Notes under the pieces: generated by a model | Databases searched by the model: none | Seen by the model: the letters and a program-made list of their open reading frames with translations, nothing else | What the model was told of the DNA's origin: nothing | From: an uncultured Candidatus Saccharibacteria bacterium | Lineage (GTDB): Bacteria > Patescibacteriota > Minisyncoccia > Phycocordibacterales > DATDWN01 | Direction: 5' to 3' | Length of the DNA: 49,366 nucleotides | Assembly: GCA_964468795.1 (NCBI GenBank) | Contig: CAYXWL010000001.1 | Location: 96,221-145,586 of the forward strand | Made by a program: the position numbers and the translations under genes | Part shown: piece by piece, positions 1 to 49,366 of the stretch | How the letters are laid out: each line of letters opens with the position of its first letter | Position numbering within the stretch: position 1 is the stretch's first letter

Positions 1-137
1 GCATCAAAAGAAAGGCCACCTGCCGTATTTATGCCAAAAATCTGTCTTGCAATAATGAGATGCCCTGAGGACGAGACAGGCAGAAACTCCGTCGCCCCTT
101 CTATAAAGCCAAGAATCATTGCTACCAGTATGCTCAT
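1..137 (-). CDS. uppP: undecaprenyl-diphosphatase (UppP/BacA), N-terminal fragment truncated by window edge
   Basis: Reverse complement of 1-137 reads [57 protein letters not shown] is the BacA/UppP N-terminal signature. Too short for the ORF track. Confidence 0.7.
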
Positions 138-176
138 AGGATATAATCTTAACATATTTAATAATTTATAATACCA

Positions 177-905
177 ATGCAGCCAGAAAATATGGAAAAC
201 CAGCCTAAGCCTAGTTTGATGGAAAAGCTTTCTTTGCCGATTGCGATAGTGATAGCAGGGGCTTTGATCGCATTCTCTCTATATTATTCAAACGAAAAAT
301 CAAGCCAATACGTTAAAAATCCTCTTCCAGACAACTCTGCGCCTTCAATAAACGTAAGAGCAGTTTCAGCAGATGATCATATCATAGGTAACCCAAATGC
401 AGATGTAATTGTAGTCGAATATTCAGACACTGAATGCCCTTTCTGCAAACAATTCCACAGCACTATGAGGAGAATAATCGAAGAGTATGGTAAGTCTGGA
501 AAGGTTGCTTGGGTTTACAGACACTTCCCGATAGACCAGCTCCACTCAAAAGCAAGACAAGAGGCAGAGGCGCTAGAATGCGCAAACGAACTTGGCGGAT
601 CAGCAAAATTCTGGGAGTACACGAACCTGCTTTACGACACAACAACTTCAAACAACTCGCTTGACCCTGCAGAACTTCCAAAGATGGCAAAAAAGGTTGG
701 ACTTGATGTAAACGCTTTCAACACCTGCCTATCTTCCGGAAAATACAAGGACAAAGTTGATGCTGATTATCAGGAAATAGTAAAATCCGGTGGACGAGGA
801 ACTCCAACATCTATCCTCGTAATGAAAGACGGAACAAAGGAGACAATCCCAGGAGCACTTCCTTACGACCAGATGAAGCTCGTCATAGATGCGGCACTGA
901 AATAG
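177..905 (+). CDS. DsbA-family thiol:disulfide oxidoreductase with N-terminal membrane anchor
   Basis: Thioredoxin-fold CPFC active site ([12 protein letters not shown]) and TM helix [26 protein letters not shown] at 167-172 lies 4 nt before the ATG. TAG stop. Confidence 0.85.
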
Positions 906-910
906 CTCCT

Positions 911-939
911 AAAAACACTCGGGATACCCGAGTGTTTTT
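911..939. terminator. bidirectional intrinsic terminator between convergent dsbA-like and helicase genes
   Basis: aaaaacactcggg-ata-cccgagtgttttt: 13-bp stem with an A-tract and a T-tract on either side. Confidence 0.7.
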
Positions 940-3934
940 AGTTATTCTGAATAAGTTTTCTATACCCGCAATATTCGCAATCCTTTTCTGTACAAGTGCT
1001 ATTCCAAAATTTGAGGCTAATGACTTCATCCGAAACTCTCTTTATGGTTTCTTTTATATCATCCAAGCCTTCATCCGCCATTTGAAATTCTTCTCTGACG
1101 TACTTGCCGTTTTCGCCTGGCTCTAAAAATTCAATCACGCCAGTTTCCATATCTATGCCATCATGAAGCGAAAGTAGAAGCTTGTAGAAAAGAAGCTGTC
1201 TTTTTATGTCTCCCGTCGAAGTCTTTGTCTTTCCTTCTATTTCATTTCTGGTCTTTGGCTTCCCCGTTTTGTAATCAGTAACGACAAACCTCCTCTCTCC
1301 AACAACTTCAGCCAAGTCTATTTTTCCTGATATAATAACGCCTGGAAATACTTCGACGCCTCCGACAGAAAATTCGGAAATGACCGGATTTGTCAGTTTT
1401 GGGTTAGACCACTCGAACCAACCAGAAAGGGCTTTCTCTCCTCTTAGAAGCGCCTCCTTGTATTCTGACTGGTTTAATATTCCCTGAAGACCTAGGTTTC
1501 TTTTGTAAGAATCGAGAAGAAACTGCTTGTCTATATCTCTTTCCTTTGCTGTACGCCACATATCCTCCACCGCAGCATGCATTGCGATTCCGTATATCTG
1601 ATGCTTTTCAGGGACCGAAGGAATTCTTAAAAGATTTCTGTAAAAATATTTCCACGGGCAAGATAGATAGTTGTTCAGAGCCGTTACTGAAAGAGAGTGG
1701 GTATGGAAAAGCTCTGAAACAAATTCTTTGTCTATCTCTCTCACTCCTGTTGGAACTCTTTCTGAATATAACAGATCAGGGCTTTCTTTTATTTTCCTTT
1801 CATAATCGTCTGTCGGCACAAGCTCTTTCATATCCTCTCTTATTTCTAAAATGAAAGGTGAGGCTAGAATCTCTTTGCCGTTCTCGTCAGAATTTGAATA
1901 CGTTATATGCACTTCTTCTTTTGCACGAGTAATCGCTACATAGAAAAGCCTTCGCTCATCATTTATATTCTGTCCCTCTTCTTCTACTACATTTGTGTCC
2001 AGGCTATATACGTTGTTTATGAGCCTTAGCGAATCCCTATCTGCTTTTTCTCCAAAAGATCTCTCGGTAGCGTTGATAATAAAAACGTGCTCGAACTCAA
2101 GGCCCTTTGACCTGTGAGCGGTCATGAGCCGAACTGCATCCGGCCTTATAGAATGCTTTGGCCTTTTAATGAAGAGATTTCTCTTTCTAATAATATCCAG
2201 GTACTCTACAAAATCCTTTATTGTTGCGCCCGGCCTATTTGAAAGAATTCTCTTACCCTCATCAAACAGCCTTTCAATCCCTAAAAAAGCTTCTGCGTCT
2301 CTCGAGGCAACCATAGTGTCCAAAATGCCAGACTCGCGCAATATTCTTTCTAGAAACTGAGAGAGGTGGTCCGACTTGGACTTCTTTACCCAATCCGCAA
2401 GCTTTTGGCTAAGTGCTTTTATCTTTTCATTTGGAGTATCGGAAATAAGATCATATATAAAAGTCCTCTTTCTGCTCGACTCTGCTATCAAGCGGTAAGC
2501 ATCCAAAGCATCAATACCGAACTCTTCCATGTGAAGTATTGGCACTAAATATTCATCTTCACCATAGTGATAAACGGCTTCAATAACGCTGATTACCTTT
2601 TTGACATATCTTTCGCCCAAGAGATCCTCGTCGGACTCGATGGCATATGCTACTCTCTTTTTTTCCAATGTGTCGGCCATAGGAAAAGCTTCGCGGTTGG
2701 ACCTATATATTATTGCAATTTCGCTAGGCTGTACTTTTTTCTTTTCAATCAGCTCGCTTATTTTTTCCGCCACAGAGTGAAGTTCGATGCTCCTGTTTGT
2801 AAATTCTGAAATCAGTATCTTTGAGCTTTCCTTTTTATCTCCGGACCTCAGAGGTGCTTCTCCGGGGAGAAGCGAGTGGGCTGCATCAAGTATATTCTGG
2901 CCGGACCTGTAGTTGAGAGAAAGTAAAATTATCTTTGCACTAGGGTAAAGCTTTTTAAAATACCTAAAGTTTTCCATTGATGCTCCTTGAAATCGGAATA
3001 TAGCCTGCTTTTCATCACCCACTATAAAAATGTTTGGATTTGGGTGGAACTCGCCCAAAAGCTCAAGGATTTTGTTTTGGGCATTGTTTGTATCCTGATG
3101 CTCGTCAACTAAAATGTACTGGTTGTTCTCCTCGAGCGAAAGCCTCAGATCTTCACTCTTCTGCAAAGCCGATAAAACTTCCATGATCATGTCGCTGTAG
3201 TCATAGAGCCTTCGCTTCATAAGCTCCTTTTGGTAAGCAGAATAGATGACAGCGAGCTCTTTGTTCTTTTCTAAAAGCCTTTCAAAATCCTTATGCTCGC
3301 CTTTCATCTTGCCTTTGTGAGCACCTTTTTCATGATAAAGGTCAGATCTGCCCTTAAACTTTAATTCTTCCTTTGCCACAAGTTCTGTAAACATTTCCGG
3401 AGAAACAGCTTCCCTTTTCAGCTCTTCGATTTTCTTGCCGGCAGAACGGATGTAGTATAAAGGATCGCCCCAAGGCTTTAAAATATTCAAAGGCAGTTCA
3501 GTAATTATTTCTTCCAAAATCGCTACGCTTTCAACCTCGGTTATATTTCCCGAACCGATAATCGTTGGAAAATATTCCGGATAATCTTTTATGACGTTAT
3601 TGCAAAAAGAGTGAAAAGTTTCTATCTGGACTCTGTATGCAGAAGCGCCGATAAGCCTTGAAAGTCTGCGTCGCATATTAGCTGATGCTGCGTCTGTAAA
3701 AGTCAGAGCCAAAATATTTTCAGGCTGTGTATCTGTCTTCCGCAAAATATTTGCAATACGCAAAGTCAGTATTTCTGTCTTGCCTGTACCTGGGCCTGCT
3801 ACAACCATGACTGGACCCTCTATAGTATCAACAGCCTCCTTTTGCTCCTTGTTTAAGTTTTTATATCGCTCGAGAAATGCATCCTCCAGCGATGTATCTT
3901 TAGTACCTTTTGCCATGCCATAAGCATACCACAT
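938..3934 (-). CDS. UvrD/PcrA/AddA-type superfamily-1 helicase fused to a C-terminal PD-(D/E)XK nuclease with Cys cluster
   Basis: Walker A AGPGTGKT, DEHQDT (motif II) and UvrD-like motifs. C-terminal part has GKIDLAE...VVTDYKTGK plus Cys at SCPWKY and CTEKDCEYC (Cas4/AddB-like Fe-S pattern). True start may be MAKGTKD at 3916. Confidence 0.85.
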   Translation of the reverse strand: MWYAYGMAKGTKDTSLEDAFLERYKNLNKEQKEAVDTIEGPVMVVAGPGTGKTEILTLRIANILRKTDTQPENILALTFTDAASANMRRRLSRLIGASAYRVQIETFHSFCNNVIKDYPEYFPTIIGSGNITEVESVAILEEIITELPLNILKPWGDPLYYIRSAGKKIEELKREAVSPEMFTELVAKEELKFKGRSDLYHEKGAHKGKMKGEHKDFERLLEKNKELAVIYSAYQKELMKRRLYDYSDMIMEVLSALQKSEDLRLSLEENNQYILVDEHQDTNNAQNKILELLGEFHPNPNIFIVGDEKQAIFRFQGASMENFRYFKKLYPSAKIILLSLNYRSGQNILDAAHSLLPGEAPLRSGDKKESSKILISEFTNRSIELHSVAEKISELIEKKKVQPSEIAIIYRSNREAFPMADTLEKKRVAYAIESDEDLLGERYVKKVISVIEAVYHYGEDEYLVPILHMEEFGIDALDAYRLIAESSRKRTFIYDLISDTPNEKIKALSQKLADWVKKSKSDHLSQFLERILRESGILDTMVASRDAEAFLGIERLFDEGKRILSNRPGATIKDFVEYLDIIRKRNLFIKRPKHSIRPDAVRLMTAHRSKGLEFEHVFIINATERSFGEKADRDSLRLINNVYSLDTNVVEEEGQNINDERRLFYVAITRAKEEVHITYSNSDENGKEILASPFILEIREDMKELVPTDDYERKIKESPDLLYSERVPTGVREIDKEFVSELFHTHSLSVTALNNYLSCPWKYFYRNLLRIPSVPEKHQIYGIAMHAAVEDMWRTAKERDIDKQFLLDSYKRNLGLQGILNQSEYKEALLRGEKALSGWFEWSNPKLTNPVISEFSVGGVEVFPGVIISGKIDLAEVVGERRFVVTDYKTGKPKTRNEIEGKTKTSTGDIKRQLLFYKLLLSLHDGIDMETGVIEFLEPGENGKYVREEFQMADEGLDDIKETIKRVSDEVISLKFWNSTCTEKDCEYCGYRKLIQNN

Positions 3935-3956
3935 TGGCTATTTTGGATATATGAAT

Positions 3957-3998
3957 AGCCCCGATCGACTTTGGATTTCTCCATTGTCAATCGGGGCT
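3957..3998 (-). terminator. hairpin downstream of GC-rich unit A
   Basis: agccccgat / atcggggct: 9-bp GC-rich stem, 25 nt after the stop of 4024-4671. Confidence 0.45.
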
Positions 3999-4023
3999 TG
4001 TGTGTCGGCGCTGTGCCGGTGTA

Positions 4024-4671
4024 CTACAGGAGTCCGCGGATCGAATCCGCCTCCTCCTTGCGCTTGCTGAGGAGCCTCTGACGCTGCGTCTGAGCAGCGG
4101 CGATGTTGAGCTCGGTCGCGCGATCGTCGCGGTTCTTCTTCGCGAGTCGCTTCGTTTCTTCCTCCCGAACCATGCGCACACGGTCGCGCTTGCGCTGTTC
4201 TGCATCGGCCTCGACGAGCACCTTACTCATCGAGTTGTACGCCATGATGCGCTGATCGAAGGTGCCGTTCGTCTCGACCCTGACGGCCTCCTCGAGTTCC
4301 TTTCGGAACTTCTCGAGGCGGGCGAGAAGATCGGCGTCGAAGCCATCTTCGCGCCGGAGACGAATCTCACGAACGAAGAAAGCCTCCTTGGCGACGGTTG
4401 GATCCTGTCCTTCTGCCACCTCCGCCATCTGGCTGACGACGGAGTTGCGCAGGAACTTTCCCAGGATTGAGCGGCCGACGGAGAAGATCTCCCCGGCCTT
4501 CGCGATGGCGTCGTCCTGCTGACCCAGTTCGATATGGCCAGCCATGGCTTCCACCATCCCCTTGATCGGTTCGCCAACCTTGAATCCCGTCACCGACTTC
4601 ATCGTGGTGATGAGAGTCTTCACACGGTCGGTCGACTGCTCGAGGGTCATGCCGTTGGGAATCTTCTTCAT
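4024..4671 (-). CDS. GC-rich hypothetical protein (unit A), charged and probably coiled-coil C-terminal half
   Basis: ATG (MKKIPNGMTLEQ) is preceded by GGAGG at 5-nt spacing. 37/60 G+C in 4021-4080, strong G/C third-position bias. C-terminal part is E/R/K/A-rich. No family recognised. Confidence 0.6.
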   Translation of the reverse strand: MKKIPNGMTLEQSTDRVKTLITTMKSVTGFKVGEPIKGMVEAMAGHIELGQQDDAIAKAGEIFSVGRSILGKFLRNSVVSQMAEVAEGQDPTVAKEAFFVREIRLRREDGFDADLLARLEKFRKELEEAVRVETNGTFDQRIMAYNSMSKVLVEADAEQRKRDRVRMVREEETKRLAKKNRDDRATELNIAAAQTQRQRLLSKRKEEADSIRGLL

Positions 4672-4775
4672 CTCAACCTCCAAAGTTTTCCTCAAAGAGC
4701 GAAATTGCTCTCCAGGAAAATAGGCTTATAAATAAGCTAAGCTCATTTTCCTGTGAACAAATCTTTATAGTTAAA

Positions 4776-4804
4776 AGTATAGCATATAAAAATATATATG
4801 TCAA
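4776..4804 (-). promoter_or_regulatory. sigma70-type promoter for unit A (TTGACA-17-TATACT)
   Basis: Reverse complement reads TTGACAtatatatttttatatgcTATACT. It would give a leader of about 100 nt containing hairpins AGGAAAAT/ATTTTCCT and AGAGC/GCTCT. Confidence 0.5.
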
Positions 4805-4833
4805 ATAAATTTTGTGAAGAAATCTAACCTACC

Positions 4834-4859
4834 AAAAACGGCTCAATTGAGCCGTTTTT
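4834..4859. terminator. bidirectional intrinsic terminator downstream of rpoD
   Basis: aaaaacggctc-aatt-gagccgttttt. Confidence 0.65.
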
Positions 4860-4861
4860 AT

Positions 4862-4983
4862 AAACTTTCATAATTTGGATGAAATCCGATGTGAGGAATT
4901 TAAAATACGAGGAGCCTTATTGAACATAAGGTGACGAGCATTTTAAATTCGGGAACTAGGAGTTCGCCAAATTTGGAAGTTTT
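4862..4983. repeat. structured inverted-repeat element R1 (same subfamily as 43385-43513)
   Basis: Imperfect outer arms aaactttcataatttgg / ccaaatttggaagtttt. Perfect 10-bp stem aatttaaaat/attttaaatt. Apex gccttat-tgaac-ataaggtga. Ends 3 nt before the rpoD stop. Confidence 0.6.
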
Positions 4984-4986
4984 ATT

Positions 4987-6258
4987 CTAATAATAGTTTC
5001 GAAGGCGATTGATCTTCTCATGCTGTCTGATCTTCTCATGCGCCTTCGCCTCAATCTGCCTAATTCTTTCTCGTGTCACACCGAATTCCTTTCCTACTTC
5101 CTCGAGTGTATGAGTTACTCCGTCAACCAATCCATGTCTTAGCTCCAAAATCTTTCTCTCTTTTTCTGGCAAATCGTTCAAAATTTCTCGCACCTGATCT
5201 GAAACAATCCTCCGTGCAGATTCCTGATCTGGAGAAAGAATTTTTTCATCTGCCAAGAAATCCCCAAGCTTTGATTTTGAATCATCATCTTCGCCGATAG
5301 GTGTTTCTAGCGACAGCGTTGATTGATCGATTTTTTCTATAGTGTAAATCTTATCAACAGAAAGATTCATTTCAGTTGCGATTTCTTCTGGCAATGGATC
5401 TCGGCCCAAATCCTGTGCAAGCCTTCGCACTACCTGCTTGTACTTGGCGATTGTTTCAACCATATGCACAGGCACTCGGATAGTTCTAGACTGATCAGCC
5501 AATGCTCTCGTGATTGCCTGCCTTATCCACCAAGTTGCGTACGTCGAAAACTTGTAACCTTTTGTCCAATCAAATTTATCTACAGCCTTGAATAGTCCCA
5601 AGTTTCCTTCCTGAATAAGGTCGAGAAGAGTAAGGTCTGCAGATCTGTTTGCGTATTTCTTTGCAATTGAAACCACAAGTCGCAAGTTTGCTCGTGCTAA
5701 AAGATTTTTTGCTTCCTCATCCCCTGCCTCGATTCTCTTTGCAAGCTCTTTTTCCTGGCCTCCGGAAATAAGCGGATACTGTCCGATTTCTTTTAGATAC
5801 ATTTGGATGGAATCGTATGAAGACTCTCCGCCTCTTCCGTAAGTATATTTCTTTCCAAGCAGATCTTCGCTAGGATTCTCGAGAAGTCCTCCTCCTTCCA
5901 AAATATCTACTCCGCTTGTCTGTAGCTTTTCGTAAAGCTCATCTAGAAAAACAATATCTTCTTCGACGTGAGGAAACTCTTTTAGGATTTCATCATAAGT
6001 GATATAGCCTTTTTCCTTTCCCTTAGATAAAAGTCTAGCAAGACCGGCTTCTTGCCTATCTTCTTTCTTTACTACAGGCTTTGCTCCAGCCTTAACAGCA
6101 GATGTTGCAAGGGCGACGTGAGCTTTTTTCTTTGCCCGGATTTTAGGAAGAGCAACTTTCTTTGCCTTTTTAACCTTTGACGCCTTCTTCACCACTTTTT
6201 TTGCGGACTTTCGCGCCTTAGGATTATTCTTTTTTGACTTTGTTTTACCTTTTTTCAT
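4987..6258 (-). CDS. rpoD: RNA polymerase sigma factor RpoD (sigma-70), K/A-rich N-terminal tail
   Basis: Regions 1.2-4 are recognisable ([57 protein letters not shown]). Overlaps the dnaG 3' end by 14 nt. Confidence 0.95.
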
Positions 6259-7642
6259 TTCTATTTTTTATTGAATTGAGTTTTTGGGAGAGAGTTTGGC
6301 AGATTTCAAGGTATTTTAGGACCTCGCTGCTGTTTCTGCTTTGTTCTGCTTTTTGCAAGTTTATCATTGCATCTGCGAAATCTTTTTTCAGGTACTCTTC
6401 TTCGAGTCCGCGCAGAAGCTCATTTATTTCTAGATTTAAATTATCTTTATTATTATAATAACTTTCCGTTTCAAATAATAGTGCTTCCCTGTCTTTTTCC
6501 AATGTTTTCAAAAGTTCTTCTGTTCTGCCGTTGAATATCTCGCCCGTCTTTTTCTCTATTGATTCTATGTCTACACTTGCTCCCGCATTTTTATTTCCTC
6601 TTAGCCATATCAGTAGTCCCAACACTTTCTTTTCGATTATATCCAGCCTTTTGCCTTGAGGGGGAGCCGTGCCTTGAGGCGGTGGAGAATAAACACCGGG
6701 ACTTTGCTCCAACTTTTTTAGATCATCCCACAAAGCTTCTTCTTTTATAAATGTCTTCTTTGCAATATTTTTAACGAAGTGGGATTTTTCGATAGATGAG
6801 GACAGTAGTGCAATATAAGGCAGAACATTTTTTCTTATCTCTTCGCCGAGAGCCCTGCCTTCGAGTTTCTTTTCTAAAAGCTTATCAGTGTAAAAGTCCA
6901 CAATATGCTTTGATCCTCTGACTACTTCCTTTAGCTTTTCTGGATCTTCCTTGGCGAGGTCAGCAGGATCTTTGCCCTCTGGCATTTGAGCTACTTTGAG
7001 CTCCATGCCTAGCCTCAATGCTATTTGAGCGCTTCTGTTCGATGCTGTAAAACCAGCTTCGTCTCCGTCATATGCCATGATTATCCTGTTTGAAAGCCTT
7101 CTTAATTTTATCAAGTGATTTTCCGTAAGGGCTGTCCCCGAGGAAGCAACTGTGTTTGTTATGCCTGCCTGATGAAGCATAACAAGGTCCATCTGCCCCT
7201 CGACCAAAATAGAATAATCTTTCAGCCTAATTTCTTTTTTAGCCTTATCAAGCCCGAATAATATTTCAGATTTATTGAACAGCTCTGTTTCTGGACTGTT
7301 TAGATACTTTGGAGATTTGTCATCTGCAACAAGAATTCGCCCAGAGAAGCCGACAATCCTGCCCGATGAATCTGCAATCGGAAACATTATTCTTCCTCTG
7401 AAAGTATCGTAAAAAGAAGAAACTCCTCCCTCTTTTCTTTTTATAAGGCCGGTATCTAACATTTCAGCGTCGCTTACGCCTTTTGATTTCAAGTGGTCAT
7501 ACAAATCTCTCCACTCGAGCGGAGCGTATCCTATCCTGAAGCCTTTTATTGTTTCTTTAGTAATGCCTCGGCTGGCAATGTAGTCTGAAGCGGGCCTGCT
7601 TTCTGAAAGCTTGTTTTCATAAAACATAGTTGCCTGTTCCAA
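6245..7642 (-). CDS. dnaG: DNA primase DnaG, RNA-polymerase/TOPRIM and C-terminal part, downstream of an in-frame TAG
   Basis: TOPRIM motifs ([19 protein letters not shown]). In the same frame as 7694-8005, separated only by TAG at 7694-7696. Confidence 0.85.
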
Positions 7643-7693
7643 AACAGCGTGCAGTTTGTCCTTTCGGGGTTTTTCGGCAGTTCCATGACTTTC

Positions 7694-7969
7694 CTAACTT
7701 ACGCCAGCTCTATCGGCCAAAACTTTCAGACTTCCGATAAAATCTAGGCCTTCGAACTCTTGAACAAAAGTGAAGATATCCCCTTTTGCATGACAGCCGA
7801 AACAATAGTAGCTTCCTCTATCCGGAGACACGAAAAAGGATGGCGTCTTTTCATTATGAAATGGACACCTTCCTTTGAAATTCGCGCCCGCTTTTTCAAG
7901 CTTTATATATGAGCCGATTAGCGAGACAATATCTATTTTTGATTTTATGAGGTCAACAGATGATGACAT
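7694..7969 (-). CDS. dnaG: DNA primase DnaG, zinc-binding domain segment ending at an in-frame TAG
   Basis: CPFHNEKTPSFFVSPDRGSYYCFGCHAKGD zinc ribbon. Likely start is MSSSVDLIK at 7969. Confidence 0.85.
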   Translation of the reverse strand: MSSSVDLIKSKIDIVSLIGSYIKLEKAGANFKGRCPFHNEKTPSFFVSPDRGSYYCFGCHAKGDIFTFVQEFEGLDFIGSLKVLADRAGVS

Positions 7970-8044
7970 AATTTTTTTAGTCTTCACCCCCTTTTCACAA
8001 TCCAACTACAATCTTAACCTAGCAAGATGAGATTTCTCTGAAAC

Positions 8045-11000
8045 CTACTGCTGAACTTCGTACGGCAACGGTCTCTTTGATCGCAAATCTTCGATAAGCT
8101 TTGCTTTCTTTGAACCCTTGAATCCTGTACCTGCTGGAATAAGTCTTCCAAGAATAACGTTCTCCATAAGTCCTGAAAGCTCGTCCTCATTTCCCCTTAG
8201 GGCTGAGCCAATAAGCATTCGAGTAGTGTGCTGGAATGATGCTGCAGCTAGGAAGCTCTTTCGAGATAGTGAAATGTCTGTAATACCCATCACGACATCC
8301 TCTGCCTTTGCCTCCTCCTTTCCTTCTGCCTTTACTCGAGCATTTTCTTCTGCAACATAAGCTAGCTCGACGATATCTCCTTCCAAGAAGTTAGTATCAC
8401 CTGAAGATTTTATCTTCTTTCGAGAGAACATTTGTCTTACGATAGTTTCGATGTGCTTTCGAGACACTGTTTCTCCTTGAAGCTCGTATGGTCGGTTGAT
8501 TTCGTGAATAATGTAATCGATTGTCTTCTCCTTTCCTGCATATTTGAACAAATCATCAATATCTGCAGAACCGTCTGTTATCATATCTCCTCGTTTTACC
8601 TCATCACCAACTTTTACGTAGATAGTTCTGTATGGAGGTACGACGTATTCTATCTTGTCCTTTGTCTTTGTCCTGTCTTCAAGGTTTGGAGTAATGACAA
8701 TAGTCTTTTCCTTGTCAGTTACTCTGATTTCAGAAACTGTTCCGGAAACTGAGCAGACTACTGCAGGGTTCTTTGGCTTTCGCTTTTCTAGAATCTCTTC
8801 CACTCGTGGAAGACCCTGAATGATGTCTCCTCCAACTGAGGCGGCACCGGCAGCGTGCTTTGTGTTCATTGATAGCTGTGTTCCTGGCTCTCCGATAGCC
8901 TGTCCTGCAACTGTTCCAACTGCTTCTCCAAGTTCAACCACTTTGTTCTTTCCAAGATCAACTCCGTAGCACTTTACGCAAATACCGTTGAGAGTCTTGC
9001 ATGATAGAGGTGATCGAACTTTTACAGCATTGACACCAGCAGCCTCTACAGCTTCTGCATCCTTCTTTGAAAGAAGATGGTCTTTTTTGAATAGCACTTC
9101 CCCACTTGGAGAAACAACGTCAGCAGCCAAGAATCTTCCCTTGATGTTCTTTGCGATTGAAATTTCCATTCCAATAGCTGAGTTCTTGTCTATGACAATG
9201 TGATCCTTTGTTCCGCAATCCTCTTCCTTTATCATCGTGTCCTGAGCCACAACGAACAGCTTTCGAGTAAGGTAACCAGCCTTTGCAGTGTTTAGAGCAA
9301 GGTCGGTAAAGCTCTTTCGTGTACCGTGTGTAGTAATGAAGTATTCAAGAGGTGTAAGTCCTTCTTTTGAAGATGAGATGATTGGGAATTCGATAGTTTC
9401 TCCGAAGACGTTTGAAATAAGTCCCTTCATACCTGCCATCTGAGTTACGTTCGCCATCGAACCTCGAGCTCCAGAAGACACCATGTCTGCTACTGATCCG
9501 TTCTTTGGAAGTGTCTCAGGCATAATCTTTTCAATCTCTGCCTTTGCTCCGTGCCAAATTTCAGTTGTTTGTCTCTTTCTCTCTTCTTTTGAAATAAGCC
9601 CCTGATTAAAGTGTTCTATAACTGTATCAGCTTTTGATTTTGCCTTTGCGATGATAGAAGACTTTGCTTCTGGAATGACGATATCTTCAAGTCCCCATGT
9701 GATACCAGAGTAAGTAGCGTACTTGAATCCGAAATTCTTGATAGCATCAATTATCTTCGGTACGTTTTCAATTCCATACTTTTCAATTAGATCATCTACA
9801 AGAGTTGAAATTTTCTTTCGGTTTATTTCTCCGTTTATGAATGGATAATCCTTTGGCAATACAGAGTTGAACAATAGTCTTCCTACTGTAGTATCGAATA
9901 TCTTTCCTTCAAATCCCTTGTATTTCTCTGAATTTGTAGGAAGAACTTTTATTTTTGCTCGGAAAGACACTTCTCCCAAATCGTATGCCATGATAGCTCG
10001 GTTAGGATCAGCAAACATCTTTCCCTCTCCCTTATCTCCTGAAACTTCCTTTGTCATCCAGTAGCAACCAAGCACGATATCAAGCATTTTTGCTGATACA
10101 GTAGGATCTCCAGAACCTGGCTTTAGAATGTTCTTGTCCGAAGCCATTATTTCCTTTGCCTCAAGCTGTGCCTCATCTGAAAGAGGAACGTGAACGGCCA
10201 TCTGGTCTCCATCGAAGTCTGCGTTGAAAGCAGAACATACTAGAGGGTGAAGCTGGATAGCGTTTCCTTCGATAAGCACTGGTTTGAAAGCCTGAATACC
10301 AAGCCTGTGAAGGGTAGGTGCTCGGTTAAGAAGAACATACTTCTCTCTAATTACTTCTTCAAGGATTGCCCATACTTCTGGAATTCCATCCTCAATCAGC
10401 TTTGATGCGCCTCTTATGTTGTAAGCCAGTTCCTTCTGCAAAAGCTGAGAAATAACAAACGGCTTGAATAGCTCAAGAGCCATGTGCTTTGGAAGTCCGC
10501 ACTCTGAAAGCTTTAGATCGGGGCCCACAACGATAACTGATCGTCCTGAGTAGTCTACTCTCTTACCAAGAAGGTTCTGTCTGAAGATTCCTCTCTTTCC
10601 TTTCAAGTTATCTGCCAAAGACTTCAGCGGTCGTCTCTGCGACTGATTTACTGCTCCGCTTGCTGAACCGTGACGTGCAGAGTTGTCGATGAGAGCATCA
10701 ACTGCTTCCTGCAAGATTCTTTTTTCGTTTCGCAAAATAACATCTGGAGCATGAATTTCTTTCAGCTTCTTTAGTCGGTTGTTTCGGTTTATTACCCTTC
10801 TATACAAATCGTTCACGTCTGAAGTCGCATATCGTCCTCCATCTAGCGGAACCATAGGTCGCAATGCCGGCGGAATAACAGGGATGTGCGTTAGGAACAT
10901 CCACTCTGGCCTAATGTTTGAATTTATCATTGCTGAAACTACGCTGATTCTCTTTGAAATCTTTGCAGCATCAACACTGCTTGCCTTTGCATGCTCTTCG

Positions 11001-11710
11001 TTAAGCTGAGAGAGAAGCTTGTTCATGTCTATCTTCTTGAAGATGTTGAAGATAGCTTCTGCTCCGATTGAAGCTTCGAACATTGTTCCGTACTTCATTC
11101 CGAAGTTGTAGTACTCGACTTCATCAAGCACTCGTCCTTCCTGAATAGACTCGATCTCCCGCTTTGCATTAAGAAGCATTTCCTTTACTGCCTCTTTTGT
11201 CTTTTCATCCTGCAAGCTTTTTATTTTTGCCTTGTACTCTGAATCAAGATCCTTTAGATATCTTGTCCTGTCCTCTTCTGAAACTTTTGTAACGATGTAT
11301 CCGGCAAAGTATATAACCTTCTCGATATCTGCAACTGAAATACCTAGAACCATAGCGATTCGGCTTGGCATAGACTTTAGGAACCAGATGTGAGAAACCA
11401 CTGTTGCAAGCTCGATGTGTCCCATTCGCTCTCTTCGAACGATAGATCGAGTGATTTCAACTCCACATTTTTCACAAACTATTCCCTTGTATCTTATTCC
11501 TCGGTACTTTCCGCAATAGCATTCGTAATCCTTGTCTGGGCCGAAAATCTTTTCATCGAAAAGTCCGTTCTTTTCAGATCGCTGAGTTCTGTAGTTAATA
11601 GTTTCAGGCTTTGTAACTTCGCCGAAAGACCACTCCTTAATTCTCTCAGGAGAAGCGACTTTAAGCGCTATTGTCTCGAAATCATTTGAATTTTCTGTTC
11701 TTGTTTTCAT
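8045..11710 (-). CDS. rpoC: DNA-directed RNA polymerase subunit beta'
   Basis: NADFDGDQM catalytic motif, zinc-binding Cys cluster CYCGKY...CEKCGVE, 1221 aa. Confidence 0.97.
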
Positions 11711-11732
11711 GTTTTTGATTGAGAATTAAGTT

Positions 11733-14700
11733 TTAAGCTTCGTACTTGTGACCGTCTAGCAATTCTTTCGACCCTTTCTTTATCTGAACATCCAGTGCCA
11801 AACCTCTAAGATTGTTTAGCAACACGTTAAACGACGCAGGCGTATTCATCTGAGTGATAGGAAGTCCTTTCACGATTGCGTCGAACGCTGCTGATCGTCC
11901 TGTAATATCGTCAGACTTTATTGTCAAAATTTCCTGCAGAGTATGTGCAGCTCCGTGACCGAGTAGCGCCCACACTTCCATTTCTCCAAATCTCTGTCCT
12001 CCATTCTGAGCCTTTCCTCCGAGAGGCTGCTGTGTAATAAGAGAGTATGGACCGATTGATCGCATGTGGATCTTGTCCTCCACCATGTGGTGAAGCTTCA
12101 TTATGTACATGTAGCCCACTACAACTTCCTGCTCGAAGGCTTCTCCTGTTCTTCCATCATACAGCTTCATCTTTCCTGATTCTGAGAAGCCAGCTTTCTT
12201 TAATTCGTCTTTTATTTCATCGTTTGTAGCTCCAACGAAAGGAGGAACGATAGCTTGATATCCAAGTGTATTTGCTGCAAGACCCAAGTGAAGCTCGAGA
12301 ATCTGTCCCAAGTTCATTCTTGATGGCACTCCAAGCGGTGTCAAAATAACATCAATAGGCGTTCCATCTGCCATATATGGCATATCCTCTTCTGGAAGTA
12401 TCTTTGAAATAACTCCCTTGTTTCCGTGTCGTCCAGCAAGCTTGTCTCCTACAGACACATTTCTTAGCTGTGCAACCTCGATATAAATCTGCTTTATGAT
12501 TCCTGAATCAAGCTTGTCTCCCTTTTCTCGTGAGAATATTTTTACGCTGATAACTCGTCCTCGCTTTCCTCCTTCCATTCTCTCTGATGTATCTTTTACA
12601 TCATGAGCCTTCTCGCCGAAAAGGCTTCGAAGTAGTCTTTCTTCTGGAGTAAGCTGTGTCTCTCCCTTTGGAGTAATTTTTCCAACCAAAATGTCTCCTG
12701 GTCTTACCTCTGCTCCAACTCTGATGATTCCGTCTTCTGCCAAGTTCTTAAGCTTTGACTCTCCGACGTTTGGAATATCGCATGTTGTAACTTCAGGACC
12801 TAGCTTTGTATCTCGCACGTTCACTACGAACTCTTCAATATGTATAGATGTGAACTTTGAATCCTTTACTACTCTTTCAGAAAGGATGATAGCGTCTTCG
12901 TAGTTTGATCCAGACCATGACATGAAAGCAACGAGCATGTTCTGACCGATTGCAGCCTGACCATTGTCTGATGCTGATGTGTCAGCAAGAAGATCGCCTT
13001 TCTTAACTTTGTCTCCGACTGAAACTGAAGGTCTCTGGTGGAAAGCTGTAAATCCGTTTGTTCTGGAGAAAGTAATCAGCTTGTATTCCTTCTCCTTTCC
13101 TTTGTCATTCTTTACAACGATCTTTACGCCGTCAGCATGAGTAACTACTCCCGCTTCTTCAGCGATAACAAGTCGTCCAGTATCTCGGATAGCGTCTACC
13201 TCCATTCCTGTAGCAACTAGAGGAACTTCTGGGATAACGCAAGGAGTTGCCTGCCTCTGCATGTTTGATGCCATTAGCGCTCGGTTTGCTTCGTCGTGGT
13301 TTAGGAAAGGAATCATTGATGTGGCAATTGAAAATGCCTGGCTAGTTGAAACATCAATGAAATCAACCTTGTCCTTTGAAACTGTGCTTGGCTCTCCGCC
13401 AATTCGAACTTCTACCTGATCAACAGTAATCTTGTCGTCTTCTACCGGAGTTGCTGCATGGGCAATAGCATACTCCTCTTCTTCTGAAGCGTTTAGATAA
13501 ACTATTTCGCCTGTAACTTTTCCGTTCTTTACTTTTGCATATGGAGTCTCGATCATTCCAAAGCTGTTGATTCGAGCATAAATAGCAAGCCTTAGCACAA
13601 GACCGATGTTCGGACCTTCTGGCGTATGTATTGGACAAATTCTTCCATAGTGAGATGGGTGAACGTCTCTAACTTCGAATCCTGCTCGTGTTCGGTTTAG
13701 TCCTCCAGGTCCGAGAGCTGAAAGAAGTCTCAGGTTTTCGATTTCAGCAAGAGGATTTTCTTGCGTCATGAACTGTGAAAGCTGGTTTGTTGTAAAGAAT
13801 TCCTTGATTCTTGCCTGAAGTGGTTTTGGAGAAATAAACTGTATAGGCAAAGTAACATCCGTCTCTATAGTAGACATCTTGTTCTGAATGTTTCTCTTTA
13901 TCTGGGCCATACCAGTTCGAATCTTTGCTTGGAATAGTTCTCCGACAAATCGAACTCGCCTTGATCCTAGGTGATCAATATCGTCTTCCTGTGCATGAGG
14001 AGTGTTGTTCAAAAGCGCGATGTGAGAAATGATTGTGACAATATCGTCCAAGTTTATTGTCTTTCTCTTAAGCTCCTTCTCATCCATCTTCTTTCCGAAC
14101 CTCTTGTTAAATCTGTATCGTCCTACAGGTGAAAGGTCATATCTCTCGGCATCAAATATAGACATGACGAATTCCTTGGCATTTTCTGCTGTAGCCAAGT
14201 CGCCGTCTCGCAATTTTTTGTGAATCTCAATAAAAGCCTCATCTATGCTCTTTCCGTGATCCTTTGCAAGAGTCTTTACAATAGACTGTGTGCCGAATTC
14301 ATCTCCTTCAAATAATTTCTTTATGGCCTCATCATCTTTTGCTCCAAGCGCTCTAAGCAGAGTTGTAGCAGCAAACTTTCGCTTTCGGTCGATTCGCACA
14401 TATATAACGCCGTCGTGATCTGACTCGATCTCAACCCATGCGCCTCTTGAAGGAATAACCTTCGCACCGAACATTTTTCGTCCCTTTATCTCGCCTGCTG
14501 TAAAGAATACTCCGTATGATCGGGCTAGCTGAGGCACGATTACTCGCTCAACTCCTGAAATAATAAATGTTCCGTGCGAAGTCATTAGGGGGAAGTCTGC
14601 CATGAAAATTTCCTGCTCTTTTTCTGAACCGATTACATGGTTCTTTAATTTTACCTTCACCTTCAAAGGAGCTTCGTAAGAAAGCTTGTTGTCCTTTGCG

Positions 14701-14930
14701 TAGTATTCGTCGTACTTAGGTTCTGAAAGCTCAAAACCTGTAAAATCTAAAGTAAACTTCTTCTCTGAATAGTCTTTTATAGATGAAAATTCCTCAAATA
14801 CCTCCTTGAGACCCTTTTCAATGAGCCACTTGAATGACTCGATCTGAGGCTCGACAAAATTCGGTGTCGGAGCCAAAGCCTTCTTGAATCGGCCGAAAAA
14901 CTTCTGTGGACGCGCAGTTGTTTTGTTCAT
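11733..14930 (-). CDS. rpoB: DNA-directed RNA polymerase subunit beta
   Basis: Conserved beta motifs (GRHGNKGVISKI, QQPLGGKAQNGGQRFGEMEVWAL), 1065 aa, immediately upstream of rpoC. Confidence 0.97.
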   Translation of the reverse strand: MNKTTARPQKFFGRFKKALAPTPNFVEPQIESFKWLIEKGLKEVFEEFSSIKDYSEKKFTLDFTGFELSEPKYDEYYAKDNKLSYEAPLKVKVKLKNHVIGSEKEQEIFMADFPLMTSHGTFIISGVERVIVPQLARSYGVFFTAGEIKGRKMFGAKVIPSRGAWVEIESDHDGVIYVRIDRKRKFAATTLLRALGAKDDEAIKKLFEGDEFGTQSIVKTLAKDHGKSIDEAFIEIHKKLRDGDLATAENAKEFVMSIFDAERYDLSPVGRYRFNKRFGKKMDEKELKRKTINLDDIVTIISHIALLNNTPHAQEDDIDHLGSRRVRFVGELFQAKIRTGMAQIKRNIQNKMSTIETDVTLPIQFISPKPLQARIKEFFTTNQLSQFMTQENPLAEIENLRLLSALGPGGLNRTRAGFEVRDVHPSHYGRICPIHTPEGPNIGLVLRLAIYARINSFGMIETPYAKVKNGKVTGEIVYLNASEEEEYAIAHAATPVEDDKITVDQVEVRIGGEPSTVSKDKVDFIDVSTSQAFSIATSMIPFLNHDEANRALMASNMQRQATPCVIPEVPLVATGMEVDAIRDTGRLVIAEEAGVVTHADGVKIVVKNDKGKEKEYKLITFSRTNGFTAFHQRPSVSVGDKVKKGDLLADTSASDNGQAAIGQNMLVAFMSWSGSNYEDAIILSERVVKDSKFTSIHIEEFVVNVRDTKLGPEVTTCDIPNVGESKLKNLAEDGIIRVGAEVRPGDILVGKITPKGETQLTPEERLLRSLFGEKAHDVKDTSERMEGGKRGRVISVKIFSREKGDKLDSGIIKQIYIEVAQLRNVSVGDKLAGRHGNKGVISKILPEEDMPYMADGTPIDVILTPLGVPSRMNLGQILELHLGLAANTLGYQAIVPPFVGATNDEIKDELKKAGFSESGKMKLYDGRTGEAFEQEVVVGYMYIMKLHHMVEDKIHMRSIGPYSLITQQPLGGKAQNGGQRFGEMEVWALLGHGAAHTLQEILTIKSDDITGRSAAFDAIVKGLPITQMNTPASFNVLLNNLRGLALDVQIKKGSKELLDGHKYEA

Positions 14931-15143
14931 ATAAAAAATTGTACTTTTTAATAATAGAACCCCTTACAAAGACAACAGTTCACCGAAACGAAAAAACGAA
15001 CAAAAAACAGACCATCCCCTTATTATGGTTTGCTTTTTGTTGACTTTAATTAGCGAGTATGTCGCAAAGTAGTTTCGAGAAGCAATTATCCCCCTTATAA
15101 TTCCCCCTTCTTCTGCCAAAACTCAATCGTGAAGTTAATAAGA

Positions 15144-15173
15144 AGTATACGTCAAGTAGGTATATTTTGTCAA
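15144..15173 (-). promoter_or_regulatory. candidate rpoBC promoter (TTGACA-18-TATACT)
   Basis: Reverse complement reads TTGACAaaatatacctacttgacgTATACT. Implies a leader of about 210 nt. Confidence 0.4.
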
Positions 15174-15285
15174 CAAATATGTCAACAATGGTATCCCCAA
15201 CCTATTCACAAGGCTGTTTGACACACTAAAAAACAGCCTTCCTTGACCTATATTACAGTTCAATTTCCCATTTATTTCACTTATT

Positions 15286-15534
15286 TTAGTTCTTTGCGAT
15301 CTCAAAAACCTTTATTTTAGAGCTATGACCTGAAACTAGGTCCACCTCACTGACGGAAATGCCAAAGTGCTTAGCCAAAAGCCGGGTAATAGCATAGTTG
15401 GCTTTTCCATCAACTGGGCGTTCTTTTGTGGAAACTGTATAGTAGCTTCTCTCTTCTTCTTTAAATAGCTTTTCTTCTGGAGGCAAAACTTCCTCTTTTT
15501 TTGAACCAGTCTTGGCTTTTACAAAAATTTTCAT
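15286..15534 (-). CDS. DUF167 (YggU-like) family protein
   Basis: GKANYAITRLLAKHFGISVSEVDLVSGHSSKIKVFEI matches the DUF167 pattern (recognised by eye). Confidence 0.7.
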   Translation of the reverse strand: MKIFVKAKTGSKKEEVLPPEEKLFKEEERSYYTVSTKERPVDGKANYAITRLLAKHFGISVSEVDLVSGHSSKIKVFEIAKN

Positions 15535-15569
15535 ATTGACTTTTATTAAGTTACAGATAACATACCTAT

Positions 15570-15741
15570 CAATGCTGTGGAGAATATAGCTCCCAACAGC
15601 ACGCTTAAGGTTCCAAGATCTTAAGGCTCACAGATTGCCAATGAGCTCTTGTCCGGGTGTGCATCGGTATAGGAGACGACATTCTTTGAGTAATAGCACT
15701 CAACCTATTGGGCCCGCCAAACCGGCGGGCTATTTTTATTT
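15570..15741 (+). ncRNA. candidate unassigned small RNA (promoter-to-terminator unit with no ORF)
   Basis: TTGACT (15536-15541) with TAACAT 16 nt downstream. Internal hairpins GCTGT/ACAGC, CTTAAG/CTTAAG, TGAGT/ACTCA. Strong plus-strand terminator gcccgcc-aaacc-ggcgggc-tatttttattt at 15712-15741. No SRP, 6S, tmRNA or tRNA signature recognised. Confidence 0.25.
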
Positions 15742-15993
15742 CAAAACTCCTTCCTTCTTTAAAATTTTTATCTTCTTATCTTCTCCTCGATTATACCCTC
15801 CAGTTTTACCATCAGACCTAATAACTCTGTGACAGGGTATTTTGGAATCATAATTTTTATTCAAAATATTTCCAACTGCCCTGAATGCATTCGGACTTCC
15901 AGCTTTCCTTGCTACTTCCTTGTAGGTCAAAACCTTGCCTTCCGGAATTTTGCTTACCACATCCCTGACTCTGTCTCCAAATGTCTTATTCAC
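15736..15993 (-). CDS. MGMT-family methylated-DNA--protein-cysteine methyltransferase, single-domain (85 aa)
   Basis: Active-site motif IPCHRVIRSDGKTGGY retains the Cys, unlike ATL proteins. Last gene of the lexA operon. Confidence 0.8.
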   Translation of the reverse strand: MNKTFGDRVRDVVSKIPEGKVLTYKEVARKAGSPNAFRAVGNILNKNYDSKIPCHRVIRSDGKTGGYNRGEDKKIKILKKEGVLK

Positions 15994-16255
15994 CTTTTTC
16001 TAAATGTTTATACAAAGTGCCCGTAATAAAAAGTATCAATACACCGCAGATAATAAGAATCTCTGGGTTTTCTTTTATAACAACGTATTCATCAGTCAAA
16101 AGATCAAACCCATGCAGTATTGCAGCAAAGCTGAATGTCAAAAGAAAAGCAAAAAGCAGGGGATATCTTTTGAGCACTGGCTGAGTATATTTGCCTGCAC
16201 CGTCATGAATCTCCTTAACCAGTCTTTCTATATTTAATATTGGGTCTTTTTCCAT
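15986..16255 (-). CDS. hypothetical small membrane protein
   Basis: Two hydrophobic stretches (PLLFAFLLTFSFAAILHGF, ILIICGVLILFITGTL). Overlaps its neighbours in operon style. Confidence 0.4.
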   Translation of the reverse strand: MEKDPILNIERLVKEIHDGAGKYTQPVLKRYPLLFAFLLTFSFAAILHGFDLLTDEYVVIKENPEILIICGVLILFITGTLYKHLEKGE

Positions 16256-16790
16256 GACTTGATTCTATCACAAATCTGTATAACTTTTTAGACCAAACTG
16301 GTCCGCTTGAATCAATACCGATTCGTGGAGTTCTTCTTACTTTTATTCCACTTGATTCGCTTAGTACCTCTTCAATCCAAAGTCCGGATTTTCTGCTCAA
16401 TTTTTTACCATTTAGATTTTTATCAATTAAAAGTTTCTTAGTCAGCCTTGCTGGGCCAACCACATCTTCAACACCTCTTATTAAAACTGCTGATGGAAAA
16501 CCTTCTTTTTCACAAACAATATTTAGCATCCAGTGAATGCCGTATGTAAAATAAACATAAATAGTCCCAGGTTCTCCGAACATTGGGGTATTTCTGGGAG
16601 TTTGGCCTCTATGAGCATGCGAAGCCTTGTCTTCTGTGCCGTGATAAGCCTCTGTTTCAATTATTTTATAAACAAATTTCTTCCCATCTACTTCTCTTAC
16701 CAAATATTTCCCCAGCAAATCTTTAGCAACTAGAATAGAACTTCTATCAAAGAAATCTGGTGTTAATATTTTCTGTGAAATCTTATTCAT
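16215..16790 (-). CDS. mpg: DNA-3-methyladenine glycosylase (MPG/AAG family)
   Basis: ETEAYHGTEDKASHAHRGQTPRNTPMFGEPGTIYVYFTYGIHWMLN is the MPG-family signature. Confidence 0.85.
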   Translation of the reverse strand: MNKISQKILTPDFFDRSSILVAKDLLGKYLVREVDGKKFVYKIIETEAYHGTEDKASHAHRGQTPRNTPMFGEPGTIYVYFTYGIHWMLNIVCEKEGFPSAVLIRGVEDVVGPARLTKKLLIDKNLNGKKLSRKSGLWIEEVLSESSGIKVRRTPRIGIDSSGPVWSKKLYRFVIESSHGKRPNIKYRKTG

Positions 16791-17086
16791 TATAAAGTAA
16801 TAGTAATTTTAATATTATCATCTTCAAATATGGATTCTTTCTTCCTAATATTCTTTTTTATTGATAGCAAATAGCTTTCTGACTCCTTATGTTGAAACAG
16901 AGCTGTGTCCCAACTGCTTTTGCCCAAAGTAACTTTTGTTTTTACGAAACCAGCACCATATGATTTTTTCAATGCTTTAATTTTCTTTGAAGTATCCTTT
17001 GGCAAAGTCACAAAATGCCAACCGCCATAACCCGGCCATCTCCAAACTTTTCCCTGAAAGCTAAATTTAGTTATTTTGGTTGCCAT
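16790..17086 (-). CDS. DUF1905-like protein
   Basis: FQGKVWRWPGYGGWHFVTLPKDTSKKIK resembles the DUF1905 N-terminal pattern. Confidence 0.55.
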   Translation of the reverse strand: MATKITKFSFQGKVWRWPGYGGWHFVTLPKDTSKKIKALKKSYGAGFVKTKVTLGKSSWDTALFQHKESESYLLSIKKNIRKKESIFEDDNIKITITL

Positions 17087-17319
17087 TTATTCCTCAACTC
17101 ACTTCTTATTTCATTTAGGAGTTTTCTTGATTGAGCTAACTCATTTTTATTTACAAAAACAGGATACCAATTGTCTATACTAAGAGCGTTACCATTACCA
17201 TCATATGAAACCTTTCCTTTTCTCTTTGTGAAAAAATCAATTTCGTCAAACTGTTCTTTGGTTGCATTTGTTAAGAATAGCTCAATTTGATGTTGTTCAG
17301 GGTGAGTAAATATTTTCAT
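17071..17319 (-). CDS. hypothetical protein in lexA operon
   Basis: 82-aa ORF, 6 nt downstream of lexA, overlapping the next gene. No family recognised. Confidence 0.4.
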   Translation of the reverse strand: MKIFTHPEQHQIELFLTNATKEQFDEIDFFTKRKGKVSYDGNGNALSIDNWYPVFVNKNELAQSRKLLNEIRSELRNKWQPK

Positions 17320-17325
17320 AAAAAG

Positions 17326-17904
17326 TTAGTATCGTCTAATAACACCGCGAACAATGGCTGCCACTCTCAAATCATATTCGGGATAAATTGGAGCATAGTT
17401 TTTGTTTGCAGGCTTAAGGTAAACTATATTCCCTTTCTTTTTGAAATATTTCATCGTCCACCCACCATCAACCTCTGCAATGACTATGTCTCCGTCTTTT
17501 GGATTGCCTCGCCTTTCTACGATAACCAAGTCGCCCTCATGTATACCCTCGTCTATCATGGAGTCGCCTTTTACTTCGAGCAGGTAGGTGGACGACTTAT
17601 CACGAATAAGATAATCATCTAGACTTATGGTATCCAAAGTGTTTGGATCAACTACTGTAGGAATACCAGCTTCTACTAGTCCAAGTATTGGAACTTCGCC
17701 GAATATTTTCATCGGGGTAAGCTTGCCGTTTGAGTCCTTGTCCAAAACCTCGTCAGCTACAAGTTTATTAATCAATTTATAAACTGCATTTTTCGACTTG
17801 AATCCAACAAGATCCATAATTTCCTTGTAGCCAGGCATTCTTTTATTTTTCCTGTAGAAACTAATTATCTTGTCCCTGTATTGTGAGTATTTTTCGTCGC
17901 TCAT
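17326..17904 (-). CDS. lexA: LexA repressor (S24 peptidase)
   Basis: N-terminal winged HTH. Probable cleavage site VEAGIP, with catalytic Ser in VKGDSM and Lys in the ANKNYAP/VRGVIRRY region. Confidence 0.9.
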   Translation of the reverse strand: MSDEKYSQYRDKIISFYRKNKRMPGYKEIMDLVGFKSKNAVYKLINKLVADEVLDKDSNGKLTPMKIFGEVPILGLVEAGIPTVVDPNTLDTISLDDYLIRDKSSTYLLEVKGDSMIDEGIHEGDLVIVERRGNPKDGDIVIAEVDGGWTMKYFKKKGNIVYLKPANKNYAPIYPEYDLRVAAIVRGVIRRY

Positions 17905-17918
17905 TGTTTTATATAGTA

Positions 17919-18107
17919 TTAAACCAAACTAAATGATCTCGAAAACCATGCTCCATTTCTTTTCATGTTAGCAAGCGAATTTAGAATTTCTTTGTGCCTT
18001 CGCGCTTCTTTTGAATATGAAAGCCCACGAATAATCCTGCTGTCTATTATTTCATTAATAACTTTCAATTCTTTCTTTAATGCTTTTTCTACGTTTTGCT
18101 TGCTCAT
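17919..18107 (-). CDS. hypothetical small protein, first gene of the SOS-box-controlled operon
   Basis: 62-aa basic ORF located between the SOS-box promoter and lexA. Confidence 0.4.
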   Translation of the reverse strand: MSKQNVEKALKKELKVINEIIDSRIIRGLSYSKEARRHKEILNSLANMKRNGAWFSRSFSLV

Positions 18108-18158
18108 TGTGGTTTTAAAATTATTATTAATAAATTTATTGTACTTGTGATATATGTA

Positions 18159-18187
18159 GTATAGGTGAACTAAGGTTCACTAGCAAC
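18159..18187 (-). promoter_or_regulatory. lexA-operon promoter with LexA (Cheo-type) box in the spacer
   Basis: Reverse complement reads TTGCTA-gtGAACcttaGTTCacc-TATACT. The GAAC-N4-GTTC palindrome (18168-18179, extended GTGAAC/GTTCAC 18166-18181) fills the 17-nt spacer. Confidence 0.75.
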
Positions 18188-18292
18188 AATTTTGGCTGTG
18201 GAAAAGAAAACAAGACACGAATTTTTTGCTATGAAAAGATGAGCGTTAATTTAGCCCATATTTGAGGGCTTTTTTTAAAACCAAATTTCAGC

Positions 18293-18321
18293 TTGACAAT
18301 TATTTTATAATATGCTAGTAT
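18293..18321 (+). promoter_or_regulatory. sigma70-type promoter (TTGACA-17-TAGTAT) for candidate sRNA
   Basis: TTGACAattattttataatatgcTAGTAT, with no ORF downstream. Confidence 0.5.
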
Positions 18322-18327
18322 ATTAGT

Positions 18328-18408
18328 TAGAAATGCGGCCCTCCTACAACCCGCAATACCGTTCCCACCCCCAAAGAGCCACCCTAAAAAAGTGGCTCTT
18401 TTCTATTT
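18328..18408 (+). ncRNA. candidate C-rich small RNA (about 80 nt)
   Basis: Hairpin tgcgg-CCCTCCTACAAC-ccgca, single-stranded TTCCCACCCCC, then terminator aagagccac-cctaaaaaa-gtggctctt-ttctattt. The T-tract is on the plus strand only. Confidence 0.4.
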
Positions 18409-18798
18409 ATTTAAATAAGTAATTGAGAGCTGTAATACAGTAGCAAAAGTGACCCAGCCAAGGTATGGAATATTTACAAAACTTACCCACCTTGCATGAG
18501 GATATATAGAGTATAGTGCCCAAACAAGAGTAACGAGAACAAGCAAGATATCTGCAGCAGCTAAATAATTATTTTTTAAGCCGAATTGAATCGGAGTAAA
18601 GGCAAAATTGAATGCAAGATTTAGAATAAAAGGAAGCAACACTGCAAACGGAATTTTCTTATTTATATACAAATAGCCGACATACCCGAACGAAACAAAT
18701 ATAATACTGTACAAAAAAGTCCAGACGGGACCAAATAGATAACTTGGCGGAGCCCATGAAGGCTTTATCAAAGTTTTATACCATTCAGATTCTCTCAT
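18403..18798 (-). CDS. tspO: TspO/MBR family tryptophan-rich sensory protein
   Basis: WYKTLIKPSWAPPSYLFGPVWTFLY signature and 5 TM segments. Start moved to MRESEWY because TATAAT (reverse complement of 18806-18811) lies 7 nt upstream, so it looks leaderless. Confidence 0.85.
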   Translation of the reverse strand: MRESEWYKTLIKPSWAPPSYLFGPVWTFLYSIIFVSFGYVGYLYINKKIPFAVLLPFILNLAFNFAFTPIQFGLKNNYLAAADILLVLVTLVWALYSIYPHARWVSFVNIPYLGWVTFATVLQLSITYLNK

Positions 18799-18824
18799 GC
18801 CACCCATTATACCATACGAGAATG

Positions 18825-18847
18825 CCGGACCTCTAGCGAGATCCGGC
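18825..18847 (-). terminator. hairpin after GC-rich membrane-protein gene
   Basis: gccgga-N11-tccggc, directly downstream of the 18854 stop and upstream of the tspO -10 element. Confidence 0.35.
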
Positions 18848-18853
18848 ATCTAT

Positions 18854-19639
18854 TCACCACCCAAAGAGCTCTCCAAAGTAATCGCTCACTCTACTCCTCC
18901 AAACAGAGAAGCATCGCTTGGCAACTGTAACTGTCAGCATTGTGACAAAAGAGACAGTCGCCCACATGAGCCACCCGTAGACGTACTCCATCTTGTTTTT
19001 CGAAGTGGTCATGAGGAGCATCAGCCCCACAAAGCCCAAAACTCCGACAAAAAGCGAAACGAACACCGAAGTCATGCCTGCGATCAGCAAAACGATAGTG
19101 TTGTGCTTGAGGCGACTTGCAAAATTTTCTGACCAGCTTTCCGCTCTCTTCGAGAGAAGAAAGCCAGGAGCTATTCCAAGGATGGCCACCAAAAGTCCAA
19201 ATGCCATAAAGCCCCGTGCCACATTTACCGCAATGCCTTGAATTGGAAACTTCTCTGGCATGTAAATGTCGGCCTGTGAAAAATCGCCAATCCACCCTTC
19301 CTCATGTTTTTGGATCGAAATGTCCCACAAACGAATACCGAACCCAGAGAGATACACCATGGAAATGGTGATGCAAAGAACCATCACGCTGTTCTCCGGC
19401 ACACCGCCAAAAAGATCGGTACGAAATGCGAGAATGACTGAAGACGCCATGGAAATCATGAACAGGACAAAGCCTGTCGAAGCCAGGATCTTCAGAGCGA
19501 TACGATTTTTATGGGCAGACACGATATGGCTGGCGAGCTTGTTTACCCATGTCCGATCATCTCCGGACAAGCTCAATATCGACATGAACATAATGAACAC
19601 CCACATGACCTGAGTAACGAAAACTGAATCAAAATTCAT
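18854..19639 (-). CDS. GC-rich hypothetical polytopic membrane protein (unit B1)
   Basis: About 6 hydrophobic helices. GGAGG lies 8 nt before the ATG. About 50% GC. No family recognised. Confidence 0.6.
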   Translation of the reverse strand: MNFDSVFVTQVMWVFIMFMSILSLSGDDRTWVNKLASHIVSAHKNRIALKILASTGFVLFMISMASSVILAFRTDLFGGVPENSVMVLCITISMVYLSGFGIRLWDISIQKHEEGWIGDFSQADIYMPEKFPIQGIAVNVARGFMAFGLLVAILGIAPGFLLSKRAESWSENFASRLKHNTIVLLIAGMTSVFVSLFVGVLGFVGLMLLMTTSKNKMEYVYGWLMWATVSFVTMLTVTVAKRCFSVWRSRVSDYFGELFGW

Positions 19640-19706
19640 GCTCTTACCCTCCTTTAAAAAGCATACTTATCTTCTTGTCAGTGGTCAAACCAAAATTTTG
19701 TCGAAA

Positions 19707-19734
19707 GCCCCCTAGCAGACATCTGCTAGGGGGC
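19707..19734 (-). terminator. intrinsic terminator after unit P1
   Basis: gccccctagcag-acat-ctgctagggggc: 12-bp perfect stem. Confidence 0.6.
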
Positions 19735-19749
19735 TTACCAAAAAAACAT

Positions 19750-20142
19750 CTAGAGCCGATTGAACACGGGATCTTCAAGGTCTGGAGCCGAACCATCATC
19801 ACTTGCACCGAAAGGTCTTGCAGAGTTAGCCTCTGGCTTCTCTGACTTCGCTACGCTTATCTCCCAAAAATAGAAATTCCGTGGGAGCGGATATCCGCTA
19901 AAGACAACCTGAACAAAGCGATGATCTTGACTTTCAGGCACTCTCAGCTTTGAAATTACTCCTTCTGTGAAGGGTGGAATGCCTGACTGAAAGCACATGT
20001 CGCTAGTTTTCACTTTCTGACCAAGCTCGAAAGTGAGGATTTTCTCTTCGCCCAAAATCTGAACAATGACCTTAATCTCGTCAATCTGGACCTGGCCATT
20101 GCTTTTGACCGAAAAACTGCAGGTGCCGACTCGAAGTGACAT
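19750..20142 (-). CDS. GC-rich hypothetical small protein with acidic C-terminal tail (unit P1; paralog of 21254-21637)
   Basis: GGAGGG SD. TEGVISKLRVPESQDHRFVQVVFSGYP aligns with SEGIIVGLRDPTLSPRHYKFLEVFFLGAP of P2. Confidence 0.6.
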   Translation of the reverse strand: MSLRVGTCSFSVKSNGQVQIDEIKVIVQILGEEKILTFELGQKVKTSDMCFQSGIPPFTEGVISKLRVPESQDHRFVQVVFSGYPLPRNFYFWEISVAKSEKPEANSARPFGASDDGSAPDLEDPVFNRL

Positions 20143-20187
20143 ACTCCCTCCGCTAATATTTATATACCTTTAAAAACCATTTTTCAA

Positions 20188-21195
20188 TCAGTTTATTTCG
20201 AATTTACAGCCATCATGATCCAAGTTTCTTAGAAATTTATTGCAGAACTCTTCCCTCTCCTGGCCTGTCATAAAATCTGGAGCAAATATTTTAATATTAA
20301 ACGGATATATCTCCACAGAAATTTTATTTTTTTCAAAAACAACTCCCGCTCCCAAGCCTTTTGTCGTATCTCCAAAGTTCTGATCGAAAACAAAATTTCC
20401 CAATGAATAAAATATCGGCTTGCCTTTGTATATTTTTACAGGCTCGATAACATGAGGGTGGTGTCCGAATATCGCATCTGCTCCGCTATCTATTAGGGCC
20501 TGAGCAATGGCTGTCTGGCTATCATTTTCTGTGAGCATGTATTCGGTGCCCCAATGTATGTTTACAATGACAAAATCATTTTTTGATTTAAGTTCTTTTA
20601 TCGTTTGGTAATATCCAGATACCGGAATAGGAGCAACAGTTTCATCAATTCCTATGAAAGCAACTTTCTTGCCATTTATATTTTTTTCAACATAGCTTTT
20701 TTCCTGCGGTCTTTGGCCAATATAATCGATACCAGCCTTTGAAAGTTCTGATATGGTGCTTTCATAACCCTTAGCATAACAGTCATAAGAATGGTTATTG
20801 GCAATATTTACCATTGTAATGCCTGCCTCTCTTATCCTATTTGTAGTATCTGAAGCAAACTGAAAATTATATGCTTTGGTTTGGCACAAGGACCTATCCA
20901 TCGTAACTATCGGGCCCTCCAGATTTGCAACGACTACATCATAATCATGAAAAAATGAATTTGATTTTTTTATGTGTTCAAACGGATCTCTGTTGCGATT
21001 TTCAATTATATTTCTCACTCCACGATCAAACATAATGTCGCCGAAATTTAGTACAGAAAAATCCTCCTTACCGAATATTTTATCCAGCTTTTGTGACAAA
21101 GGGATATTTTGATCTCCCTCTTCTGTTTTTTTTGTATAGAATAAAACAGGAATGAGAAACACTACTATTAACGCCACAGCATACTTTCTTTTCAT
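20188..21195 (-). CDS. capA: CapA/PgsA-family metallophosphatase-fold protein (PGA_cap domain) with signal anchor
   Basis: FGDIMFDRGVR, ANLEGP, ANNHSYD, GHHPHV, LGNFVFDQ motifs. Start at MKRKYAV because TATAAT (reverse complement of 21202-21207) lies 6 nt upstream. AT-rich. Confidence 0.8.
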   Translation of the reverse strand: MKRKYAVALIVVFLIPVLFYTKKTEEGDQNIPLSQKLDKIFGKEDFSVLNFGDIMFDRGVRNIIENRNRDPFEHIKKSNSFFHDYDVVVANLEGPIVTMDRSLCQTKAYNFQFASDTTNRIREAGITMVNIANNHSYDCYAKGYESTISELSKAGIDYIGQRPQEKSYVEKNINGKKVAFIGIDETVAPIPVSGYYQTIKELKSKNDFVIVNIHWGTEYMLTENDSQTAIAQALIDSGADAIFGHHPHVIEPVKIYKGKPIFYSLGNFVFDQNFGDTTKGLGAGVVFEKNKISVEIYPFNIKIFAPDFMTGQEREEFCNKFLRNLDHDGCKFEIN

Positions 21196-21220
21196 GTCAC
21201 TATTATACTCCAAATAGAAA

Positions 21221-21249
21221 ACAGCTCCGCACACCTAGTGCGGAGCTGT
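21221..21249 (-). terminator. intrinsic terminator after unit P2
   Basis: acagctccgcac-accta-gtgcggagctgt: 12-bp perfect stem. The ORF-track N-terminal extension of capA is a translation of this hairpin. Confidence 0.6.
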
Positions 21250-21253
21250 GCTC

Positions 21254-21637
21254 CTAGTGAACTATTGGCGAGGGCCATTCTTCATCCGAATCTACTTCAT
21301 CATCTTTATCGCCAGAAATGTTCGTTTCGTAAGAACTACCTATCACCTCCTCGATACCGATCCAAACGGTAAACGGAGCGCCTAGGAAAAAGACCTCGAG
21401 AAACTTGTAATGGCGAGGTGAAAGTGTCGGATCCCGAAGACCGACAATTATACCTTCACTGCCGCAAGTTATCACAAAACCTTTTACGCGAAGGTTTTTG
21501 CTAGCCACTACAATCTCGTCTTTATAGTATACCCAAGGTTCAGGTCGACCATCAGGATTAAAAGTCACCCCGACCACCTCACGCTCTCGACCCACACCCA
21601 TAGCGTCGATGGACCAGGTTATAGCAGAGTGATCCAT
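21254..21637 (-). CDS. GC-rich hypothetical small protein with acidic C-terminal tail (unit P2; paralog of 19750-20142)
   Basis: GGAGG SD and tail DKDDEVDSDEEWP. See the P1 alignment. Confidence 0.6.
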   Translation of the reverse strand: MDHSAITWSIDAMGVGREREVVGVTFNPDGRPEPWVYYKDEIVVASKNLRVKGFVITCGSEGIIVGLRDPTLSPRHYKFLEVFFLGAPFTVWIGIEEVIGSSYETNISGDKDDEVDSDEEWPSPIVH

Positions 21638-21694
21638 AAAGGGCTCCTCCTGCCTATATTAAATCTTTTTTAAAAATATATTGCAAACACAAAA

Positions 21695-21722
21695 GGGCCG
21701 TCTGCGCGAGTGCAGACGGCCC
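21695..21722 (-). terminator. intrinsic terminator after the M50-like gene
   Basis: gggccgtctgc-gcgagt-gcagacggccc: 11-bp stem, followed on the minus strand by TTGCAA-17-TTTAAT, a candidate P2 promoter. Confidence 0.6.
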
Positions 21723-21731
21723 TGTGATTCA

Positions 21732-22478
21732 TCAGCTTGCGTGTGGATAGGCTTCTCTCCTCGAACGAATTTCGTTCTCTTTCGGATTCAAAGCTATCAC
21801 TGACAAGAGCAGTTCCCAGCCGTCAAAAAACGGAATGGGCAAAAGGTTCATTGCAAAAAGTCCAAGCGATGAATACATCACGACGTTCAGGAAGTCCGGA
21901 ACCATCCTAATGCGCATCGCCATCCATTTTGCTATGTACGGAATGTCCATCATGACGACTGACTGGAAGAAGTTTCCTCTCAGCGAGTCATCGAGAACAA
22001 AGAGACCTGCTGCAAACCACAGGATTGGGCTTATGAAACCCAAAACAAGTCGCAATCTGAAGCAGACGATGAGAGCAACGAGGATGGACACCGTGGCATA
22101 GCCAGCAAACGAGTAAGCCCTTTGAGGAGCCATCGTAGCTGCCATGCCAAAGAGCCATGCGATCTGGCTTACAGAGAGGCTCGCCCACATTCCGCTCGAG
22201 TAGACAGAGGCTTCATCAATGTAGCCCATGCCTGGCACAGAGAGTAGATCTACTTTGCGTACATCGAGGGAAACCCAGATTGGAAAAAGGCAGAAACGGA
22301 TTTCTGTCCTCCCGAAAAACGGAGGGAAAGAAAGCGAAATGCCAGGACCGATTCCCACCCGTATTGCATCCACCAGAACTCCACATGAAAGCAATGCTCT
22401 GGCTTTTGCCACTTGGTAGACCAATGCGGAAAAAATCACTCCGCACAAGATCATTAGGACTTTCAAGACAAAGATCAT
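21732..22478 (-). CDS. M50/site-2-protease (RseP-like) homolog lacking the HExxH zinc site
   Basis: NLLPIPFFDGWELL matches the M50 NxxPxxxLDG motif. Where HExxH is expected (before ...CGV-V....IG-G) the sequence is YQVAK. Start at MIFVLKV with GGAGGGG SD. Confidence 0.6.
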   Translation of the reverse strand: MIFVLKVLMILCGVIFSALVYQVAKARALLSCGVLVDAIRVGIGPGISLSFPPFFGRTEIRFCLFPIWVSLDVRKVDLLSVPGMGYIDEASVYSSGMWASLSVSQIAWLFGMAATMAPQRAYSFAGYATVSILVALIVCFRLRLVLGFISPILWFAAGLFVLDDSLRGNFFQSVVMMDIPYIAKWMAMRIRMVPDFLNVVMYSSLGLFAMNLLPIPFFDGWELLLSVIALNPKENEIRSRREAYPHAS

Positions 22479-22533
22479 AACCCCTCCAAACTGAAAGGAC
22501 AATTCTCCTAACAAAATAAAATATATTCTTGTA

Positions 22534-24198
22534 TTAGTCAAGAAACAGCCTCGCCAGCCGAATTTTAAGGTAAGTTGGCTTCTTTTTTTTCTTTGCTAGG
22601 AGATTGTAAACTGGAGAAAGGGTCGTTGTTCCACACTCAGCAAATGCCTTGAGTATGTCTTCAAATTCGCTTCTCTTTAATTCGCGCTTAAGATATGAAA
22701 TGTCCGGACATCTTCCCTCAAGGACCAGGTCCTCGATATGGGAAATTATGGTTTCTTCTTTCACCCCTCTTTCTTTTGCAATCTTTGACAGAGGCATTTC
22801 CTGCTCGAGCATTTCGGTAGTTATTTCGTGAGTAGATTTCTTTAGCTCTTTCTCTTTCTTTTTTATCTTTACTTTTTCCTCCGGCTCTATAGATTTTATC
22901 CACTCTTTTTGAATATCAGCCAATTCATGTTTGGAAAGATTTTTCAAATCCATTACCGCATCCTCTGACTGTTCTCTGAATTTCTCATCCATTTCCAAAA
23001 CTTCATTATCAACCAATAGTGACATGTCATTGAACCCAAGAAGCTTGATACCATCAAGACTCCTGACTCTCGAAAGGGCAACGTAGCCCATGCCTCTTAC
23101 GAAAGATTTTGAGAGATCTACTTCCATGGCATCGAGAGACATGCCTTGGCTTTTGTGAACGGTAATAGCCCACGCCAATCGGAGCGGGATTTGGGATATT
23201 TCGGCCTTGACCTTGCCTTCCTCCTCTACTTTCCAAGACTGAGAAGAAACTGTTACCTCCATACCGCTGTTTGTTAGAACCACAGGATCTCCGAAAGAAT
23301 TGAAATCTTTTATAACTCCGAGAGTTCCGTTTACATAAAGTCCATCGGCATGATTTTTTGTAAACATCACTCTAGCTCCGACTTTTAACAGCAAAGCCTC
23401 TGGTGAAAGACAACTTTTTTTTAGAGTCTCTACTAGCCCTTGAGAGCCTTTGCTTGTCATGCTGAAAAGCTTTGATTTTCCTTCGATTAGATCAAGATGT
23501 CTGTTATTTACAGTATCGACATCTATGTTATGTGTGTACAGCCTTGTGTATTCAGAACCAGCTTCAGGATCTTTCCCGAATCGGGACTTTAGCATTTCGA
23601 TAGTATTTTTTGTCACTCGATTCTCCCTTATTTCATTTAGTATGGCCAGATACGCATTGTCCTTTTGCCGATGCTGTTCTGTAAGGTAGCATATTGTAAA
23701 TTTTGAAGCTGGCCAGCTGTCAGCTTTGTAGGCAAATTCTGATTCAACAACTTCTCCACGAGTTACCGGTGGAAGCTGAAAAAAATCTCCACATAAAATA
23801 ATCTGCATGCCTCCAAACGGCTTTTCGCTTCGCTTCATCTGCCTGCAAATCCACTCGATAAGATCCAACCTGAAATGATGAAGCATTGAGATTTCATCTA
23901 TTATCAAAACTTTAGTCCTGTCGAAGCGTTTGTACAAATATTGTCGCTCCATTAGATCCTCAATGTCATAGTCAGTGAGGATGTCGCGCACGCCAAGTCC
24001 AGACCATGCATGTATTGTCATTCCTCCAATATGAGTTGCAGCAATTCCTGTCGAGGCGGTAACTGCAACATCTACTCCGTGCGATTTTAAATACGAAACA
24101 TACGCATTAAGAACATGTGTCTTTCCGCTTCCTGCTGGGCCTGTTAAAAAAACATTGCGACCCATTTTTAAAATATCCAATGCTTCTGCCTGCAACAT
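22534..24198 (-). CDS. PIF1/RecD-like superfamily-1 helicase with C-terminal HTH-like domain
   Basis: GPAGSGKTH, VLIIDEISML, ILCGDFFQLPPV, TVHKSQGMSLD, GYVALSRV motifs. Confidence 0.85.
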   Translation of the reverse strand: MLQAEALDILKMGRNVFLTGPAGSGKTHVLNAYVSYLKSHGVDVAVTASTGIAATHIGGMTIHAWSGLGVRDILTDYDIEDLMERQYLYKRFDRTKVLIIDEISMLHHFRLDLIEWICRQMKRSEKPFGGMQIILCGDFFQLPPVTRGEVVESEFAYKADSWPASKFTICYLTEQHRQKDNAYLAILNEIRENRVTKNTIEMLKSRFGKDPEAGSEYTRLYTHNIDVDTVNNRHLDLIEGKSKLFSMTSKGSQGLVETLKKSCLSPEALLLKVGARVMFTKNHADGLYVNGTLGVIKDFNSFGDPVVLTNSGMEVTVSSQSWKVEEEGKVKAEISQIPLRLAWAITVHKSQGMSLDAMEVDLSKSFVRGMGYVALSRVRSLDGIKLLGFNDMSLLVDNEVLEMDEKFREQSEDAVMDLKNLSKHELADIQKEWIKSIEPEEKVKIKKKEKELKKSTHEITTEMLEQEMPLSKIAKERGVKEETIISHIEDLVLEGRCPDISYLKRELKRSEFEDILKAFAECGTTTLSPVYNLLAKKKKKPTYLKIRLARLFLD

Positions 24199-24263
24199 GT
24201 ATTTTATTCTACCAGCAATACCTAGATGAAAACAGCTTCATTTTTAAATTACGGCTAACTTAC

Positions 24264-24292
24264 TTGACAAAATGCTGAAAATTCAATAAATT
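24264..24292 (+). promoter_or_regulatory. sigma70-type promoter for unit E (TTGACA-17-TAAATT)
   Basis: TTGACAaaatgctgaaaattcaaTAAATT, 22 nt upstream of the ATG, which has a GGAGG SD. Confidence 0.45.
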
Positions 24293-24314
24293 TGTCTACT
24301 GGAGGCGTTAGCGA

Positions 24315-24680
24315 ATGAACATCTCAAAAGAAAGGCTTGCAGAGCTGAGCCATATGAACGAGCACGACCTGCTCCATGAGGCTCACACGCAAGGGCTCGA
24401 GTTTACCCAGTGTCTGGTGAAGGAAGTTACTCGGCAATTCACAGAAGTGGATTTGTCAGGCATCGACTTCAGCAAGTGCACAACAATCGATTCGGCAATC
24501 ATGATCGTGCCGAAGGAATTCAAGCTCAGGGAAAACTTCCTGCGCCGTTGTGTCATCGCCTGGGAATCAAACGAAAATGCCCAGGCGCAGGGAGCAGAAA
24601 GCCGCTTCAAGACACCGGAACACATTCGTTCCGGATCAGCAGTCGGGATTGCCATCCTGACACAGATTCTTTCCGCCTAG
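24315..24680 (+). CDS. GC-rich hypothetical protein (unit E), hydrophobic C-terminal tail
   Basis: GGAGG lies 9 nt before the ATG. C-terminus is SGSAVGIAILTQILSA. No family recognised. Confidence 0.55.
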   Translation: MNISKERLAELSHMNEHDLLHEAHTQGLEFTQCLVKEVTRQFTEVDLSGIDFSKCTTIDSAIMIVPKEFKLRENFLRRCVIAWESNENAQAQGAESRFKTPEHIRSGSAVGIAILTQILSA

Positions 24681-24687
24681 TACCAAG

Positions 24688-24747
24688 ACCGCACGTTCCG
24701 TTGAGACGAGTCCGTCGACTCTCTCTTCGGGTCGTGCGGTGTTTTTT
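24688..24747 (+). terminator. compound hairpin terminator after unit E
   Basis: Outer stem accgcacg/cgtgcggt, inner stem gagtc-cgtc-gactc, then GTTTTTT. Confidence 0.55.
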
Positions 24748-24760
24748 ATATAAATCTATG

Positions 24761-24929
24761 TAACAAAAAGTAACTCATAGTTTTTTAGAACATCCGGAGG
24801 GCTTGAGCATGGTTTTGTCAACGTCCCGAGCAAAGCGAGGGTTCATTGAGAAATCAAGCCCGAGGACCGAGAAAAATTTCCCGCTGGGAAATTTTTCGTT
24901 TCTAAAAAACTATGAGTTACTTTTTGTTA
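24761..24929. repeat. structured inverted-repeat element R2 with 30-bp perfect terminal inverted repeats
   Basis: 24761-24790 is the exact reverse complement of 24900-24929. Inner helices are gggcttga/tcaagccc and gaaaaatttccc-gct-gggaaatttttc. The right arm contains the last 3 codons and the stop of trmD. Confidence 0.75.
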
Positions 24930-25624
24930 ATACTTTTTCTCTTCCACTCCTCAATCTCCTTATGATTCCCTGAAAGTAAAACTTTTGGAACTTTATATTT
25001 CTTTCCTTTGTATTCAAAAACCTCAGGCCGTGTATACACATCATGACTTGAGACTCGAGACTCCTCGAGAGAATTAAAATTACCCAAAACACCTTCTACT
25101 TGCCTTGAAACAGAATCAAGCACTATCATTGCCGGCAATTCTCCGCCAGTTAGAACAAAAGGCCCTACTGAGAGATCTTGCATCTTAAAAGCTTTTTTTA
25201 CTCGAGCATCAATACCTTCATACCTTCCGCATACAAAAATAATATCAGTAAATTTTTTTGCACTTTTCTTTGCATACTCTGTATCAAACTGCTTTCCTCC
25301 AGGAGAAAAAAACACAATTGAAGTTCGAGATTTGAGGCTTGAGGCTTGAGATTTGTTTTTCCGCTTTTCATTTCTCTTATCTCTCTTCTCAATACTCTTG
25401 AGTGCAGCTTCGATTGCTTTTATGACTGGAAGAGCCTGTATAACCATGCCTGGTCCGCCAGCATACGGCTTTTGATCAACCCTTTTCCATTTGTCTCCAG
25501 AATAGTCCCGAGGATTATAAAAGGTCACTTTTATTTTCTTATCCTCAATCGCACGCTTAATAATCGACTCTGAGAGATATGAGTCGAAAGCGCCAGGAAA
25601 CAATGTAACGATATGAAACTTCAT
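24917..25624 (-). CDS. trmD: tRNA (guanine37-N1)-methyltransferase TrmD with a K/R-rich internal insertion
   Basis: MKFHIVTLFPGAF, GGPGMV, CGRYEGIDARV, LTGGELPAM motifs. Start at MKFHIV with TATAGT 7 nt upstream. Confidence 0.9.
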   Translation of the reverse strand: MKFHIVTLFPGAFDSYLSESIIKRAIEDKKIKVTFYNPRDYSGDKWKRVDQKPYAGGPGMVIQALPVIKAIEAALKSIEKRDKRNEKRKNKSQASSLKSRTSIVFFSPGGKQFDTEYAKKSAKKFTDIIFVCGRYEGIDARVKKAFKMQDLSVGPFVLTGGELPAMIVLDSVSRQVEGVLGNFNSLEESRVSSHDVYTRPEVFEYKGKKYKVPKVLLSGNHKEIEEWKRKSINKK

Positions 25625-25663
25625 TATTTTCACTATAACACATTTTTTATATTTTGTATACAT

Positions 25664-25688
25664 GAAAGGGAGGCCTTGCCTCCCTTTC
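25664..25688 (-). terminator. intrinsic terminator after unit F
   Basis: gaaagggaggc-ctt-gcctccctttc: 11-bp stem. Confidence 0.55.
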
Positions 25689-25693
25689 CCCTT

Positions 25694-26074
25694 CTAGTCA
25701 GCTGAGCGACTCATGTAGTTGTACTTCTTGTCGAGAATCTTTTTCATCCTCGGCTCTGCGCTGCAGAGAGCAACCGAGTCTTCAAAAGACAGACCCTCAA
25801 AAACTGGGTTCTGCTTTTTCGGTTGTTCAAGCGGATTGCCGAAAGGAATCCTCTCAAGTGGCATGCCTTGCGGAATGCCATAGAGACTCATTGTGCTCGC
25901 CTCAAGCTTTTTCTCTGCCTCGAGGCAGTATTCGTGAAGCTCTTCGGCTGTACTTGAAAGAATAACCCTGTCCCAAACGATCTCCCTCGAGATCTCCCTC
26001 GAGATCTCCTTGGGTGACGGAGTGAACATAAGGAGCGTGGCAAGAATTACCGTTCTAAGCGAGAAATTTATCAA
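25694..26074 (-). CDS. GC-rich hypothetical secreted protein (unit F)
   Basis: TTG start with GGAGGG SD. Signal-like VILATLLMFTPSP. EISREISREI is encoded by a 12-bp tandem repeat. Confidence 0.5.
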   Translation of the reverse strand: MINFSLRTVILATLLMFTPSPKEISREISREIVWDRVILSSTAEELHEYCLEAEKKLEASTMSLYGIPQGMPLERIPFGNPLEQPKKQNPVFEGLSFEDSVALCSAEPRMKKILDKKYNYMSRSAD

Positions 26075-26148
26075 ACCGCCCTCCTCTTCTTTTTATACTA
26101 TACATTTTTTCCACCAAAAATAAAACTCCCTTTTGGGGAGTTTTATTT

Positions 26149-26463
26149 TTAAAGCTTTAGATCGGACATTGCTTCGTCAAGAGTTTTTGAAGCGCTTTGC
26201 TTCATCTCCTTTGCCATTCCAACCGGCTCGTTTATCTTGAGGTTAACTCGAGCATTGTTCTTCATTCCGACGACTCGGAGCAGTGTTCGGATAGCTTTTG
26301 CTGTGTTTCCTTCTCGGCCAATGATCTTTCCCATATCATCCTTATTGACGTCTAGTGTCATAAGGACTCCCATTTCATCCACAGTCCTAACTATCTTCAC
26401 ATCTTCTGGCTTTTCAACTAGAGCTTTTATGACAAAGTCTAGAAATTTTACGTCAGATTCCAT
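26149..26463 (-). CDS. KH-domain RNA-binding protein (YlqC/UPF0109 family)
   Basis: GKIIGREGNTAKAIRTLL contains the GxxG KH motif. Canonical position downstream of rpsP. Confidence 0.8.
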   Translation of the reverse strand: MESDVKFLDFVIKALVEKPEDVKIVRTVDEMGVLMTLDVNKDDMGKIIGREGNTAKAIRTLLRVVGMKNNARVNLKINEPVGMAKEMKQSASKTLDEAMSDLKL

Positions 26464-26529
26464 GTATTTCAATCAGTTAATTTTAAAGTCTTACAGTAAT
26501 ATTGTATCAAGCGAGATTTTAAAAATCTA

Positions 26530-26898
26530 CTAGGCTGTTGCCTCTGCTGGAGCTTCGCTTGGAGCGCTTTCAGCTGGTGCTGAGGCTGGAGCAGCTTCCT
26601 GTGCTGGTTCATCCTTTTTTATAGCCTTTTTTAGAGGAAGGGCATTAAGCTTCTTTCCTGAAATGATATTTTTTGTGATAAGCATGTTGTGGACAGTAGT
26701 TGAGACCTGTGCCCCCTTTGACATCCAGTATCCTATTCTTTCAGCCTTGAAAGCTGAATTCTCTCCCCTTCGAGCATCAAAGTTGCCCAAAACTTCTAGG
26801 TACTTTCCGCTTTTTGTAGAGTTTTTTGAGTCAGTCAGAACAAGCCTGAATGTCGGCTCATGCTTTCGTCCTACCCTCTGTAATCGTATTTTTAACAT
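26530..26898 (-). CDS. rpsP: 30S ribosomal protein S16 with A/P/E-rich C-terminal extension
   Basis: MLKIRLQRVGRKHEPTFRLVLTDSK is the S16 N-terminus. Confidence 0.9.
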   Translation of the reverse strand: MLKIRLQRVGRKHEPTFRLVLTDSKNSTKSGKYLEVLGNFDARRGENSAFKAERIGYWMSKGAQVSTTVHNMLITKNIISGKKLNALPLKKAIKKDEPAQEAAPASAPAESAPSEAPAEATA

Positions 26899-26964
26899 GG
26901 CTGTTATACTAACAGAATAGATGCAAATGGTCAAATATCACCTTATCTGCTATACTTTCCGGCA

Positions 26965-28890
26965 ATGACGAAAGCAAACAACGAGGAAAAAACACACATC
27001 GGCCCCATAAGTGTAAACTCAAAAGGAATTGGCTTTTTCAACATTGAAGGCCGAGAGGATTCTATCGAGATTCAGAAAGAAAACCTCAATAGGGCTTTCC
27101 CCGGAGACACAGTTGAAGTTTCTATTACAGGCCAAAAAATAAAGAACAGGACGCAAGGAAAAGTAGAAAAAATAATAAAAAGGCAGAGAGATGAATTTGT
27201 CGGAGTTGTTGAAGAAAACAATGGACAAAAATACTTGGTGCCTGATGACAAGAGAGTTTATGTTGATATTTTTCTAAACGAGGAGGAGGAAATATCTGTC
27301 GGCCAAAAGGCTTTGGTAAAAATATTGAATTGGGACAATCTTAATGGAGAGGTTTTGAAAATAATCGGCAAGAAAGGTGAAAACAATGCCGAGATGGAAT
27401 CTATTGTGCTCGAAAAAGGCTTCAGAATCGAATTTCCACAAAAAGTCGAGGAAGAGGCACTCAAACTCAAAACTGAATACAAGCAGTATTTTGAAGAAGA
27501 GCTTTCAAAGAGAAGAGACATGAGAGATGTCACCACGATGACGATTGACCCAGCAGATGCAAAAGACTTTGACGATGCTATTTCGTTCAAGGATTTGGGA
27601 AACGACCAGTATGAAATTGGCGTACACATTGCCGATGTTTCCCATTTCGTAACTCCGGGATCAGAGTTGGACAAGGAAGCCGAGAAAAGAGGCTTGTCTG
27701 TTTACCTTGTAGACAGAACTATCCCCATGCTTCCAGAAATTTTATCAAATGATCTTTGCTCTCTAAACCCGAACGAAAACAAATACACTTTTTCTGCAGT
27801 TTTCAAAATGGACGGGTCTGGAAAAGTTATTGAAGAATGGTTCGGACGCACAGTCATACATTCAGACAGGAGGTTTACATACGAAGACGCTCAGGCAGTC
27901 ATAGATGGAAAAATGGACGGACCATACCAAACTGAACTGCGAAAACTGAAAGAGATTGCACAAAAACTTGAGAAGGCAAAGTTCCACAATGGTGCCATAA
28001 ACTTTGAAACCGAGGAAGTTAAGTTTGAGCTAGACAAGGATGGCAAACCGATAAGAGTTTACAAGAAACAAAGACTAGAGACTCACAAGCTTGTTGAAGA
28101 GTACATGCTTTTGGCAAACAGGGCTGTCGCAAAGCACATCTTCATGTCTCAAAACCAAGGCTTAATTAAAGGCAAGCAGTCTGTATATAGGATACACGCA
28201 AAACCTGACAAGGATAGGATTGAGAATCTTGCGATTTTCCTCAAGGCTCTTGGCTTTAATTTGGAACACGAAGACGGAGAGGTTACATCAAAAGACATAA
28301 ACAAGCTTCTTAAGGAAGTTGAAGGAACACCAAACGAAGAGCTGATAAAAACAGCTACGATTCGAAGCATGGCAAAAGCCGTTTATTCAACAAAAAATAT
28401 CGGCCACTTCGGTCTAGCCTTTGCCTACTACACACACTTTACTTCACCTATTAGAAGATACCCAGATCTTCTCGTTCATAGATTTCTAGAACGAGAACTG
28501 AAGGGCGGAAAAATTGAAGTTGATGAATATCAGAAATTCGAATCAATCTGCCTTGCTTCATCCGAGCTTGAAAAAAGAGCAACCGATGCTGAAAGAGCCT
28601 CAATAAAATACAAACAGGTTGAATACATGATAAATCATATCGGAGAAGAATTTGATGGAACAATAACCGGAGTAACAGAATGGGGCATCTATATTGAAGA
28701 AAAAGAAACTAAATGCGAAGGAATGATAAAGATAAAGGATTTGGGTGAAGATTTCTGGCAACTTGATGAAAAGAACTACAGTATAAAAGGAGAAAAGACG
28801 GGCAAGAAATTCATGCTCGGAGATTCAATTAGATTTAAGGTGGTCTCAGCAGATATGGAAAAAAGGATTCTAGATTATTCTCTGGTATAG
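26965..28890 (+). CDS. rnr: ribonuclease R / RNase II family exoribonuclease
   Basis: RNB motifs (TIDPADAKDFDDAIS, YLVDRTIPMLP, HFGLAFAYYTHFTSPIRRYPDL) and a C-terminal S1 domain. TATACT (26951-26956) lies 8 nt before the ATG. Confidence 0.9.
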   Translation: MTKANNEEKTHIGPISVNSKGIGFFNIEGREDSIEIQKENLNRAFPGDTVEVSITGQKIKNRTQGKVEKIIKRQRDEFVGVVEENNGQKYLVPDDKRVYVDIFLNEEEEISVGQKALVKILNWDNLNGEVLKIIGKKGENNAEMESIVLEKGFRIEFPQKVEEEALKLKTEYKQYFEEELSKRRDMRDVTTMTIDPADAKDFDDAISFKDLGNDQYEIGVHIADVSHFVTPGSELDKEAEKRGLSVYLVDRTIPMLPEILSNDLCSLNPNENKYTFSAVFKMDGSGKVIEEWFGRTVIHSDRRFTYEDAQAVIDGKMDGPYQTELRKLKEIAQKLEKAKFHNGAINFETEEVKFELDKDGKPIRVYKKQRLETHKLVEEYMLLANRAVAKHIFMSQNQGLIKGKQSVYRIHAKPDKDRIENLAIFLKALGFNLEHEDGEVTSKDINKLLKEVEGTPNEELIKTATIRSMAKAVYSTKNIGHFGLAFAYYTHFTSPIRRYPDLLVHRFLERELKGGKIEVDEYQKFESICLASSELEKRATDAERASIKYKQVEYMINHIGEEFDGTITGVTEWGIYIEEKETKCEGMIKIKDLGEDFWQLDEKNYSIKGEKTGKKFMLGDSIRFKVVSADMEKRILDYSLV

Positions 28891-28927
28891 CTATCTGATG
28901 TTGGTCATTTTAAAAATTTAAAAAAGC

Positions 28928-28957
28928 TAAGCCCGCTAAGTTTCCTCAGCGGGCTTA
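28928..28957. terminator. hairpin between convergent rnr and unit G
   Basis: taagcccgct-N10-agcgggctta: 10-bp stem. Confidence 0.55.
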
Positions 28958-28967
28958 ATCAGATGTG

Positions 28968-29267
28968 CTAGTGGAAGGGAAGTTCAGAATTTTTCGTGAT
29001 CGTGATCTGATCAAGAAAACAGAGTTCCCTTATCTTCATGTTGTTGTACTCATCGGGTCCAGAACCATCCCACACCACTTTTATCACCCCCCTGGTTGGG
29101 AAATCACCCGTGGCGACTTCGTCAAAGCCAACAACCAGGCCAGGCGTGTTCTTGGGAACAAAAGGATTTTCGCCAGCGAGGACTCTGTCGTTGATACGAA
29201 CCTCACGATTGTAGTAGGTTAAACCTACCATCCTGCCAGTCGTGTCACGATGCGCCTCGTAGTCCAT
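28968..29267 (-). CDS. GC-rich hypothetical small protein (unit G), SH3-like/DUF4314-like pattern
   Basis: GGGAGG SD. PGLVVGFDE...GVIKVVWDG resembles small beta-barrel domains (recalled from memory, unverified). Confidence 0.5.
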   Translation of the reverse strand: MDYEAHRDTTGRMVGLTYYNREVRINDRVLAGENPFVPKNTPGLVVGFDEVATGDFPTRGVIKVVWDGSGPDEYNNMKIRELCFLDQITITKNSELPFH

Positions 29268-29298
29268 CTGCGCCCTCCCTATAAATATTTAATCATAT

Positions 29299-31548
29299 TT
29301 ATTTAGCCACTGCCACTGCCTCATCAAAAGCAACGGATAGAAGCTTTGAGCCTCCGCCAGAACCCATAGTCACACCGTACAAAACACCAGCTCGAGACAT
29401 TGTTTCCCTATTGTGAGTAATAACAATAAGTTGCGACCTCTTGGAGAGATTTTCAACCATATCAGCATATTTTTTAGAATTTGCCTCATCGAGTGCAGCG
29501 TCTGTCTCATCCAAAATAATGAAGGGTGGAGGATTTACCTGAGAAATTGCAAACAAAAGCGCGATAGATGTCAGCGCTCTTTCTCCGCCGGAAAGCATCA
29601 TGAGGCCTTTTACCTTTTTCTTCGGCAAATTTACCTCTATATCTATGCCCTCCTCTTCTTCCACAGTTTCAACAAGATCATCTTCTGAATTATTTTCCAA
29701 AAGTTCATCAATTTCTTTTTTCTTTTTTCTTACTGGCACACTGACAGACAAATGTGCATCCCCGCCACCAAACATAAGGGAAAAATATTCTCTAAACTGG
29801 TGATTTATTTTTTCTACACCGCTTTTGAACTCTGTAGAAAGCCTCTCGTCCAAATCTTTTATAAGCTCTGTTAGTGATTTTGCAGAGTTTTCAAGATCCA
29901 AAAGCTCTTTTGCCAAAAAAGCGTCTCTTTCCGTGGCTTCGGCATATTCTTTCATAACATCATCTCCTCCAATTCCGCCAGAATCTTCAAGCCTGATCTT
30001 TATCTTTTCAATTTTTCTTCTTCTTTCTTCCTGAACTTCTCTCGGCTCACTAAAATCAAAGTTCAATTCTTTGAACTGCAAAACATGAGTTCCGACGAGC
30101 ATTCCAAGCTCTGTAAGTTCTCTCTTGAAATCCTCCTTTACCAGCCTTAGATTTTCTTCTACGGCGTTTATATCGTGGATCTTTGACCTTATCTCCTGAG
30201 ATTCCGCCATTATTCTGAACACGGCCTTTTCTGCATCTCTGTTTGAATCCTTTTCCTTTTCAATTTCAGATTTTAAGTGGTTATATCTTTCCCCCAAGCG
30301 ATTTTCCTTTTCTTTTATATCGCCGAGCGCTTTCTCAATCTCTTTTTTTGAATTATTTAGATGATCAATATCCTTTTGAGCATCTGCAAGGAGTGACATG
30401 TCTACGTTGTCCTTGTTGTAATCAATGAATTGAGAAAGGAGGCTCGAGATTTGATCTAATGCAGAAACCAATACCCCGATATCATTGCTTCCCTTCGCCC
30501 TTTTTATTTCTTCCTCTATTTTGTTTGAAATTTCTTCCACAGAAGAAAGAGCTACAGTCTTGTGCTCGTATGAATGAGCAACCTCTTCCTGCTTTTTAAC
30601 CATCTTTACCAAAGATGAAATCTCTCCATCTATTTTTCCAAACTCTCTGAACAGATTGTCTTTCTTGTCTCTTGCTTCATGCAGTTCTCTTTCAAGGGAA
30701 ATGAGTTCGTCGCTCTTCTCATCCTTGTTTTTGGTTTTCTCTAATACAGACTTTGCATGCTCTAACTCTTTCTCGAGCACCATTTCCTTTTCTAAAAGAG
30801 GCTCTTTCTGGCTTTTTACTTTTGATTCAGTTGTATGTATGTACTCTTCTTCTCTCCTGCAGTACTCTAGTGCTTCTTTTGTCAGCTCCTCTTTCATCTG
30901 CAAGGATTTTTCAACCTTTTCAACCTGCTTTTTCAAAAACTTTATGTGAGGCATAATTTCCCTCCTCAATGACTCTACTTTTTCAATATTTTCCCTAGTC
31001 TTCTCCAATTTCTTTTCGCTTTCCTGCTTTTTGTACTGATATGCCTTAAGGCCCAAGGCGTCCTCGATCATTGACTTCCTCTCTTTTGTGCTAGCATTCA
31101 AAATACGATCTGCCTCGCCCTGTGAAATAATATGATGTCCAGAAGAACCTATGTGCGCCGAAGCTAGTAGTTCAACAACGTCCTTTAGCCTTACTTGTGC
31201 TCCGTTTATCAGATACTCGTTTACTGAATCTCTATGAACCACTCTTTCAATCGTGACAGTCTCGTAGTCTATAGGCAAAAATTTTGAAGAGTTATCAAAA
31301 ACGACTTTTACACTCGCTCTGTTTGCTCTCGGCAAATCTCCTGCTCCGTTAAAAATGAGATCTTCTCCCTTTTTACCTCTCAAGCTTTTTATAGACTGCT
31401 CGCCCAGCACAAACCGAAAAGCCTCAGCTACATTGGATTTTCCGGATCCGTTTGGACCCACAATGGCCACAACTTTAGATGTAAACGTAAGCTCGCTTTT
31501 CTTGGCGAAAGATTTGAAACCAGAAAGTTCAATAGATTTGAGATACAT
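29299..31548 (-). CDS. smc: SMC-family chromosome segregation ATPase, short form without a recognisable hinge
   Basis: N-terminal GPNGSGKSN head, C-terminal LSGGERALTSIALLF and ILDETDAALD. Only 749 aa, and the middle is continuous coiled-coil-like sequence. Confidence 0.8.
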   Translation of the reverse strand: MYLKSIELSGFKSFAKKSELTFTSKVVAIVGPNGSGKSNVAEAFRFVLGEQSIKSLRGKKGEDLIFNGAGDLPRANRASVKVVFDNSSKFLPIDYETVTIERVVHRDSVNEYLINGAQVRLKDVVELLASAHIGSSGHHIISQGEADRILNASTKERKSMIEDALGLKAYQYKKQESEKKLEKTRENIEKVESLRREIMPHIKFLKKQVEKVEKSLQMKEELTKEALEYCRREEEYIHTTESKVKSQKEPLLEKEMVLEKELEHAKSVLEKTKNKDEKSDELISLERELHEARDKKDNLFREFGKIDGEISSLVKMVKKQEEVAHSYEHKTVALSSVEEISNKIEEEIKRAKGSNDIGVLVSALDQISSLLSQFIDYNKDNVDMSLLADAQKDIDHLNNSKKEIEKALGDIKEKENRLGERYNHLKSEIEKEKDSNRDAEKAVFRIMAESQEIRSKIHDINAVEENLRLVKEDFKRELTELGMLVGTHVLQFKELNFDFSEPREVQEERRRKIEKIKIRLEDSGGIGGDDVMKEYAEATERDAFLAKELLDLENSAKSLTELIKDLDERLSTEFKSGVEKINHQFREYFSLMFGGGDAHLSVSVPVRKKKKEIDELLENNSEDDLVETVEEEEGIDIEVNLPKKKVKGLMMLSGGERALTSIALLFAISQVNPPPFIILDETDAALDEANSKKYADMVENLSKRSQLIVITHNRETMSRAGVLYGVTMGSGGGSKLLSVAFDEAVAVAK

Positions 31549-31586
31549 TTTGTAAATTATAGCAGAAATTTTTTACATACGGAAAA

Positions 31587-31609
31587 GGGCATCGCGAAAT
31601 GCGATGCCC
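31587..31609 (-). terminator. intrinsic terminator after the ParB-like operon
   Basis: gggcatcgc-gaaat-gcgatgccc: 9-bp stem. Confidence 0.6.
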
Positions 31610-31655
31610 GGTTTATTTACCTCCTATAAATGAACTATGGTGCCGAAAGAAAATC

Positions 31656-32519
31656 CTACGAAGCCTTCGCGACCTTCTCGGACTTCTTCGAGGGAAGCTC
31701 GATCCCAGCCTTCGCCGCGAAACGCGCACGCCAGTCGGCGAGCACACGTCCGGACCGGTCAGCCAGGCGCTGGAGGTGATTGAAGATATCGTTCACTTCA
31801 CCCGCCTTCAGATCGCCGTCCTCGAACTTTTCGATGAGGTTGCGGCAGAACGCCGCGTTGCGCTGGCCGATCGACTTGTACTGCGACGTCAGCTTCCGCT
31901 GAGTGTCGGCGAGGCTATTGCCCCGCTTCTTCCGAGTGCCAGAGAGAAACTCCTTGAGCTTCTCGGGAGGCACGTCGAACTGCTGAGCCGCCTTGGCAAC
32001 CGTGAGGTTACCGTCGGTGACGGCCGCCCCAGCCTTGACGATCTTGGCCCGATCAAGTCGCGACTTCACACTGCCGGCGTACTTGCGAGCGATGTTGCCC
32101 GGAAGACCGAGCAACTCGCCGATTGCACGCATGCTGACACCCCTTTCGAGGAGCAGTGCGATCGTGTGCTCGGTATCTGCGATCGACGGTGGCATGGATC
32201 CGCCGGTGTTGGCGCGGAACCCTGCGGCGATGAGGTCGGTCTCGGAGTCGACCTTGTAGATCTCGACTTCGATCTCGAGCACATCGGCGAGTTCGTAAGC
32301 CTCCTTGCGGTGGCGACCGTCGATGATGAGGTGTTCCTCGGTGAGCTTGACCTTCTCACGCATCTTGACCCCGCCGATGATGAGATCGGCCAGGTACAGC
32401 GCGTGATCGTGATTGAGCTCCTGCCGGACGAAGGTGTTAACCTTGATGTCCTTCACCTTCACGGTTTCGGTGCGAATGAACTTCATCTCTCGTCTCCCGT
32501 CTCTTGTCTTACGTCTCAT
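31656..32519 (-). CDS. GC-rich ParB/Srx-fold (ParB N-terminal domain) protein with HTH-like middle region (unit D4)
   Basis: HLIIDGRHRKEAYE is the ParB-like DGxHR motif. VSMRAIGELLGLPGNIARKY is HTH-like. The ATG overlaps the upstream stop as TAATG. Alternative start MKFIRTE at 32486 has a GGGAGA SD. Confidence 0.7.
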   Translation of the reverse strand: MRRKTRDGRREMKFIRTETVKVKDIKVNTFVRQELNHDHALYLADLIIGGVKMREKVKLTEEHLIIDGRHRKEAYELADVLEIEVEIYKVDSETDLIAAGFRANTGGSMPPSIADTEHTIALLLERGVSMRAIGELLGLPGNIARKYAGSVKSRLDRAKIVKAGAAVTDGNLTVAKAAQQFDVPPEKLKEFLSGTRKKRGNSLADTQRKLTSQYKSIGQRNAAFCRNLIEKFEDGDLKAGEVNDIFNHLQRLADRSGRVLADWRARFAAKAGIELPSKKSEKVAKAS

Positions 32520-32755
32520 TACTGATCAGACGGTCTGTAGAACCGCCCACTGTAAGCGCGCCATCCGGAGCGCTTCTTGCGAATGTCCGAAAGGATGACT
32601 ACGTCACCTTCTTCCGGCTGCCTCTTCTCCTGCCAAACTTCCGGCTTGAGAGAGAATGTAACCGAGCCAAGCTCCTCCGAAGAGGCTTTGGCATAGGGGC
32701 CGTGCACGCCCTCAGCGAATGTCTTCTGGACGATTGCTGAAAAGCTTTCACCCAT
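32519..32755 (-). CDS. GC-rich hypothetical 78-aa protein (unit D3)
   Basis: Its start follows the upstream stop within GTGTAAGATG, suggesting translational coupling. No family recognised. Confidence 0.55.
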   Translation of the reverse strand: MGESFSAIVQKTFAEGVHGPYAKASSEELGSVTFSLKPEVWQEKRQPEEGDVVILSDIRKKRSGWRAYSGRFYRPSDQ

Positions 32756-32756
32756 C

Positions 32757-33539
32757 TTACACCTTCTTGCCCGTGATGAGTCTCATGTTGAGTACGCTCA
32801 TGTGAGCGGACAACTTCGTGATGCACATCTGGGCAGCTGAGTCGAGTTCCTGCATCTCCTTCTCGTTCAGGGATTCAAGAACCCCCTCGTCGAGAAGTAG
32901 TACAAGTCCTTCCATAATCTGAAGAGTCGCCCTGCGACGCACTGCAATCTGAGACTGACTCTCAGGCATGCGAATGACCTTCGCGACGGATTGCTCTTCG
33001 ACCTGGATTTGACCTGGAAATTCGATCACAAACTTTCTCTGAGCATCTTTCTTCTTCTGCTCGAGAAGTTCACGACGTGACTTCCAGTATGACCACATCT
33101 TCTCTTCCCGGTCTTGGCTTACCCCCCGATCTCCACGCATTGCTGCGTAGATTTCAGAGGTATGAGCGAAACCGATCTCAGATGCAACATTGTCCGGGCT
33201 TTCGATCCCGTAGCCGATGATCTCGGCCAGGTTTCGAAACGTGGCACTGAGTCTTTCGAACTCAATGATCCGATACCCCTGGAGATCCAGGAAGCAGTAC
33301 AGCTTGAGTCGCGACAGACCAACGATGTTGGTCTTCCGACTCGGGTTCGGAGTGAGCCAGACGCCGACGGTGGCCGTATCAACGTCACAGAATTCCACAA
33401 TAGGCATCGCCGCGGATTTGAGCCGGTGACGCGCCATAGGAGGAAATGCGACATTGAAAGCCCTGATGAAGTGCTCGAAGCACTCATCAAAGTGATCCCT
33501 GAGGACCTCGGGCCTACCATCTCTCTGATTTACTTGCAC
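32757..33539 (-). CDS. GC-rich hypothetical 260-aa protein with two HTH-like stretches (unit D2)
   Basis: GTG start with GGAAGG SD. VDTATVGVWLTPNPSRK and SPDNVASEIGFAHTSEIYAAMRGDRGVS resemble XRE-type HTH. Helical C-terminal region. Confidence 0.55.
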   Translation of the reverse strand: MQVNQRDGRPEVLRDHFDECFEHFIRAFNVAFPPMARHRLKSAAMPIVEFCDVDTATVGVWLTPNPSRKTNIVGLSRLKLYCFLDLQGYRIIEFERLSATFRNLAEIIGYGIESPDNVASEIGFAHTSEIYAAMRGDRGVSQDREEKMWSYWKSRRELLEQKKKDAQRKFVIEFPGQIQVEEQSVAKVIRMPESQSQIAVRRRATLQIMEGLVLLLDEGVLESLNEKEMQELDSAAQMCITKLSAHMSVLNMRLITGKKV

Positions 33540-33575
33540 ATTTGCACCTTCCTTTCAAACAACTCACCGGGTTTA

Positions 33576-33604
33576 TTATTAACATTAAATGAATATTTTG
33601 TCAA
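33576..33604 (-). promoter_or_regulatory. sigma70-type promoter for D2-D3-D4 (TTGACA-17-TAATAA)
   Basis: Reverse complement reads TTGACAaaatattcatttaatgtTAATAA. Sits in a short AT-rich spacer, after hairpin gaaaagca-ctcc-tgcttttc, which follows unit D1. Confidence 0.5.
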
Positions 33605-33654
33605 TAAAAGAAAAAGCACGCCTTCGAAAAGCAGGAGTGCTTTTCTGTAGCGTG

Positions 33655-33918
33655 CTACGTGATATAGGGATCGTAAGGGATGACTTGGATTCTTCCCTCC
33701 TCATCTGTTCTCTCGACCACTCTGTATTCACCATGAGTAGAACATTCATAGGTAGTGGTTCGATTGTAGAAAGGCCCATCAGCAACATATTCAGAAATGA
33801 GCTTGCCCTGACTGTAGCACCCCCTCTGCGGACAGAGAAACGGATCTTTGCCCGCAAATACCAGTGCAATGCCGAGAAGCACAAAGACGATCAGAACAAC
33901 TATTACAGTCTCTGGCAT
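33655..33918 (-). CDS. GC-rich small membrane-anchored Cys/His protein (unit D1)
   Basis: AAGGAG SD. TM helix VIVVLIVFVLLGIALVFAG, then CPQRGC...YECSTH, a possible zinc-binding pattern. Confidence 0.55.
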   Translation of the reverse strand: MPETVIVVLIVFVLLGIALVFAGKDPFLCPQRGCYSQGKLISEYVADGPFYNRTTTYECSTHGEYRVVERTDEEGRIQVIPYDPYIT

Positions 33919-33975
33919 ACGTCTCCTTCCGAAAAAGTCTAAAGATAGGATATCACAAAAAAGCTTCGATAAAAA

Positions 33976-34671
33976 TTAGATCCACTTTTTGATTTCTAGG
34001 GCTTTTTTAGCAGCCATCTGCTCTGCGTCCTGCTTTGATTCCCCTTCTCCTGTTGCGATAAGATCCTTGCCTACGTATACACCAACTGTGAATTTCTTTT
34101 TGTGGTCGAGTCCTGACTCTTTTACTGTTTTATATGATGGAGTAATGCCCTCAAACTCCTGAGCTTTTTCTTGGAAAAGAGATTTGGAATCAATATGGCT
34201 CTTTTTTGAAATAATAGTATCAATTAGAGGCATGAAATGAAGCTCAATAAATTTTCTTGCTTCATCCATCCCTTTGTCCAAATAAATCGCGCCGATTAAA
34301 GCTTCCAACGCATTGGCCAAAATGTACTGCCTTGCTCGTCCTATATCCTTGCTCTCGCCTTTTGAAAGCAGAAGAAAATCTCCCATCTCAAGTTTAGATG
34401 CGACAGAAGCGCAAGTATCTGCGTTTACTAAGGCAGACCGATATGCAGTCAGCTCACCCTCCGGCTTTGTCGGATATTTTTTAAAAAGGTTGTCAGTGAT
34501 AACAAGTTCGAGAACAGCATCGCCTAAAAACTCTAGTCTTTCATTGTGAGTAAGGCCAGATTGTTTGTTTTCGTTTATATATGATCGGTGAACAAAAGCT
34601 TGTGTTAAAAGACTCTTATCACCAAATTCAATATTTATTTTCTTCTCGAATTCCTTGAAATCCACAGTCAT
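33976..34671 (-). CDS. rnc: ribonuclease III
   Basis: NERLEFLGDAVLEL signature and a C-terminal dsRBD. TCGACA-17-TATAAT, with the -10 element 9 nt before the ATG. Confidence 0.92.
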   Translation of the reverse strand: MTVDFKEFEKKINIEFGDKSLLTQAFVHRSYINENKQSGLTHNERLEFLGDAVLELVITDNLFKKYPTKPEGELTAYRSALVNADTCASVASKLEMGDFLLLSKGESKDIGRARQYILANALEALIGAIYLDKGMDEARKFIELHFMPLIDTIISKKSHIDSKSLFQEKAQEFEGITPSYKTVKESGLDHKKKFTVGVYVGKDLIATGEGESKQDAEQMAAKKALEIKKWI

Positions 34672-34754
34672 AATGTAGGTATTATATCATTAAAAAACTG
34701 CTTTGTCGATTAACCTATTTTTATGACTATATAGTTGTGCATATTTCTTTATCA

Positions 34755-34954
34755 CTACAGTATTTTTAGAAACGATAAATTCTCCAGCAGAGAATTTATC
34801 TCTCTCCTTACAGGAGCAGTACACCTTTCGCAAAGTTTTGCTCAAGGTCTTGCGAAGCAATAATATTGCTTCTCACCTCGGCTTCTATTCGTCAAGGCAT
34901 GGTACCTTGACGAAACCATGCTAGAAGCCTGCGTATTTTCTAAAAATACAGTAG
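34755..34954. repeat. structured inverted-repeat element R3 (inverted homolog of 46599-46818)
   Basis: Terminal inverted repeats match 17/18 (34755-34772 vs 34937-34954). Hairpin gataaattctc-cagca-gagaatttatc. The 55-nt block 34804-34858 matches the reverse complement of 46701-46755 with 2 mismatches. Confidence 0.75.
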
Positions 34955-35043
34955 CTCAACGAAATATGCTTCAGATCCGATTTTATTAACAAAATATTGT
35001 AAAAGGAAATAAGTATGCTTTTCCTAAATTTGTTGAGTTGATA

Positions 35044-35122
35044 TTTTTTAAGAGGCTTCGCAAGGCGGGTAGCCGAGACTTGAGGAATTTTTCAGCAGAA
35101 AAATATCCGTACTCTTAAAAAA
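35044..35122. repeat. short structured inverted-repeat element R3b
   Basis: 11-bp perfect terminal inverted repeats ttttttaagag/ctcttaaaaaa. Shares gcttcgcaag with R3/R4, tgaggaattt with R1, and a CAGCAG-loop AT-rich hairpin with R3. Confidence 0.55.
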
Positions 35123-35156
35123 TAACAACGAGAAAGAATTTAGGAAAATCCTCAAG

Positions 35157-36038
35157 CTACTTTTTTAAAAGAATATTTATGGCTTTCGTAACTAAAGGCA
35201 AAATATCATTATAAAAATTAAGATCCAAAATATCCTGAAGCTTAAACCATCGAGCATCGTCTAGACCTCCCTTATCCTCTTTTACAATATCTTTAAATGG
35301 AGATTCAGCTAAATAGTAAACTACGTGTTTTTTAGTTTTTCCCTTTTCTGGGTGATAAGCGATGTATTCATTTTCTCCGAGCTTGTCTTTTAGGGTGATA
35401 TCAAGACCCATCTCTTCCTTTACGCCTCGTATTATTCCAGCCTCGATTTCTTCATCCGGTGCAATCTTGCCTTTTGAAAGAGTCCATTTGCCAAAAACAT
35501 CATGCACTAAAGCAAGGTAAATATCTTCCCCGTCTTTTGCAAAGACAACTGCTCCCCCCAAATTTTCAGTAATAACTGCGGAGTTTTTCTTTTCCTTTGT
35601 CGTATCATCCTTTCCAGGCTCACCAAGCTCTTTGTAAACTGCACCCAATACTCCGTTTACGAATTTGCTGGAAGTTTCACCTCCAAATGTCTTTGCAAGC
35701 TCGATAGCTTCATTGATAGCAACTTTAGGAGGAACTTGAGTTCTGTCTGCAAACAAAAGCTCGAACAGACCTATTCGCAAAATATTCCTGTCCATCACGC
35801 TTATCTTTTCTATTGGCCAATCAGGAGCGGCTTTTTCTATTATGTGATCAATATCTTTTTGCTTTTCAATTACGCCTTTTATGAGATTTTCCATAAAAGA
35901 AAAATCTCCATGACCTGGAGCAAATTCCTCGACATTGCGCACAAATATTTCTATAACATGATTAGAGTCGCTTCCGTTGAAATCGGATTCGAATAGAGAT
36001 TGTAAAACTATAGATCTAGAAAGGTGCCTATTTGCCAT
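35157..36038 (-). CDS. nusB: NusB antitermination factor fused to a C-terminal NUDIX hydrolase domain
   Basis: NusB-like N-terminal half (RSIVLQSLFESDF..., PPKVAINEAIELAKTFG). C-terminal Nudix box GKIAPDEEIEAGIIRGVKEEMGL. Confidence 0.8.
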   Translation of the reverse strand: MANRHLSRSIVLQSLFESDFNGSDSNHVIEIFVRNVEEFAPGHGDFSFMENLIKGVIEKQKDIDHIIEKAAPDWPIEKISVMDRNILRIGLFELLFADRTQVPPKVAINEAIELAKTFGGETSSKFVNGVLGAVYKELGEPGKDDTTKEKKNSAVITENLGGAVVFAKDGEDIYLALVHDVFGKWTLSKGKIAPDEEIEAGIIRGVKEEMGLDITLKDKLGENEYIAYHPEKGKTKKHVVYYLAESPFKDIVKEDKGGLDDARWFKLQDILDLNFYNDILPLVTKAINILLKK

Positions 36039-36096
36039 ACAACTGTATGTCTATCAGTATAGAATATTTTAAAATTGCTGTAAAAGAAATTGTGGA

Positions 36097-36321
36097 TTAT
36101 CTTCCCTCTTTCTTTCCTGCATTCTTCTTAGCCTTCTTTGCAAGCTTCGCCTGAACATCTATCACAACTCGGCCCTTGTACTGGCCTGTTACTAGAGATG
36201 CTCTGTGTCGCAAATGTCTAACGTTTGTATTTTTATCAAGAGTTACAGCTGGCTTTGCGATCTTTATATGAGATCGTGTTCGGTTTCGCTGGCTCTTTGT
36301 GTGTCGCATTCGTACAACCAT
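36097..36321 (-). CDS. rpmF: 50S ribosomal protein L32 with K-rich C-terminal extension
   Basis: RHTKSQRNRTRSH and NVRHLRHRASLVTGQYKGRVV align with E. coli L32 (PTRSKRGMRRSH...[20 protein letters not shown]). Confidence 0.8.
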   Translation of the reverse strand: MVVRMRHTKSQRNRTRSHIKIAKPAVTLDKNTNVRHLRHRASLVTGQYKGRVVIDVQAKLAKKAKKNAGKKEGR

Positions 36322-36374
36322 AATGAAGATACATTACATTAAAAGTCCCGAAAAATCAAATTTAAAAAAAGTGA

Positions 36375-36399
36375 ACCCCGACTGTTCTTTAGTCGGGGT
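36375..36399 (-). terminator. intrinsic terminator after the GC-rich NUDIX gene
   Basis: accccgact-gttcttt-agtcggggt: 9-bp stem. Confidence 0.55.
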
Positions 36400-36407
36400 C
36401 AGAGTGG

Positions 36408-36893
36408 TCATGCGACCATGTACAGAGATCTGAGGTGACGAATCGAGTTCACCAGAGCCCCTCGATGGGTTTTCATCAGCTGTCCCAACCCTCTCGGATG
36501 GTCCAAGCTGAAACTGAGCTGAGAGAGAGGCATCCAGAACGGGGGGAAAAGAATATCCTCATTATCCCGGATAACCTCTGTGCGAAGTTTCCCCTCTAAG
36601 TCAGAAAAGGCAACGAGATAAAAGTAGTGGTAATGGTTATCTCCGCTGAACCGGCTATACACCAGAAGAGGGTTAAGATCTATGCCCTGCTTCGGTTTAA
36701 GACCAGTTTCCTCTTTCAGTTCTCTCAGTGCGGTAAATGCTGGAGATGTCTCTCCGCTCTCTGCACTGCCACCAGGAAATCCATTCAGAATTTCGCCGGT
36801 GTAAAATTCTGTAACCCTACACTTGCCCTGTATAAGTACTGACAGGGCGCCGTTCTCTTCTTTCCAAACGACAATCCCTGCTGAATAAGACAT
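36408..36893 (-). CDS. GC-rich NUDIX hydrolase (unit H)
   Basis: Nudix box GGSAESGETSPAFTALRELKEETGL. GGAGG SD. Confidence 0.75.
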   Translation of the reverse strand: MSYSAGIVVWKEENGALSVLIQGKCRVTEFYTGEILNGFPGGSAESGETSPAFTALRELKEETGLKPKQGIDLNPLLVYSRFSGDNHYHYFYLVAFSDLEGKLRTEVIRDNEDILFPPFWMPLSQLSFSLDHPRGLGQLMKTHRGALVNSIRHLRSLYMVA

Positions 36894-36932
36894 TACGTCC
36901 CTCCATTAGCCAAAATAACACATTAAATATTA

Positions 36933-37535
36933 TTAGTCAATAAGGTTCTTGCAAAATGATACCCTATGAAAATCACAGATTCCATGCTTATTTATAGCCA
37001 TTCTGTGCGATAAAGTTCCGTAGCCTTTATTTATGTGGAAGTTGTAGGGCAAGTATTTTGCATGAGACTTCCTCATTATTTTGTCCCTCGAAACCTTTGC
37101 CAAAATAGATGCCCAAGCAATAATTTTCTCCTTCTCGTCGCCTTTGATTATTGTCTTTTGATTCTTGAAATTACTCGGAGCCTTGAGTCCCCCATCGAGG
37201 AGTATTCTAGGCTGGTCATTAACATTTAGCGACTTTAAATTTTTTTCAATAGCAAATTTTATTGCATGTGATATTCCCTTCTGGTCTATTATCTTGTTGG
37301 AGATATGTGTTATGGCGTAAAAAAATTTGTTTCCATTTTTGAGGGATTTCAAAATTTTTGAATATTCTTCTCTTTCTTTTTCACTGAGCTTCTTGCTGTC
37401 CTTGCCGGATCTGGGCAAAAGCTTAGATTTTTTAAGTTTTTGGTATTGCTTCTCTTCGCAAAACACGGCACAAACAGTAACAGGCCCAGCAAGCGGTCCT
37501 CTTCCCACTTCATCTATGCCAATAATCATTTTCAT
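36933..37535 (-). CDS. rnhB: ribonuclease HII
   Basis: IIGIDEVGRGPLAGPV signature. Start at MKMIIGIDE with TGaTATCAT 7 nt upstream. Confidence 0.88.
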   Translation of the reverse strand: MKMIIGIDEVGRGPLAGPVTVCAVFCEEKQYQKLKKSKLLPRSGKDSKKLSEKEREEYSKILKSLKNGNKFFYAITHISNKIIDQKGISHAIKFAIEKNLKSLNVNDQPRILLDGGLKAPSNFKNQKTIIKGDEKEKIIAWASILAKVSRDKIMRKSHAKYLPYNFHINKGYGTLSHRMAINKHGICDFHRVSFCKNLID

Positions 37536-37613
37536 TAGGCAAATGATATCACGACAGAGGCCTCTGCAAGGAGTGTTCTGGGACAATTTGTCTGTGATAT
37601 AATGACCCGACAT

Positions 37614-40600
37614 ATGAGCGATTCCAAATTTGTCCATCTCCATACTCACTCTCACTACTCCCTTCTAAACGCCCTGCCAAAGATTCCTGACTTGGTCAAA
37701 AAAGCCAAAGATGATGGCATGACCGCACTTGCACTCACTGACAATTGCAATCTATACGGAGCCATAGAGTTCTACCAAGTCTGCAAGAAAAAAGAGATAA
37801 AGCCTATAATCGGAATTGATGCATATGTGGCATATAGATCGAGGTTCGACAAGCAGTCTGGAATAGACAAGGAGAGGTACAGGCTGGTTCTGCTGGCAAA
37901 AAACGACACGGGCTACAAAAACCTGATCAAGCTTGTAACTCTGGCACACCTTGAAGGCTTTTATTACAAGCCGAGGATAGATCGCGAACTGTTGGAACAG
38001 TACCACGATGGAATTATTGCAATCGCTCCGTCATTTTCAAGCGACCTCGTGCAATCAATAAAGCTAGCCAACAAAGAACAGGCGGAAGAAAGGCTCGATT
38101 TTTATAAAAAAGTTTTCAAAGATACCGAAGATGGTCCAAATTTTTACATGGAACTTACTCATCATCCTGAAATCAAGGGTCATGAGGAAATAATGGAAAA
38201 GATAGCTCAGTTTGCAAAATCGCATAACGTACCGCTCGTTGCTGCGCATGATGTTTACTACATATCCGAAGACGACAGGGCGGCACGACAGACGCTACTT
38301 GCTGTGCAGTCAATGAATGATGAAAAAATCGAGGTCAAGGACGAAGACTTTTCTTTCATTGATCAGAAAAAAGCTGAAAAAATTTTCAAGAATAATCCAG
38401 AGGCAATTGAAAACACAGTCAAAATTGCCGAGAGGTGCAACCTCGAGATTTCAATTGGAAAGTGGTTTTTGCCAAACTATATTGTAGAGAGCGGACTTAC
38501 ATACGATGAGGAGCTTCGAAAAATGGCATTTGCCGGATTTAAAAAAAGAAACTTAGAAGAAACTCCGCAATACATTGAAAGGCTCGAATACGAGCTAAAG
38601 GTCATCAGCGACAAGGGCTATTCACCTTATTTTCTAGTAGTGTCAGACCTTTTGAACTACGCCCATGACAATGGAATTCTTACAAACATCAGAGGCTCGG
38701 TTGCTGGATCTTTGACTACCTATCTTACAGGCATTACAAATGTAGACCCAATCGAATACAATTTGCCTTTCGAACGATTTCTAAACCCTCACAGGCCATC
38801 GGCTCCCGATATCGACATGGACTATGCCGATAACAGACGTGACGAGGTTATTGATTATGCAAGAAGAAAATACGGCGTAGACAAAGTAGCCCAGATTGGT
38901 ACTTTCGGTACGATGGCTGCTCGAGGCAGTGTTCGAGATGTAACCCGAGCCCTAGGTTTTCCATACAGCCTAGGAGACTCTATTGCAAAGCAGATACCGA
39001 TGGGAGCACAAGGTTTCCCCATGACCATAGAAAGAGCTCTGAAGGAAAATCCTGATCTAAAATCTATGTACAACAGCGAAAAGGATGTAAAAACTATCCT
39101 AGACATGGCCCAAAAGATCGAAGGTTGTGCGCGGCATATCTCTGTGCACGCTGCCGGAGTGGTTATTGCCCCAACTCCGCTCACAGATTTTGTTCCCCTT
39201 CAGTACGATACTAAAGGCGACAATAAAATCATTACTCAATACGATATGCATGCCGTTGGCGAGGACGGCGTGGGACTTTTGAAATTCGACTTTCTTGGAA
39301 TTAGAAACCTTTCAATACTTGCCGATGCTGTAAAAATTGCGAAAAAAGTTGAAGGTGTTGATATTGATATTGAAAATATTCCGGTTGATGACAAAAAAAC
39401 TTTCCAAATGCTAGCCAGAGGAGAAACTATAGGACTTTTCCAGCTTAATGGCGACGGAATGACGCGTGCCCTGAAGGATCTGAAGCCTACAACAATACAC
39501 GATATCAACGTTATGGTGGCTCTTTACCGACCGGGACCGATGGACAACATCACGGAGTACATAGAAAGAAAGCATGGAAAAAAACCTGTGACATACATGC
39601 ATCCAAAAATGAAAAACTTTCTCGACCGAACATTTGGAGTGCTGGTTTATCAGGACGATCTCCTCATGACTGCTATTGAAGTTGCAGGTTACGACTGGGG
39701 CGAAGTTGATAAATTCCGAAAGGCCGTCGGAAAGAAAATCCCAGAAGAAATGAAAAAACAGCATGTGAAGTTCGTAGAAGGATGCATAAAGCATGGTGGA
39801 ATGACAGAGAAAAAAGCCGAGGACTTGTGGAAGCTCTTTGAACCTTTCCAGGGTTACGGCTTTAACAAAGCCCATGCTGCAAGCTATGGACGAGTGGCGT
39901 ATCAAACCGCGTACATGAAAGCAAACTTCCCTGCCATATACATGTCTGCAGTGCTTACGGCCGAGTCCGGAGACACCGACATGATTGCCGAGATAATCAA
40001 CGAATGTAAAAGAATGCAGATACCTGTTCTGCCTCCTGACGTCAATCAGTCATACGAAGGATTCTCTGTAGTCAAAGCTCAAGGAGGAACAGAAGAGAGC
40101 AAGGCTTTGCGAGGAAATGCCGAAGTTGAAAAAGATTCTATCAGGTTTGGTCTAACTACCATCAAGAACTTCGGGGAAAGCGTAGCTACGACAATTATAG
40201 AAGAGAGAAAAGCAAACGGGCCATTTACTTCCCTTTCAAACTTCTTGAGCAGAATAAAAGACAAAAATTTGAACAAAAAATCTCTGGAAGCTTTGATAAA
40301 AACTGGGGCTTTGGATTCGCTAGCAAAAGAAAATGAAAAAGAAAATTATAGGCACACTTTGCTAAACAATCTAGACAGACTTTTGGCTTTTCACAAAGAA
40401 GAGACTGCAAAAACGGACGATCAGGATTCGCTTTTCACATTTATGCCAACATCAAACGATGTGGTAGAAATTTCTCTAGAAAAAACAGTTAGCGGAAATC
40501 CAATGGATTACCTCATGTGGGAAAAGGAACTGCTAGGACTTTATATTTCCGGACATCCGCTAGATGCCTACAAAGAAAAACTAGAAAACAAAAGCGCGAA

Positions 40601-40880
40601 TATAAAAAAGATAAAAGAAACAAGCAAAGAAAAAGCTACAGTAGTTTTTGCCGGAATAATTGACGAGGTTCGTCCTACAATGACAAAAAAGGGCGACAGG
40701 ATGGTTTTCCTAAAAATATCGGACCTTTCTGACACAATAGACGCTGTTGCTTTTCCAAAAGTTTTGGAAGAGTTTCAAGATGTCATAATCCCTGAAAACT
40801 GTGTAGTAATAAAAGGAAGCTTCTCAATAAAAAACGGTGAGAAATCCGTGCTTGTAGACAAAGTTAAAATTTTGGAATAG
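37614..40880 (+). CDS. dnaE: DNA polymerase III alpha subunit (DnaE)
   Basis: PHP motif FVHLHTHSHYSLL, PDIDMDY, and an OB fold near the C-terminus. The ORF-track start at 37602 overlaps TATAAT (37598-37603), so ATG 37614 is preferred. Confidence 0.93.
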   Translation: MSDSKFVHLHTHSHYSLLNALPKIPDLVKKAKDDGMTALALTDNCNLYGAIEFYQVCKKKEIKPIIGIDAYVAYRSRFDKQSGIDKERYRLVLLAKNDTGYKNLIKLVTLAHLEGFYYKPRIDRELLEQYHDGIIAIAPSFSSDLVQSIKLANKEQAEERLDFYKKVFKDTEDGPNFYMELTHHPEIKGHEEIMEKIAQFAKSHNVPLVAAHDVYYISEDDRAARQTLLAVQSMNDEKIEVKDEDFSFIDQKKAEKIFKNNPEAIENTVKIAERCNLEISIGKWFLPNYIVESGLTYDEELRKMAFAGFKKRNLEETPQYIERLEYELKVISDKGYSPYFLVVSDLLNYAHDNGILTNIRGSVAGSLTTYLTGITNVDPIEYNLPFERFLNPHRPSAPDIDMDYADNRRDEVIDYARRKYGVDKVAQIGTFGTMAARGSVRDVTRALGFPYSLGDSIAKQIPMGAQGFPMTIERALKENPDLKSMYNSEKDVKTILDMAQKIEGCARHISVHAAGVVIAPTPLTDFVPLQYDTKGDNKIITQYDMHAVGEDGVGLLKFDFLGIRNLSILADAVKIAKKVEGVDIDIENIPVDDKKTFQMLARGETIGLFQLNGDGMTRALKDLKPTTIHDINVMVALYRPGPMDNITEYIERKHGKKPVTYMHPKMKNFLDRTFGVLVYQDDLLMTAIEVAGYDWGEVDKFRKAVGKKIPEEMKKQHVKFVEGCIKHGGMTEKKAEDLWKLFEPFQGYGFNKAHAASYGRVAYQTAYMKANFPAIYMSAVLTAESGDTDMIAEIINECKRMQIPVLPPDVNQSYEGFSVVKAQGGTEESKALRGNAEVEKDSIRFGLTTIKNFGESVATTIIEERKANGPFTSLSNFLSRIKDKNLNKKSLEALIKTGALDSLAKENEKENYRHTLLNNLDRLLAFHKEETAKTDDQDSLFTFMPTSNDVVEISLEKTVSGNPMDYLMWEKELLGLYISGHPLDAYKEKLENKSANIKKIKETSKEKATVVFAGIIDEVRPTMTKKGDRMVFLKISDLSDTIDAVAFPKVLEEFQDVIIPENCVVIKGSFSIKNGEKSVLVDKVKILE

Positions 40881-40885
40881 AAAGA

Positions 40886-40912
40886 GGCCGCCGTGCATAT
40901 TGCACGACGGCC
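40886..40912. terminator. hairpin between convergent dnaE and unit I
   Basis: ggccgccgtgca-tat-tgcacgacggcc: 12-bp stem with 1 mismatch. Confidence 0.55.
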
Positions 40913-40921
40913 GTTGGAACT

Positions 40922-41206
40922 CTAAGCGTATGTGAGAACGCGGAGGGGATGCCTGAGTTTCTCCGACTCGAGAATGGCATCAAGCTGCCTTTCTTCGATC
41001 TCGAGCACGTCCTGCATGCCATTCAGCCGATCCTTCCACCTAGAGAGCTCGACGCGATCAGTCTGTTGCATTGAGCTCATGCGGAGCTTGAAGCTCGGCA
41101 GATTATCTGCGGTCCTGTACCGCAATTCCATCTCCTTGTCCCATTCCGTATATTTCCGGAGCTCTTCGATGAAATTGAAGAGTCCCCGGATTGCTGTCTC
41201 GACCAT
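40922..41206 (-). CDS. GC-rich hypothetical helical protein (unit I)
   Basis: Start at MVETAIRGL with GGAGG SD. No family recognised. Confidence 0.5.
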   Translation of the reverse strand: MVETAIRGLFNFIEELRKYTEWDKEMELRYRTADNLPSFKLRMSSMQQTDRVELSRWKDRLNGMQDVLEIEERQLDAILESEKLRHPLRVLTYA

Positions 41207-41222
41207 TGTGCCTCCGCAGAAG

Positions 41223-41251
41223 ATAATGACTTGTTTTTTAAAATATGTCAA
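41223..41251 (-). promoter_or_regulatory. sigma70-type promoter for unit I (TTGACA-17-CATTAT)
   Basis: Reverse complement reads TTGACAtattttaaaaaacaagtCATTAT. Confidence 0.45.
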
Positions 41252-41293
41252 ATAAGTTTAAAACATTTTAATATATGATATGCTGTATTTACT

Positions 41294-42550
41294 ATGGCAG
41301 AAGAAAATAAAAACGAATTGGGAATGAGCGAGCGGGATCACCGAGTTATTGGGAAAGAGTTGGATCTATTTACTTTTTCCGATACTGTCGGAAAAGGTCT
41401 CCCTCTCTATACAGAAAAAGGCACAGCTATAAGGCGAGAGCTTGAAAGATTCATAATAGATGAGGAAATCAAGCGAGGTTACAGACATGTGACAACTCCA
41501 GATATTGCAAAACTCGATCTCTACAAGAAGTCAGGACATTATCCGTACTACAAGGATTCTATGTATGCGCCTATCGTTATCGACGACGAAGAGTTCATGC
41601 TAAGGCCTATGACATGCCCTCATCATTTTGAGCTATACCTTTCAAAGCCTCGAAGCTACAGAGAGCTACCAATGAGAATTGCTGAACTTGCAAAGCTTTA
41701 CAGATATGAAAACTCTGGAAACCTTGCCGGACTTGTACGAGTGCGATCATTTTGCCTAGCAGACAGTCATATTATCTGTGCAGACAAAGATCAAGCCAAA
41801 CAAGAGGTAAAACAAGCCCTCAAACTTATCGAAGATGTTGCAGAAGTATTCGGATTAAAGAAAGGAGAAGATTTTTGGTACAGACTATCCCTTGGAGACA
41901 GAGCTGATGATAAAAAATATTACAAAGATGACTCTGCATGGGATGAAGCTGAGGGAGTATTGCGAGAAGTGTTGCATAACCAAGATGTAAAGTTTTACGA
42001 AGCTGAAAATGAAGCTGCGTTCTATGGTCCAAAGATAGACATTCAGATGAAAGATGTTCGAGGCGTTGAAAATACAGCTTTTACAGTTCAGTACGACTTT
42101 GTAATGCCAAAGAGATTTAACCTTGTATACACTGGAAATGACGGAACTGAAAAATTAGCAACAGTAATACACCGATCATCTATTGGTGCGATAGAAAGAA
42201 TAATGGCTTTCCTTATCGAAAAGTACGAGGGAGCATTCCCTCTATGGCTCTCACCTATTCAGGTAAAAGTCATTCCTGTTAGGGACTCGCACAACGAGTA
42301 TGCAAAGCAAGTTGCAGACTTTCTCATCGAAAATAAAATCAGAGTTGATTTCGACAACGCAGAAGAAAATTTAGGCTCAAAGGTAAGAGATGCAAAAGTA
42401 AATAAAATCCCTTACTGGATTGTAATAGGAGATAAAGAAATTGAAGCAGGAAAAGTGACTCTTGAATCCAGAGACAATGGCCAGCTTGGACAAATGACTA
42501 AGGAGGAAGCTCTGGAAAAACTTCTAAAAGAAATTAGGGAGAGAAAATAA
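41294..42550 (+). CDS. thrS: threonine--tRNA ligase, catalytic plus anticodon-binding domains only (no TGS or editing domain)
   Basis: Class II core (MLRPMTCPHHFELY, RVRSFCLADSHI, HRSSIGAIERI) and a C-terminal anticodon-binding domain. 418 aa versus the usual bacterial length of about 640. Confidence 0.85.
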   Translation: MAEENKNELGMSERDHRVIGKELDLFTFSDTVGKGLPLYTEKGTAIRRELERFIIDEEIKRGYRHVTTPDIAKLDLYKKSGHYPYYKDSMYAPIVIDDEEFMLRPMTCPHHFELYLSKPRSYRELPMRIAELAKLYRYENSGNLAGLVRVRSFCLADSHIICADKDQAKQEVKQALKLIEDVAEVFGLKKGEDFWYRLSLGDRADDKKYYKDDSAWDEAEGVLREVLHNQDVKFYEAENEAAFYGPKIDIQMKDVRGVENTAFTVQYDFVMPKRFNLVYTGNDGTEKLATVIHRSSIGAIERIMAFLIEKYEGAFPLWLSPIQVKVIPVRDSHNEYAKQVADFLIENKIRVDFDNAEENLGSKVRDAKVNKIPYWIVIGDKEIEAGKVTLESRDNGQLGQMTKEEALEKLLKEIRERK

Positions 42551-42551
42551 T

Positions 42552-42830
42552 TTGAAAAAGTTATATAGAAGCAATAAAAATATTGTGATAGCCGGAGTGC
42601 TTGGAGGCCTTGGTGAATACACGGATACAGATCCTACAATTTGGAGATTGGGCTTCGTTATACTCTCATTTATGTCTCATTTATTGCCCGCCGTAATCGT
42701 TTATATTATCGCCTGCATAGTCATCCCAAAAAATCCATCTCACGTTCATACCGCACACCATAATTCCCATTCACACGATTCAGAAAAAGAAAAAGCAAAA
42801 GAGGCAGAATATAAAGAGGAAAAGAAGTAA
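42552..42830 (+). CDS. PspC-domain membrane protein
   Basis: LYRSNKNIVIAGVLGGLGEYTDTDPTIWRLGFVIL matches the PspC pattern. TTG start. Confidence 0.7.
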   Translation: MKKLYRSNKNIVIAGVLGGLGEYTDTDPTIWRLGFVILSFMSHLLPAVIVYIIACIVIPKNPSHVHTAHHNSHSHDSEKEKAKEAEYKEEKK

Positions 42831-42860
42831 ATAAAAAGAGTCCAGATTGTCGGGCTCTTT

Positions 42861-43355
42861 TTATTTTATATTTTCTAAATAATTATTTATTTCCTTAAAA
42901 GAATGGAAGTAGACCACTTTGTGAATATAAGTCCTTACGAGCTCCTTTGTTGTTTCTTTGTCAGAGTTATATTTTATGTTGTATTTCTTTTTCGTTAAAT
43001 GCAACAAAAGTTCAAATGTATGCCATATATTATCCTTTCTTTTGTACGATCGTTTTATAATATGAAAATACTGAATGAAAGCATTACGAAATTTGAAATA
43101 AAATATTACATCAGCCTTAGCAAGACCACCCCTCATTAAATGCCGTGTAGAGCCTTCTACTATCCAAGTATCGAGGTCATATATTTTATTTACGTCTTTG
43201 ATACTTTGTCCTTTATCATTTGGTTCCGAATATTTAGTTTTCCAAAAAAAATCATCGGTCTCATAATGTGGTATCCCAAGTTTCTTCGATAATTCTTGAG
43301 CAAAAGTAGTTTTTCCGCGTCCCGAATCTCCAATAATTAGAATTCTCTTATACAT
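42861..43355 (-). CDS. P-loop NTPase, adenylate-kinase-like / topology-modulation (FlaR-like) family
   Basis: ILIIGDSGRGKTTFAQELSKKLGIPHYETDDFFW. Start at MYKRILIIG. Confidence 0.65.
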   Translation of the reverse strand: MYKRILIIGDSGRGKTTFAQELSKKLGIPHYETDDFFWKTKYSEPNDKGQSIKDVNKIYDLDTWIVEGSTRHLMRGGLAKADVIFYFKFRNAFIQYFHIIKRSYKRKDNIWHTFELLLHLTKKKYNIKYNSDKETTKELVRTYIHKVVYFHSFKEINNYLENIK

Positions 43356-43384
43356 ATTTACAATAATATCAACAATTAGCACAA

Positions 43385-43513
43385 ATTAGAATCTCCAGAT
43401 CTGGATGCAGTTCTAGGAAGATAAGAAAAATACCGCAAGCCTTATAAGTATAAGGTGAGCGGTATTTTTCGAAGTCTGACAACGAAATGCACCAGAGGGG
43501 TGGAGATTCTAAT
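43385..43513. repeat. structured inverted-repeat element R5 (same subfamily as 4862-4983)
   Basis: 13-bp perfect terminal inverted repeats attagaatctcca/tggagattctaat. 11-bp stem aaaaataccgc/gcggtattttt. Apex gccttat-aagt-ataaggtga. The right arm covers the gyrB stop (43509-43511). Confidence 0.7.
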
Positions 43514-45581
43514 AATCGAGGGTAGCTGTCGTTGCGTTTGATTGGATGAAAGACTTTCTTGCTGGCACATCTGTACCCATGAGCACATCGAACACCTTGT
43601 CTGTATTTTCGTCTACGTCAATTGTCACCTGCTTTAACACTCGTCGTGCAGGGTCCATAGTTGTTTCCCAAAGCTCCTCGGCATTCATTTCTCCGAGACC
43701 CTTGTATCTCTGTATATTAAACTTTGACTTCTTCGCAGTCGAAGCTTTTTTACCCTTTGTATTTTCCTCCTCCTCTCCTTCTTCAGTATTTTCTGTACCC
43801 TCTTCACCCTCTCCTATCTCTCCGATCTCTTCTACCTCCTCATTTCCAACAATCTTTGCTTTGTCTTCGTCTGAATATGCGTAAAAGATTTCTTTTCCTT
43901 TCTTTATTTTATATAGAGGCGGTTGAGCAATGTAAACATATCCTCCATCAATAAGGGGTCGGAAAAATCTGTACAAGAGTGTCAGAATAAGAGTTCGGAT
44001 GTGAGCACCATCAACGTCGGCATCGGTTGCAATGATAATCTTGTGATACCTTAGTTTTGTAATATCAAATGTATCTCCAATAGCAGTACCTAGAGCAATA
44101 ACAAGATTTTTTATCTGCTCTGATTCAAGCATTCTATCAAGTCTTGCCCTTTCAATGTTCAAAATCTTTCCTCGTAGTGGCAAAATAGCCTGAGTCTTTC
44201 TGTCTCGTCCAGTCTTTGCTGTACCTCCCGCAGAGTCTCCCTCCACAATAAACAGCTCTGACTCTTCAGCAGATTTTGACTGGCAATCTGCAAGCTTTCC
44301 AGGAAGAGTCATGCCTTCTAGTGCTCCCTTTCGCAAAACAGAGTCCTTTGCAGCCTTTGCAGCCTTTCGCGCTTTTAGGGCAAGAACTACTTTGTTTATT
44401 ATCGCCTTGGCATCATCTGGATTTTCCTCTAGGAAATCGTTAAATGCTTCTGCAAATATTGTGTTTACTGCTCCTTGTGCTTCTACTGTTCCAAGTTTTG
44501 CTTTTGTTTGTCCTTCAAATTGAATTTCTCGTAGCTTTACTGACACTACAGCTGTAAGACCTTCCAAAACATCTTCACCAGTAAAGTTGTCGTCGTTTTC
44601 TTTTATAAGATTGTTCTTTCGTCCGTATGTATTGAGCGCTCGAGTAAGAGCAGTCTTAAATCCTGTAATATGAGTTCCACCTTCAGGAGTATGGATGTTG
44701 TTTGCAAAACCAAGAATTCGAGCAGTAATATCATCTACATATTGCAGAGAAACTTCTACAGATTCATATTCGTTTGTTTTCTTTTCTATGTAGAAAACAT
44801 TTTTGTGAACAGGCTTAAATGTAGAGTTGTAAAACTTTACTAGTGAAAGGAGCCCTCCCTCAAAGTAGAAAGACATTGAAGGGATCTCTAGGTTTAGATC
44901 AGAAATCTTGAATGTGTTTGCTTCATCTATCTTGCCTTCGTATTTTGAAACGTCATTTACAGTGATTCGAAGTCCTTTTACCAAATATGCCTGCTGTCTT
45001 AGATGATCAACAACTCTCTTAAATGAGAAATCTATAACTGGGAAAATGGCTGGATCTGGTTCGAAAGTCACAATAGTTCCGCTTTGCTTTGTTGATCCGA
45101 TTTTCTTTACCGCAGCTTTTTTCTTTCCCTGAGAATATTCCTGCATGTAAACTCCGCCGTCTTTGTGCACTACCACTTTGCAGTATGTAGAAAGAGCGTT
45201 GACCACAGAAGCTCCCACTCCGTGGAGTCCTCCTGAAACTTTGTATCCCCCATCTTCACCGCCAAATTTTCCTCCAGCATGGAGAGTTGTCATGATAGTT
45301 TCCAGAGCTGAAACTTTGGTTTGCTTGTGAATATCTACAGGAATACCTCGTCCGTTGTCTGTAACTCTGATTCGATTGTTTGGAAGGAGTGTTACTTCGA
45401 TATCGTTGGCAAAACCACCCATGGCTTCGTCTCGAGAGTTGTCAAATATTTCCCAAATCAAATGGTGAAGTCCATCAAGACCTGTTGTTCCAATGTACAT
45501 TCCGGGTCGCTTTCGTACCGGCTCGAGCCCTTCAAGTATCTGTATCGCATCTGCTCCGTAAGTGTCCTTTTTAGCCATTAT
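43509..45581 (-). CDS. gyrB: DNA gyrase subunit B
   Basis: LEGLEPVRKRPGMYIG, GGLHGVG, EGDSAGG, PLRGKILNIE, DADVDGAHI motifs. Start at MAKKDTYG. Acidic insertion near the C-terminus. Confidence 0.95.
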   Translation of the reverse strand: MMAKKDTYGADAIQILEGLEPVRKRPGMYIGTTGLDGLHHLIWEIFDNSRDEAMGGFANDIEVTLLPNNRIRVTDNGRGIPVDIHKQTKVSALETIMTTLHAGGKFGGEDGGYKVSGGLHGVGASVVNALSTYCKVVVHKDGGVYMQEYSQGKKKAAVKKIGSTKQSGTIVTFEPDPAIFPVIDFSFKRVVDHLRQQAYLVKGLRITVNDVSKYEGKIDEANTFKISDLNLEIPSMSFYFEGGLLSLVKFYNSTFKPVHKNVFYIEKKTNEYESVEVSLQYVDDITARILGFANNIHTPEGGTHITGFKTALTRALNTYGRKNNLIKENDDNFTGEDVLEGLTAVVSVKLREIQFEGQTKAKLGTVEAQGAVNTIFAEAFNDFLEENPDDAKAIINKVVLALKARKAAKAAKDSVLRKGALEGMTLPGKLADCQSKSAEESELFIVEGDSAGGTAKTGRDRKTQAILPLRGKILNIERARLDRMLESEQIKNLVIALGTAIGDTFDITKLRYHKIIIATDADVDGAHIRTLILTLLYRFFRPLIDGGYVYIAQPPLYKIKKGKEIFYAYSDEDKAKIVGNEEVEEIGEIGEGEEGTENTEEGEEEENTKGKKASTAKKSKFNIQRYKGLGEMNAEELWETTMDPARRVLKQVTIDVDENTDKVFDVLMGTDVPARKSFIQSNATTATLDY

Positions 45582-45665
45582 TTTATTTAATTTAAGTGAG
45601 TAAATTATAGCAAAATTCAACCGTCGCCACAAGGAAAAACCGGGATTTTTTGAGAGATTTTATAC

Positions 45666-45695
45666 TTGACAATCTACAGTATAATATTGTATAAT
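45666..45695 (+). promoter_or_regulatory. sigma70-type promoter for unit J (TTGACA-18-TGtATAAT)
   Basis: TTGACAatctacagtataatatTGTATAAT. Confidence 0.45.
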
Positions 45696-45742
45696 TAATA
45701 AAAATAAGGCATAACGCCCAAGTTCCCTACAAGGAGTCAGAA

Positions 45743-46138
45743 ATGGCCAGCATGATTAAGTTTGTCCTTGCAGTTTTGTTCGTGATGTCAGTGATCGTGT
45801 TCGGCCTCAACTCGGCCACTCACACCGAACGCAACACGACTGGATTCACCCAGACAACCAAGATCTCGAATGACCATGTACCGTTCGACCGCTACTGTGG
45901 CTACTTGCTCTCAGTCGGCCACGGCTCAATCACGTTCGAAGATAGAGAACCAATCGAGATCGTGCATTTGACCTTTAGGGGTCGAACTGCCGACTCGACA
46001 ATCACAAGGATTCTCTACGGAGACGAAGGTCGTCTTCGCAAGATCCGAGCTGGCCAGTTCTACGACATCGGCGCTCGGCGGTACAACGACAACTGGTCGT
46101 TTCCACGACGCCTCGACGTGGTGAGTGGTTGCAACTAG
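45743..46138 (+). CDS. GC-rich hypothetical secreted or membrane-anchored protein (unit J)
   Basis: AAGGAG SD. Signal anchor IKFVLAVLFVMSVIVFGL. No family recognised. Confidence 0.55.
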   Translation: MASMIKFVLAVLFVMSVIVFGLNSATHTERNTTGFTQTTKISNDHVPFDRYCGYLLSVGHGSITFEDREPIEIVHLTFRGRTADSTITRILYGDEGRLRKIRAGQFYDIGARRYNDNWSFPRRLDVVSGCN

Positions 46139-46167
46139 ACCACATCACCCCACCCCGACAACAGAAA

Positions 46168-46198
46168 CCCCGCCCAGCGGATCTGTGGCGGGGTTTTT
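46168..46198 (+). terminator. intrinsic terminator after unit J
   Basis: ccccgcc-N12-ggcgggg-ttttt. Confidence 0.6.
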
Positions 46199-46203
46199 CG
46201 TAC

Positions 46204-46232
46204 TTGACAAAATAAATAAATCCATGTAATGT
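46204..46232 (+). promoter_or_regulatory. sigma70-type promoter for unit K (TTGACA-17-TAATGT)
   Basis: TTGACAaaataaataaatccatgTAATGT. Confidence 0.45.
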
Positions 46233-46249
46233 ACATGACGGATTAAATA

Positions 46250-46320
46250 GAGCTAAGTAGCTGAAAGAATTCACTTTCCCTCCTTAGCTCATGCGGCATG
46301 ACGCCGCGAGCAAGGAGGAG
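46250..46320 (+). promoter_or_regulatory. structured leader with SD-sequestering helix and a competing upstream helix
   Basis: CCTCCTT-a-GCTC-at-GCGGC [atgac] GCCGC-GAGC-a-AAGGAGG buries the SD (46312-46318). GAGCTAAG (46250-46257) can instead pair with CTTAGCTC (46283-46290). Confidence 0.5.
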
Positions 46321-46322
46321 AG

Positions 46323-46550
46323 ATGAGGGAGTATGACCTTTTCAAAGTGATCGCAGGCACGGACCTGCGGGGATGCTTCAGCCGGGACTACCGGCTGTGG
46401 GAAGAGTGGGTAGCAAATCCCGCCCTCAAGGCCAGGGGATATAAAATCCTCAGGCAATGGTATTCTGTCGACGGCGACTCTTTCGGACCTTTGGTCCGCG
46501 GAGTTATAGTCGAAAAGGACGGCGAGAAAAAGCTTCTCACATACGGCTAG
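46323..46550 (+). CDS. GC-rich hypothetical 75-aa protein (unit K)
   Basis: AAGGAGG SD. No family recognised. Confidence 0.5.
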   Translation: MREYDLFKVIAGTDLRGCFSRDYRLWEEWVANPALKARGYKILRQWYSVDGDSFGPLVRGVIVEKDGEKKLLTYG

Positions 46551-46556
46551 AGTCAG

Positions 46557-46582
46557 GGCGCTGGAGAAATCCAGCGCCTTTT
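46557..46582 (+). terminator. intrinsic terminator after unit K
   Basis: ggcgctgga-gaaa-tccagcgcc-tttt. Confidence 0.65.
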
Positions 46583-46598
46583 AACAAAAAGAATTTTA

Positions 46599-46818
46599 AA
46601 AACTTCGTTGAACCATAATTTTCGAAAGACTCCGCAAGCCTTGAGCTGGTTTGGTCAAGGTATCCTGCCTTAACGAATCAAGATCGAGGTGAGAAGCGCA
46701 GCTTCGCAAGACCTTGAGCAAAGCTTTGCGAAAGGTGTACAGCTCCTGTAAGGAGGAAGTGAGCGTAGCGCTGGCGGAGCGAATGGTCTGGAGAAAATTT
46801 TGGTGAAAAAGAAGTTTT
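46599..46818. repeat. structured repeat element R4 (inverted homolog of 34755-34954; 5' module shared with 24761-24929)
   Basis: 46701-46755 matches the reverse complement of 34804-34858 at 53/55. cgaggtgagaagc is identical in both. Short outer pairing aaaacttc/gaagtttt. Confidence 0.7.
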
Positions 46819-46826
46819 CTCATTAC

Positions 46827-46855
46827 TTGAAAAAAGCCCAATTTTTCGCTATAGT
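46827..46855 (+). promoter_or_regulatory. pheS promoter (TTGAAA-17-TATAGT), implies a leaderless mRNA
   Basis: The -10 element ends 8 nt before ATG 46864. No SD. Confidence 0.5.
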
Positions 46856-46863
46856 TTGCTCAT

Positions 46864-48045
46864 ATGTCAAAGACGGCAAAGGAACTCTACTCCTCCCCAG
46901 AACTAGAGAGAAATGAATATTTTGAAACTGATCCTAAAGACGCAGAATTGCGAGCAGAACTCCAAAAAAGGACAGACACCGAGAGCCTTCGAATGAAGCG
47001 CTATTTGTCTATGGACGACCTTTCACGAAAGGAAGGCAGTCCTATTAAAGAGATCGCAGACAGGGTAAAAGCTCTAGAAACTTTCAAAAAATTTGATGTC
47101 ATAACTATTCCAGAGATTGTGCCAGTAGTTCAGACTTTTGATCTCTTTGACTTCCCCGCAAATCATCCAGCACGAAGCAAATCTGACACATACTACGTTT
47201 CAGAAGATTATATTTTGCGAACACACATGACGGTCATGTGGTACTACTATTTCCGAAAGCCGGAGATAAAAGAAAAAATGGCAAAGGGTTTGGACATGGC
47301 AGTAATTTCTCACGGGAAAGTTTACAGAAAAGATGAGATAGATAGACGACACATGAATATCTTCCATCAGGTGGATGGCTTATATATCTGCAAGAAGAAC
47401 GAAAAAATTATTGACCAAGAAGACTTGAAGGAAGTTTTGGTAGAAGTTGGTCAGGCAGTATTTGGAAATGATATTGCATATAGATTTAACCCAGACAACT
47501 TCCCCTACACACACGACTCTTTGGAAATGGAAGTAGAGGTCAACGGCCAGTGGGTGGAAGTGCTAGGTGCAGGAGTTGTACAGCCGAGCGTTTTGGAAAA
47601 ACTTGGAGTTGATTCAAACACATACAACGGCTGGGCATTTGGATTTGGCCTCGAGCGACTAGCCATTATTTCAATGGAACTACCAGACATACGCCTCTTA
47701 TGGTCAGACGACCCTCGTGTAACAAAACAGCTAGTTTTGGGTCATAAGTTTGAGGAGGTTTCCAAGTTCCCTCCTGTAGTACGGGATATTTCGTTCATAA
47801 TTTCTAAATCTTTCGTATTGAATAATTACTTTGACCTTGTGCGGGAAATTGGCGGAGACCTTATAGAAGAAGTAAAGATAATAGATACATACGAAAATGA
47901 GGCAAAATTCGGCAAGGACAAAATAAGCTATGCTTTCAGGATCACATACAGGTCACTCGAAAAAACCCTGACAGACGAGGAGGTAAATGCAATTCACAAA
48001 AAAATAGAAGATGCAACGCGAGAGCTTGGCGGACAGGTTCGATAA
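46864..48045 (+). CDS. pheS: phenylalanine--tRNA ligase alpha subunit
   Basis: Class II motifs (HPARSKSDTYY, LRTHMTVMW, GWAFGFGLERLA). No pheT follows. Confidence 0.9.
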   Translation: MSKTAKELYSSPELERNEYFETDPKDAELRAELQKRTDTESLRMKRYLSMDDLSRKEGSPIKEIADRVKALETFKKFDVITIPEIVPVVQTFDLFDFPANHPARSKSDTYYVSEDYILRTHMTVMWYYYFRKPEIKEKMAKGLDMAVISHGKVYRKDEIDRRHMNIFHQVDGLYICKKNEKIIDQEDLKEVLVEVGQAVFGNDIAYRFNPDNFPYTHDSLEMEVEVNGQWVEVLGAGVVQPSVLEKLGVDSNTYNGWAFGFGLERLAIISMELPDIRLLWSDDPRVTKQLVLGHKFEEVSKFPPVVRDISFIISKSFVLNNYFDLVREIGGDLIEEVKIIDTYENEAKFGKDKISYAFRITYRSLEKTLTDEEVNAIHKKIEDATRELGGQVR

Positions 48046-48053
48046 AAAACAGC

Positions 48054-49298
48054 ATGGATATAACAACAATCATAACTTACATATTCCTATTCTTCTCACT
48101 GAACTTTGAGGTTTTTTTGCTTATCACTTATCTTGAGAACAGAAAGGATATTGCCAATGAAGCAGAGCATTTCAGCCTGGCGCCAAAAAAATATCCGACA
48201 GTTACAATTATTGTGCCATGCTGGAACGAGCAAAATACAGTATCAAAAACAATTCACTCTATATTAAATTTGGATTACCCAAAAGACAAACTAAAAATAA
48301 TGGTGGTAAACGACGGCTCAACAGACAACACATGGAATGTAGTTCAAAAGTTTAGGAATCATCCACAAATAGAGCTTTATGATAAGCCAAATGGAGGCAA
48401 ATACACTGCCCTAAACTATGGCCTAGCCAAACTTTCTACTGACCTTGTTGGATGCCTTGATGCCGACTCTTATGTAGACAAGGATGCACTAAAGCAAATA
48501 GTGATGTATTTCCAGAACAAGGAGATAATGGCCGTTGCTCCTTCTATCAAGCTTTGGAAGCCAAAGTCCCCGCTAGAACTGCTTCAAAAGATAGAGTACG
48601 GATTTGGTATCTTTACTCGAAAGATGTTCCACTACATGAGAGCTATATACATTACACCTGGGCCTTTCTCTATTTTCCGAAAAGAAGTTTTTGAAAAACT
48701 CGGAGGCTATAAGCATGCCCACAATACAGAGGACATCGAACTAGCTTTGAGAATGCAGAAAAATGGCATGAGAATTGCCCATGCTCACAAGGCATTTGTA
48801 TATACCGTGCCTCCAAAAACTCTGCCGAAGCTTTTGAAACAGAGAGTTCGATGGTCATACGGATTTATAAAAAATGCTCAGGATTACAGAGATATGTTCT
48901 TTAAGCCTCAGTATGGAAATGTAGGAATACTTGTTCTACCTATGGCCGCCATCTCTGTCGTTTCGATACTTTTCGTATCAAGCGTATCGATACTAAGCAT
49001 CATAAAATCTATTTCAAACGAAGTAATCAGACTTCATACAATAGGGTTTAGATTCCATTTTGATCTGTTTACTTTTGATTGGTTTTACTTAAATACCCAA
49101 GTGCTTTCTCTACTTGGAATAGTTACAACATTAGGAACTCTGACAATGATAGCGGTTTCAAAGCATCTGTCTGAAGGAAAAGTTACGGTAGGGATGGATT
49201 TGATTTATTTCATGACTTTGTATATGTTTATTGCACCTCTATGGATAGGAAAGGCAGCTTATAATGCTCTCTTCCACGTAAAAACCACTTGGAGATAA
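48054..49298 (+). CDS. family-2 glycosyltransferase, processive type (PgaC/IcaA/NodC-like) with C-terminal TM segments
   Basis: TIIVPCWNE, VVNDGSTDNT, DADS and QRVRW (the Q-x-x-RW motif). Confidence 0.8.
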   Translation: MDITTIITYIFLFFSLNFEVFLLITYLENRKDIANEAEHFSLAPKKYPTVTIIVPCWNEQNTVSKTIHSILNLDYPKDKLKIMVVNDGSTDNTWNVVQKFRNHPQIELYDKPNGGKYTALNYGLAKLSTDLVGCLDADSYVDKDALKQIVMYFQNKEIMAVAPSIKLWKPKSPLELLQKIEYGFGIFTRKMFHYMRAIYITPGPFSIFRKEVFEKLGGYKHAHNTEDIELALRMQKNGMRIAHAHKAFVYTVPPKTLPKLLKQRVRWSYGFIKNAQDYRDMFFKPQYGNVGILVLPMAAISVVSILFVSSVSILSIIKSISNEVIRLHTIGFRFHFDLFTFDWFYLNTQVLSLLGIVTTLGTLTMIAVSKHLSEGKVTVGMDLIYFMTLYMFIAPLWIGKAAYNALFHVKTTWR

Positions 49299-49366
49299 GA
49301 TGAATCGATAAAATTGCTTATCTGCTTCGTTGCTGTTCAATTTTGCTATTCACCTTATAGAAAATA

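Follow-up and report, generated by a model that had tools for sequence, protein, structure and literature searches.

The 49,366-nucleotide stretch of DNA analysed here (the window) raises the question of why, between core genes such as rpoB, rpoC and those of ribosomal proteins, all of them A+T-rich, it holds sixteen coding sequences (CDSs) that differ from their neighbours in composition, translation signals and architecture. The initial annotation had taken these CDSs for moron-like accessory cassettes from a high-GC donor, for example the host of an episymbiont or its phages. The organism belongs to the Patescibacteria (Paceibacteria-like), and hence to the small-genome bacteria of the candidate phyla radiation (CPR); relatives of its GyrB come without exception from Patescibacteria metagenome-assembled genomes, and the order of its core genes is conserved in the related loci L003-L013. 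Our best explanation takes the 16 CDSs together as 14 accessory units of autonomous expression, and we give it slightly better than even chances.

Base composition sets the two groups of genes apart completely. Against an overall G+C content of 41.8% for the window, the 16 cassette CDSs, which account for about 30% of the genes, range from 0.47 to 0.60 and the 35 core genes from 0.30 to 0.45, every cassette lying above every core gene (Mann-Whitney U = 560 = 16 x 35, p = 1.4e-8). The groups also separate in GC3 (0.43-0.79 versus 0.23-0.50, mean 0.61 versus 0.36; p = 2e-8) and in the codon-usage score against core usage (on average -0.13 versus +0.09 per codon; p = 3e-8), and the sliding-window G+C maxima of 0.47-0.64 fall exactly over the CDSs that had been listed. 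Within the cassettes GC2 is lower than both GC1 and GC3, which is the pattern of real coding sequence. Averaged over the units, G+C steps from 0.27 at positions -60 to -20 to 0.49 at the Shine-Dalgarno sequence (SD), approximately 0.5 in the CDS and 0.55 in the terminator, before falling to 0.31 beyond it; composition thus switches sharply, in line with the earlier claim of a switch within a few nucleotides of SD and terminator. The contrast is nevertheless a relative one that depends on the host core: across approximately 108 related loci, SD-bearing accessory genes show a GC3 of about 0.43-0.57 whether that of the host core is 0.26 or 0.66, and in L095, a relative with 51% G+C, the accessory genes are not GC-richer than the core genes, yet carry SDs that the latter lack.

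The translation signals divide the same two groups. Calling an SD from the 5-mers GGAGG, AGGAG, GGGAG or GAGGG within the 20 nt upstream of the start, we found one in 13/16 cassettes versus 2/35 core genes (Fisher p = 1e-7), with mean duplex energies with an anti-SD of -9.3 and -1.9 kcal/mol, respectively. The earlier statement that every cassette has an SD therefore stands for 13 CDSs and fails for the three genes of the operon at 31656-33539, the only ones without a strong SD, in place of which they show AAGGAAGG, AAGAAGG and an ATGA stop/start overlap; in the scan of all 16, even the cassettes lowest in G+C have perfect SDs. That core genes mostly do without an SD was borne out: one of the two core hits, in front of trmD, was rejected as being the terminator stem of the upstream cassette, and none at all was found in the window for rpoC, rpoD, rpsB and tsf. 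At least 18 core genes look leaderless because a -10 box ends 5-9 nt before their ATG, and from such sequence features the core genes of the window mostly look leaderless; gyrB (26965-28890, plus strand; GC3 0.40) is an example, with a TATACT box ending 8 nt before the ATG and no SD before the start. The division into SD-led accessory genes and leaderless or SD-less core genes recurs across related genomes and, given L095, the relative L046 and the survey of about 108 loci, is general and independent of G+C. As for architecture, strong terminal hairpins, which the initial annotation noted for most units, are present at 14/14 unit ends, with the best hairpin up to 85 nt past the stop averaging -23.8 kcal/mol in cassettes versus -12.2 kcal/mol in core genes (p = 2e-6), and the near-consensus promoters noted for several units occur as TTGAC(A/T/C)-17-TAnnnT in nine or ten of the 14.

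The units lie on the minus strand, with the exception of Units 6, 13 and 14 on the plus strand. Unit 1 (3957-4804; CDS 4024-4671, 215 aa, G+C 0.60, GC3 0.79) has TTGACA at about 4799, a GGAGG SD 6 nt ahead of its ATG and a long-loop hairpin terminator at about 3960-4000; its protein matches no family and has a sole homologue, 50% identical, at a bacA|RNase H junction in another Paceibacteria genome. Unit 2 (18825-19688; CDS 18854-19639, 261 aa, five hydrophobic TM-like segments) combines the promoter TTGACC-17-TATGCT with the SD AAGGAGGG and ends in a terminator at 18825-18847, directly after which tspO keeps its own leaderless TATAAT-ATG start, as had been pointed out. Acidic tails mark the weakly similar proteins of Unit 3 (19697-20186; CDS 19750-20142, 130 aa; TTGAAA-17-TATAAA, SD GGAGGG, hairpin of -32 kcal/mol) and Unit 4 (21221-21700; CDS 21254-21637, 127 aa; SD AGGAGGAG), and the terminator of the latter (21221-21249) is followed by the leaderless start of capA. 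Unit 5 (21694-22541; CDS 21732-22478, 248 aa, four TM-like segments; TTGACT-17-TATTTT, SD GGAGGGG, terminator 21694-21723) is succeeded by Unit 6 (24264-24750; CDS 24315-24680, 121 aa; ACTTGACAAAAT-17-TAAATT, SD GGAGG, hairpin of -35 kcal/mol) and Unit 7 (25660-26110; CDS 25694-26074, 126 aa, hydrophobic N-terminus; -10 box TATAGT, SD GAGGAGGG), the terminator of which at 25664-25690 resembles an SD for trmD. The gap between gyrB and smc holds Unit 8 (28927-29300; CDS 28968-29267, 99 aa; SD GGGAGGG, terminator 28927-28958).

Unit 9 (31587-33604) is a three-gene operon, read from a TTGACA-18-AATAAT promoter at 33604-33575 through genes for a protein of 260 aa that to the eye looks HTH-like (32757-33539), one of 78 aa (32519-32755) and a ParB/KorB-like one of 287 aa (31656-32519) to a terminator at 31587-31609. 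It is followed by Unit 10 (33610-33975; CDS 33655-33918, 87 aa, Cys-rich with an N-terminal TM-like segment; SD GGAAGGAG, hairpin of -23 kcal/mol), Unit 11 (36374-36940; CDS 36408-36893, 161 aa, a NUDIX hydrolase; TTGACT-17-TATTTT, SD GGAGGG, terminator 36374-36400) and Unit 12 (40885-41251; CDS 40922-41206, 94 aa; TTGACA at 41246, SD GGAGG), which has its hairpin in common with the end of dnaE. In Unit 13 (45664-46201; CDS 45743-46138, 131 aa, N-terminal TM or signal segment) the promoter ACTTGACAAT-17-TGTATAAT and the SD AAGGAG precede the CDS and a terminator at about 46160-46195. The adjacent Unit 14 (46202-46590; CDS 46323-46550, 75 aa; promoter ACTTGACAAAAT, SD AAGGAGG, terminator at about 46556-46585) has a 5' leader (46270-46322) whose predicted fold pairs CCCUCCUU with the SD; this SD-sequestering leader is conserved in two species, and the orthologous protein in L100 is 84-87% identical.

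Among the protein identities proposed earlier, that of the NUDIX hydrolase is solid, whilst the M50-like match of Unit 5 is weak, lies under the Pfam cut-off and lacks HExxH. The AlphaFold2 model of the 287-aa protein (pLDDT 92) matches ParB, Noc and KorB in Foldseek, so that a ParB/Noc/KorB fold is confirmed at the level of the predicted structure; the remaining cassette proteins have no family match.

Comparison with relatives shows that the gaps between core genes are fixed slots whose occupant varies among the genomes of the clade: core order is kept, but the small genes inside are different and unrelated. Occupants fill the gyrB|smc gap in 55/63 related loci, with 44 unrelated ORF families, the trmD|KH gap in 37/64, with 28 families, and the smc|rnc gap in 27/54, with 23 families, whilst gaps inside operons are mostly empty (KH|S16 occupied in 6/71 loci, rnc|nusB in 7/53). 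The most conserved slot is that of Unit 11, with 5 families over 11 occupied loci; NUDIX homologues of 32-41% identity occupy the same gap in L012 and L004. In L100 and L101, Unit 13 is entirely replaced by an unrelated 71-aa membrane ORF, window positions 45677-46201 corresponding to 3602-3964 of L100 with breakpoints at two ACTTGACAA -35 boxes, and the neighbouring cassette and core gene align with L100 at 79% DNA identity. This one replacement event shows the exchange of occupants as entire units, with the breaks falling at promoter -35 boxes. At the units, target-site duplications and terminal inverted repeats did not exceed chance and attC-like cores were absent, and the window contains no transposon ends, integrase or recombinase. 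The moron-like character assigned to the cassettes, self-contained and set between core genes that in relatives are neighbours or conserved, is upheld.

By analogy, the cassettes resemble phage morons and T4 PeSL cassettes, but in a cellular chromosome. Morons, reportedly described by Juhala, Hendrix and colleagues about 2000, are lone ORFs with their own promoter and terminator and odd composition, often of accessory or unknown function, inserted between genes that are adjacent in relatives. The units here share the single ORF with its signals and a composition unlike the flanks, but lie among rpoB/C, gyrB, smc and dnaE rather than in a phage or prophage, make up a large share of the genes of the window and differ from their neighbours in initiation mode also. 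PeSL (promoter-early stem-loop) cassettes from the hyperplastic regions of T4-type phages, reportedly from work by Arbiol, Comeau and Krisch in 2010, are said to hold lineage-unique ORFs between a promoter motif and a stem-loop, with exchange breakpoints inside those motifs. The breakpoints of the Unit 13 replacement are alike, although here in a cellular genome and in a single event, and neither mini-circle intermediates nor a shared stem-loop sequence were found at our units. Integron cassettes, which are promoterless, arrayed beside intI/attI and end in attC with conserved cores, are likewise small, mostly one-ORF mobile units with many lineage-unique genes and a 3' imperfect palindrome; our units are dispersed, have their own promoters and end in ordinary T-run terminators without RYYYAAC/GTTRRRY cores. 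In replacement-type flexible genomic islands, a concept reportedly due to Rodriguez-Valera and colleagues, equivalent positions carry non-homologous genes in relatives, often for surface-related products and probably exchanged via flanking homology. The same holds for position here, but with single genes or units of 0.3-2 kb, many per 50 kb, each with full expression signals. Finally, leaderless first genes with a -10 box just before the ATG also coexist with SD-led genes in GeneMarkS-2 'group C' genomes (e.g. Actinobacteria, Deinococcus), where most SD-led genes are core genes inside operons; in the window, such core genes inside operons (rpoC, rpoD, tsf) lack an SD, which is confined to the accessory cassettes.

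What keeps the cassettes G+C-rich is the point on which the strongest rival differs. It regards them as a resident second class of fast-evolving, lineage-specific, SD-led genes whose G+C-rich codons are held by selection or G+C-biased gene conversion, which would give two-tier expression with leaderless core genes and SD-dependent accessory genes; we consider it unlikely, though deserving of real weight. Between the 46323 cassette (Unit 14) and its L100 orthologue, fourfold sites differ by 47%, compared with 48% in the neighbouring core gene, so the two have been inherited together throughout this divergence, yet the fourfold G+C of the cassette is 0.60 and 0.63 in the two species versus 0.18 in that core gene. 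Under a model of plain mutational drift the ancestor would need a fourfold G+C of about 0.85-1.0, a value from a small sample (n = 30 sites), which hints that the high G+C of this cassette may be actively maintained rather than being a fading trace of origin. The 4024 family, with proteins diverged by 50% between two A+T-rich genomes, similarly has a fourfold G+C of 0.75-0.82 in both, and the near-constant GC3 of about 0.5 in accessory SD genes regardless of host, the conserved SD-sequestering leader and the clade-wide pattern point the same way. Against a resident class stand the unrelated proteins of differing length that share one slot across genomes, the replacement of a unit between close relatives and the homologous families at different junctions; moreover, there is no known selective reason for G+C-rich codons when rpoB, rpoC and the ribosomal protein genes are A+T-rich. 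On mobility this rival is compatible with the reading as autonomous accessory units, differing from it only as to what keeps the composition.

In case of the proposed high-GC donor, with SDs and G+C-rich codons as leftovers of direct acquisition from outside Patescibacteria, our results speak against the initial annotation, and we consider such an origin distinctly improbable. An exhaustive HMMER search of nine cassette proteins over 1.84 billion representative proteins gave no homologue for 6/9; at the level of single units there was none among these representatives for the proteins of Units 2, 3, 6, 8 and 12, two for Unit 4 (both weak), one for Unit 10 (40% identical) and seven for Unit 13 (38-47% identity), whilst the single match for Unit 7 is weak (28% identical, in L125). 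Three families have relatives, namely the 4024 family, the 45743 family, with one homologue at an L33|ClpB junction of another Patescibacteria-type genome, and the ParB-like three-gene module (about 130 homologue clusters, with source names almost only from Patescibacteria). The 4024 and 45743 relatives inspected and the sampled contexts of the module, where all three genes recur, are found on Patescibacteria-type chromosomes, at junctions other than those in the window. Neither 5.8e9 clusters nor 1.84e9 representatives yielded a homologue from outside contigs of Patescibacteria type, two scans of IMG/VR were empty, and no phage, plasmid or high-GC reservoir of cassette genes was found; for most cassettes this species holds the sole known copy. 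The donor idea can draw on GC3 values of up to 0.79 here and 0.90 in a cassette of a relative, and on promoters and SDs of the canonical type of typical bacteria. It is at odds with the intact SDs of the least G+C-rich, presumably oldest, cassettes, with the SD-sequestering leader kept across species and with the 46323 cassette dating back to the species split. Sequence comparison thus favours a Patescibacteria-specific mobile gene pool as the source, and 83% of the horizontal transfers inferred into Patescibacteria originate in other Patescibacteria (PMC12455944).

A puzzle arises from L046, the accessory genes of which show a textbook TTGACA-17-TATAAT-GGAGG-ATG layout: its complete 16S rRNA ends ...GGAAUAUUUCAAGG after helix 45, and no CCUCC occurs within 600 nt. 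Since this 16S carries no anti-SD, the SDs of L046 look foreign to the resident ribosome. Besides lending something to a foreign donor, this could mean that cassettes with such generic signals are not translated by the resident ribosome, but have another site or a special route of expression, possibly in a host cell after DNA or RNA transfer (compare Agrobacterium T-DNA) or through recognition of GGAGG by a factor different from the 16S tail. Loss of the anti-SD has been published for a Parcubacteria subgroup (PMC9297842), and the SD-less core genes of the window, including rpsB, tsf and rpoC, fit as well; we hold the idea to be very improbable all the same, given that the 16S evidence comes from the relative L046, that the cassettes are scattered instead of grouped in a transferable element with borders, and that a leader sequestering the SD in two species suggests in-cell regulation. 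An artefact (chimeric assembly, contamination during binning, or non-coding inserts rich in G+C, e.g. structured RNAs, with chance ORFs) can practically be dismissed: the G+C-rich segments do have overlapping ORFs on both strands, as in stop-poor sequence, but independent assemblies reproduce the junctions tested and exclude chimerism there (99.96-100% identity in at least 7 for the 4024 junction, with ten cassette proteins each on 3-11 contigs), unrelated assemblies of relatives repeat the layout, codon positions differ in G+C in the manner of coding sequence, proteins are conserved despite saturated synonymous sites, SDs sit at the correct distance from starts, and the window contains no Rfam family or tRNA.

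Under the preferred reading as autonomous accessory units, each would consist of a sigma-70-type -35/-10 promoter, a short 5' leader with a strong SD, an ORF or small operon and an intrinsic terminator, set into the spaces that separate the core transcription units on a chromosome of Patescibacteria (Paceibacteria-like) type. Gain and replacement probably proceed by recombination of incoming DNA, as the one replacement event suggests, possibly through natural transformation with flanking core-gene homology or through microhomology at promoter and terminator motifs. The gene pool would be Patescibacteria-specific and largely unique to single lineages, with a G+C content of about 50-60% and SD-led translation, and at least part of it may be tied to mobile elements, since the 287-aa protein of the three-gene module is predicted to have a ParB/Noc/KorB fold. 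The cassettes would then look G+C-rich here only because the core, at a fourfold-site G+C of 0.18, is strongly A+T-biased and their residence is short relative to the time of drift. The private terminator would insulate the next core gene, which would have to use its own promoter to give a leaderless mRNA, as read-through from a cassette would place the core ATG inside an SD-less transcript. Variable roles at the cell surface, in host interaction or in conflict are probable for the products, namely small proteins that are membrane-bound, secreted or acidic, the NUDIX hydrolase and the regulator module of ParB/KorB-like type.

We delimited 51 genes from the ORF list of the window: 35 core genes and the 16 coding sequences (CDSs) that the initial annotation had singled out as G+C-rich, which are termed cassettes here, are named by their start coordinate and form 14 units of promoter, Shine-Dalgarno sequence (SD), ORF and terminator. 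Pfam or precomputed annotations confirmed the core functions: a DsbA-like protein, a UvrD/PD-(D/E)XK helicase, RpoD, DnaG, RpoC, RpoB, YggU, an MGMT-like protein, MPG, a LexA-like S24 peptidase, TspO, CapA, a Pif1-like helicase, TrmD, a KH protein, S16, GyrB, SMC, RNase III, a NusB-NUDIX fusion, L32, RNase HII, DnaE, a class II aminoacyl-tRNA synthetase, PspC, a second GyrB/ParE-type protein, PheS and a GT2 glycosyltransferase. RNA genes were detected in the window by neither Rfam nor ARAGORN. The G+C content of the window is 41.8%, with sharp peaks of 0.47–0.64 coinciding with the cassette CDSs, which account for 15% of its length and 31% of its genes. The composition ascribed to these CDSs was borne out: their G+C lies at 0.47–0.60 (GC3 0.43–0.79) and that of the 35 core genes at 0.30–0.45 (GC3 0.23–0.50), such that the two classes do not overlap at all when ranked by G+C (U = 560 = 16 x 35, p = 1.4e-8). 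The classes also differ in codon usage, with a mean score against core usage of +0.09 per codon for core genes and -0.13 for cassettes (p = 3e-8). The change in composition is as abrupt as had been claimed: in the average over all units, the promoter region has a G+C of 0.27, which increases at the SD, remains at ~0.5 across ORF and terminator and falls to 0.31 within ~40 nt past the stop codon.

Several further features of the gene content were observed. The dnaG gene (6245–8005) appears as two ORFs (7694–8005 and 6245–7642) in the plain ORF list; a frameshift was ruled out, with the gene callers of identical contigs giving one 574-aa product, and the split results from start-codon choice and frame handling. 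Two A+T-rich gaps are unusually long, 34672–35156 (~485 nt, ~30% G+C) and 14931–15285 (~355 nt), and neither contained a convincing ORF or an Rfam match; in the related locus L002, the counterpart of the former contains the ParB-like three-gene module described below. The core nusB gene (35157–36038) is fused to a NUDIX domain, and the NUDIX cassette (36408–36893) lies two genes off. Cassettes 19750–20142 and 21254–21637 lie on either side of capA and both encode small, acidic-tailed proteins; their similarity is marginal (phmmer E ~0.01 within the 16-protein set) and they may be distant paralogues, with no further paralogy found among the cassette proteins. To the left of the window in the same strain (L082, 11495–12322) we observed two further cassettes of the same kind, encoding 126 aa (G+C 0.48, GGAGG site) and 108 aa (G+C 0.57, GC3 0.67).

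The two classes differ equally clearly in their expression signals. A strong SD within 20 nt upstream of the start is found in 13/16 cassettes and in 2/35 core genes (Fisher p = 1e-7). The claim that every listed CDS has an SD therefore holds for 13 of them: the remaining three all belong to the only three-gene operon (31656–33539) and show weaker purine-rich sites or stop/start overlap. The rarity of SDs in core genes was confirmed, and even the two positive cases include trmD, where the match is a terminator stem: that of the 25694 cassette (AAGGGAGGCAAGGCCTCCCTT, 25664–25690) mimics an SD before the longest trmD ORF. The real trmD start is probably a downstream ATG preceded by TGTTATAGT, in agreement with a homologue length of 217–229 aa. 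The leaderless type predominates in core genes, at least 18 of which have a TATAAT-like box ending 5–9 nt upstream of the ATG (e.g. 26948–26964, 31549–31565, 24199–24215 and 34672–34690), whilst rpoC, rpoD, rpsB and tsf, which are internal to operons or highly expressed, exhibit neither an SD nor a nearby promoter; the regions upstream of the operon-internal rpoC, rpoD and, in the related locus L135, tsf are A/T-rich and SD-less. Hairpins after cassettes are predicted to be far more stable than those after core genes (-23.8 versus -12.2 kcal/mol, p = 2e-6). As judged from sequence, all 14 unit ends carry a strong putative terminator hairpin followed by a T-run and matches to the consensus promoter are present, which agrees with the self-contained architecture initially proposed.

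In order to place the cassettes in a comparative context, we analysed related loci. GyrB of the window groups with metagenome-assembled genomes of Patescibacteria labelled Paceibacterota, Nomurabacteria, Zambryskiibacteria, Taylorbacteria or generically "Saccharibacteria", with an identity of 70–81% to the nearest species representatives. A metagenome scan with the Pif1-like helicase gave relatives of 71–80% identity only, and the single closer relative (contigs L100 and L101) was reached through the 90%-identity cluster of the 75-aa protein encoded by the 46323 cassette. Core gene order around gyrB is kept in relatives, and the cassettes are not: apart from a NUDIX gene of 32–41% identity, no cassette homologue was found at the same place, the gaps being empty or holding unrelated small ORFs of their own, usually G+C-richer than the core and often led by GGAGG. 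Counted over all loci retaining both flanking genes, gyrB|smc is occupied in 55/63 loci (44 unrelated ORF families), trmD|KH in 37/64 (28 families), smc|rnc in 27/54 (23 families) and pif1|trmD in 15/28 (11 families); two gaps that are empty in the window, KH|S16 and rnc|nusB, are occupied in 6/71 and 7/53 loci, respectively. Thus, the cassettes sit in fixed, repeatedly used slots between transcription units. The most extreme contrast in composition was seen in L005 (3542–4435), where an ORF beside capA has a G+C of 0.66 and a GC3 of 0.90 in a 40% G+C genome.

One exchange could be mapped directly. L100 and L101 are contigs of a sister species with 79% identical DNA, and the core gene 43509–45632 and the 46323 cassette, with promoter, leader and terminator included, align throughout with L100. 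Between them, window 45677–46201 (the 131-aa cassette 45743) corresponds to an unrelated G+C-rich segment in L100 (3602–3964) encoding a 71-aa membrane protein: homology breaks off where the replaced unit has its -35 box ACTTGACAA and is restored at the corresponding element, ACTTGACAA, of the following unit, although breakpoints at promoter motifs are seen in this single event. No direct or inverted repeats beyond chance flank the other cassettes (lengths did not exceed those of shuffled controls), no attC cores (RYYYAAC...GTTRRRY pairs) were found in the cassette 3' flanks, and the cassette hairpins share no k-mers except the -35 box of the next promoter. Neither Pfam nor annotation revealed an integrase, recombinase, transposase or phage structural gene in the window. 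Several short metagenome contigs carrying the three-gene module (L090–L093) end at the same base just past its terminator, which fits population-level presence/absence variation at the module boundary. In another Patescibacteria chromosome (L136, 532–4537), a large serine recombinase adjoins an AAA_25 protein a few kb from a homologue of the 45743 family; this region may be an integrated element. Judged from sequence, the units are autonomous accessory expression cassettes in fixed inter-operon slots and, in the exchange mapped here, are turned over as whole units.

Homology searches addressed the origin of these genes. The 4024 protein has one homologue among 5.8 billion clusters, 50% identical and encoded (GC3 0.75) in another A+T-rich Paceibacteria genome (38% G+C) at a different junction, bacA|RNase H. 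Nine other cassette proteins were searched exhaustively with HMMER against 1.84 billion representatives: six gave self-matches only, two gave one or two weak matches each, and the 45743 protein gave seven, one of them from an L33|ClpB junction in another leaderless-type Patescibacteria genome, where the gene has a TTGACA-17-TGTATAAT promoter as well as an SD and its product a signal peptide. The ParB-like family comprises ~130 clusters, with source names almost all from Patescibacteria (the two exceptions being Anaplasmataceae and Methylomirabilis), and the same three-gene module recurs in every context having upstream sequence, at the junctions mraZ|lysS, M16 peptidase|ligA and, in L002, rnc|nusB. 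Its 287-aa product is confidently modelled (AlphaFold2 pLDDT 92) and predicted to combine a ParB/Srx fold at the N-terminus with a subsequent HTH DNA-binding domain, with a Foldseek probability of 1.0 to ParB, Noc and KorB; this fold typifies proteins that function in plasmid and chromosome partition or in regulation. The GRxR motif (G68, R69, R71) is invariant in the family alignment and D67 and H70 are nearly so; the module lacks ParA, its partners being a 260-aa HTH-looking protein and a 78-aa protein. IMG/VR scans gave no relatives of the 4024 and ParB-like proteins in viral contigs, PHROGs yielded a weak ParB match and a still weaker one to a family without known function, and PADLOC a marginal NUDIX match only. 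In these searches, the cassette families are either unique to the present species or essentially restricted to Patescibacteria.

These results do not agree with the high-G+C donor, such as the host of an episymbiont, that had been invoked: no donor outside the phylum was visible in either search (5.8 billion clusters; 1.84 billion representatives), with six of nine proteins lacking homologues and the relatives of the 4024, 45743 and ParB-like proteins almost all patescibacterial. It has been reported that 83% of detectable transfers into Patescibacteria come from other Patescibacteria (PMC12455944). Across ~108 related loci, SD-bearing accessory ORFs display a GC3 of 0.43–0.57 whether the core GC3 of the host is 0.26 or 0.66, and SD-like motifs in core genes occur at background frequency in every GC3 bin. 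In L095 (51% G+C), all seven accessory genes and no core gene exhibit an AAGGAG(G)-type SD, and these accessory genes are slightly less G+C-rich than the core. Since accessory GC3 is independent of the host and can even fall below that of the core, "high-GC donor" is a misnomer: the accessory pool has a composition of its own, and it is the present host whose silent sites are unusually A+T-rich (fourfold G+C 0.18).

The explanation that we consider reasonably probable as a whole is one of slot-bound cassettes gained by recombination, with pool-derived composition and SD-led translation. Gain and replacement would proceed via recombination of incoming DNA with no dedicated recombinase; the composition would reflect a brief residence of genes from a G+C-richer pool that is in part linked to mobile elements; the private terminator would shield leaderless expression of the next core gene; and cassettes would be translated via their SD, with core genes using leaderless or SD-independent initiation. 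The products probably serve variable functions at the surface, in host interaction or in conflict. TM-like segments are present in four of them and the others are small, many of them acidic, in addition to the NUDIX hydrolase and the ParB/KorB-like regulator module.

Two observations are, in fact, not explained by simple import: the persistent composition of the 46323 cassette, and SDs without an anti-SD. In case of the former, fourfold-site divergence from L100 is 47% for the cassette (n = 30) and 48% for the neighbouring core gene (n = 278), and the two have therefore been inherited together; cassette fourfold G+C is nevertheless 0.60 and 0.63 in the two species, versus 0.18 in the core gene. 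An F81 back-calculation under plain drift would require an ancestral fourfold G+C of ~0.85–1.0 (n = 30 sites), which is possible but extreme, and suggestive only given the small sample. The main rival to slot-bound import starts here, proposing that selection or biased gene conversion, not recent import, keeps the composition and SD of the class; it is compatible with the cassettes being mobile, and we regard it as unlikely.

The second observation concerns the anti-SD, the CCUCC motif at the 16S rRNA 3' end, which Tsurumaki et al. reported to be absent in a subgroup of Parcubacteria (PMC9297842). No 16S rRNA is present in the window or in the left and right contig extensions, and a 16S 3'-end motif was found in only one of 135 loci, L046; matches to AAGTCGTAACAAGG in IMG/VR from this search were chance matches. 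The L046 16S rRNA (7781–9394) is a complete Rfam match with helix 45 and its GGAA loop intact, in an organism whose GyrB is 52% identical to that of the window. Its tail past helix 45 reads GGAAUAUUUCAAGG rather than GAUCACCUCCUUA, and the 600 nt after it contain no CCUCC. In spite of this, L046 repeats the pattern of the window: core genes lack SDs, accessory genes are G+C-richer with GGAGG at the right spacing, and one accessory gene, ~600 nt from the 16S gene, has a perfect TTGACA-17-TATAAT-GGAGG-ATG arrangement (7150–7210). A far-reaching reading is that this order of Patescibacteria gave up SD initiation, with at least one member lacking the anti-SD, yet the cassettes keep both the promoter-SD-ORF-terminator layout and the G+C-rich composition, so that GGAGG is read by a factor other than the 16S tail or the genes are expressed by the machinery of another cell; we give this little credence. 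If true, GGAGG recognition would constitute a second initiation channel reserved for accessory genes; alternatively, the cassettes would be built for another cell, e.g. the host of the episymbiont after nucleic-acid transfer, for which Agrobacterium T-DNA would be the model. The 5' leader of the 46323 cassette (46262–46322) points the other way: it folds into a predicted hairpin (-32 kcal/mol, z = -4.2) where the SD AAGGAGG is base-paired to a CCCUCCUU located upstream, and the fold is kept in L100 (-29 kcal/mol, z = -4.6) with changes only in the inner loop. Conservation of this putative SD-masking hairpin argues that the SD is read and regulated inside the cell, and the leader could be a translational switch or RNA thermometer. 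Masking was rejected as a general cassette trait, being clear only for 46323 and less so for 21732 and 4024.

Returning to slot-bound cassettes gained by recombination, comparison with known systems reveals a known kind of architecture in a new setting, with a translation puzzle attached. The cassettes resemble morons in promoter, ORF, terminator, aberrant composition and location between genes that are adjacent elsewhere, and the single mapped exchange, that of the 45743 unit, resembles the shuffling of promoter-early stem-loop cassettes in T4-type phages. Morons, however, reside in phages and prophages, whilst the cassettes are flanked by rpoB/C, rpoD, dnaG, gyrB, smc, dnaE, trmD and the genes for S16, L32 and PheS: being located in a cellular chromosome, they miss the defining context of both. 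Of the initial interpretation, accessory moron-like units in conserved gaps thus stand and the outside high-G+C donor is not supported. The concept of replacement-type flexible islands fits, scaled down to single genes. Integron cassettes have attC ends, lie in an array next to intI/attI and are promoterless; ours are dispersed, with neither attC nor intI and with promoters of their own, and hence are not integron cassettes. Transposons, insertion sequences and MITEs were ruled out by the lack of a transposase and by flank repeats no longer than in shuffled controls. Contigs of ~2.26 kb containing the three-gene module alone had suggested a small circular element, which is not supported, as terminal overlaps are absent and one contig runs into other genes. 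A chimeric assembly, finally, is refuted for the junctions covered: the 4024 cassette and flanks are 99.96–100% identical across seven contigs that were assembled independently of one another from separate ENA and SRA samples, and ten cassette proteins looked up by exact sequence each occur on 3–11 contigs (NCBI, ENA, Logan).

In the usual mixed genomes, SDs are found on operon-internal core genes; here the reverse applies, with SDs restricted to accessory genes, and we found no description of such a split in CPR in the searchable literature. Our findings provide a rule readable from sequence (SD, -35 box, private terminator and composition) by which the core and flexible genomes of uncultured Patescibacteria can be told apart, and indicate that gene gain in these minimal genomes takes place in fixed inter-operon slots, as single genes and independently of classical mobile-element machinery. 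Host-interaction and conflict genes are most likely to be found among the cassettes, whose promoters and SDs could also be used directly to build genetic tools for culturable Patescibacteria. They also sharpen the puzzle of textbook SDs on accessory genes, one with a conserved SD-masking leader, despite an SD-less core and the published lack of the anti-SD in a Parcubacteria subgroup: its answer would reveal how the ribosomes of these Patescibacteria begin translation and whether accessory genes come under common control.

Follow-up and report, generated by a model that had tools for sequence, protein, structure and literature searches.

In the stretch of DNA analysed here (49,366 nucleotides, hereafter the window), the gene capA belongs to a conserved chromosomal backbone, and it is bracketed by two small genes, P1 and P2, which profile comparisons identify as distant paralogs. 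The explanation that is considered rather probable is that the bracket of P1- and P2-type genes, encoding putative adaptors, is ancestral and vertically inherited around backbone capA, accompanied in the window by M50L, a putative membrane pseudo-protease, and by B1, an apparent orphan.

Gene content and expression signals

The features are listed below. All five reading frames are found in the order given by the first-pass annotation, at matching coordinates.

21732-22478, minus strand: M50L, M50-like membrane protein; ATG start with a Shine-Dalgarno sequence (SD), alternative start TTG at 22541
21694-21723, minus strand: terminator-like hairpin 3' of M50L; 12 bp stem with 9 GC pairs, T-run
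21254-21637, minus strand: P2, 127 aa; predicted SH3-like beta-barrel and disordered acidic tail
21221-21249, minus strand: terminator-like hairpin 3' of P2; 12 bp stem, T-run; directly upstream of the TATAAT and ATG of capA
20188-21195, minus strand: capA, PGA_cap family; predicted N-terminal membrane anchor
19750-20142, minus strand: P1, 130 aa; distant paralog of P2
19696-19745, minus strand: hairpin 3' of P1; 14-bp stem, 24-nt arms 88% complementary, A- and T-tracts on either side
18854-19639, minus strand: B1, 261 aa; six predicted transmembrane segments (hydropathy)

The GGAGG-type SDs claimed for the four genes flanking capA are present (TTGGAGGGG for M50L, GCAGGAGGAG for P2, GCGGAGGGAG for P1 and AAGGAGGG for B1), as is a GC hairpin for each of them, that of B1 being weaker (an 8-bp stem downstream of the gene). 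Inspection by eye or a consensus scan also pointed to promoter-like sites, one of them at B1. Since every one of the four carries an SD and a hairpin of its own, with a strong terminator between M50L and P2, the neighbouring pairs are not obvious operons, and M50L, P2, P1 and B1 appear from these signals to be separate transcription units. The putative promoter of capA is of the leaderless type, a TATAAT followed after 6 nt by the ATG, and it lacks a good -35 element. The hairpins are gene-specific and mutually unrelated, and no shared flanking repeats were found. Integrons or other repeat-bounded gene cassettes were considered and rejected, as no conserved recombination-site repeats flank the genes.

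The contrast in GC content noted earlier between capA (36%) and its flanks is confirmed, at 47-49% for M50L, P2, P1 and B1 in place of the ~50% first given. The backbone genes nearby have 35-41% GC, and the composition of capA is typical of them. The silent sites of the four flanking genes are near-uniform, at ~50% GC (GC3 is 0.55 in M50L and 0.57 in B1), whereas host genes are AT-biased. GC3 stays atypical despite the vertical descent described below, an observation that was weighed against the best explanation.

Position of capA in the conserved backbone

The capA product matches Pfam PGA_cap (PF09587) above threshold (201.9 bits, E=1.6e-59), and it is probably extracytoplasmic with an N-terminal membrane anchor, as predicted from its sequence. 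The NCBIfam model of the MslH epimerase matches it in part (E=3.5e-18), with 65 bits that are far under the 700-bit cut-off. As no pgsB- or pgsC-like neighbour of capA was seen among the ORFs or with Pfam, the family match does not imply that capA takes part in poly-gamma-glutamate synthesis.

Relatives carry a capA of 54-79% identity, which occupies the same position in at least 20 of them (54-67% identity there). The window derives from a Zambryskibacteria-type Patescibacterium (CPR), an uncultured, ultra-small bacterium, and shares with these relatives the backbone TrmD-helicase (Pif1-like)-...-capA-...-s62-LexA, which they keep with or without GC-rich genes; for example, the related locus L021 reads helicase-capA-s62-LexA with nothing between. 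What lies in the slots flanking capA varies from species to species, and other GC-rich cassettes found in them encode an ECF sigma factor, DksA/TraR zinc fingers or a receiver domain. The first-pass annotation had considered a single GC-rich island split by the insertion of AT-rich capA, which the GC contrast would fit. However, it is the flanking genes and not capA that are unusual in composition, and capA keeps its place 3' of the helicase where relatives have none of the four GC-rich genes. This synteny refutes the split island, the probability of which is next to negligible, and shows capA to be a conserved backbone gene and no insert.

Descent of P1 and P2 from one small family

The cores of P1 and P2 had been aligned by eye with 13 identities in 30 positions; the likeness is real, but it amounts to 11 identities in 29 columns. 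Compared as a pair the proteins are weakly similar, with a BLASTP E-value of 0.1 that is borderline alone and a Smith-Waterman p of 0.0035 (2000 shuffles, z about 4), and significance is reached via family profiles. With hhalign, the P2 family matches the family found downstream of capA at E=9e-5, and P1 matches the latter at E=7.5e-4 and the P2 family at E=6.6e-3, while unrelated control families are all above 0.07. Likewise, leave-one-out family HMMs recover P1 at E=1.8e-5, where it comes first among 4205 ORFs, and P2 at E=3e-6, and an HMM built without both gives E=9e-5 for P1 and E=1.6e-4 for P2, the noise level being set by the best unrelated ORF (n=4205) at E=0.2-0.3. On these comparisons P1 and P2 are true distant paralogs of one family. 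P1 occupies the position that in relatives is taken by the downstream-of-capA subfamily, and P2 has homologs in locus L036 (positions 2488-2883; 35% identity, E=1e-19) and in locus L041 (P0020).

The family, which is newly defined here, is very rare. In a search for close homologs among 5.8e9 clusters, P1 and P2 each match only themselves; the family profile finds 6 of these clusters, and searching all of 1.84e9 representatives exhaustively with a profile returns 12 matches, about 9 of which are true small members. All contigs with recognisable neighbours bear Zambryskibacteria-type backbone genes, and the family is, as far as these searches extend, tiny, fast-evolving and restricted to Zambryskibacteria-type Patescibacteria (CPR).

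A family member adjoins capA in 7 of 11 loci, and in two species on both sides. The bracket pointed out in the first-pass annotation is no accident, since L036 repeats the window's order of P2-type gene, capA and P1-type gene. Close capA loci without a family member are also common (about 27 of 34), other members follow a GDSL lipase or adjoin TrmD, and two loci (L022 and L045) contain tandem family paralogs. The family evolves 2-3 times faster than capA, and its identity climbs with capA identity (paired values of 84/86, 79/63, 70/53 and 57-63/29-35%). Since the divergence of the family tracks that of capA, vertical descent is indicated and not repeated acquisition, and the bracket appears to be ancestral to a subclade, vertically inherited and frequently lost.

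Predicted architecture of P1 and P2

The AF2 model of P2 (pLDDT 76) is all-beta with ten strands, the barrel covering residues about 1-100 and the disordered tail, with pLDDT below 55, residues 103-127. Its top PDB matches in Foldseek are SH3 domains (target-normalised TM 0.65-0.73, E 0.02-0.2), on which it superposes with an rmsd close to 2.5 A across some 64 columns. The P1 model is of low confidence (pLDDT 57); its strand positions match those of P2, and it resembles SH3/Tudor-like folds such as the Pif1 2B domain and tandem SH3/Tudor domains. Neither model had a Foldseek match at E <= 0.001. One family member (L016:8893-9195) reaches 27.8 bits with Pfam SH3_12, above the 26.2-bit cut-off; P1 and P2 themselves do not pass it, and neither resembles a named SH3 family significantly in sequence or fold. 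Signal peptides are absent from both, and the models suggest cytoplasmic proteins made of an SH3-like barrel of ~100 residues with an N-terminal beta extension and a disordered tail.

The acidic tails reported for P1 and P2 are borne out, the net charge of the last 30 residues being -4 and -8, respectively, against +1 and -3 for the folded cores. Tails across the family are proline-rich, with an invariant Pro close to the C-terminus and subfamily-specific tips (IVH, YGLV, (E/K)PF and GCS[CH]), and the tail of the '...PF' subfamily is neutral or basic, hence acidity is not universal. Two roles proposed earlier for the small proteins are not supported. A DNA mimic does not fit cores that are near neutral, the negative charge, judged as net charge only, being limited to the disordered tails; as to an immunity protein, P1 and P2 give no match in PADLOC, PHROGs or NCBIfam.

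Small beta-barrels of the SH3-like kind include eukaryotic SH3, the Xrn1 SH3-like domain (Pfam PF18129), KOW/Tudor and the 2B domain of SF1B helicases, and the predicted P2 barrel superposes on SH3. In contrast to these, P1 and P2 add a beta extension of ~45 residues at the N-terminus and a long disordered tail, and they are stand-alone proteins and not domains within larger ones. Bacterial SSB consists of an OB fold, a linker and a ...DDDIPF tip. The P1/P2 family is similarly arranged as a small beta-barrel, a flexible acidic or Pro-rich linker and a short conserved tip, one subfamily ending in (E/K)PF; however, this is an analogy only, as the predicted barrel is SH3-like and not OB, sequence similarity is absent and the tips vary by subfamily.

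The two membrane proteins

M50L is a multi-pass membrane protein of 248 aa. It matches Pfam Peptidase_M50 (PF02163) at E=1.4e-5 with 25.0 bits, under the 27.2-bit cut-off and over its C-terminal two thirds only (profile positions 77-195 of 221), and NCBIfam RseP at E=4e-4 over residues 186-228. Like site-2 proteases such as RseP and SpoIVFB, it combines several membrane passes with a C-terminal NxxPxxxxDG, the third zinc ligand motif (NLLPIPFFDG, residues 211-220). Unlike them, it has no HExxH, the zinc-binding and catalytic motif located in an N-terminal TM helix. Its single His is residue 246 of 248, and Y21-Q-V-A-K25 lies at the HExxH place in a weak alignment (E=0.063) with E. coli RseP. 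Pfam finds no PDZ domain in M50L, and no sequence match to solved site-2-protease structures is detectable. As HExxH is missing, M50L, a degenerate site-2-protease homolog, is probably non-catalytic and non-proteolytic, and it could serve as a receptor or scaffold in the membrane. The iRhoms are intramembrane pseudoproteases (PMC3149277), and M50L likewise lacks catalytic residues, its own pseudoprotease role being predicted from sequence.

The pairing of a membrane protein with a small protein, proposed in the first-pass annotation for both sides of capA, recurs on one side only. Locus L041 has the order M50-like, P2-type, capA, and its M50-like protein, the N-terminus of which runs off the contig, is 26% identical to M50L (E=0.003). 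As a second species thus also has an M50-like gene 5' of its P2-type gene, M50L and P2 are a plausible but unproven membrane/soluble pair. The adjacency is known from two species only and could be plain inherited synteny, and no M50-like gene accompanies the P2-type gene of L036. On the other side, no B1-like gene neighbours any P1-type relative; what comes after these is a paralog, a large protein (1061-1181 aa), a protein of 444 aa or an ORF on the opposite strand. A jackhmmer search of 117 related loci with B1 finds only B1 itself, Pfam, NCBIfam, PADLOC and PHROGs give no match, and B1 is unrelated to M50L (shuffle p=0.28). By these searches B1 is a strain-specific orphan membrane protein without a recurring partner.

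Alternative explanations

Other explanations could be offered for the bracket. The PGA_cap family has among its members MslH, an enzyme that epimerises a peptide at its C-terminal residue. MslH targets the C-terminal Trp of MslA, a precursor peptide (PMC8179263, PMC10406935). P1 and P2 might be functionally tied to the CapA-like enzyme, for example as regulators, as chaperones or as substrates recognised by their C-terminal tips. The frequent adjacency to capA, kept down to about 30% sequence identity, the subfamily-conserved tips with their invariant Pro and the partial MslH match are in its favour. However, the low score of that match, the many capA loci without a member, the members beside other genes and the separation of a probably extracytoplasmic CapA from P1 and P2, which lack signal peptides, all speak against such a tie, and inherited position alone can account for the adjacency; the tie is unlikely, the least so of the alternatives. 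Somewhat harder to credit is the duplicated two-component module of the first-pass annotation, in which a membrane protein and a soluble partner (M50L with P2, B1 with P1) were duplicated and now flank capA. The paralogy of P1 and P2, each of which adjoins a membrane protein in the window, and the gene order of L041 agree with it. On the other hand, M50L shows no relation to B1, none of the related loci contains a B1 homolog, P1-type relatives precede unrelated genes, L036 carries the two small proteins but lacks both membrane proteins, and each gene has its own terminator. The B1 and P1 half of the module appears largely refuted, and a module of membrane protein plus partner is overall weakly supported.

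Prophage 'morons' are self-contained units of foreign composition in chromosomal hot spots. The four flanking genes are likewise self-contained, unlike the host in silent-site composition and placed between conserved genes, and they could be moron-like conflict cassettes for phage defence or anti-defence, toxin-immunity or decoy functions. The individual SDs, terminators and promoter-like sites, the very fast evolution with sporadic distribution, the tandem paralogs of L022 and L045, and the slot neighbours (ECF sigma factor, DksA/TraR and receiver domain, genes of kinds also common on mobile elements) would all suit such cassettes. Yet P1, P2, B1 and M50L have no PADLOC match at E <= 1 and no PHROGs match, no relative occurs in 2.9 million viral contigs, and no viral fold match is significant. 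Toxin, nuclease and integrase neighbours are absent, flanking repeats and prophage context are missing, and the divergence that tracks capA makes the P1/P2 family apparently vertical, which leaves conflict cassettes distinctly improbable.

Significance of the P1/P2 bracket

In the preferred explanation, an ancestral bracket around backbone capA, the variable slots beside capA are filled in the window by four separately transcribed genes, two of which, P1 and P2, are old paralogs from a single very small family confined to one lineage. The barrel of these proteins would dock on a partner, and the flexible tail with its tip would tether or occupy a second site. Hence they would act as binding adaptors or regulators and not as enzymes; protein-binding adaptors are likely judging from the predicted architecture. 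M50L would be a non-proteolytic site-2-protease-like membrane protein, maybe the partner of P2, and B1 a strain-specific orphan that shows no sign of a partnership with P1.

A bolder reading, held to be very unlikely, is that the pseudo-site-2-protease, the two SH3-like tail proteins and the CapA-like enzyme between them form an ancestral, previously unknown envelope-linked module for signalling or modification in CPR, with the tips as ligands or substrates of membrane partners. If this were true, a dead M50-like protein would, for example, sequester P2, or an MslH-related CapA-like enzyme would modify C-termini, and the persistent atypical composition of these genes would reflect a special evolutionary regime.

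Gene Layout Around capA

The first-pass annotation had described five minus-strand genes centred on capA, four of them GC-rich with their own ribosome-binding sites and hairpins, and the small proteins among them with acidic tails. All of these features are present in the window, in the following order.

21732-22478, minus strand: M50L, an M50-like membrane protein (ORF call; Pfam Peptidase_M50, E=1.4e-5, 25.0 bits, just below the 27.2-bit threshold)
21254-21637, minus strand: P2, a small protein (ORF call)
20188-21195, minus strand: capA, a cell-envelope gene (ORF call; Pfam PGA_cap, E=1.6e-59)
19750-20142, minus strand: P1, a small protein (ORF call)
18854-19639, minus strand: B1, a membrane protein whose hydropathy profile shows six peaks (ORF call)
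18403-18849, minus strand: TspO, last in the minus-strand order, after B1 (ORF call)

The GC content is 47-49% in the four genes flanking capA versus 36% in capA itself. Transcription signals are separate for each of the four, with a strong GGAGG-type Shine-Dalgarno sequence before every one, GC hairpins with a 12-14-bp stem 3' of M50L, P2, and P1, and a weaker hairpin 3' of B1. The last 30 residues carry a net charge of -4 in P1 and -8 in P2.

In relatives, TspO lies upstream of capA (helicase-TspO-168-aa gene-capA), and in the window it lies downstream, after B1. Its longest ORF (18403-18849) extends about 15-18 codons further at the N-terminus than those of relatives, and translation probably begins at an internal ATG. 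This N-terminal extension contains the B1 hairpin.

Other samples contain contigs of the same strain at 99.9-100% identity. About 40 kb of observations yield 7 differences, too few to give dN/dS any power at this level. They include a 1-nt deletion in capA at 20359 resulting in a 308-aa variant (L004) and three SNPs in M50L at 21865, 21910, and 21996 (L131, L132), two of which are non-synonymous (I190S, L205P). None lies in the adjacent 1.7-kb helicase; counts this small do not bear interpretation.

Relationship of P1 and P2

P1 and P2 had been proposed as paralogs sharing about 13 identities in 30 positions. Compared pairwise, the two sequences give borderline evidence: E=0.1 in BLASTP and p=0.0035 in Smith-Waterman alignment (2000 shuffles). 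The aligned stretch, at equivalent positions in both proteins, holds 11 identities in 29 columns, fewer than proposed. Among 5.8e9 clusters searched at word-index sensitivity, neither protein has a relative except itself.

Use of the neighbouring Pif1-like helicase as the query yielded 31 syntenic loci from Zambryskibacteria-type Patescibacteria. One of these, L036, encodes a P2 homolog directly upstream of capA (35% identity, E=1e-19), and a separate small family lies directly downstream of capA in L022, L026, L027, and L036. Profiles of these groups match one another better than they match the controls.

Table. Profile comparisons among the small-protein families
P2 family versus downstream-of-capA family: E=9e-5, 74 columns
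P1 versus downstream-of-capA family: E=7.5e-4, 63 columns
P1 versus P2 family: E=6.6e-3, 62 columns
Three unrelated GC-rich families from the same loci (controls): E > 0.07, few columns

The leave-one-out HMMs were decisive. The model built without P1 retrieved P1 as the top non-training match among 4205 ORFs (E=1.8e-5, with the best unrelated match at 0.28), and the model lacking both P1 and the whole P2 subfamily recovered the two (9e-5 and 1.6e-4) with noise starting at 0.22. Therefore, judged by sequence profiles, P1 and P2 are distant paralogs, as the first-pass annotation had proposed.

Other GC-rich ORFs were considered as extra paralogs and rejected. X24315 and X25694 of the window resemble neither P1 nor P2, and likewise profile comparison found no similarity for the GC-rich families c7, c177, and X25694 of relatives. 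The two window ORFs flank the helicase/TrmD pair, and X25694 has a weak PHROG transglycosylase match (E=0.022).

24315-24680, plus strand: X24315, 121 aa, GC3 0.63, a pure orphan
25694-26074, minus strand: X25694, 126 aa, with homologs in L022, L026, and L037, where they hold the same place upstream of TrmD

Distribution and Fold of the Family

When 1.84 billion representative proteins were searched exhaustively with the family profile, 12 matches emerged. About 9 are true members, 100-150 aa in length, and three large repeat proteins (P0022, P0025, P0026) were judged spurious. Every member contig with recognisable neighbours carries a Zambryskibacteria-type backbone (capA, helicase, GDSL lipase, or a protein of about 1100 aa), and the family is restricted to one CPR lineage. 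P1, P2, and B1 have no match in Pfam, NCBIfam, PADLOC, or PHROGs, scans of metagenome and viral contigs found no relatives of the P2 subfamily, and the family profile matched only repeat-protein artefacts ('Bagel' designs) among PDB sequences. Literature searches on Zambryskibacteria returned nothing on the family. It is an undescribed and very narrow family, although of familiar kinds, namely a small barrel protein of putative SH3-like fold and an accessory gene specific to its lineage.

In the AlphaFold2 model of P2, residues 1-100 are all-beta (pLDDT 80-93) and the tail is disordered. Its best PDB matches in Foldseek are SH3 domains (TM 0.65-0.73, rmsd about 2.5 A), none statistically significant. 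The P1 model is of lower confidence (pLDDT 57) with strands at positions matching those of P2, and it retrieves SH3/Tudor-like folds, with no match at E <= 0.001; nothing in the PDB or among viral structures reached that level. One family member clears the Pfam Xrn1 SH3-like model. Together, the predicted structures weakly suggest an SH3-like barrel. All members have proline-rich tails, most of them acidic, with an invariant Pro near the C-terminal end and subfamily-specific tips (IVH, YGLV, (E/K)PF, GCS[CH]). No member has a signal peptide or TM segment.

Descent Beside capA

The gene order in relatives is TrmD-helicase-[slot]-capA-[slot]-s62-LexA, where s62 is a backbone gene. Their capA genes are 54-67% identical to that of the window, and up to 79% identical among themselves. 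It had been suggested that capA split one island; this reading is refuted, as capA is conserved backbone in relatives and the slots are variable, being empty in some (e.g., L021). The family directly flanks capA in 4 of 34 distinct close capA loci, on both sides in the window and L036 and only downstream in L022 and L027. The remaining close loci fill the slots with backbone genes or other GC-rich small genes. Short contigs add capA-adjacent members (L041, L044, L045), and overall a member adjoins capA in 7 of the 11 loci carrying the family.

Table. Pairwise identity of capA and of the adjacent family member
L045-L027: capA 84%, family 86%
L022-L027: capA 79%, family 63%
L036-L041: capA 70%, family 53%
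Window versus others: capA 57-63%, family 29-35%

The more alike two capA genes are, the more alike are their family members, which indicates that the family descended vertically at a fixed position, diverging fast and often being lost, rather than being inserted repeatedly. The family diverged 2-3 times faster than capA and kept its place, a position that is ancestral.

The annotatable GC-rich slot genes of relatives are small regulators, which include an ECF-type sigma factor, DksA/TraR zinc-finger proteins, and a response-regulator receiver domain (L022:11788-12339, L018:4459-4866, L049:453-845, L042:447-992, L040:1820-2182). One of the DksA/TraR zinc-finger genes lies directly upstream of the family member P0024. 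The slots hold at least two more GC-rich families that are uncharacterised and have no Pfam match, one of 7 members of about 130 aa (L014:6728-7126 and six others) and one of 4 members of about 177 aa (L014:7580-8113 and three others).

Silent-Site Composition and Other Elements

GC3 is 0.43-0.57 in the four GC-rich genes versus 0.31-0.40 in neighbouring backbone genes, and their silent-site composition is nearly uniform (18854-22478).

Table. Base composition of four-fold degenerate sites
Four GC-rich genes: A.22, C.26, G.23, T.29
Ordinary backbone genes: A.34, C.17, G.14, T.35
RpoB/C (taken as highly expressed): A.50, C.06, G.08, T.37

From these differences, the excess GC is neither an amino-acid effect nor host translational bias. 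The GC3 excess recurs in family members of every genome examined (L016-L046), and its persistence without amelioration sits oddly with vertical descent.

The window also holds a repeated element of about 115 nt and further islands whose GC content, 52-62%, exceeds the genome value of about 41%.

34804-34918, plus strand, and 46647-46755, minus strand: inverted pair of the element, 11.8 kb apart
24863-24908: partial copy of the element
4000-4700, 31599-33539, 45743-46138: GC-rich islands

The element, whose arms are 96% and 82% complementary, has a four-hairpin fold (-40 kcal/mol, z=-4.5). No Rfam family matches it (RsaD comes closest at 22 bits, E=0.055), and it may represent a small structured RNA or a miniature repeat element. 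No island ORF has a Pfam match. The first island has overlapping ORFs on both strands, and ORF 31599-32525 has a homolog in a relative (L038:366-1331).

Membrane Proteins and Possible Functions

M50L keeps NLLPIPFFDG, but HExxH is absent and the whole protein has a single histidine; its sequence indicates that the catalytic motif was lost, and therefore it would not be a zinc protease by the canonical mechanism. The related loci offered no canonical S2P for alignment, and an approximate RseP sequence gave only a weak local match. Catalytically degenerate homologs of intramembrane proteases, which M50L would resemble in this respect, have precedents such as the iRhoms (PMC3149277).

As one of two readings, the first-pass annotation had suggested that the four genes are a duplicated module of a membrane protein and a small soluble partner. 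The M50L-P2 half draws support from L041, where an M50-like gene (26% identity to M50L, E=0.003), a P2-type gene, and capA (67% identity) follow in the same order, the only recurrence of a membrane/small-protein pair. The frame of the L041 M50-like gene is open to the contig end and its N-terminus lies beyond, so the sequence does not show it to be N-terminally truncated or to lack HExxH. Against a module, L036 carries a P2-type gene but no M50-like one, and a strong terminator separates M50L from P2. The B1-P1 half finds no support: M50L is unrelated to B1 (shuffle p=0.28), searches of 117 related loci and of the family libraries turned up no homolog of B1, and the downstream neighbours of P1-type relatives are unrelated genes. 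The observation of the first-pass annotation is confirmed and its interpretation partly supported.

P1 and P2 are likely protein-binding adaptors, each a predicted barrel with a tethered tip, and M50L is probably non-catalytic and may be a membrane receptor or scaffold, possibly paired with P2. As a rival reading, a functional tie to the CapA-like enzyme is attractive, given the adjacency to capA, the conserved C-terminal tips, and the inclusion in the PGA_cap family of MslH, a reported C-terminal peptide epimerase (PMC8179263, PMC10406935). This link is weakened by the many capA loci, the majority, that lack the family, and by the mismatched predicted topologies of CapA and the small proteins. 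Conflict or defence cassettes found no supporting match in PADLOC, PHROGs, viral contigs, or viral structures. A search for repeats flanking the cassettes also gave none.

Significance

CPR/Patescibacteria have small genomes, in which a large share of the lineage-specific genes lack an assigned function. The findings overturn nothing in current understanding. Rather, P1 and P2 offer a clean, testable example of such genes, a family with a recognisable fold class (a predicted SH3-like barrel with a disordered tail and conserved tip) that was kept beside a conserved envelope gene despite its faster divergence. In two species it adjoins a degenerate site-2-protease-like protein, the window copy of which is without the catalytic motif. 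The capA slots of this lineage collect small genes with host-unlike silent sites under apparent vertical descent, a puzzling aspect of genome evolution.

Follow-up and report, generated by a model that had tools for sequence, protein, structure and literature searches.

The genes D2, D3 and D4, located in a 49,366-nucleotide stretch of DNA from an uncultured Candidatus Saccharibacteria bacterium (hereafter the window), constitute a real, conserved and co-inherited operon of Patescibacteria, in which a protein with a ParB-type fold (D4) is encoded together with a protein carrying XRE-type HTH domains (D2) and a small protein, D3. Four ORFs, D1 to D4, all on the minus strand, were found at positions 31587–33918 with the coordinates given in an earlier note on this DNA. 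Their placement between smc and rnc, also claimed there, was confirmed by identifying the flanking products as a 749-aa SMC_N protein (29299–31548) and RNase III (33976–34671). Re-reading of the sequence recovered further features of that description, namely the AAGGAG SD located 5' of D1, the junction GTGTAAGATG between D2 and D3, and the motifs LIIDGRHRKEA and VSMRAIGELLGLPGNIARKY. The order rnc-D1-D2-D3-D4-smc was reproduced in independent ENA and Logan assemblies, and thus the region is not a chimera. No Rfam family and no tRNA gene that could have served as an integration target is present anywhere in the window.

The arrangement D2-D3-D4 was found in identical order at approximately 45 loci of Patescibacteria MAGs, flanked by unrelated housekeeping genes, and 46 loci were counted among 185,579 species genomes, with a patchy distribution across many CPR lineages. 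D2 lies directly upstream of D4 in about 50 loci, the junctions between the three genes are tight or overlapping, and the pairwise identities of D2 and D4 are correlated (r = 0.70). The co-occurrence check proposed in the earlier note therefore favoured a conserved, co-inherited unit in about 45 loci. All six close syntenic relatives of the host carry the trio, with no presence/absence polymorphism within the clade, where the phylogenetic affinity of D2 and D3 tracks the host; in one relative the trio is situated one gene away, between nusB and rnc instead of between rnc and smc. A specific association with smc was rejected because adjacency to this gene is restricted to the window's own clade and no SMC was found at the other loci. 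A tiny circular element was also considered, as many D4 homologues are located on contigs of about 2.26 kb, and was discarded since these show no terminal overlap and L001 ends inside smc.

The promoter that had been claimed upstream of D2 was found at the expected position on the minus strand (33575–33604), and it is read here as a σ70-type promoter, TTGACA-18 nt-AATAAT, matching 11 of 12 positions. In nearly all homologous loci, an equivalent TTGACA box is located 5' of D2, usually together with a TG-extended -10. Reading of the sequence further revealed a short 5' leader (33540–33574, minus strand) with a semi-conserved, SD-proximal GTTGTTTGAAAGGAAGG, and leaders resembling '...TTTGAAAGGAGG' are present in many homologous loci. 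At the opposite end, the hairpin claimed to close the operon proved to be a Rho-independent terminator (31587–31609, minus strand), consisting of a 9-bp stem with seven G-C pairs followed by a T run, and equivalent hairpins are located 3' of D4 in homologous loci. D2-D3-D4 would form an autonomous accessory operon specific to Patescibacteria, with its own strong promoter and its own terminator. No parS-like palindrome common to the loci was found, nor was there synonymous-site conservation within the genes that would indicate an embedded DNA element.

The D4 ORF extends to position 32519, which corresponds to the 287-aa product and the TAATG overlap start described previously. This start is doubtful in the window, since the gene callers and the homologue alignment both favour an internal ATG at 32486, which is the more likely start and yields a 276-aa protein (31656–32486, minus strand); a 4-nt overlap between D3 and D4 is seen in many homologues. 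D4 comprises an N-domain (containing FVR, DGRHR and RAN-GG..PP..DTEHT), two HTH domains, one HTH_23-like and one psq-like, and a C-terminal helical hairpin. Foldseek searches with the AF2 model (pLDDT 90.9) returned ParB, Noc, KorB, PadC, sulfiredoxin and SbnI with probability 1.00, the best matches being ParB-CDP (6sdk), ParB-CTPgS (7bnr), Noc, KorB (8qa9) and pNOB8 ParB-N; these matches span about 200 columns, including the HTH, with E values down to 3e-6. At the profile level, D4 matched Spo0J (6sdk) with an E value of 0.019, the PHROG ParB-like match was weak, and a precomputed ParB_N annotation was available for many D4 homologues. The ParB/Srx fold and the HTH previously proposed for D4 are accordingly supported by AF2 and Foldseek, the HTH part as two domains. 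Taken with the co-occurrence of the genes and the independent assemblies, this means that none of the three refuting conditions named in the earlier note applied.

The suggested search for a GxxR box was also positive. Both HMMER and hhalign aligned the DGRHR segment of D4 with GERRFRA, the Box II GxxR motif, so that D56-G57-R58-H59-R60 matches G-E-R-R of B. subtilis Spo0J; G57, R58 and R60 are invariant in 33 sequences, and so are R21, in the Box I region, and N93. The HMMER and hhalign alignments end before the region of Box III (ENxxR), where an ungapped manual alignment places A92-N93 of D4 on E111-N112 of Spo0J and assigns the position of the catalytic Glu mostly to Ala (RAN) in the D4 family. 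On this manual alignment, a cycle driven by hydrolysis would be doubtful.

D4 shares with chromosomal ParB/Spo0J and its paralogue Noc the fold of the N-domain (Foldseek E value of 3e-6 to 6sdk, 7bnr and 7ol9), a Box I-like FVR, the Box II GxxR and the NTD-HTH-dimerisation order. Unlike canonical ParB, however, it lacks a ParA-binding peptide, an adjacent parA, HTH_ParB and ParB_C, no parS was found, and it is rare and patchy whereas ParB is near-universal. D4 opens directly with the first strand of its fold (residues 2–10), leaving no N-terminal ParA-binding motif (LG-R/K-GL); Pfam assigns HTH_23, HTH_28 and psq in place of HTH_ParB and ParB_C; and neither the window nor the loci with annotated flanks have a ParA-like gene beside the trio. 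The absence of ParA and of phage structural genes nearby, as stated in the earlier note, was upheld. A role as the sole ParB of the cell was ruled out, since a canonical ParB (ParB_N + HTH_ParB + ParB_C) adjoins the trio in locus L019 and a homologue of that protein, assigned to its BLAST cluster, is encoded about 1.2 kb away from the trio in L048, which argues that D4 is an extra, paralogue-like switch. D4 would carry a putative nucleotide-binding N-domain followed by a bipartite HTH and a tail of helices for dimerisation, and it may clamp DNA, or work as a DNA-binding switch, under NTP control instead of taking part in partition. Proteins with an orphan ParB fold are common, their ligands are CTP, ATP or GTP, and their nucleotide specificity is not predictable from sequence or AF3 (PMC12704722). 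D4 fits the orphan class of Kaljevic et al. 2025 (PMC12704722) in having the fold outside a parAB operon, no ParA-binding motif, a Box III that appears divergent and indications of horizontal transfer; Patescibacteria has no occurrence in the text of that survey.

The D2 gene (32757–33539, minus strand) starts with GTG and encodes a 260-aa protein in which XRE-type HTH domains are followed by a long C-terminal hairpin of helices. Profile matches (XRE, HTH_17 and HTH_23 in several members) and the AF2 model (pLDDT 89.7) bear out the XRE-like HTHs and the helical tail that had been noticed earlier. The D2 family comprises 389 clusters at 50% identity, its conserved residues are R14, H16, E19, C20, F50, C51, W61 and C82, and its structural matches, which hold at the level of the HTH domain only, are the controller proteins C.BclI and C.Esp1396I and phage Cro/C1 HTHs. 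D2 thus represents a new architecture and family, XRE-type HTH domains plus a helical tail. A domain common to D2 and D4 was rejected (hhalign probability 1.2%). D3 (32519–32755, minus strand) is a strongly conserved protein of 78 aa, with GWRA, VW-E, G16 and G19 invariant, and constitutes a new small family. It is fused to the C-terminus of D2 in L012, L043 and L045 and is missing from about six loci. No Pfam or PDB match was obtained for D3 beyond scattered Pfam matches with E > 0.01 (SH3, WYL and OB families), and a cold-shock/OB domain was not supported (hhalign probability 0.8% against CspA). None of the trio proteins received a Pfam or NCBIfam family assignment; D2 and D3 lie outside the described families, as they have no Pfam, NCBIfam, PHROG or PDB assignment, and no Pfam or PDB profile match connects them with KorA, TrbA or BisC.

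Two known systems provide models for such a set of genes. KorB of plasmid RK2 is a ParB-family CTP-dependent sliding clamp that is locked by the small HTH repressor KorA/TrbA (PMC11790492, PMC13584720), and in the BisD-BisC pair of ICEclc a ParB-like CTP clamp with an activator domain works with a promoter-bound partner (PMC12409273). By analogy, D2-D3-D4 may encode an NTP-gated clamp of the orphan ParB type together with a partner regulator, which is the reading that we prefer, though only tentatively. D4 resembles KorB in its ParB fold with a GxxR box, its HTH, its dimerisation region and its structural match to KorB 8qa9 and 8qa8; as with KorB and KorA/TrbA, it is encoded beside a separate HTH DNA-binding protein, D2, and a ParA partner would not be needed for a regulatory role. 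With BisD it has in common that it is ParB-like, orphan and equipped with a GxxR pocket, and that a DNA-binding partner is encoded alongside; the function would likewise be regulatory rather than segregational, and both are linked to horizontally moving DNA. In the proposed mechanism, D2, as a dimeric XRE-type HTH protein, would provide a second, site-specific DNA contact, D3 may be a small adaptor bound to D2, and the three proteins would assemble a clamp-plus-partner nucleoprotein complex controlling transcription or DNA accessibility. This complex would act first on its own promoter, and autoregulation of that strong promoter is probable, as in KorB systems.

The differences from these models are nevertheless considerable. 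KorB has a ParA partner (IncC), defined OB sites and a plasmid regulon, whereas the trio lies on the chromosome, and neither a binding site nor a target was found for it. D2, with 260 aa, XRE-type HTH domains and a coiled coil, is unrelated to KorA/TrbA in sequence and size; the trio has D3 as a third small component; and the Box III Glu appears not to be conserved in D4, according to the ungapped manual alignment. BisD, in turn, has a distinct C-terminal activator domain, a FlhC-like partner in BisC, a 100-kb ICE and bisS sites, none of which is present in the trio, and both KorB and BisD reside on plasmids or ICEs and govern many genes of the element, while the trio is flanked by housekeeping genes. 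The lack of a loading site and of a visible target regulon, together with the housekeeping flanks, counts against the clamp-regulator reading, and a plain regulator does not account for fast evolution and an odd GC3. The label of 'DNA-targeting or regulatory module' used in the earlier note is plausible for the trio.

The composition of the locus is less extreme than the '60-67%-GC island' described previously. GC amounts to 53.9% over 31587–33918 and reaches 61–62% (200-bp windows) only in the D4 part, with 43–47% in the D1 part; the three genes D2–D4 average 56.4%, against 41.2% for the remaining window. Their GC3 (0.79 versus 0.31–0.39) is foreign-looking and stays high across diverged relatives. 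Moreover, identities are 36–44% for D2 and 49–61% for D4, compared with 72–84% for the neighbours NusB, Rnc and SMC, and 110 of 147 flanking ORFs are singletons, reflecting highly variable genomic contexts. The rapid divergence, the patchy occurrence and the foreign-looking base composition point towards involvement in genetic conflict or the handling of foreign DNA more than towards housekeeping.

These properties raise the alternative of a defence or exclusion system directed against phages or plasmids, in which D2 and/or D4 would sense foreign DNA and D4 would be an NTP-dependent nuclease or modifier, or would silence by spreading. The patchy spread over 46 loci, the variable contexts, the divergence of D2 and D4 well in excess of NusB, Rnc and SMC, and the GC3 all agree with it, and ParB/Srx folds serve in DndB, DUF262/GmrSD and Osa-type proteins. 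Full-length D4-like genes are also present on IMG/VR viral contigs. Some orphan ParB-fold proteins are, in addition, MGE-linked (PMC12704722). However, PADLOC-DB v2 gave no match for any of the four proteins at E values up to 1, the neighbours are housekeeping genes and not defence islands, no recognisable effector (nuclease, toxin or NADase motif) is encoded, the NTD-HTH-dimerisation layout of D4 is typical of DNA clamps, and the invariable presence of the trio in the six close relatives does not fit. We therefore consider defence unlikely. The link of the whole trio to defence islands, phages or plasmids envisaged in the earlier note also failed in INPHARED (50,697 phage records) and PLSDB (72,556 plasmid records), where no trio homologues were found.

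The same viral contigs bear on a further explanation, that an integrated plasmid, prophage or other mobile element of CPR bacteria left the trio behind as a domesticated or stranded module for regulation and maintenance, with a repressor-like D2 and a ParB-like D4, which survives as a selfish self-regulated cassette spread by recombination. D2 resembles the HTH repressors of phages and R-M controllers, a 107-kb IMG/VR contig (L061) carries a D2+D4 pair, and D4-like genes on viral contigs are situated in replication/recombination modules, with RecE-like and Cas4-like exonucleases and DNA polymerase. The GC of the trio exceeds that of its flanks in 25 of 33 loci, and further small GC-rich inserts exist elsewhere in the window. 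Integrase-like (tyrosine recombinase) genes flank the trio in three loci, although in only these of approximately 41. Against such an origin, the edges of the cassette show no att sites, TIRs, direct repeats or other mobile-element genes, nothing related occurs in the phage and plasmid records, and the minimal trio recurs with intact promoter and terminator in more than 40 genomes, which indicates selection on the unit and not decay. This origin appears quite improbable to us.

On viral contig L063, the halves of a family-A DNA polymerase (phrog_17 positions 545–829 and 838–1232) are separated precisely by a D4-like gene that has its own promoter, a location that would suit a homing-type nuclease. 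D4 would then belong to a cassette that copies itself between conserved genes and owes its GC-richness to repeated gene conversion. In every case the trio occupies an intergenic position with conserved genes on either side, with nusB|rnc replacing rnc|smc in one relative, its GC3 remains high in diverged relatives, and the bipartite HTH of D4 resembles the modules with which modular homing enzymes and transposases bind DNA. However, in the nearest phage relatives, L080 and L081, the polymerase is split too, by other, unrelated genes, and the slot is thus generally variable. Furthermore, no nuclease catalytic motif is known for the ParB subgroup of D4, and no match to a nuclease or transposase catalytic domain was obtained; three genes exceed the needs of a homing endonuclease cassette; the six relatives display no empty/filled polymorphism; the affinity of D2 and D3 follows the host within the clade; the cassette ends lack repeats; and a full-text literature search returned no paper connecting ParB-like proteins with free-standing homing endonucleases. 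Homing is consequently very unlikely in our judgement.

Returning to the NTP-gated clamp, a more elaborate version would be a three-component ParB-CTPase switch specific to CPR/Patescibacteria, in which D2 recruits or locks D4 through the adaptor D3, the complex silences or excludes foreign DNA, and cassettes are exchanged among CPR lineages. Such exchange would account for both the rapid divergence and the lasting GC-rich synonymous sites, but the full scheme is a speculative proposal that we would not expect to hold in all its parts. The fusion of D2 and D3 in some genomes readily suggests a hypothesis on the assembly of the complex. ParB-type CTP switches outside chromosome segregation (KorB, BisD, Noc and PadC) have been recognised only recently, and the trio offers a compact, widely replicated natural example of an orphan ParB wired to partners, in a phylum with almost no genetics. 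Literature searches brought up neither an account of a conserved operon of three genes with partners like D2 and D3 nor a relevant paper connecting ParB-like proteins with Patescibacteria. Should the complex prove to work on foreign DNA, the sparse conflict repertoire known from CPR would be extended by a ParB-based mechanism; should it be no more than an accessory regulator that controls itself, two new protein families and a further subgroup of orphan ParB proteins would have been gained.

D1 (33655–33918, minus strand), which had been counted as a member of the island, is an 87-aa orphan ORF with a hydrophobic N-terminus and a C-x4-C...C-x2-H pattern. It forms a singleton cluster with no homologue in 78 related loci, and it is thus outside the conserved D2-D3-D4 unit. 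Its GC3 of 0.48 is intermediate, and the hairpin said to trail it was located at 33615–33656. At the position of D1, the relatives carry unrelated small ORFs.

The island at positions 31587–33918 contains four minus-strand ORFs lying exactly where the earlier note had placed them: D1 (33655–33918, 87 aa), D2 (32757–33539, 260 aa, GTG start), D3 (32519–32755, 78 aa) and D4. The last had been read as a 287-aa protein beginning at a TAATG overlap (full ORF, 31656–32519); gene callers and the alignment of homologues instead start it at an internal ATG, giving 276 aa (31656–32486). A consensus scan recovered both the proposed operon promoter, as TTGACA-18-AATAAT on the minus strand (33604–33575, 11/12 matches), and the terminator hairpin (31587–31609), and the D1 hairpin lies at 33615–33656; the junction sequences and peptide motifs also read as claimed. 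The location between smc and rnc holds, the flanking products being RNase III (Ribonuclease_3 plus dsrm) and a 749-aa SMC_N protein, with a NusB-NUDIX fusion and RNase R farther away. The GC content, previously given as 60–67%, is 53.9% over 31587–33918 and 56.4% over D2–D4, versus 41.2% in the rest of the window, and 61–62% is reached in the D4 part only. Since independent ENA and Logan assemblies reproduce the rnc-D1-D2-D3-D4-smc order, the island is not an assembly chimera.

The three genes D2-D3-D4 (the trio) form a genuine, conserved and uncharacterised system. With one genome scanned per GTDB species, 46 loci were found, labelled Minisyncoccia, Zambryskii-, Nomura-, Uhr-, Lloyd-, Magasanik-, Giovannoni- and Vogelbacteria, Microgenomates or, in some cases, with generic pipeline labels; homologues of the three genes co-occur in the order D2 (225–280 aa), D3 (82–106 aa), D4 in nearly all of them, mostly with 1–4-nt gaps or 4-nt overlaps at the junctions. 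D3 was not detected in about six homologous loci and is fused to the D2 C-terminus in three others (L012, L043 and L045). At the cluster level, at least 130 homologues of D4 were found (41–60% identity), nearly all from Patescibacteria MAGs, and the D2 family comprises 389 clusters at 50% identity. The pairwise identities of D2 and D4 correlate (r = 0.70), as expected under co-inheritance. Each trio locus is provided with a TTGACA promoter of its own, whose -10 is often TG-extended; the leader ends in ...TTTGAAAGGAGG, and a terminator lies 3' of D4.

The AF2 model of D4 (pLDDT 90.9, 33-sequence alignment) sustains the earlier assignment of a ParB/Srx fold plus HTH. Its top Foldseek matches in the PDB were ParB-CDP (6sdk), ParB-CTPgS (7bnr), Caulobacter ParB, Noc, KorB (8qa9), pNOB8 ParB-N and PadC, with E-values down to 3e-6 over some 200 columns covering the N-domain and HTH, whereas sulfiredoxin and SbnI matched the N-domain alone. 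The DGRHR motif aligned with GERRFRA of Spo0J by both HMMER and hhalign, and V20, R21, G57, R58, R60, N93, G95, P100, D104 and H107 are invariant. By ungapped inspection, the counterpart of N112 in the ENLQR box would be N93, and Ala appears to take the place of the catalytic Glu in most members. The N-domain is followed by two HTH domains (HTH_23/28-like and psq-like) and a long helical hairpin, and D4 lacks an N-terminal ParA-binding peptide. The fold class is already known, and D4 itself is new within it. A tblastn search with D4 retrieved nothing from 50,697 phage or 72,556 plasmid records, and PADLOC and NCBIfam gave no match for any of D1–D4.

D2 and D3 each represent a new family. The D2 model (pLDDT 89.7, 68 sequences) had no full-length Foldseek match in the PDB or BFVD; its matches were XRE/Cro-C1-type HTH domains only, namely C.BclI (probability 0.99), C.Esp1396I and phage HTH proteins (2–3 Å rmsd), and several family members matched HTH_3, HTH_17 or HTH_23, in line with the XRE-like HTH first noticed. 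The conserved D2 residues R14, H16, E19, C20, C51 and C82 hint at a putative metal site. D3 is small and strongly conserved, with an invariant GWRA motif and no Pfam or PDB match; its identification as a cold-shock domain was rejected.

The genomic contexts of the trio vary widely (e.g., peptidase M16/ligA, mraZ/lysS, xerC-like/rluA, hisS, queA and ruvX), and 110 of the 147 flanking ORFs are singletons. The trio occupies the same neighbourhood in five relatives of the window organism (L001, L015, L017, L018 and L031), although in L031 it sits between nusB and rnc instead of rnc and smc, and L017 and L018 have an additional gene ahead of smc. In the last four of these relatives the flanks are about 70% identical to the window in nucleotides, and NusB, Rnc and SMC share 76–81%, 73–82% and 72–79% aa identity with their window counterparts; for L001, the comparison is limited to the SMC N-terminus (84%). 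Within this clade, divergence is far greater in the trio proteins (identity 49–61% for D4, 59–69% for D3 and 36–44% for D2). Two less well supported rival readings, a defence or exclusion system and a module stranded from a mobile element, would each fit such rapid evolution and patchy occurrence better than a plain regulator. Neighbourhood annotation agreed with the earlier note in finding no ParA, replication or phage structural genes near the trio, and tyrosine recombinase genes adjoin it in 3 of about 41 loci.

In L019, the gene for a canonical ParB (ParB_N + HTH_ParB + ParB_C) follows the trio after 88 nt, and in L048 a homologue of this protein is encoded about 1.2 kb away from the trio; D4 was therefore rejected as the cell's partition ParB. 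In two unrelated loci (L019, 2075–2653; L006, 5128–5592), a LAGLIDADG-type homing-endonuclease-like ORF lies immediately upstream of the trio. In L019 the trio stands between this ORF and a canonical parB without adjacent parA.

D4-like proteins also occur in 13 IMG/VR loci. One (L061) carries a D2+D4 pair. In nine (L062–L070), neither D2 nor D3 accompanies the full-length D4-like gene (28–31% identity), whose neighbours are genes for replication and recombination (RecE-like and Cas4-like exonucleases, a radical SAM protein and DNA polymerase). In L063 (contig 3300042196_000102, 4458–8477), the two halves of a family-A polymerase flank the D4-like gene exactly; this gene has its own promoter and shares the insert with a 119-aa ORF. 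A homing cassette, a third less well supported rival, would likewise fit rapid evolution and patchy occurrence better than a plain regulator. The nearest phages related to L063 also have a split polymerase whose gap is filled by other, unrelated genes, so the slot is variable and no proof of homing. Across the L063, L080 and L081 phage group, the polymerase is encoded as two genes with a variable gene set between them.

In the best-supported reading, D4 is an orphan ParB-CTPase-fold protein that would act as a DNA clamp or switch, D2 would supply its dedicated XRE-type DNA-binding partner, D3 would serve as a small adaptor, and the three would assemble into one self-contained, probably autoregulated nucleoprotein module. 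We infer nucleotide binding and clamp behaviour, together with contacts between the proteins, a DNA site and a biological target. KorB-KorA/TrbA (PMC11790492, PMC13584720) and BisD-BisC (PMC12409273) are precedents for a ParB-like clamp with a partner; a like mode of action is proposed for the trio, although D2 and D3 are not homologous to KorA/TrbA or to BisC. D4 fits the 'orphan ParB' class of a survey (PMC12704722) whose text does not mention Patescibacteria and in which no account of this operon was found. The operon as a whole would extend the theme of a ParB-like clamp plus partner to a phylum with none described.

The composition of the trio stays foreign-like despite descent in the window clade that looks vertical. 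D4 GC3 is 0.79 in the window versus 0.31–0.39 for rnc, smc and nusB, and 0.58–0.69 in L015, L017, L018 and L031 versus 0.25–0.37 for their flanks, with a gradient across the trio (D2 < D3 < D4). Over 33 loci, trio GC follows flank GC (0.66 × flank GC + 0.22, r 0.78), and in 25 of them the trio is ahead by over 3 points (mean +6.6, Wilcoxon p 3e-6). Third-position identity is not conserved at conserved four-fold codons, so the genes contain no hidden DNA element. High D4 GC3 persists even though these syntenic loci separated long ago, with no conserved synonymous sites to account for it. Repeated allelic replacement, GC-biased gene conversion or selection on mRNA are possible causes.

D1, which the earlier note had counted as an island member, proved to be an orphan that clusters by itself and lacks a homologue in all 78 fetched loci; relatives have unrelated small ORFs at its position. 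The rnc-smc gap in which the trio lies varies in content: it holds D1 in the window (33655–33918), an unrelated 91-aa ORF in L015, and ORFs of 138 aa in L031, 341 aa (RhuM/Fic-domain) in L017 and 199 aa in L018. Nearby, the NusB-NUDIX hydrolase fusion (35157–36038, 293 aa) is kept at 76–81% identity in four related Patescibacteria genomes, and the SMC_N match covers the entire 749-aa 'smc' product (29299–31548), a short form common to relatives (747–787 aa) versus about 1,180 aa for a typical SMC. The window holds other small GC-rich inserts, at 4000–4700 and 45950–46550. The first (59–65% GC versus about 41%) contains a 223-aa ORF (4024–4695, minus strand) without Pfam match, directly downstream of a 998-aa UvrD-helicase/PD-(D/E)XK nuclease fusion (938–3934). 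The second belongs to a stretch of about 54–60% GC (45743–46550) upstream of a long ORF (46864–48045). This stretch has two small ORFs that match nothing in Pfam, one of 131 aa whose N-terminus is hydrophobic and one of 75 aa, and is possibly another small acquired insert.

Follow-up and report, generated by a model that had tools for sequence, protein, structure and literature searches.

The window analysed here is a stretch of 49,366 nucleotides of DNA from an uncultured Candidatus Saccharibacteria bacterium. It contains a structured repeat, R3, in the spacer between the nusB-nudix genes and rnc, and an inverted copy of it, R4, upstream of pheS. R3 and R4 are oriented alike with respect to the genes around them, and consensus promoters are found downstream of both, each as an earlier note on this sequence had proposed. 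Two further copies, R2 and R3b, lie at the end of trmD and beside R3 respectively. The features discussed below are:

24761-24929, plus strand: R2, a copy of the backbone without a core, closed by a 30-bp perfect stem
34681-34709, minus strand: rnc promoter, consensus sigma-70-type TCGACA-17-TGnTATAAT, downstream of R3 and not part of the element
34755-34954, minus strand: R3, a composite of palindromic backbone and core, closed by an 18-bp stem
34774-34800, minus strand: sub-terminal backbone hairpin of R3, 11 bp with a CUGCUG-type loop on this strand, followed by UUUAUCGUUUCU
34804-34875, minus strand: core copy 1 (in R3), 72 nt, covariance-model match of 93.5 bits, E = 3.5e-25
34881-34927, minus strand: backbone helix of R3, GGCUUCUA/UAGAAGCC around the hairpin UUCGUCAAGG...CCUUGACGAA, from fold and alignment
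35037-35129, plus strand: R3b, a coreless backbone-type palindrome next to R3 and inverted with respect to it, with an 18-bp inverted repeat (94%)
46612-46804, plus strand: R4, a composite of backbone and core, closing stem approximately 46612-46623 with 46794-46804
46690-46755, plus strand: core copy 2 (in R4), 66 nt, covariance-model match of 79.6 bits, E = 3.3e-21
46827-46855, plus strand: pheS promoter, consensus TTGAAA-17-TATAGT, downstream of R4 and given as context

R3 and R4 had been described as inverted homologs, and this is borne out by the alignments. Positions 34804-34858 match the reverse complement of 46701-46755 at 53 of 55 positions (96% over 55 nt), 34868-34918 and 46647-46697 are 82% identical over 51 nt, and a gapped blastn alignment of R3 with R4 covers 162 nt at 77.8% identity (E = 1e-30), with homology running on to approximately 34966 (TTCGTTGA). 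The 18-bp inverted repeat said to bound R3 is present (34755-34772 with 34937-34954, one mismatch), as are the 11-bp hairpin with its CAGCA loop (GATAAATTCTC-CAGCA-GAGAATTTATC) and the helix kept by compensated changes, which is GGCTTCTA/TAGAAGCC in R3, CTTGA/TCAAG in R4 and GGGCTTGA/TCAAGCCC in R2, with CGAGG after each. Compared with shuffled sequence R3 folds strongly on both strands, with energies of -96.9 kcal/mol for the minus strand (z = -10.3) and -83.4 kcal/mol for the plus strand (z = -9.4); the corresponding z-scores are -11.2 for R2 and -3.0 for R4. What the earlier picture of one element missed is that R3 consists of two layers, an outer palindromic backbone common to R2, R3, R3b and R4 and an inner core of approximately 72 nt that is found in R3 and R4 and is lacking from R2 and R3b. 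The block matching at 53 of 55 positions belongs to this separate, far more widely conserved module.

The backbone is a palindromic REP/MITE-like repeat of approximately 130-170 nt with a long closing stem, an inner helix and hairpin, and a sub-terminal hairpin followed by a T-run. There are four copies in the window, and others in relatives. The closing stems are 18, 30 and approximately 12 bp long and differ in sequence among copies, the helix at 34881-34927 is kept in R2 and R4 with different sequences, and the sub-terminal hairpin module at 34774-34800 recurs in R2 with compensatory changes. A mosaic repeat family named R1 to R5 had been proposed; the mosaic family stands, while R1 and R5 could not be located, since an nhmmer search of the window with the backbone finds only R2, R3, R4 and, weakly, R3b. 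Where R3 and R4 hold the core, R2 has an empty site between 24865 and 24866 (GCCCGAGG^ACCGAG), and the backbone copy in a relative (L132) reads CGAGG^AC at the same place.

Backbone copies typically begin just past a hairpin and T-run that resembles the terminator of the upstream gene. By eye this is the case for R2, R4 and many relatives: R2 is preceded by a hairpin and T-run at 24685-24750, downstream of an ORF at 24315-24680, and R4 starts approximately 30 nt past a hairpin at 46557-46578 with TTTT, which follows a 75-codon ORF at 46323-46550; a terminator scan of these window regions lists none. The hairpin at 34774-34800 also looks terminator-like on the minus strand, with no such site in a scan of 34600-35250, and the end of the backbone reads by eye as a hairpin and U-run in R2 and less clearly in R3, again with none listed by the scan. 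The right arm of R2 encodes the last four codons and the stop codon of trmD.

In R3 the core is ordered UGAG, Pa (GAAGCAAU/AUUGCUUC), GCAAGA, Pb (CCUU-GA-GCAA...UUGC-GA-AAGG), UGUACUG and Pc (CUCCU-GUA-AGGAG), with CGAGG on its 5' flank and A on its 3' flank; folded as DNA it yields the same three hairpins (z = -5.4). The R4 copy has a shortened Pa (GAAGC-GCA-GCUUC), with Pb and Pc as in R3. Across the family the layout, over 66-85 nt, is 5'-UGAR, Pa, YGCAAGA, Pb, UGUACNG, Pc (GUA loop)-3'. Pa begins 3 nt from the 5' end and Pc is at the 3' end, and the two ends are unrelated to each other, so that there are no terminal inverted repeats. The middle hairpin, Pb, is an imperfect palindrome and exists in variants, two of which (L024 and L103) carry a whole tRNA-Ile gene. 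A search of the fetched loci for an autonomous version, in which the ends of the core are split by an ORF, gave only short variants and these two tRNA-bearing copies. Core copies were collected with the fixed search string GCAAGACCTTGAG...GCGAAAGG, and this pattern accounts in part for the lack of variation in GCAAGACCUUGAG and GCGAAAGG.

A covariance model built from 33 core copies matched at least 151 copies (129 + 22) with scores of 25-101 bits in approximately 120 metagenome or MAG loci; the named MAGs among the matches listed are Paceibacterota and Saccharibacteria. More than 100 independent assemblies, produced by different projects, contain the core, which is approximately 85% identical between different CPR classes. 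The earlier note had considered that copies might be confined to this genome and carry target duplications, as in a purely selfish repeat; the copies instead extend across CPR lineages and have no duplications.

Despite this distribution the core matched no family of Rfam 15 when the window was searched at gathering thresholds, and a permissive search (E <= 10) over 34650-35200 gave nothing near a gathering score. The strongest permissive matches are the microRNA model MIR2606 over 35006-35163, which does not overlap the core and scores 28.9 bits where 139.7 are required (E = 0.032), and RsaD over 34760-34888, which runs opposite to the sense strand of the core and scores 22.4 bits where 50 are required (E = 0.1). 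Rfam searches of 24 further loci called tRNA, 5S, 23S and group I introns and never the core, ARAGORN reported no tRNA or tmRNA in the window, and the IMG/VR, plasmid and phage collections contained no match to the core. Literature searches by sequence strings, topic and sample accessions returned nothing relevant on it. The core, absent from Rfam and from the searchable literature, appears to be a new element.

Several known structures were compared with the core and rejected. A group I or II intron does not fit a core of 66-85 nt, and Rfam group I models match real introns in the same loci and not the core. Housekeeping RNAs (6S, SRP, RNase P, tmRNA) are ruled out by a multi-copy, polymorphic element with no model match. 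In a hammerhead-like reading of UGAG-stem-CGAAA the ACCUU/AAGGU pairing merely lengthens a hairpin and CUGA is absent. A resemblance to Tetrahymena P3-P5 strands (GCAAGACC...GCGGGAAAGG) is backed by no model match. The TIGR-Tas arrays of CPR bacteria are tandem guide arrays and are unrelated.

Three paralogues in the window are insufficient to prove covariation; the proof rests on the 150 relatives elsewhere. In the model-fitted alignment 97.3% of cells pair, compared with 73.5% in shuffles and 36-51% with slid partners, and double substitutions occur in 20 of 20 pairs, in agreement with the earlier claim that the structure is selected and is not a neutral repeat. An unfitted MAFFT alignment gives 97.4% pairing against 79.1% in shuffles and 32-50% with slid partners, and in it every Pa and Pc pair covaries. 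Within the stems G.U exceeds A.C by 41 to 26, although covariance-model alignment favours G.U pairs, and the excess tracks the strand of the core itself, also at sites where local transcription runs antisense to it (12 to 3). These counts hint weakly that one strand of the core is the structured one.

The covariation and the spread of the core also bear on another explanation, a commonplace repeat in decay or an artefact of assembly, its apparent structure due to palindromes alone. Short-read contigs of the same organism do break inside the core, at 34828, and assembly can generate long perfect inverted repeats of the kind present in L108. This explanation is effectively refuted by the recurrence of the core in independent assemblies, by compensatory substitutions in every Pa and Pc pair that controls fail to reproduce, and by an ENA contig (L002) that covers R3 unbroken.

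Conserved joining strands and covarying stems are typical of functional RNAs, and the core, or the whole unit of approximately 190 nt, could be an RNA kept by the host: a small RNA, or a 3'-end or processing module that stabilises or terminates transcripts or binds a protein, the copies being paralogues. MAGs of Saccharibacteria and of Paceibacterota share the longer unit, which usually starts just after a terminator-like hairpin and often has a second one downstream; by eye R2, and less clearly R3, also ends in a hairpin and U-run module. Twenty-four of 116 cores have a tRNA gene no more than 300 nt away, in L007 the element sits among tRNA genes, and the G.U pairs favour one strand. At least 11 loci have kept a core in a partial 5S gene of the 23S-5S spacer, with its pairing preserved by compensatory changes. 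That copy is antisense to the rRNA transcript, however, with its G.U pairs on the strand that is not transcribed there. Family-wide, the core has the same orientation as the upstream gene in 47 cases and the opposite in 43 (44 and 42 for the downstream gene), and so random an orientation speaks against a role as leader or 3' UTR. No promoter is conserved, the flanks show no pattern past 3 nt, copies occur nested, in tandem and in pseudogenes, no Rfam model matches and orthologous loci of close relatives lack the core. Taking both sides together we consider a host-kept RNA unlikely.

The nusB-nudix to rnc spacer is 485 nt here and 3, 119 and 93 nt in the three closest relatives, and the spacer upstream of pheS in one relative (L131) is 196 nt long and without R4, with the pheS promoter stretch conserved. 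No core was found in the relatives' nusB-nudix/rnc and pheS loci. Comparison of orthologous intergenic regions had been proposed as a check, and relatives with the same gene order that lack R3 and R4 amount to a presence/absence polymorphism, which fits the MITE/REP-like reading offered among the original candidates. A cis-acting role for rnc or pheS is unlikely, the elements being upstream of the promoters, unbiased in orientation and absent in relatives. A T-box, riboswitch or leader of pheS or rnc is ruled out by position, orientation, diverse neighbours and absence in relatives.

Filled and empty sites define the insertion more closely. In 61 blast pairs the joined flanks of a core match uninterrupted 5S rRNA or tRNA genes, and the junction has the form X-NN-Y when empty and X-[core]-Y when filled, with 2 nt lost and no target duplication. 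Conservation in 78 distinct contexts is limited to R, G and G at positions -3 to -1 and a purine at +1; RGG is the 5' flank in 56-68 of the 78, and farther out the flanks are random. No dinucleotide is repeated at both junctions, and fits of the junctions as a 2-bp crossover, a target duplication or another choice of boundary all failed. Replacement of 2 nt of target matches no textbook transposition chemistry, an observation that sits uneasily with a mobile element.

Targets within RNA genes include two sites in 5S and the D arm, anticodon loop and T loop of tRNAs, on both strands and including the antisense of 5S and tRNAs. The hairpin of another core can also be a target, with one core nested in the Pa loop of another (L119), and head-to-tail arrays occur (L070 and L121). 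Many other copies are found in ordinary intergenic DNA. Wherever an RNA gene is interrupted, it is a truncated pseudo-copy beside an intact gene and retains its 5' portion with some of the upstream leader, a pattern left unexplained by simple insertion. The partial-5S copy in at least 11 loci likewise looks less like relic decay than in-place maintenance, by host function or gene conversion, which is not what a mobile element would suggest.

The preference for structured RNAs raises the idea of an element that moves at the RNA level, ribozyme- or intron-like, entering abundant structured RNAs and returning to the genome by reverse transcription and recombination. Targets are strikingly often structured RNA genes (5S, tRNA arms and loops, another core), partial copies beside an intact gene are what ectopic recombination of cDNA could yield, the conserved junction is of the kind seen in small ribozymes, the 5' end reads GUGAG, and there are head-to-tail arrays. 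We nevertheless regard this as improbable. No reverse transcriptase was found in the flanks of any copy, both strands of RNA genes are hit, the partial copies keep the 5' part where incomplete cDNA would leave the 3' part, many copies are plainly intergenic, and no known ribozyme family matches.

A search for a protein partner, by all-against-all clustering and Pfam annotation of the 150 ORFs nearest to cores, gave only a partial link to large serine recombinases. These ORFs hit 152 Pfam families, with at most four members each, and TnpA, TnpB, RAYT and reverse transcriptase were not found among the recurrent and nearest ORFs in approximately 750 kb of core flanks. The most recurrent neighbour, in 12 loci, is a large serine recombinase gene with Resolvase, Recombinase and Zn_ribbon_recom domains; it lies 90-500 nt from the core in L007, L084, L100, L108, L128 and L010, and at a further recombinase-homologue locus (L136) a core is found 330 nt upstream. 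In L108 a 10.8-kb segment beside the recombinase gene is bracketed by perfect inverted repeats of 329 nt, in which two cores sit. The core, with its imperfectly palindromic Pb, might be an attachment or inversion site or a preferred target of these enzymes, spread or rearranged by them. Serine recombinases act on double-stranded sites with fixed spacing and a 2-bp crossover at both junctions, whereas the core has covarying stems, variable loop lengths and no dinucleotide repeated at both junctions. Recombinases make up only three of the 150 nearest ORFs, a core is lacking at two of three further loci with such a gene, the relative orientation of core and gene varies, and the association may merely reflect that both features lie near tRNA genes. 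A recombinase site is a doubtful explanation, to which we give little weight.

The reading we favour, with moderate confidence, is that the core is a new non-autonomous mobile element which depends on its structure and works as a folded single strand. Its three hairpins would present the conserved junction to an enzyme encoded elsewhere, which would cut the core and join it into new sites after RGG, replacing 2 nt and making neither inverted repeats nor duplications. The parts required would be the two ends, UGAR-Pa-GCAAGA and GNACNG-Pc, with the middle, Pb, free to be swapped or to carry cargo. In this genome a core-bearing copy of the backbone would have been duplicated to two places, one landing with R3b between nusB-nudix and rnc and pushing these genes 485 nt apart, and the other landing upstream of the pheS promoter.

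Since no transposase or other partner was found, mobilisation in trans is something that we infer, together with a single-stranded intermediate, probably DNA of the sense strand, and the kind of enzyme. A HUH-type single-strand transposase, as for REP and IS200/IS605 elements, is a tentative first guess. IS200/IS605-type elements usually show a strong orientation bias relative to GC skew. Local GC skew on the core strand, a proxy for the direction of replication, is positive at 19 loci and negative at 24, and this lack of bias is not what the mobile-element reading would lead one to expect. If the core is mobile, junction rules that match no standard transposition chemistry would leave room for an enzyme not yet recognised or for an RNA-based mechanism. 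A bolder and rather unlikely version takes the core to define a new class of structured, mobile nucleic acids of CPR bacteria, an active minimal three-way junction that would serve as a small ribozyme or as the scaffold or guide of an unrecognised recombinase, targeting stem-loop-rich DNA or RNA (tRNA, 5S rRNA, terminators and its own hairpins) and carrying cargo in Pb that includes a replacement tRNA gene.

CPR bacteria, or Patescibacteria, have tiny streamlined genomes that are usually called poor in repeats and mobile DNA. The core is a sharply folded element of approximately 72 nt that occurs repeatedly in or next to the tRNA genes, 5S rRNA genes and terminators of such genomes and, if mobile, would be among the smallest structured mobile units known; its conserved ends and replaceable, cargo-bearing Pb would then suggest a natural insertion scaffold. 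In practical terms the core breaks short-read assemblies, as in this organism, and the element swells intergenic regions that would otherwise be read as regulatory, having here split the nusB-rnc pair.

Among known systems, group IIC introns and integron attC sites share a liking for terminator hairpins or stem-loop DNA and a structure conserved above sequence. The core differs from both in being 72 nt long, with no domain V/VI or R'/R'' boxes and no reverse transcriptase or integron integrase nearby. The intervening sequences of rRNA are also patchily distributed stem-loop inserts that replace a few nucleotides in the helices of structured RNAs, but these lie in functional 23S or 16S rRNA and are removed by RNase III, while the core is in truncated pseudo-copies, in either orientation, and is mostly intergenic. 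MITEs with RNA folds (Correia/NEMIS, BOX, RUP, ERIC and the Rickettsia RPE) are similarly small modular mosaics with strong predicted folds, sporadic among relatives, and RPE and Correia elements can insert near or into genes, much as R2 contributes the final codons of trmD. A classical MITE is restricted to one genus or family and carries terminal inverted repeats and target duplications; the core has neither of these and spans CPR classes.

Like IS200/IS605 elements and PATEs, the core has asymmetric ends with sub-terminal hairpins and a variable or cargo-bearing middle, inserts next to a short motif (RGG), and lacks both terminal inverted repeats and target duplication. It differs in that its end hairpins are unlike each other and 0-3 nt from the ends, insertion costs 2 nt of the target, GC skew reveals no strand bias, and TnpA and TnpB were not found in the 750 kb of flanks. 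REP/BIME repeats and REPINs, which are mobilised by RAYT (an IS200/IS605-like Y1 HUH enzyme), differ from the core in sequence and form: it has a UGAR head after RGG and no GTAG-type 5' tetranucleotide, no RAYT gene was seen, it has three distinct hairpins with conserved joining strands and not a simple palindrome or inverted pair, it replaces 2 nt and is found in RNA-gene pseudo-copies, and by eye no sequence likeness was recognised. They are nonetheless alike as short, multi-copy repeats of non-coding, intergenic DNA, frequently located right behind genes or terminators, with hairpins kept by compensatory change, actual or presumed mobilisation in trans and a long life within lineages, and the backbone repeats R2 and R3b of the window resemble BIME-like mosaics.

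The repeat copies R3 and R4 of the window are built of two nested layers, an outer palindromic repeat (the backbone) and an inner module of three hairpins, Pa, Pb and Pc (the core). Their positions and gene setting are as follows:

34804–34875, minus strand: core copy in R3, 72 nt within strict limits
35157–36038 and 33976–34671, both minus strand: nusB-nudix fusion gene and rnc, separated by the 485-nt spacer that holds R3
46690–46755, plus strand: core copy in R4, 66 nt within strict limits
46864–48045, plus strand: monomeric-type pheS, with R4 upstream

An earlier note on this DNA had described R3 and R4 as homologs sharing a 55-nt block, and this was borne out: with gaps allowed, the two align over 162 nt at 78% identity (E = 1e-30), the 55-nt block matching at 96% and a second block of 51 nt at 82%. 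Its 18-bp closing inverted repeat and 11-bp hairpin in R3, its compensated helix in R2, R3 and R4 (followed by CGAGG) and its consensus promoters downstream of R3 and R4, for rnc and pheS respectively, were all confirmed; the rnc promoter lies within the spacer, just downstream of R3. The minus strand of R3 folds into a closing stem and five hairpins (−96.9 kcal/mol, z = −10.3).

Aligning R2, R3, R4, R3b and a copy from the relative L132 revealed the common backbone: a closing stem, CCGCAGG, a helix around a hairpin, CGAGG, a sub-terminal hairpin followed by a T-run and the second arm of the closing stem. Directly 3′ of CGAGG, R3 and R4 carry an extra block, while R2 and the L132 copy are uninterrupted there (CGAGG^AC...). 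This block, the 53/55 match of the earlier note, is the core; in the window, a covariance model of the core recovers the R3 and R4 copies alone (93.5 and 79.6 bits), with no other match scoring above 15 bits. In the most likely reading, the backbone is an older palindromic repeat of REP/BIME-like kind, distinct from the core, which entered it once. The composite would then have spread, which would explain why R3 and R4 share both layers. The combined unit usually begins directly after an upstream terminator-like hairpin. At L086:2696-3005 and L087:1281-1545 a direct copy and an inverted copy of the adjacent tRNA 3′ end (T arm and acceptor) flank a unit of ~190 nt, so that its closing stem consists of tRNA-derived sequence and the tRNA terminator hairpin is extended to a palindrome with arms of ~50 nt. 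The right arm (24900–24929) of the perfect 30-bp closing stem of R2 provides the last four codons (N-K-K) and stop of trmD (24917–25663, minus), so R2 either inserted into the trmD 3′ end or arose there as an inverted copy of it. Also near R2 is a gene for a 554-aa SF1B (RecD2/TraA-like) helicase (22534–24198, minus), with a 121-aa ORF (24315–24680) between; NCBIfam detected no HUH or relaxase domain in the helicase.

Gene content and protein similarity place the window in the Parcubacteria/Paceibacterota near Zambryskibacteria; its G+C content is 41.8%, and its GyrB and RNase III are 85–88% and 75–83% identical to proteins of MAGs near that group. The fusion gene beside R3 encodes NusB with a C-terminal Nudix hydrolase domain and is kept in the relatives L133–L135. 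The pheS product is a single-chain, mitochondrial-type phenylalanyl-tRNA synthetase, an alpha-subunit core fused to an FDX-ACB/PheT C-terminal domain, that scores under the NCBIfam cut-offs (SrmL 248 vs 300, pheS_mito 227 vs 258); some relatives (L132) have a classical pheS and pheT pair instead. Between a 131-aa ORF and R4 lies an unannotated 75-codon ORF (46323–46550, plus) with a strong ribosome-binding site, AGGAGGAG; its terminator-like hairpin (46557–46582) was seen by eye and is absent from the terminator-scan output. Cumulative GC skew reaches its minimum at ~36–46 kb, where gene orientation turns from mostly minus to mostly plus, with R3 and R4 on opposite sides. Together with the nearby gyrB, these features make this region or its surroundings a possible site of the replication origin.

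The core is widespread. An exact 20-mer from it led to homologous stretches of ~80 nt in four MAGs, two of Paceibacterota and two of Saccharibacteria, and a degenerate pattern retrieved at least 120 contigs from a metagenome collection, nearly all true relatives. Flanked by RGG on the 5′ side and a purine on the 3′ side, it begins with UGAR and Pa, a hairpin of 5–9 bp with a free loop. The strand YGCAAGA leads to Pb (CCUU-GA-GCNN...NNGC-GA-AAGG, with tandem G·A pairs and a free tip) and UGUACNG leads to Pc, 5–6 bp with a GUA loop closed by U-A or C-G. Across 78 distinct contexts its length is 70–85 nt, most commonly 72–76. A covariance model built from 33 copies gave 129 matches in 100 sources and 22 further in 20 sources. 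In the alignment fitted to it 97.3% of cells are paired, against 73.5% when shuffled and 36–51% when partners are slid, and double substitutions occur in 20/20 pairs. An unfitted MAFFT alignment gives 97.4%, against 79.1% and 32–50%, with double substitutions in all Pa and Pc pairs; since the search pattern specified the outer Pb pairs and both joining strands (GCAAGACCUUGAG, GCGAAAGG), the invariance of these parts is partly built in. Among weaker model matches and pattern searches are relatives with other, longer hairpins (GGUUGUCGAUAUUUUGA...; CUCAUUGAG...) in place of Pb and both ends kept. The core fold is in all likelihood under selection.

To compare filled with empty sites, the two 35-nt flanks of every core were fused and used as queries against all loci. 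In 61 alignments that span the junction, the empty partners are genuine 5S rRNA and tRNA genes, and the core takes the place of two nucleotides; the targets, the strand hit and the empty-site sequences are:

5S site 1, antisense: GGAATGGG-AA-GAGGTGTG
5S site 2, sense: CTTCGGAGGG-AG-AGTAGG
tRNA-Ile D arm, sense: GGTAGAG-CA-TTCGA
tRNA-Lys, antisense: AAAAGGG-AGC-TGCTC

In the 78 contexts the only non-random flank positions are −3 to −1 (R, G, G) and +1 (purine), and neither terminal inverted repeats nor target duplication was found. One core is nested in the Pa loop of another (L119), and L070 and L121 hold head-to-tail arrays where the AG of UGAG directly follows Pc. Among relatives that share the gene order, the closest three have a nusB-nudix to rnc spacer of 3, 119 and 93 nt with no element in it, and the 196-nt spacer upstream of pheS in L131 keeps the promoter-proximal sequence and lacks R4. 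The local effect is one of structure: 485 nt of repeats part nusB-nudix from rnc, two genes that in relatives lie side by side or almost so. We have good confidence in the core as a discrete module that was inserted. Short-read contigs from this organism stop at 34828, inside the core, as is expected for a repeat; this could also be read as an artefact, as could perfect long inverted repeats such as those of L108 (described below), which can arise in assembly. Given more than 100 independent assemblies and the covariation controls, an artefact or neutral repeat has a negligible chance of being correct.

RNA genes are a common setting: of 116 distinct cores, 24 have a tRNA gene no more than 300 nt away, and at least 12 loci carry a core in the 23S-5S spacer, antisense to the rRNA transcript in nearly all copies with inferable direction. 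In 11 of these loci, when aligned, the core lies within an incomplete 5S copy that covers the 5′ part of the gene and adjoins the intact 5S. This extra copy comprises the 5′ third of the gene, with the core antisense (L018, L027, L030, L032, L033, L047, L052, L058, L061, L097 and L117); in L061 a second 5S fragment downstream, from the 3′ part of the gene, contains a core-like insert of greater divergence. Group I introns, a known feature of CPR rRNA genes, score above the Rfam threshold in the 23S genes at L047:1115-1314, L117:2253-2479, L058:1846-2209 and L030:4555-4811. The psi-5S::core arrangement is common to at least 11 loci, and its Pa and Pc differ by compensatory changes (for example Pc CUCC/GGAG, CGCC/GGCG, CCCC/GGGG, CUUC/GAAG and CCUC/GAGG), which means that pairing is kept up in place or renewed by gene conversion. 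Every RNA-gene copy that holds a core is truncated and has an intact gene next to it, either through survivorship, since insertion into a single essential RNA gene would be lethal unless a duplicate is present, or as a by-product of the insertion process. At L024:660-1086 and L103:2310-2700 a Pb-variant element (GUGAG-Pa-...-Pc, with a long Pb stem) occupies the anticodon loop of a tRNA-Ile pseudo-copy, which also has a canonical core in its D arm; the Pb loop contains a complete, intact tRNA-Ile(GAU) gene, as if the element had brought a replacement for the gene it disrupted. Retention in an rRNA operon and the combination of conserved junctions with covariation could indicate a functional RNA maintained by the host, which we consider unlikely in view of the orientation, polymorphism and pseudo-gene contexts of the core. 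A ribozyme- or intron-like element acting at the RNA level would account for the preference for structured RNAs, but no reverse transcriptase is found near any copy and both target strands are used, making this quite improbable.

Core orientation is even with respect to the nearest genes (47 to 43 upstream, 44 to 42 downstream) and to local GC skew (19 to 24), and the 150 nearest ORFs match 152 Pfam families with at most four members each. Even orientation and diverse neighbors rule out a leader or riboswitch role for the family and a cis-encoded partner, and argue against a 3′-UTR role. Wobble pairs favor the sense strand, on which the core reads 5′-UGAR...Pc-3′ (G·U 41 vs A·C 26), and do so where local transcription opposes it (12 to 3), in a small sample and with a model alignment that favors G·U. 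This suggests that the sense strand folds whatever the context, and that a single-stranded DNA intermediate fits better than read-through RNA. The sole recurrent neighbor is a large serine recombinase (3 of the 150 ORFs); of three further loci with homologues, a core lies 330 nt upstream in one and is absent from the other two. In L108 two perfect 329-nt inverted repeats (411–739 and 11498–11826), each with a core, surround 10.8 kb beside such a recombinase gene, and a 115-nt inverted repeat (11822–11936 and 13406–13520) pairs the region upstream of the gene with its 3′ coding part; these may be an invertible segment, a shufflon-like switch, or an assembly artefact. While this partial association and the L108 repeats would suit a recombinase site or target, the covarying stems and the junctions make it improbable to much the same degree as the RNA-level element.

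The most likely reading is that the core is a non-autonomous mobile element acting as a folded single strand. Its two ends, UGAR-Pa-GCAAGA and GNACNG-Pc, would be the parts recognized, Pb would be a dispensable, exchangeable arm, and an enzyme encoded elsewhere would move the core to sites 3′ of RGG. We give mobilization in trans as a single strand an even chance, and an HUH-type enzyme, as for REP and IS200-IS605, is a possible but doubtful candidate. The textbook IS200/IS605 mechanism is disfavored on three counts: 2 nt of the target are replaced, the core shows no replication-strand bias as judged by local GC skew, and the hairpins at its two ends are unlike each other.

No family of Rfam 15 matched the core in the window or at 24 further loci, and it belongs to none of them; nothing similar was found in IMG/VR, PLSDB or phage genomes, and the motif is in no paper of the searchable literature. 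Unlike classical MITEs, the core has no terminal inverted repeats or target duplication, and unlike REPs it has neither the GTAG head nor the palindrome. It has the end architecture of IS200/IS605 derivatives but not their strand bias. Structured MITEs and rRNA intervening sequences bear a looser likeness to it. That it is something categorically new is unlikely. We file the core as a small non-autonomous structured repeat, a member of no named family, that is functionally closest to REP/REPIN and to IS200/IS605-derived miniature elements.
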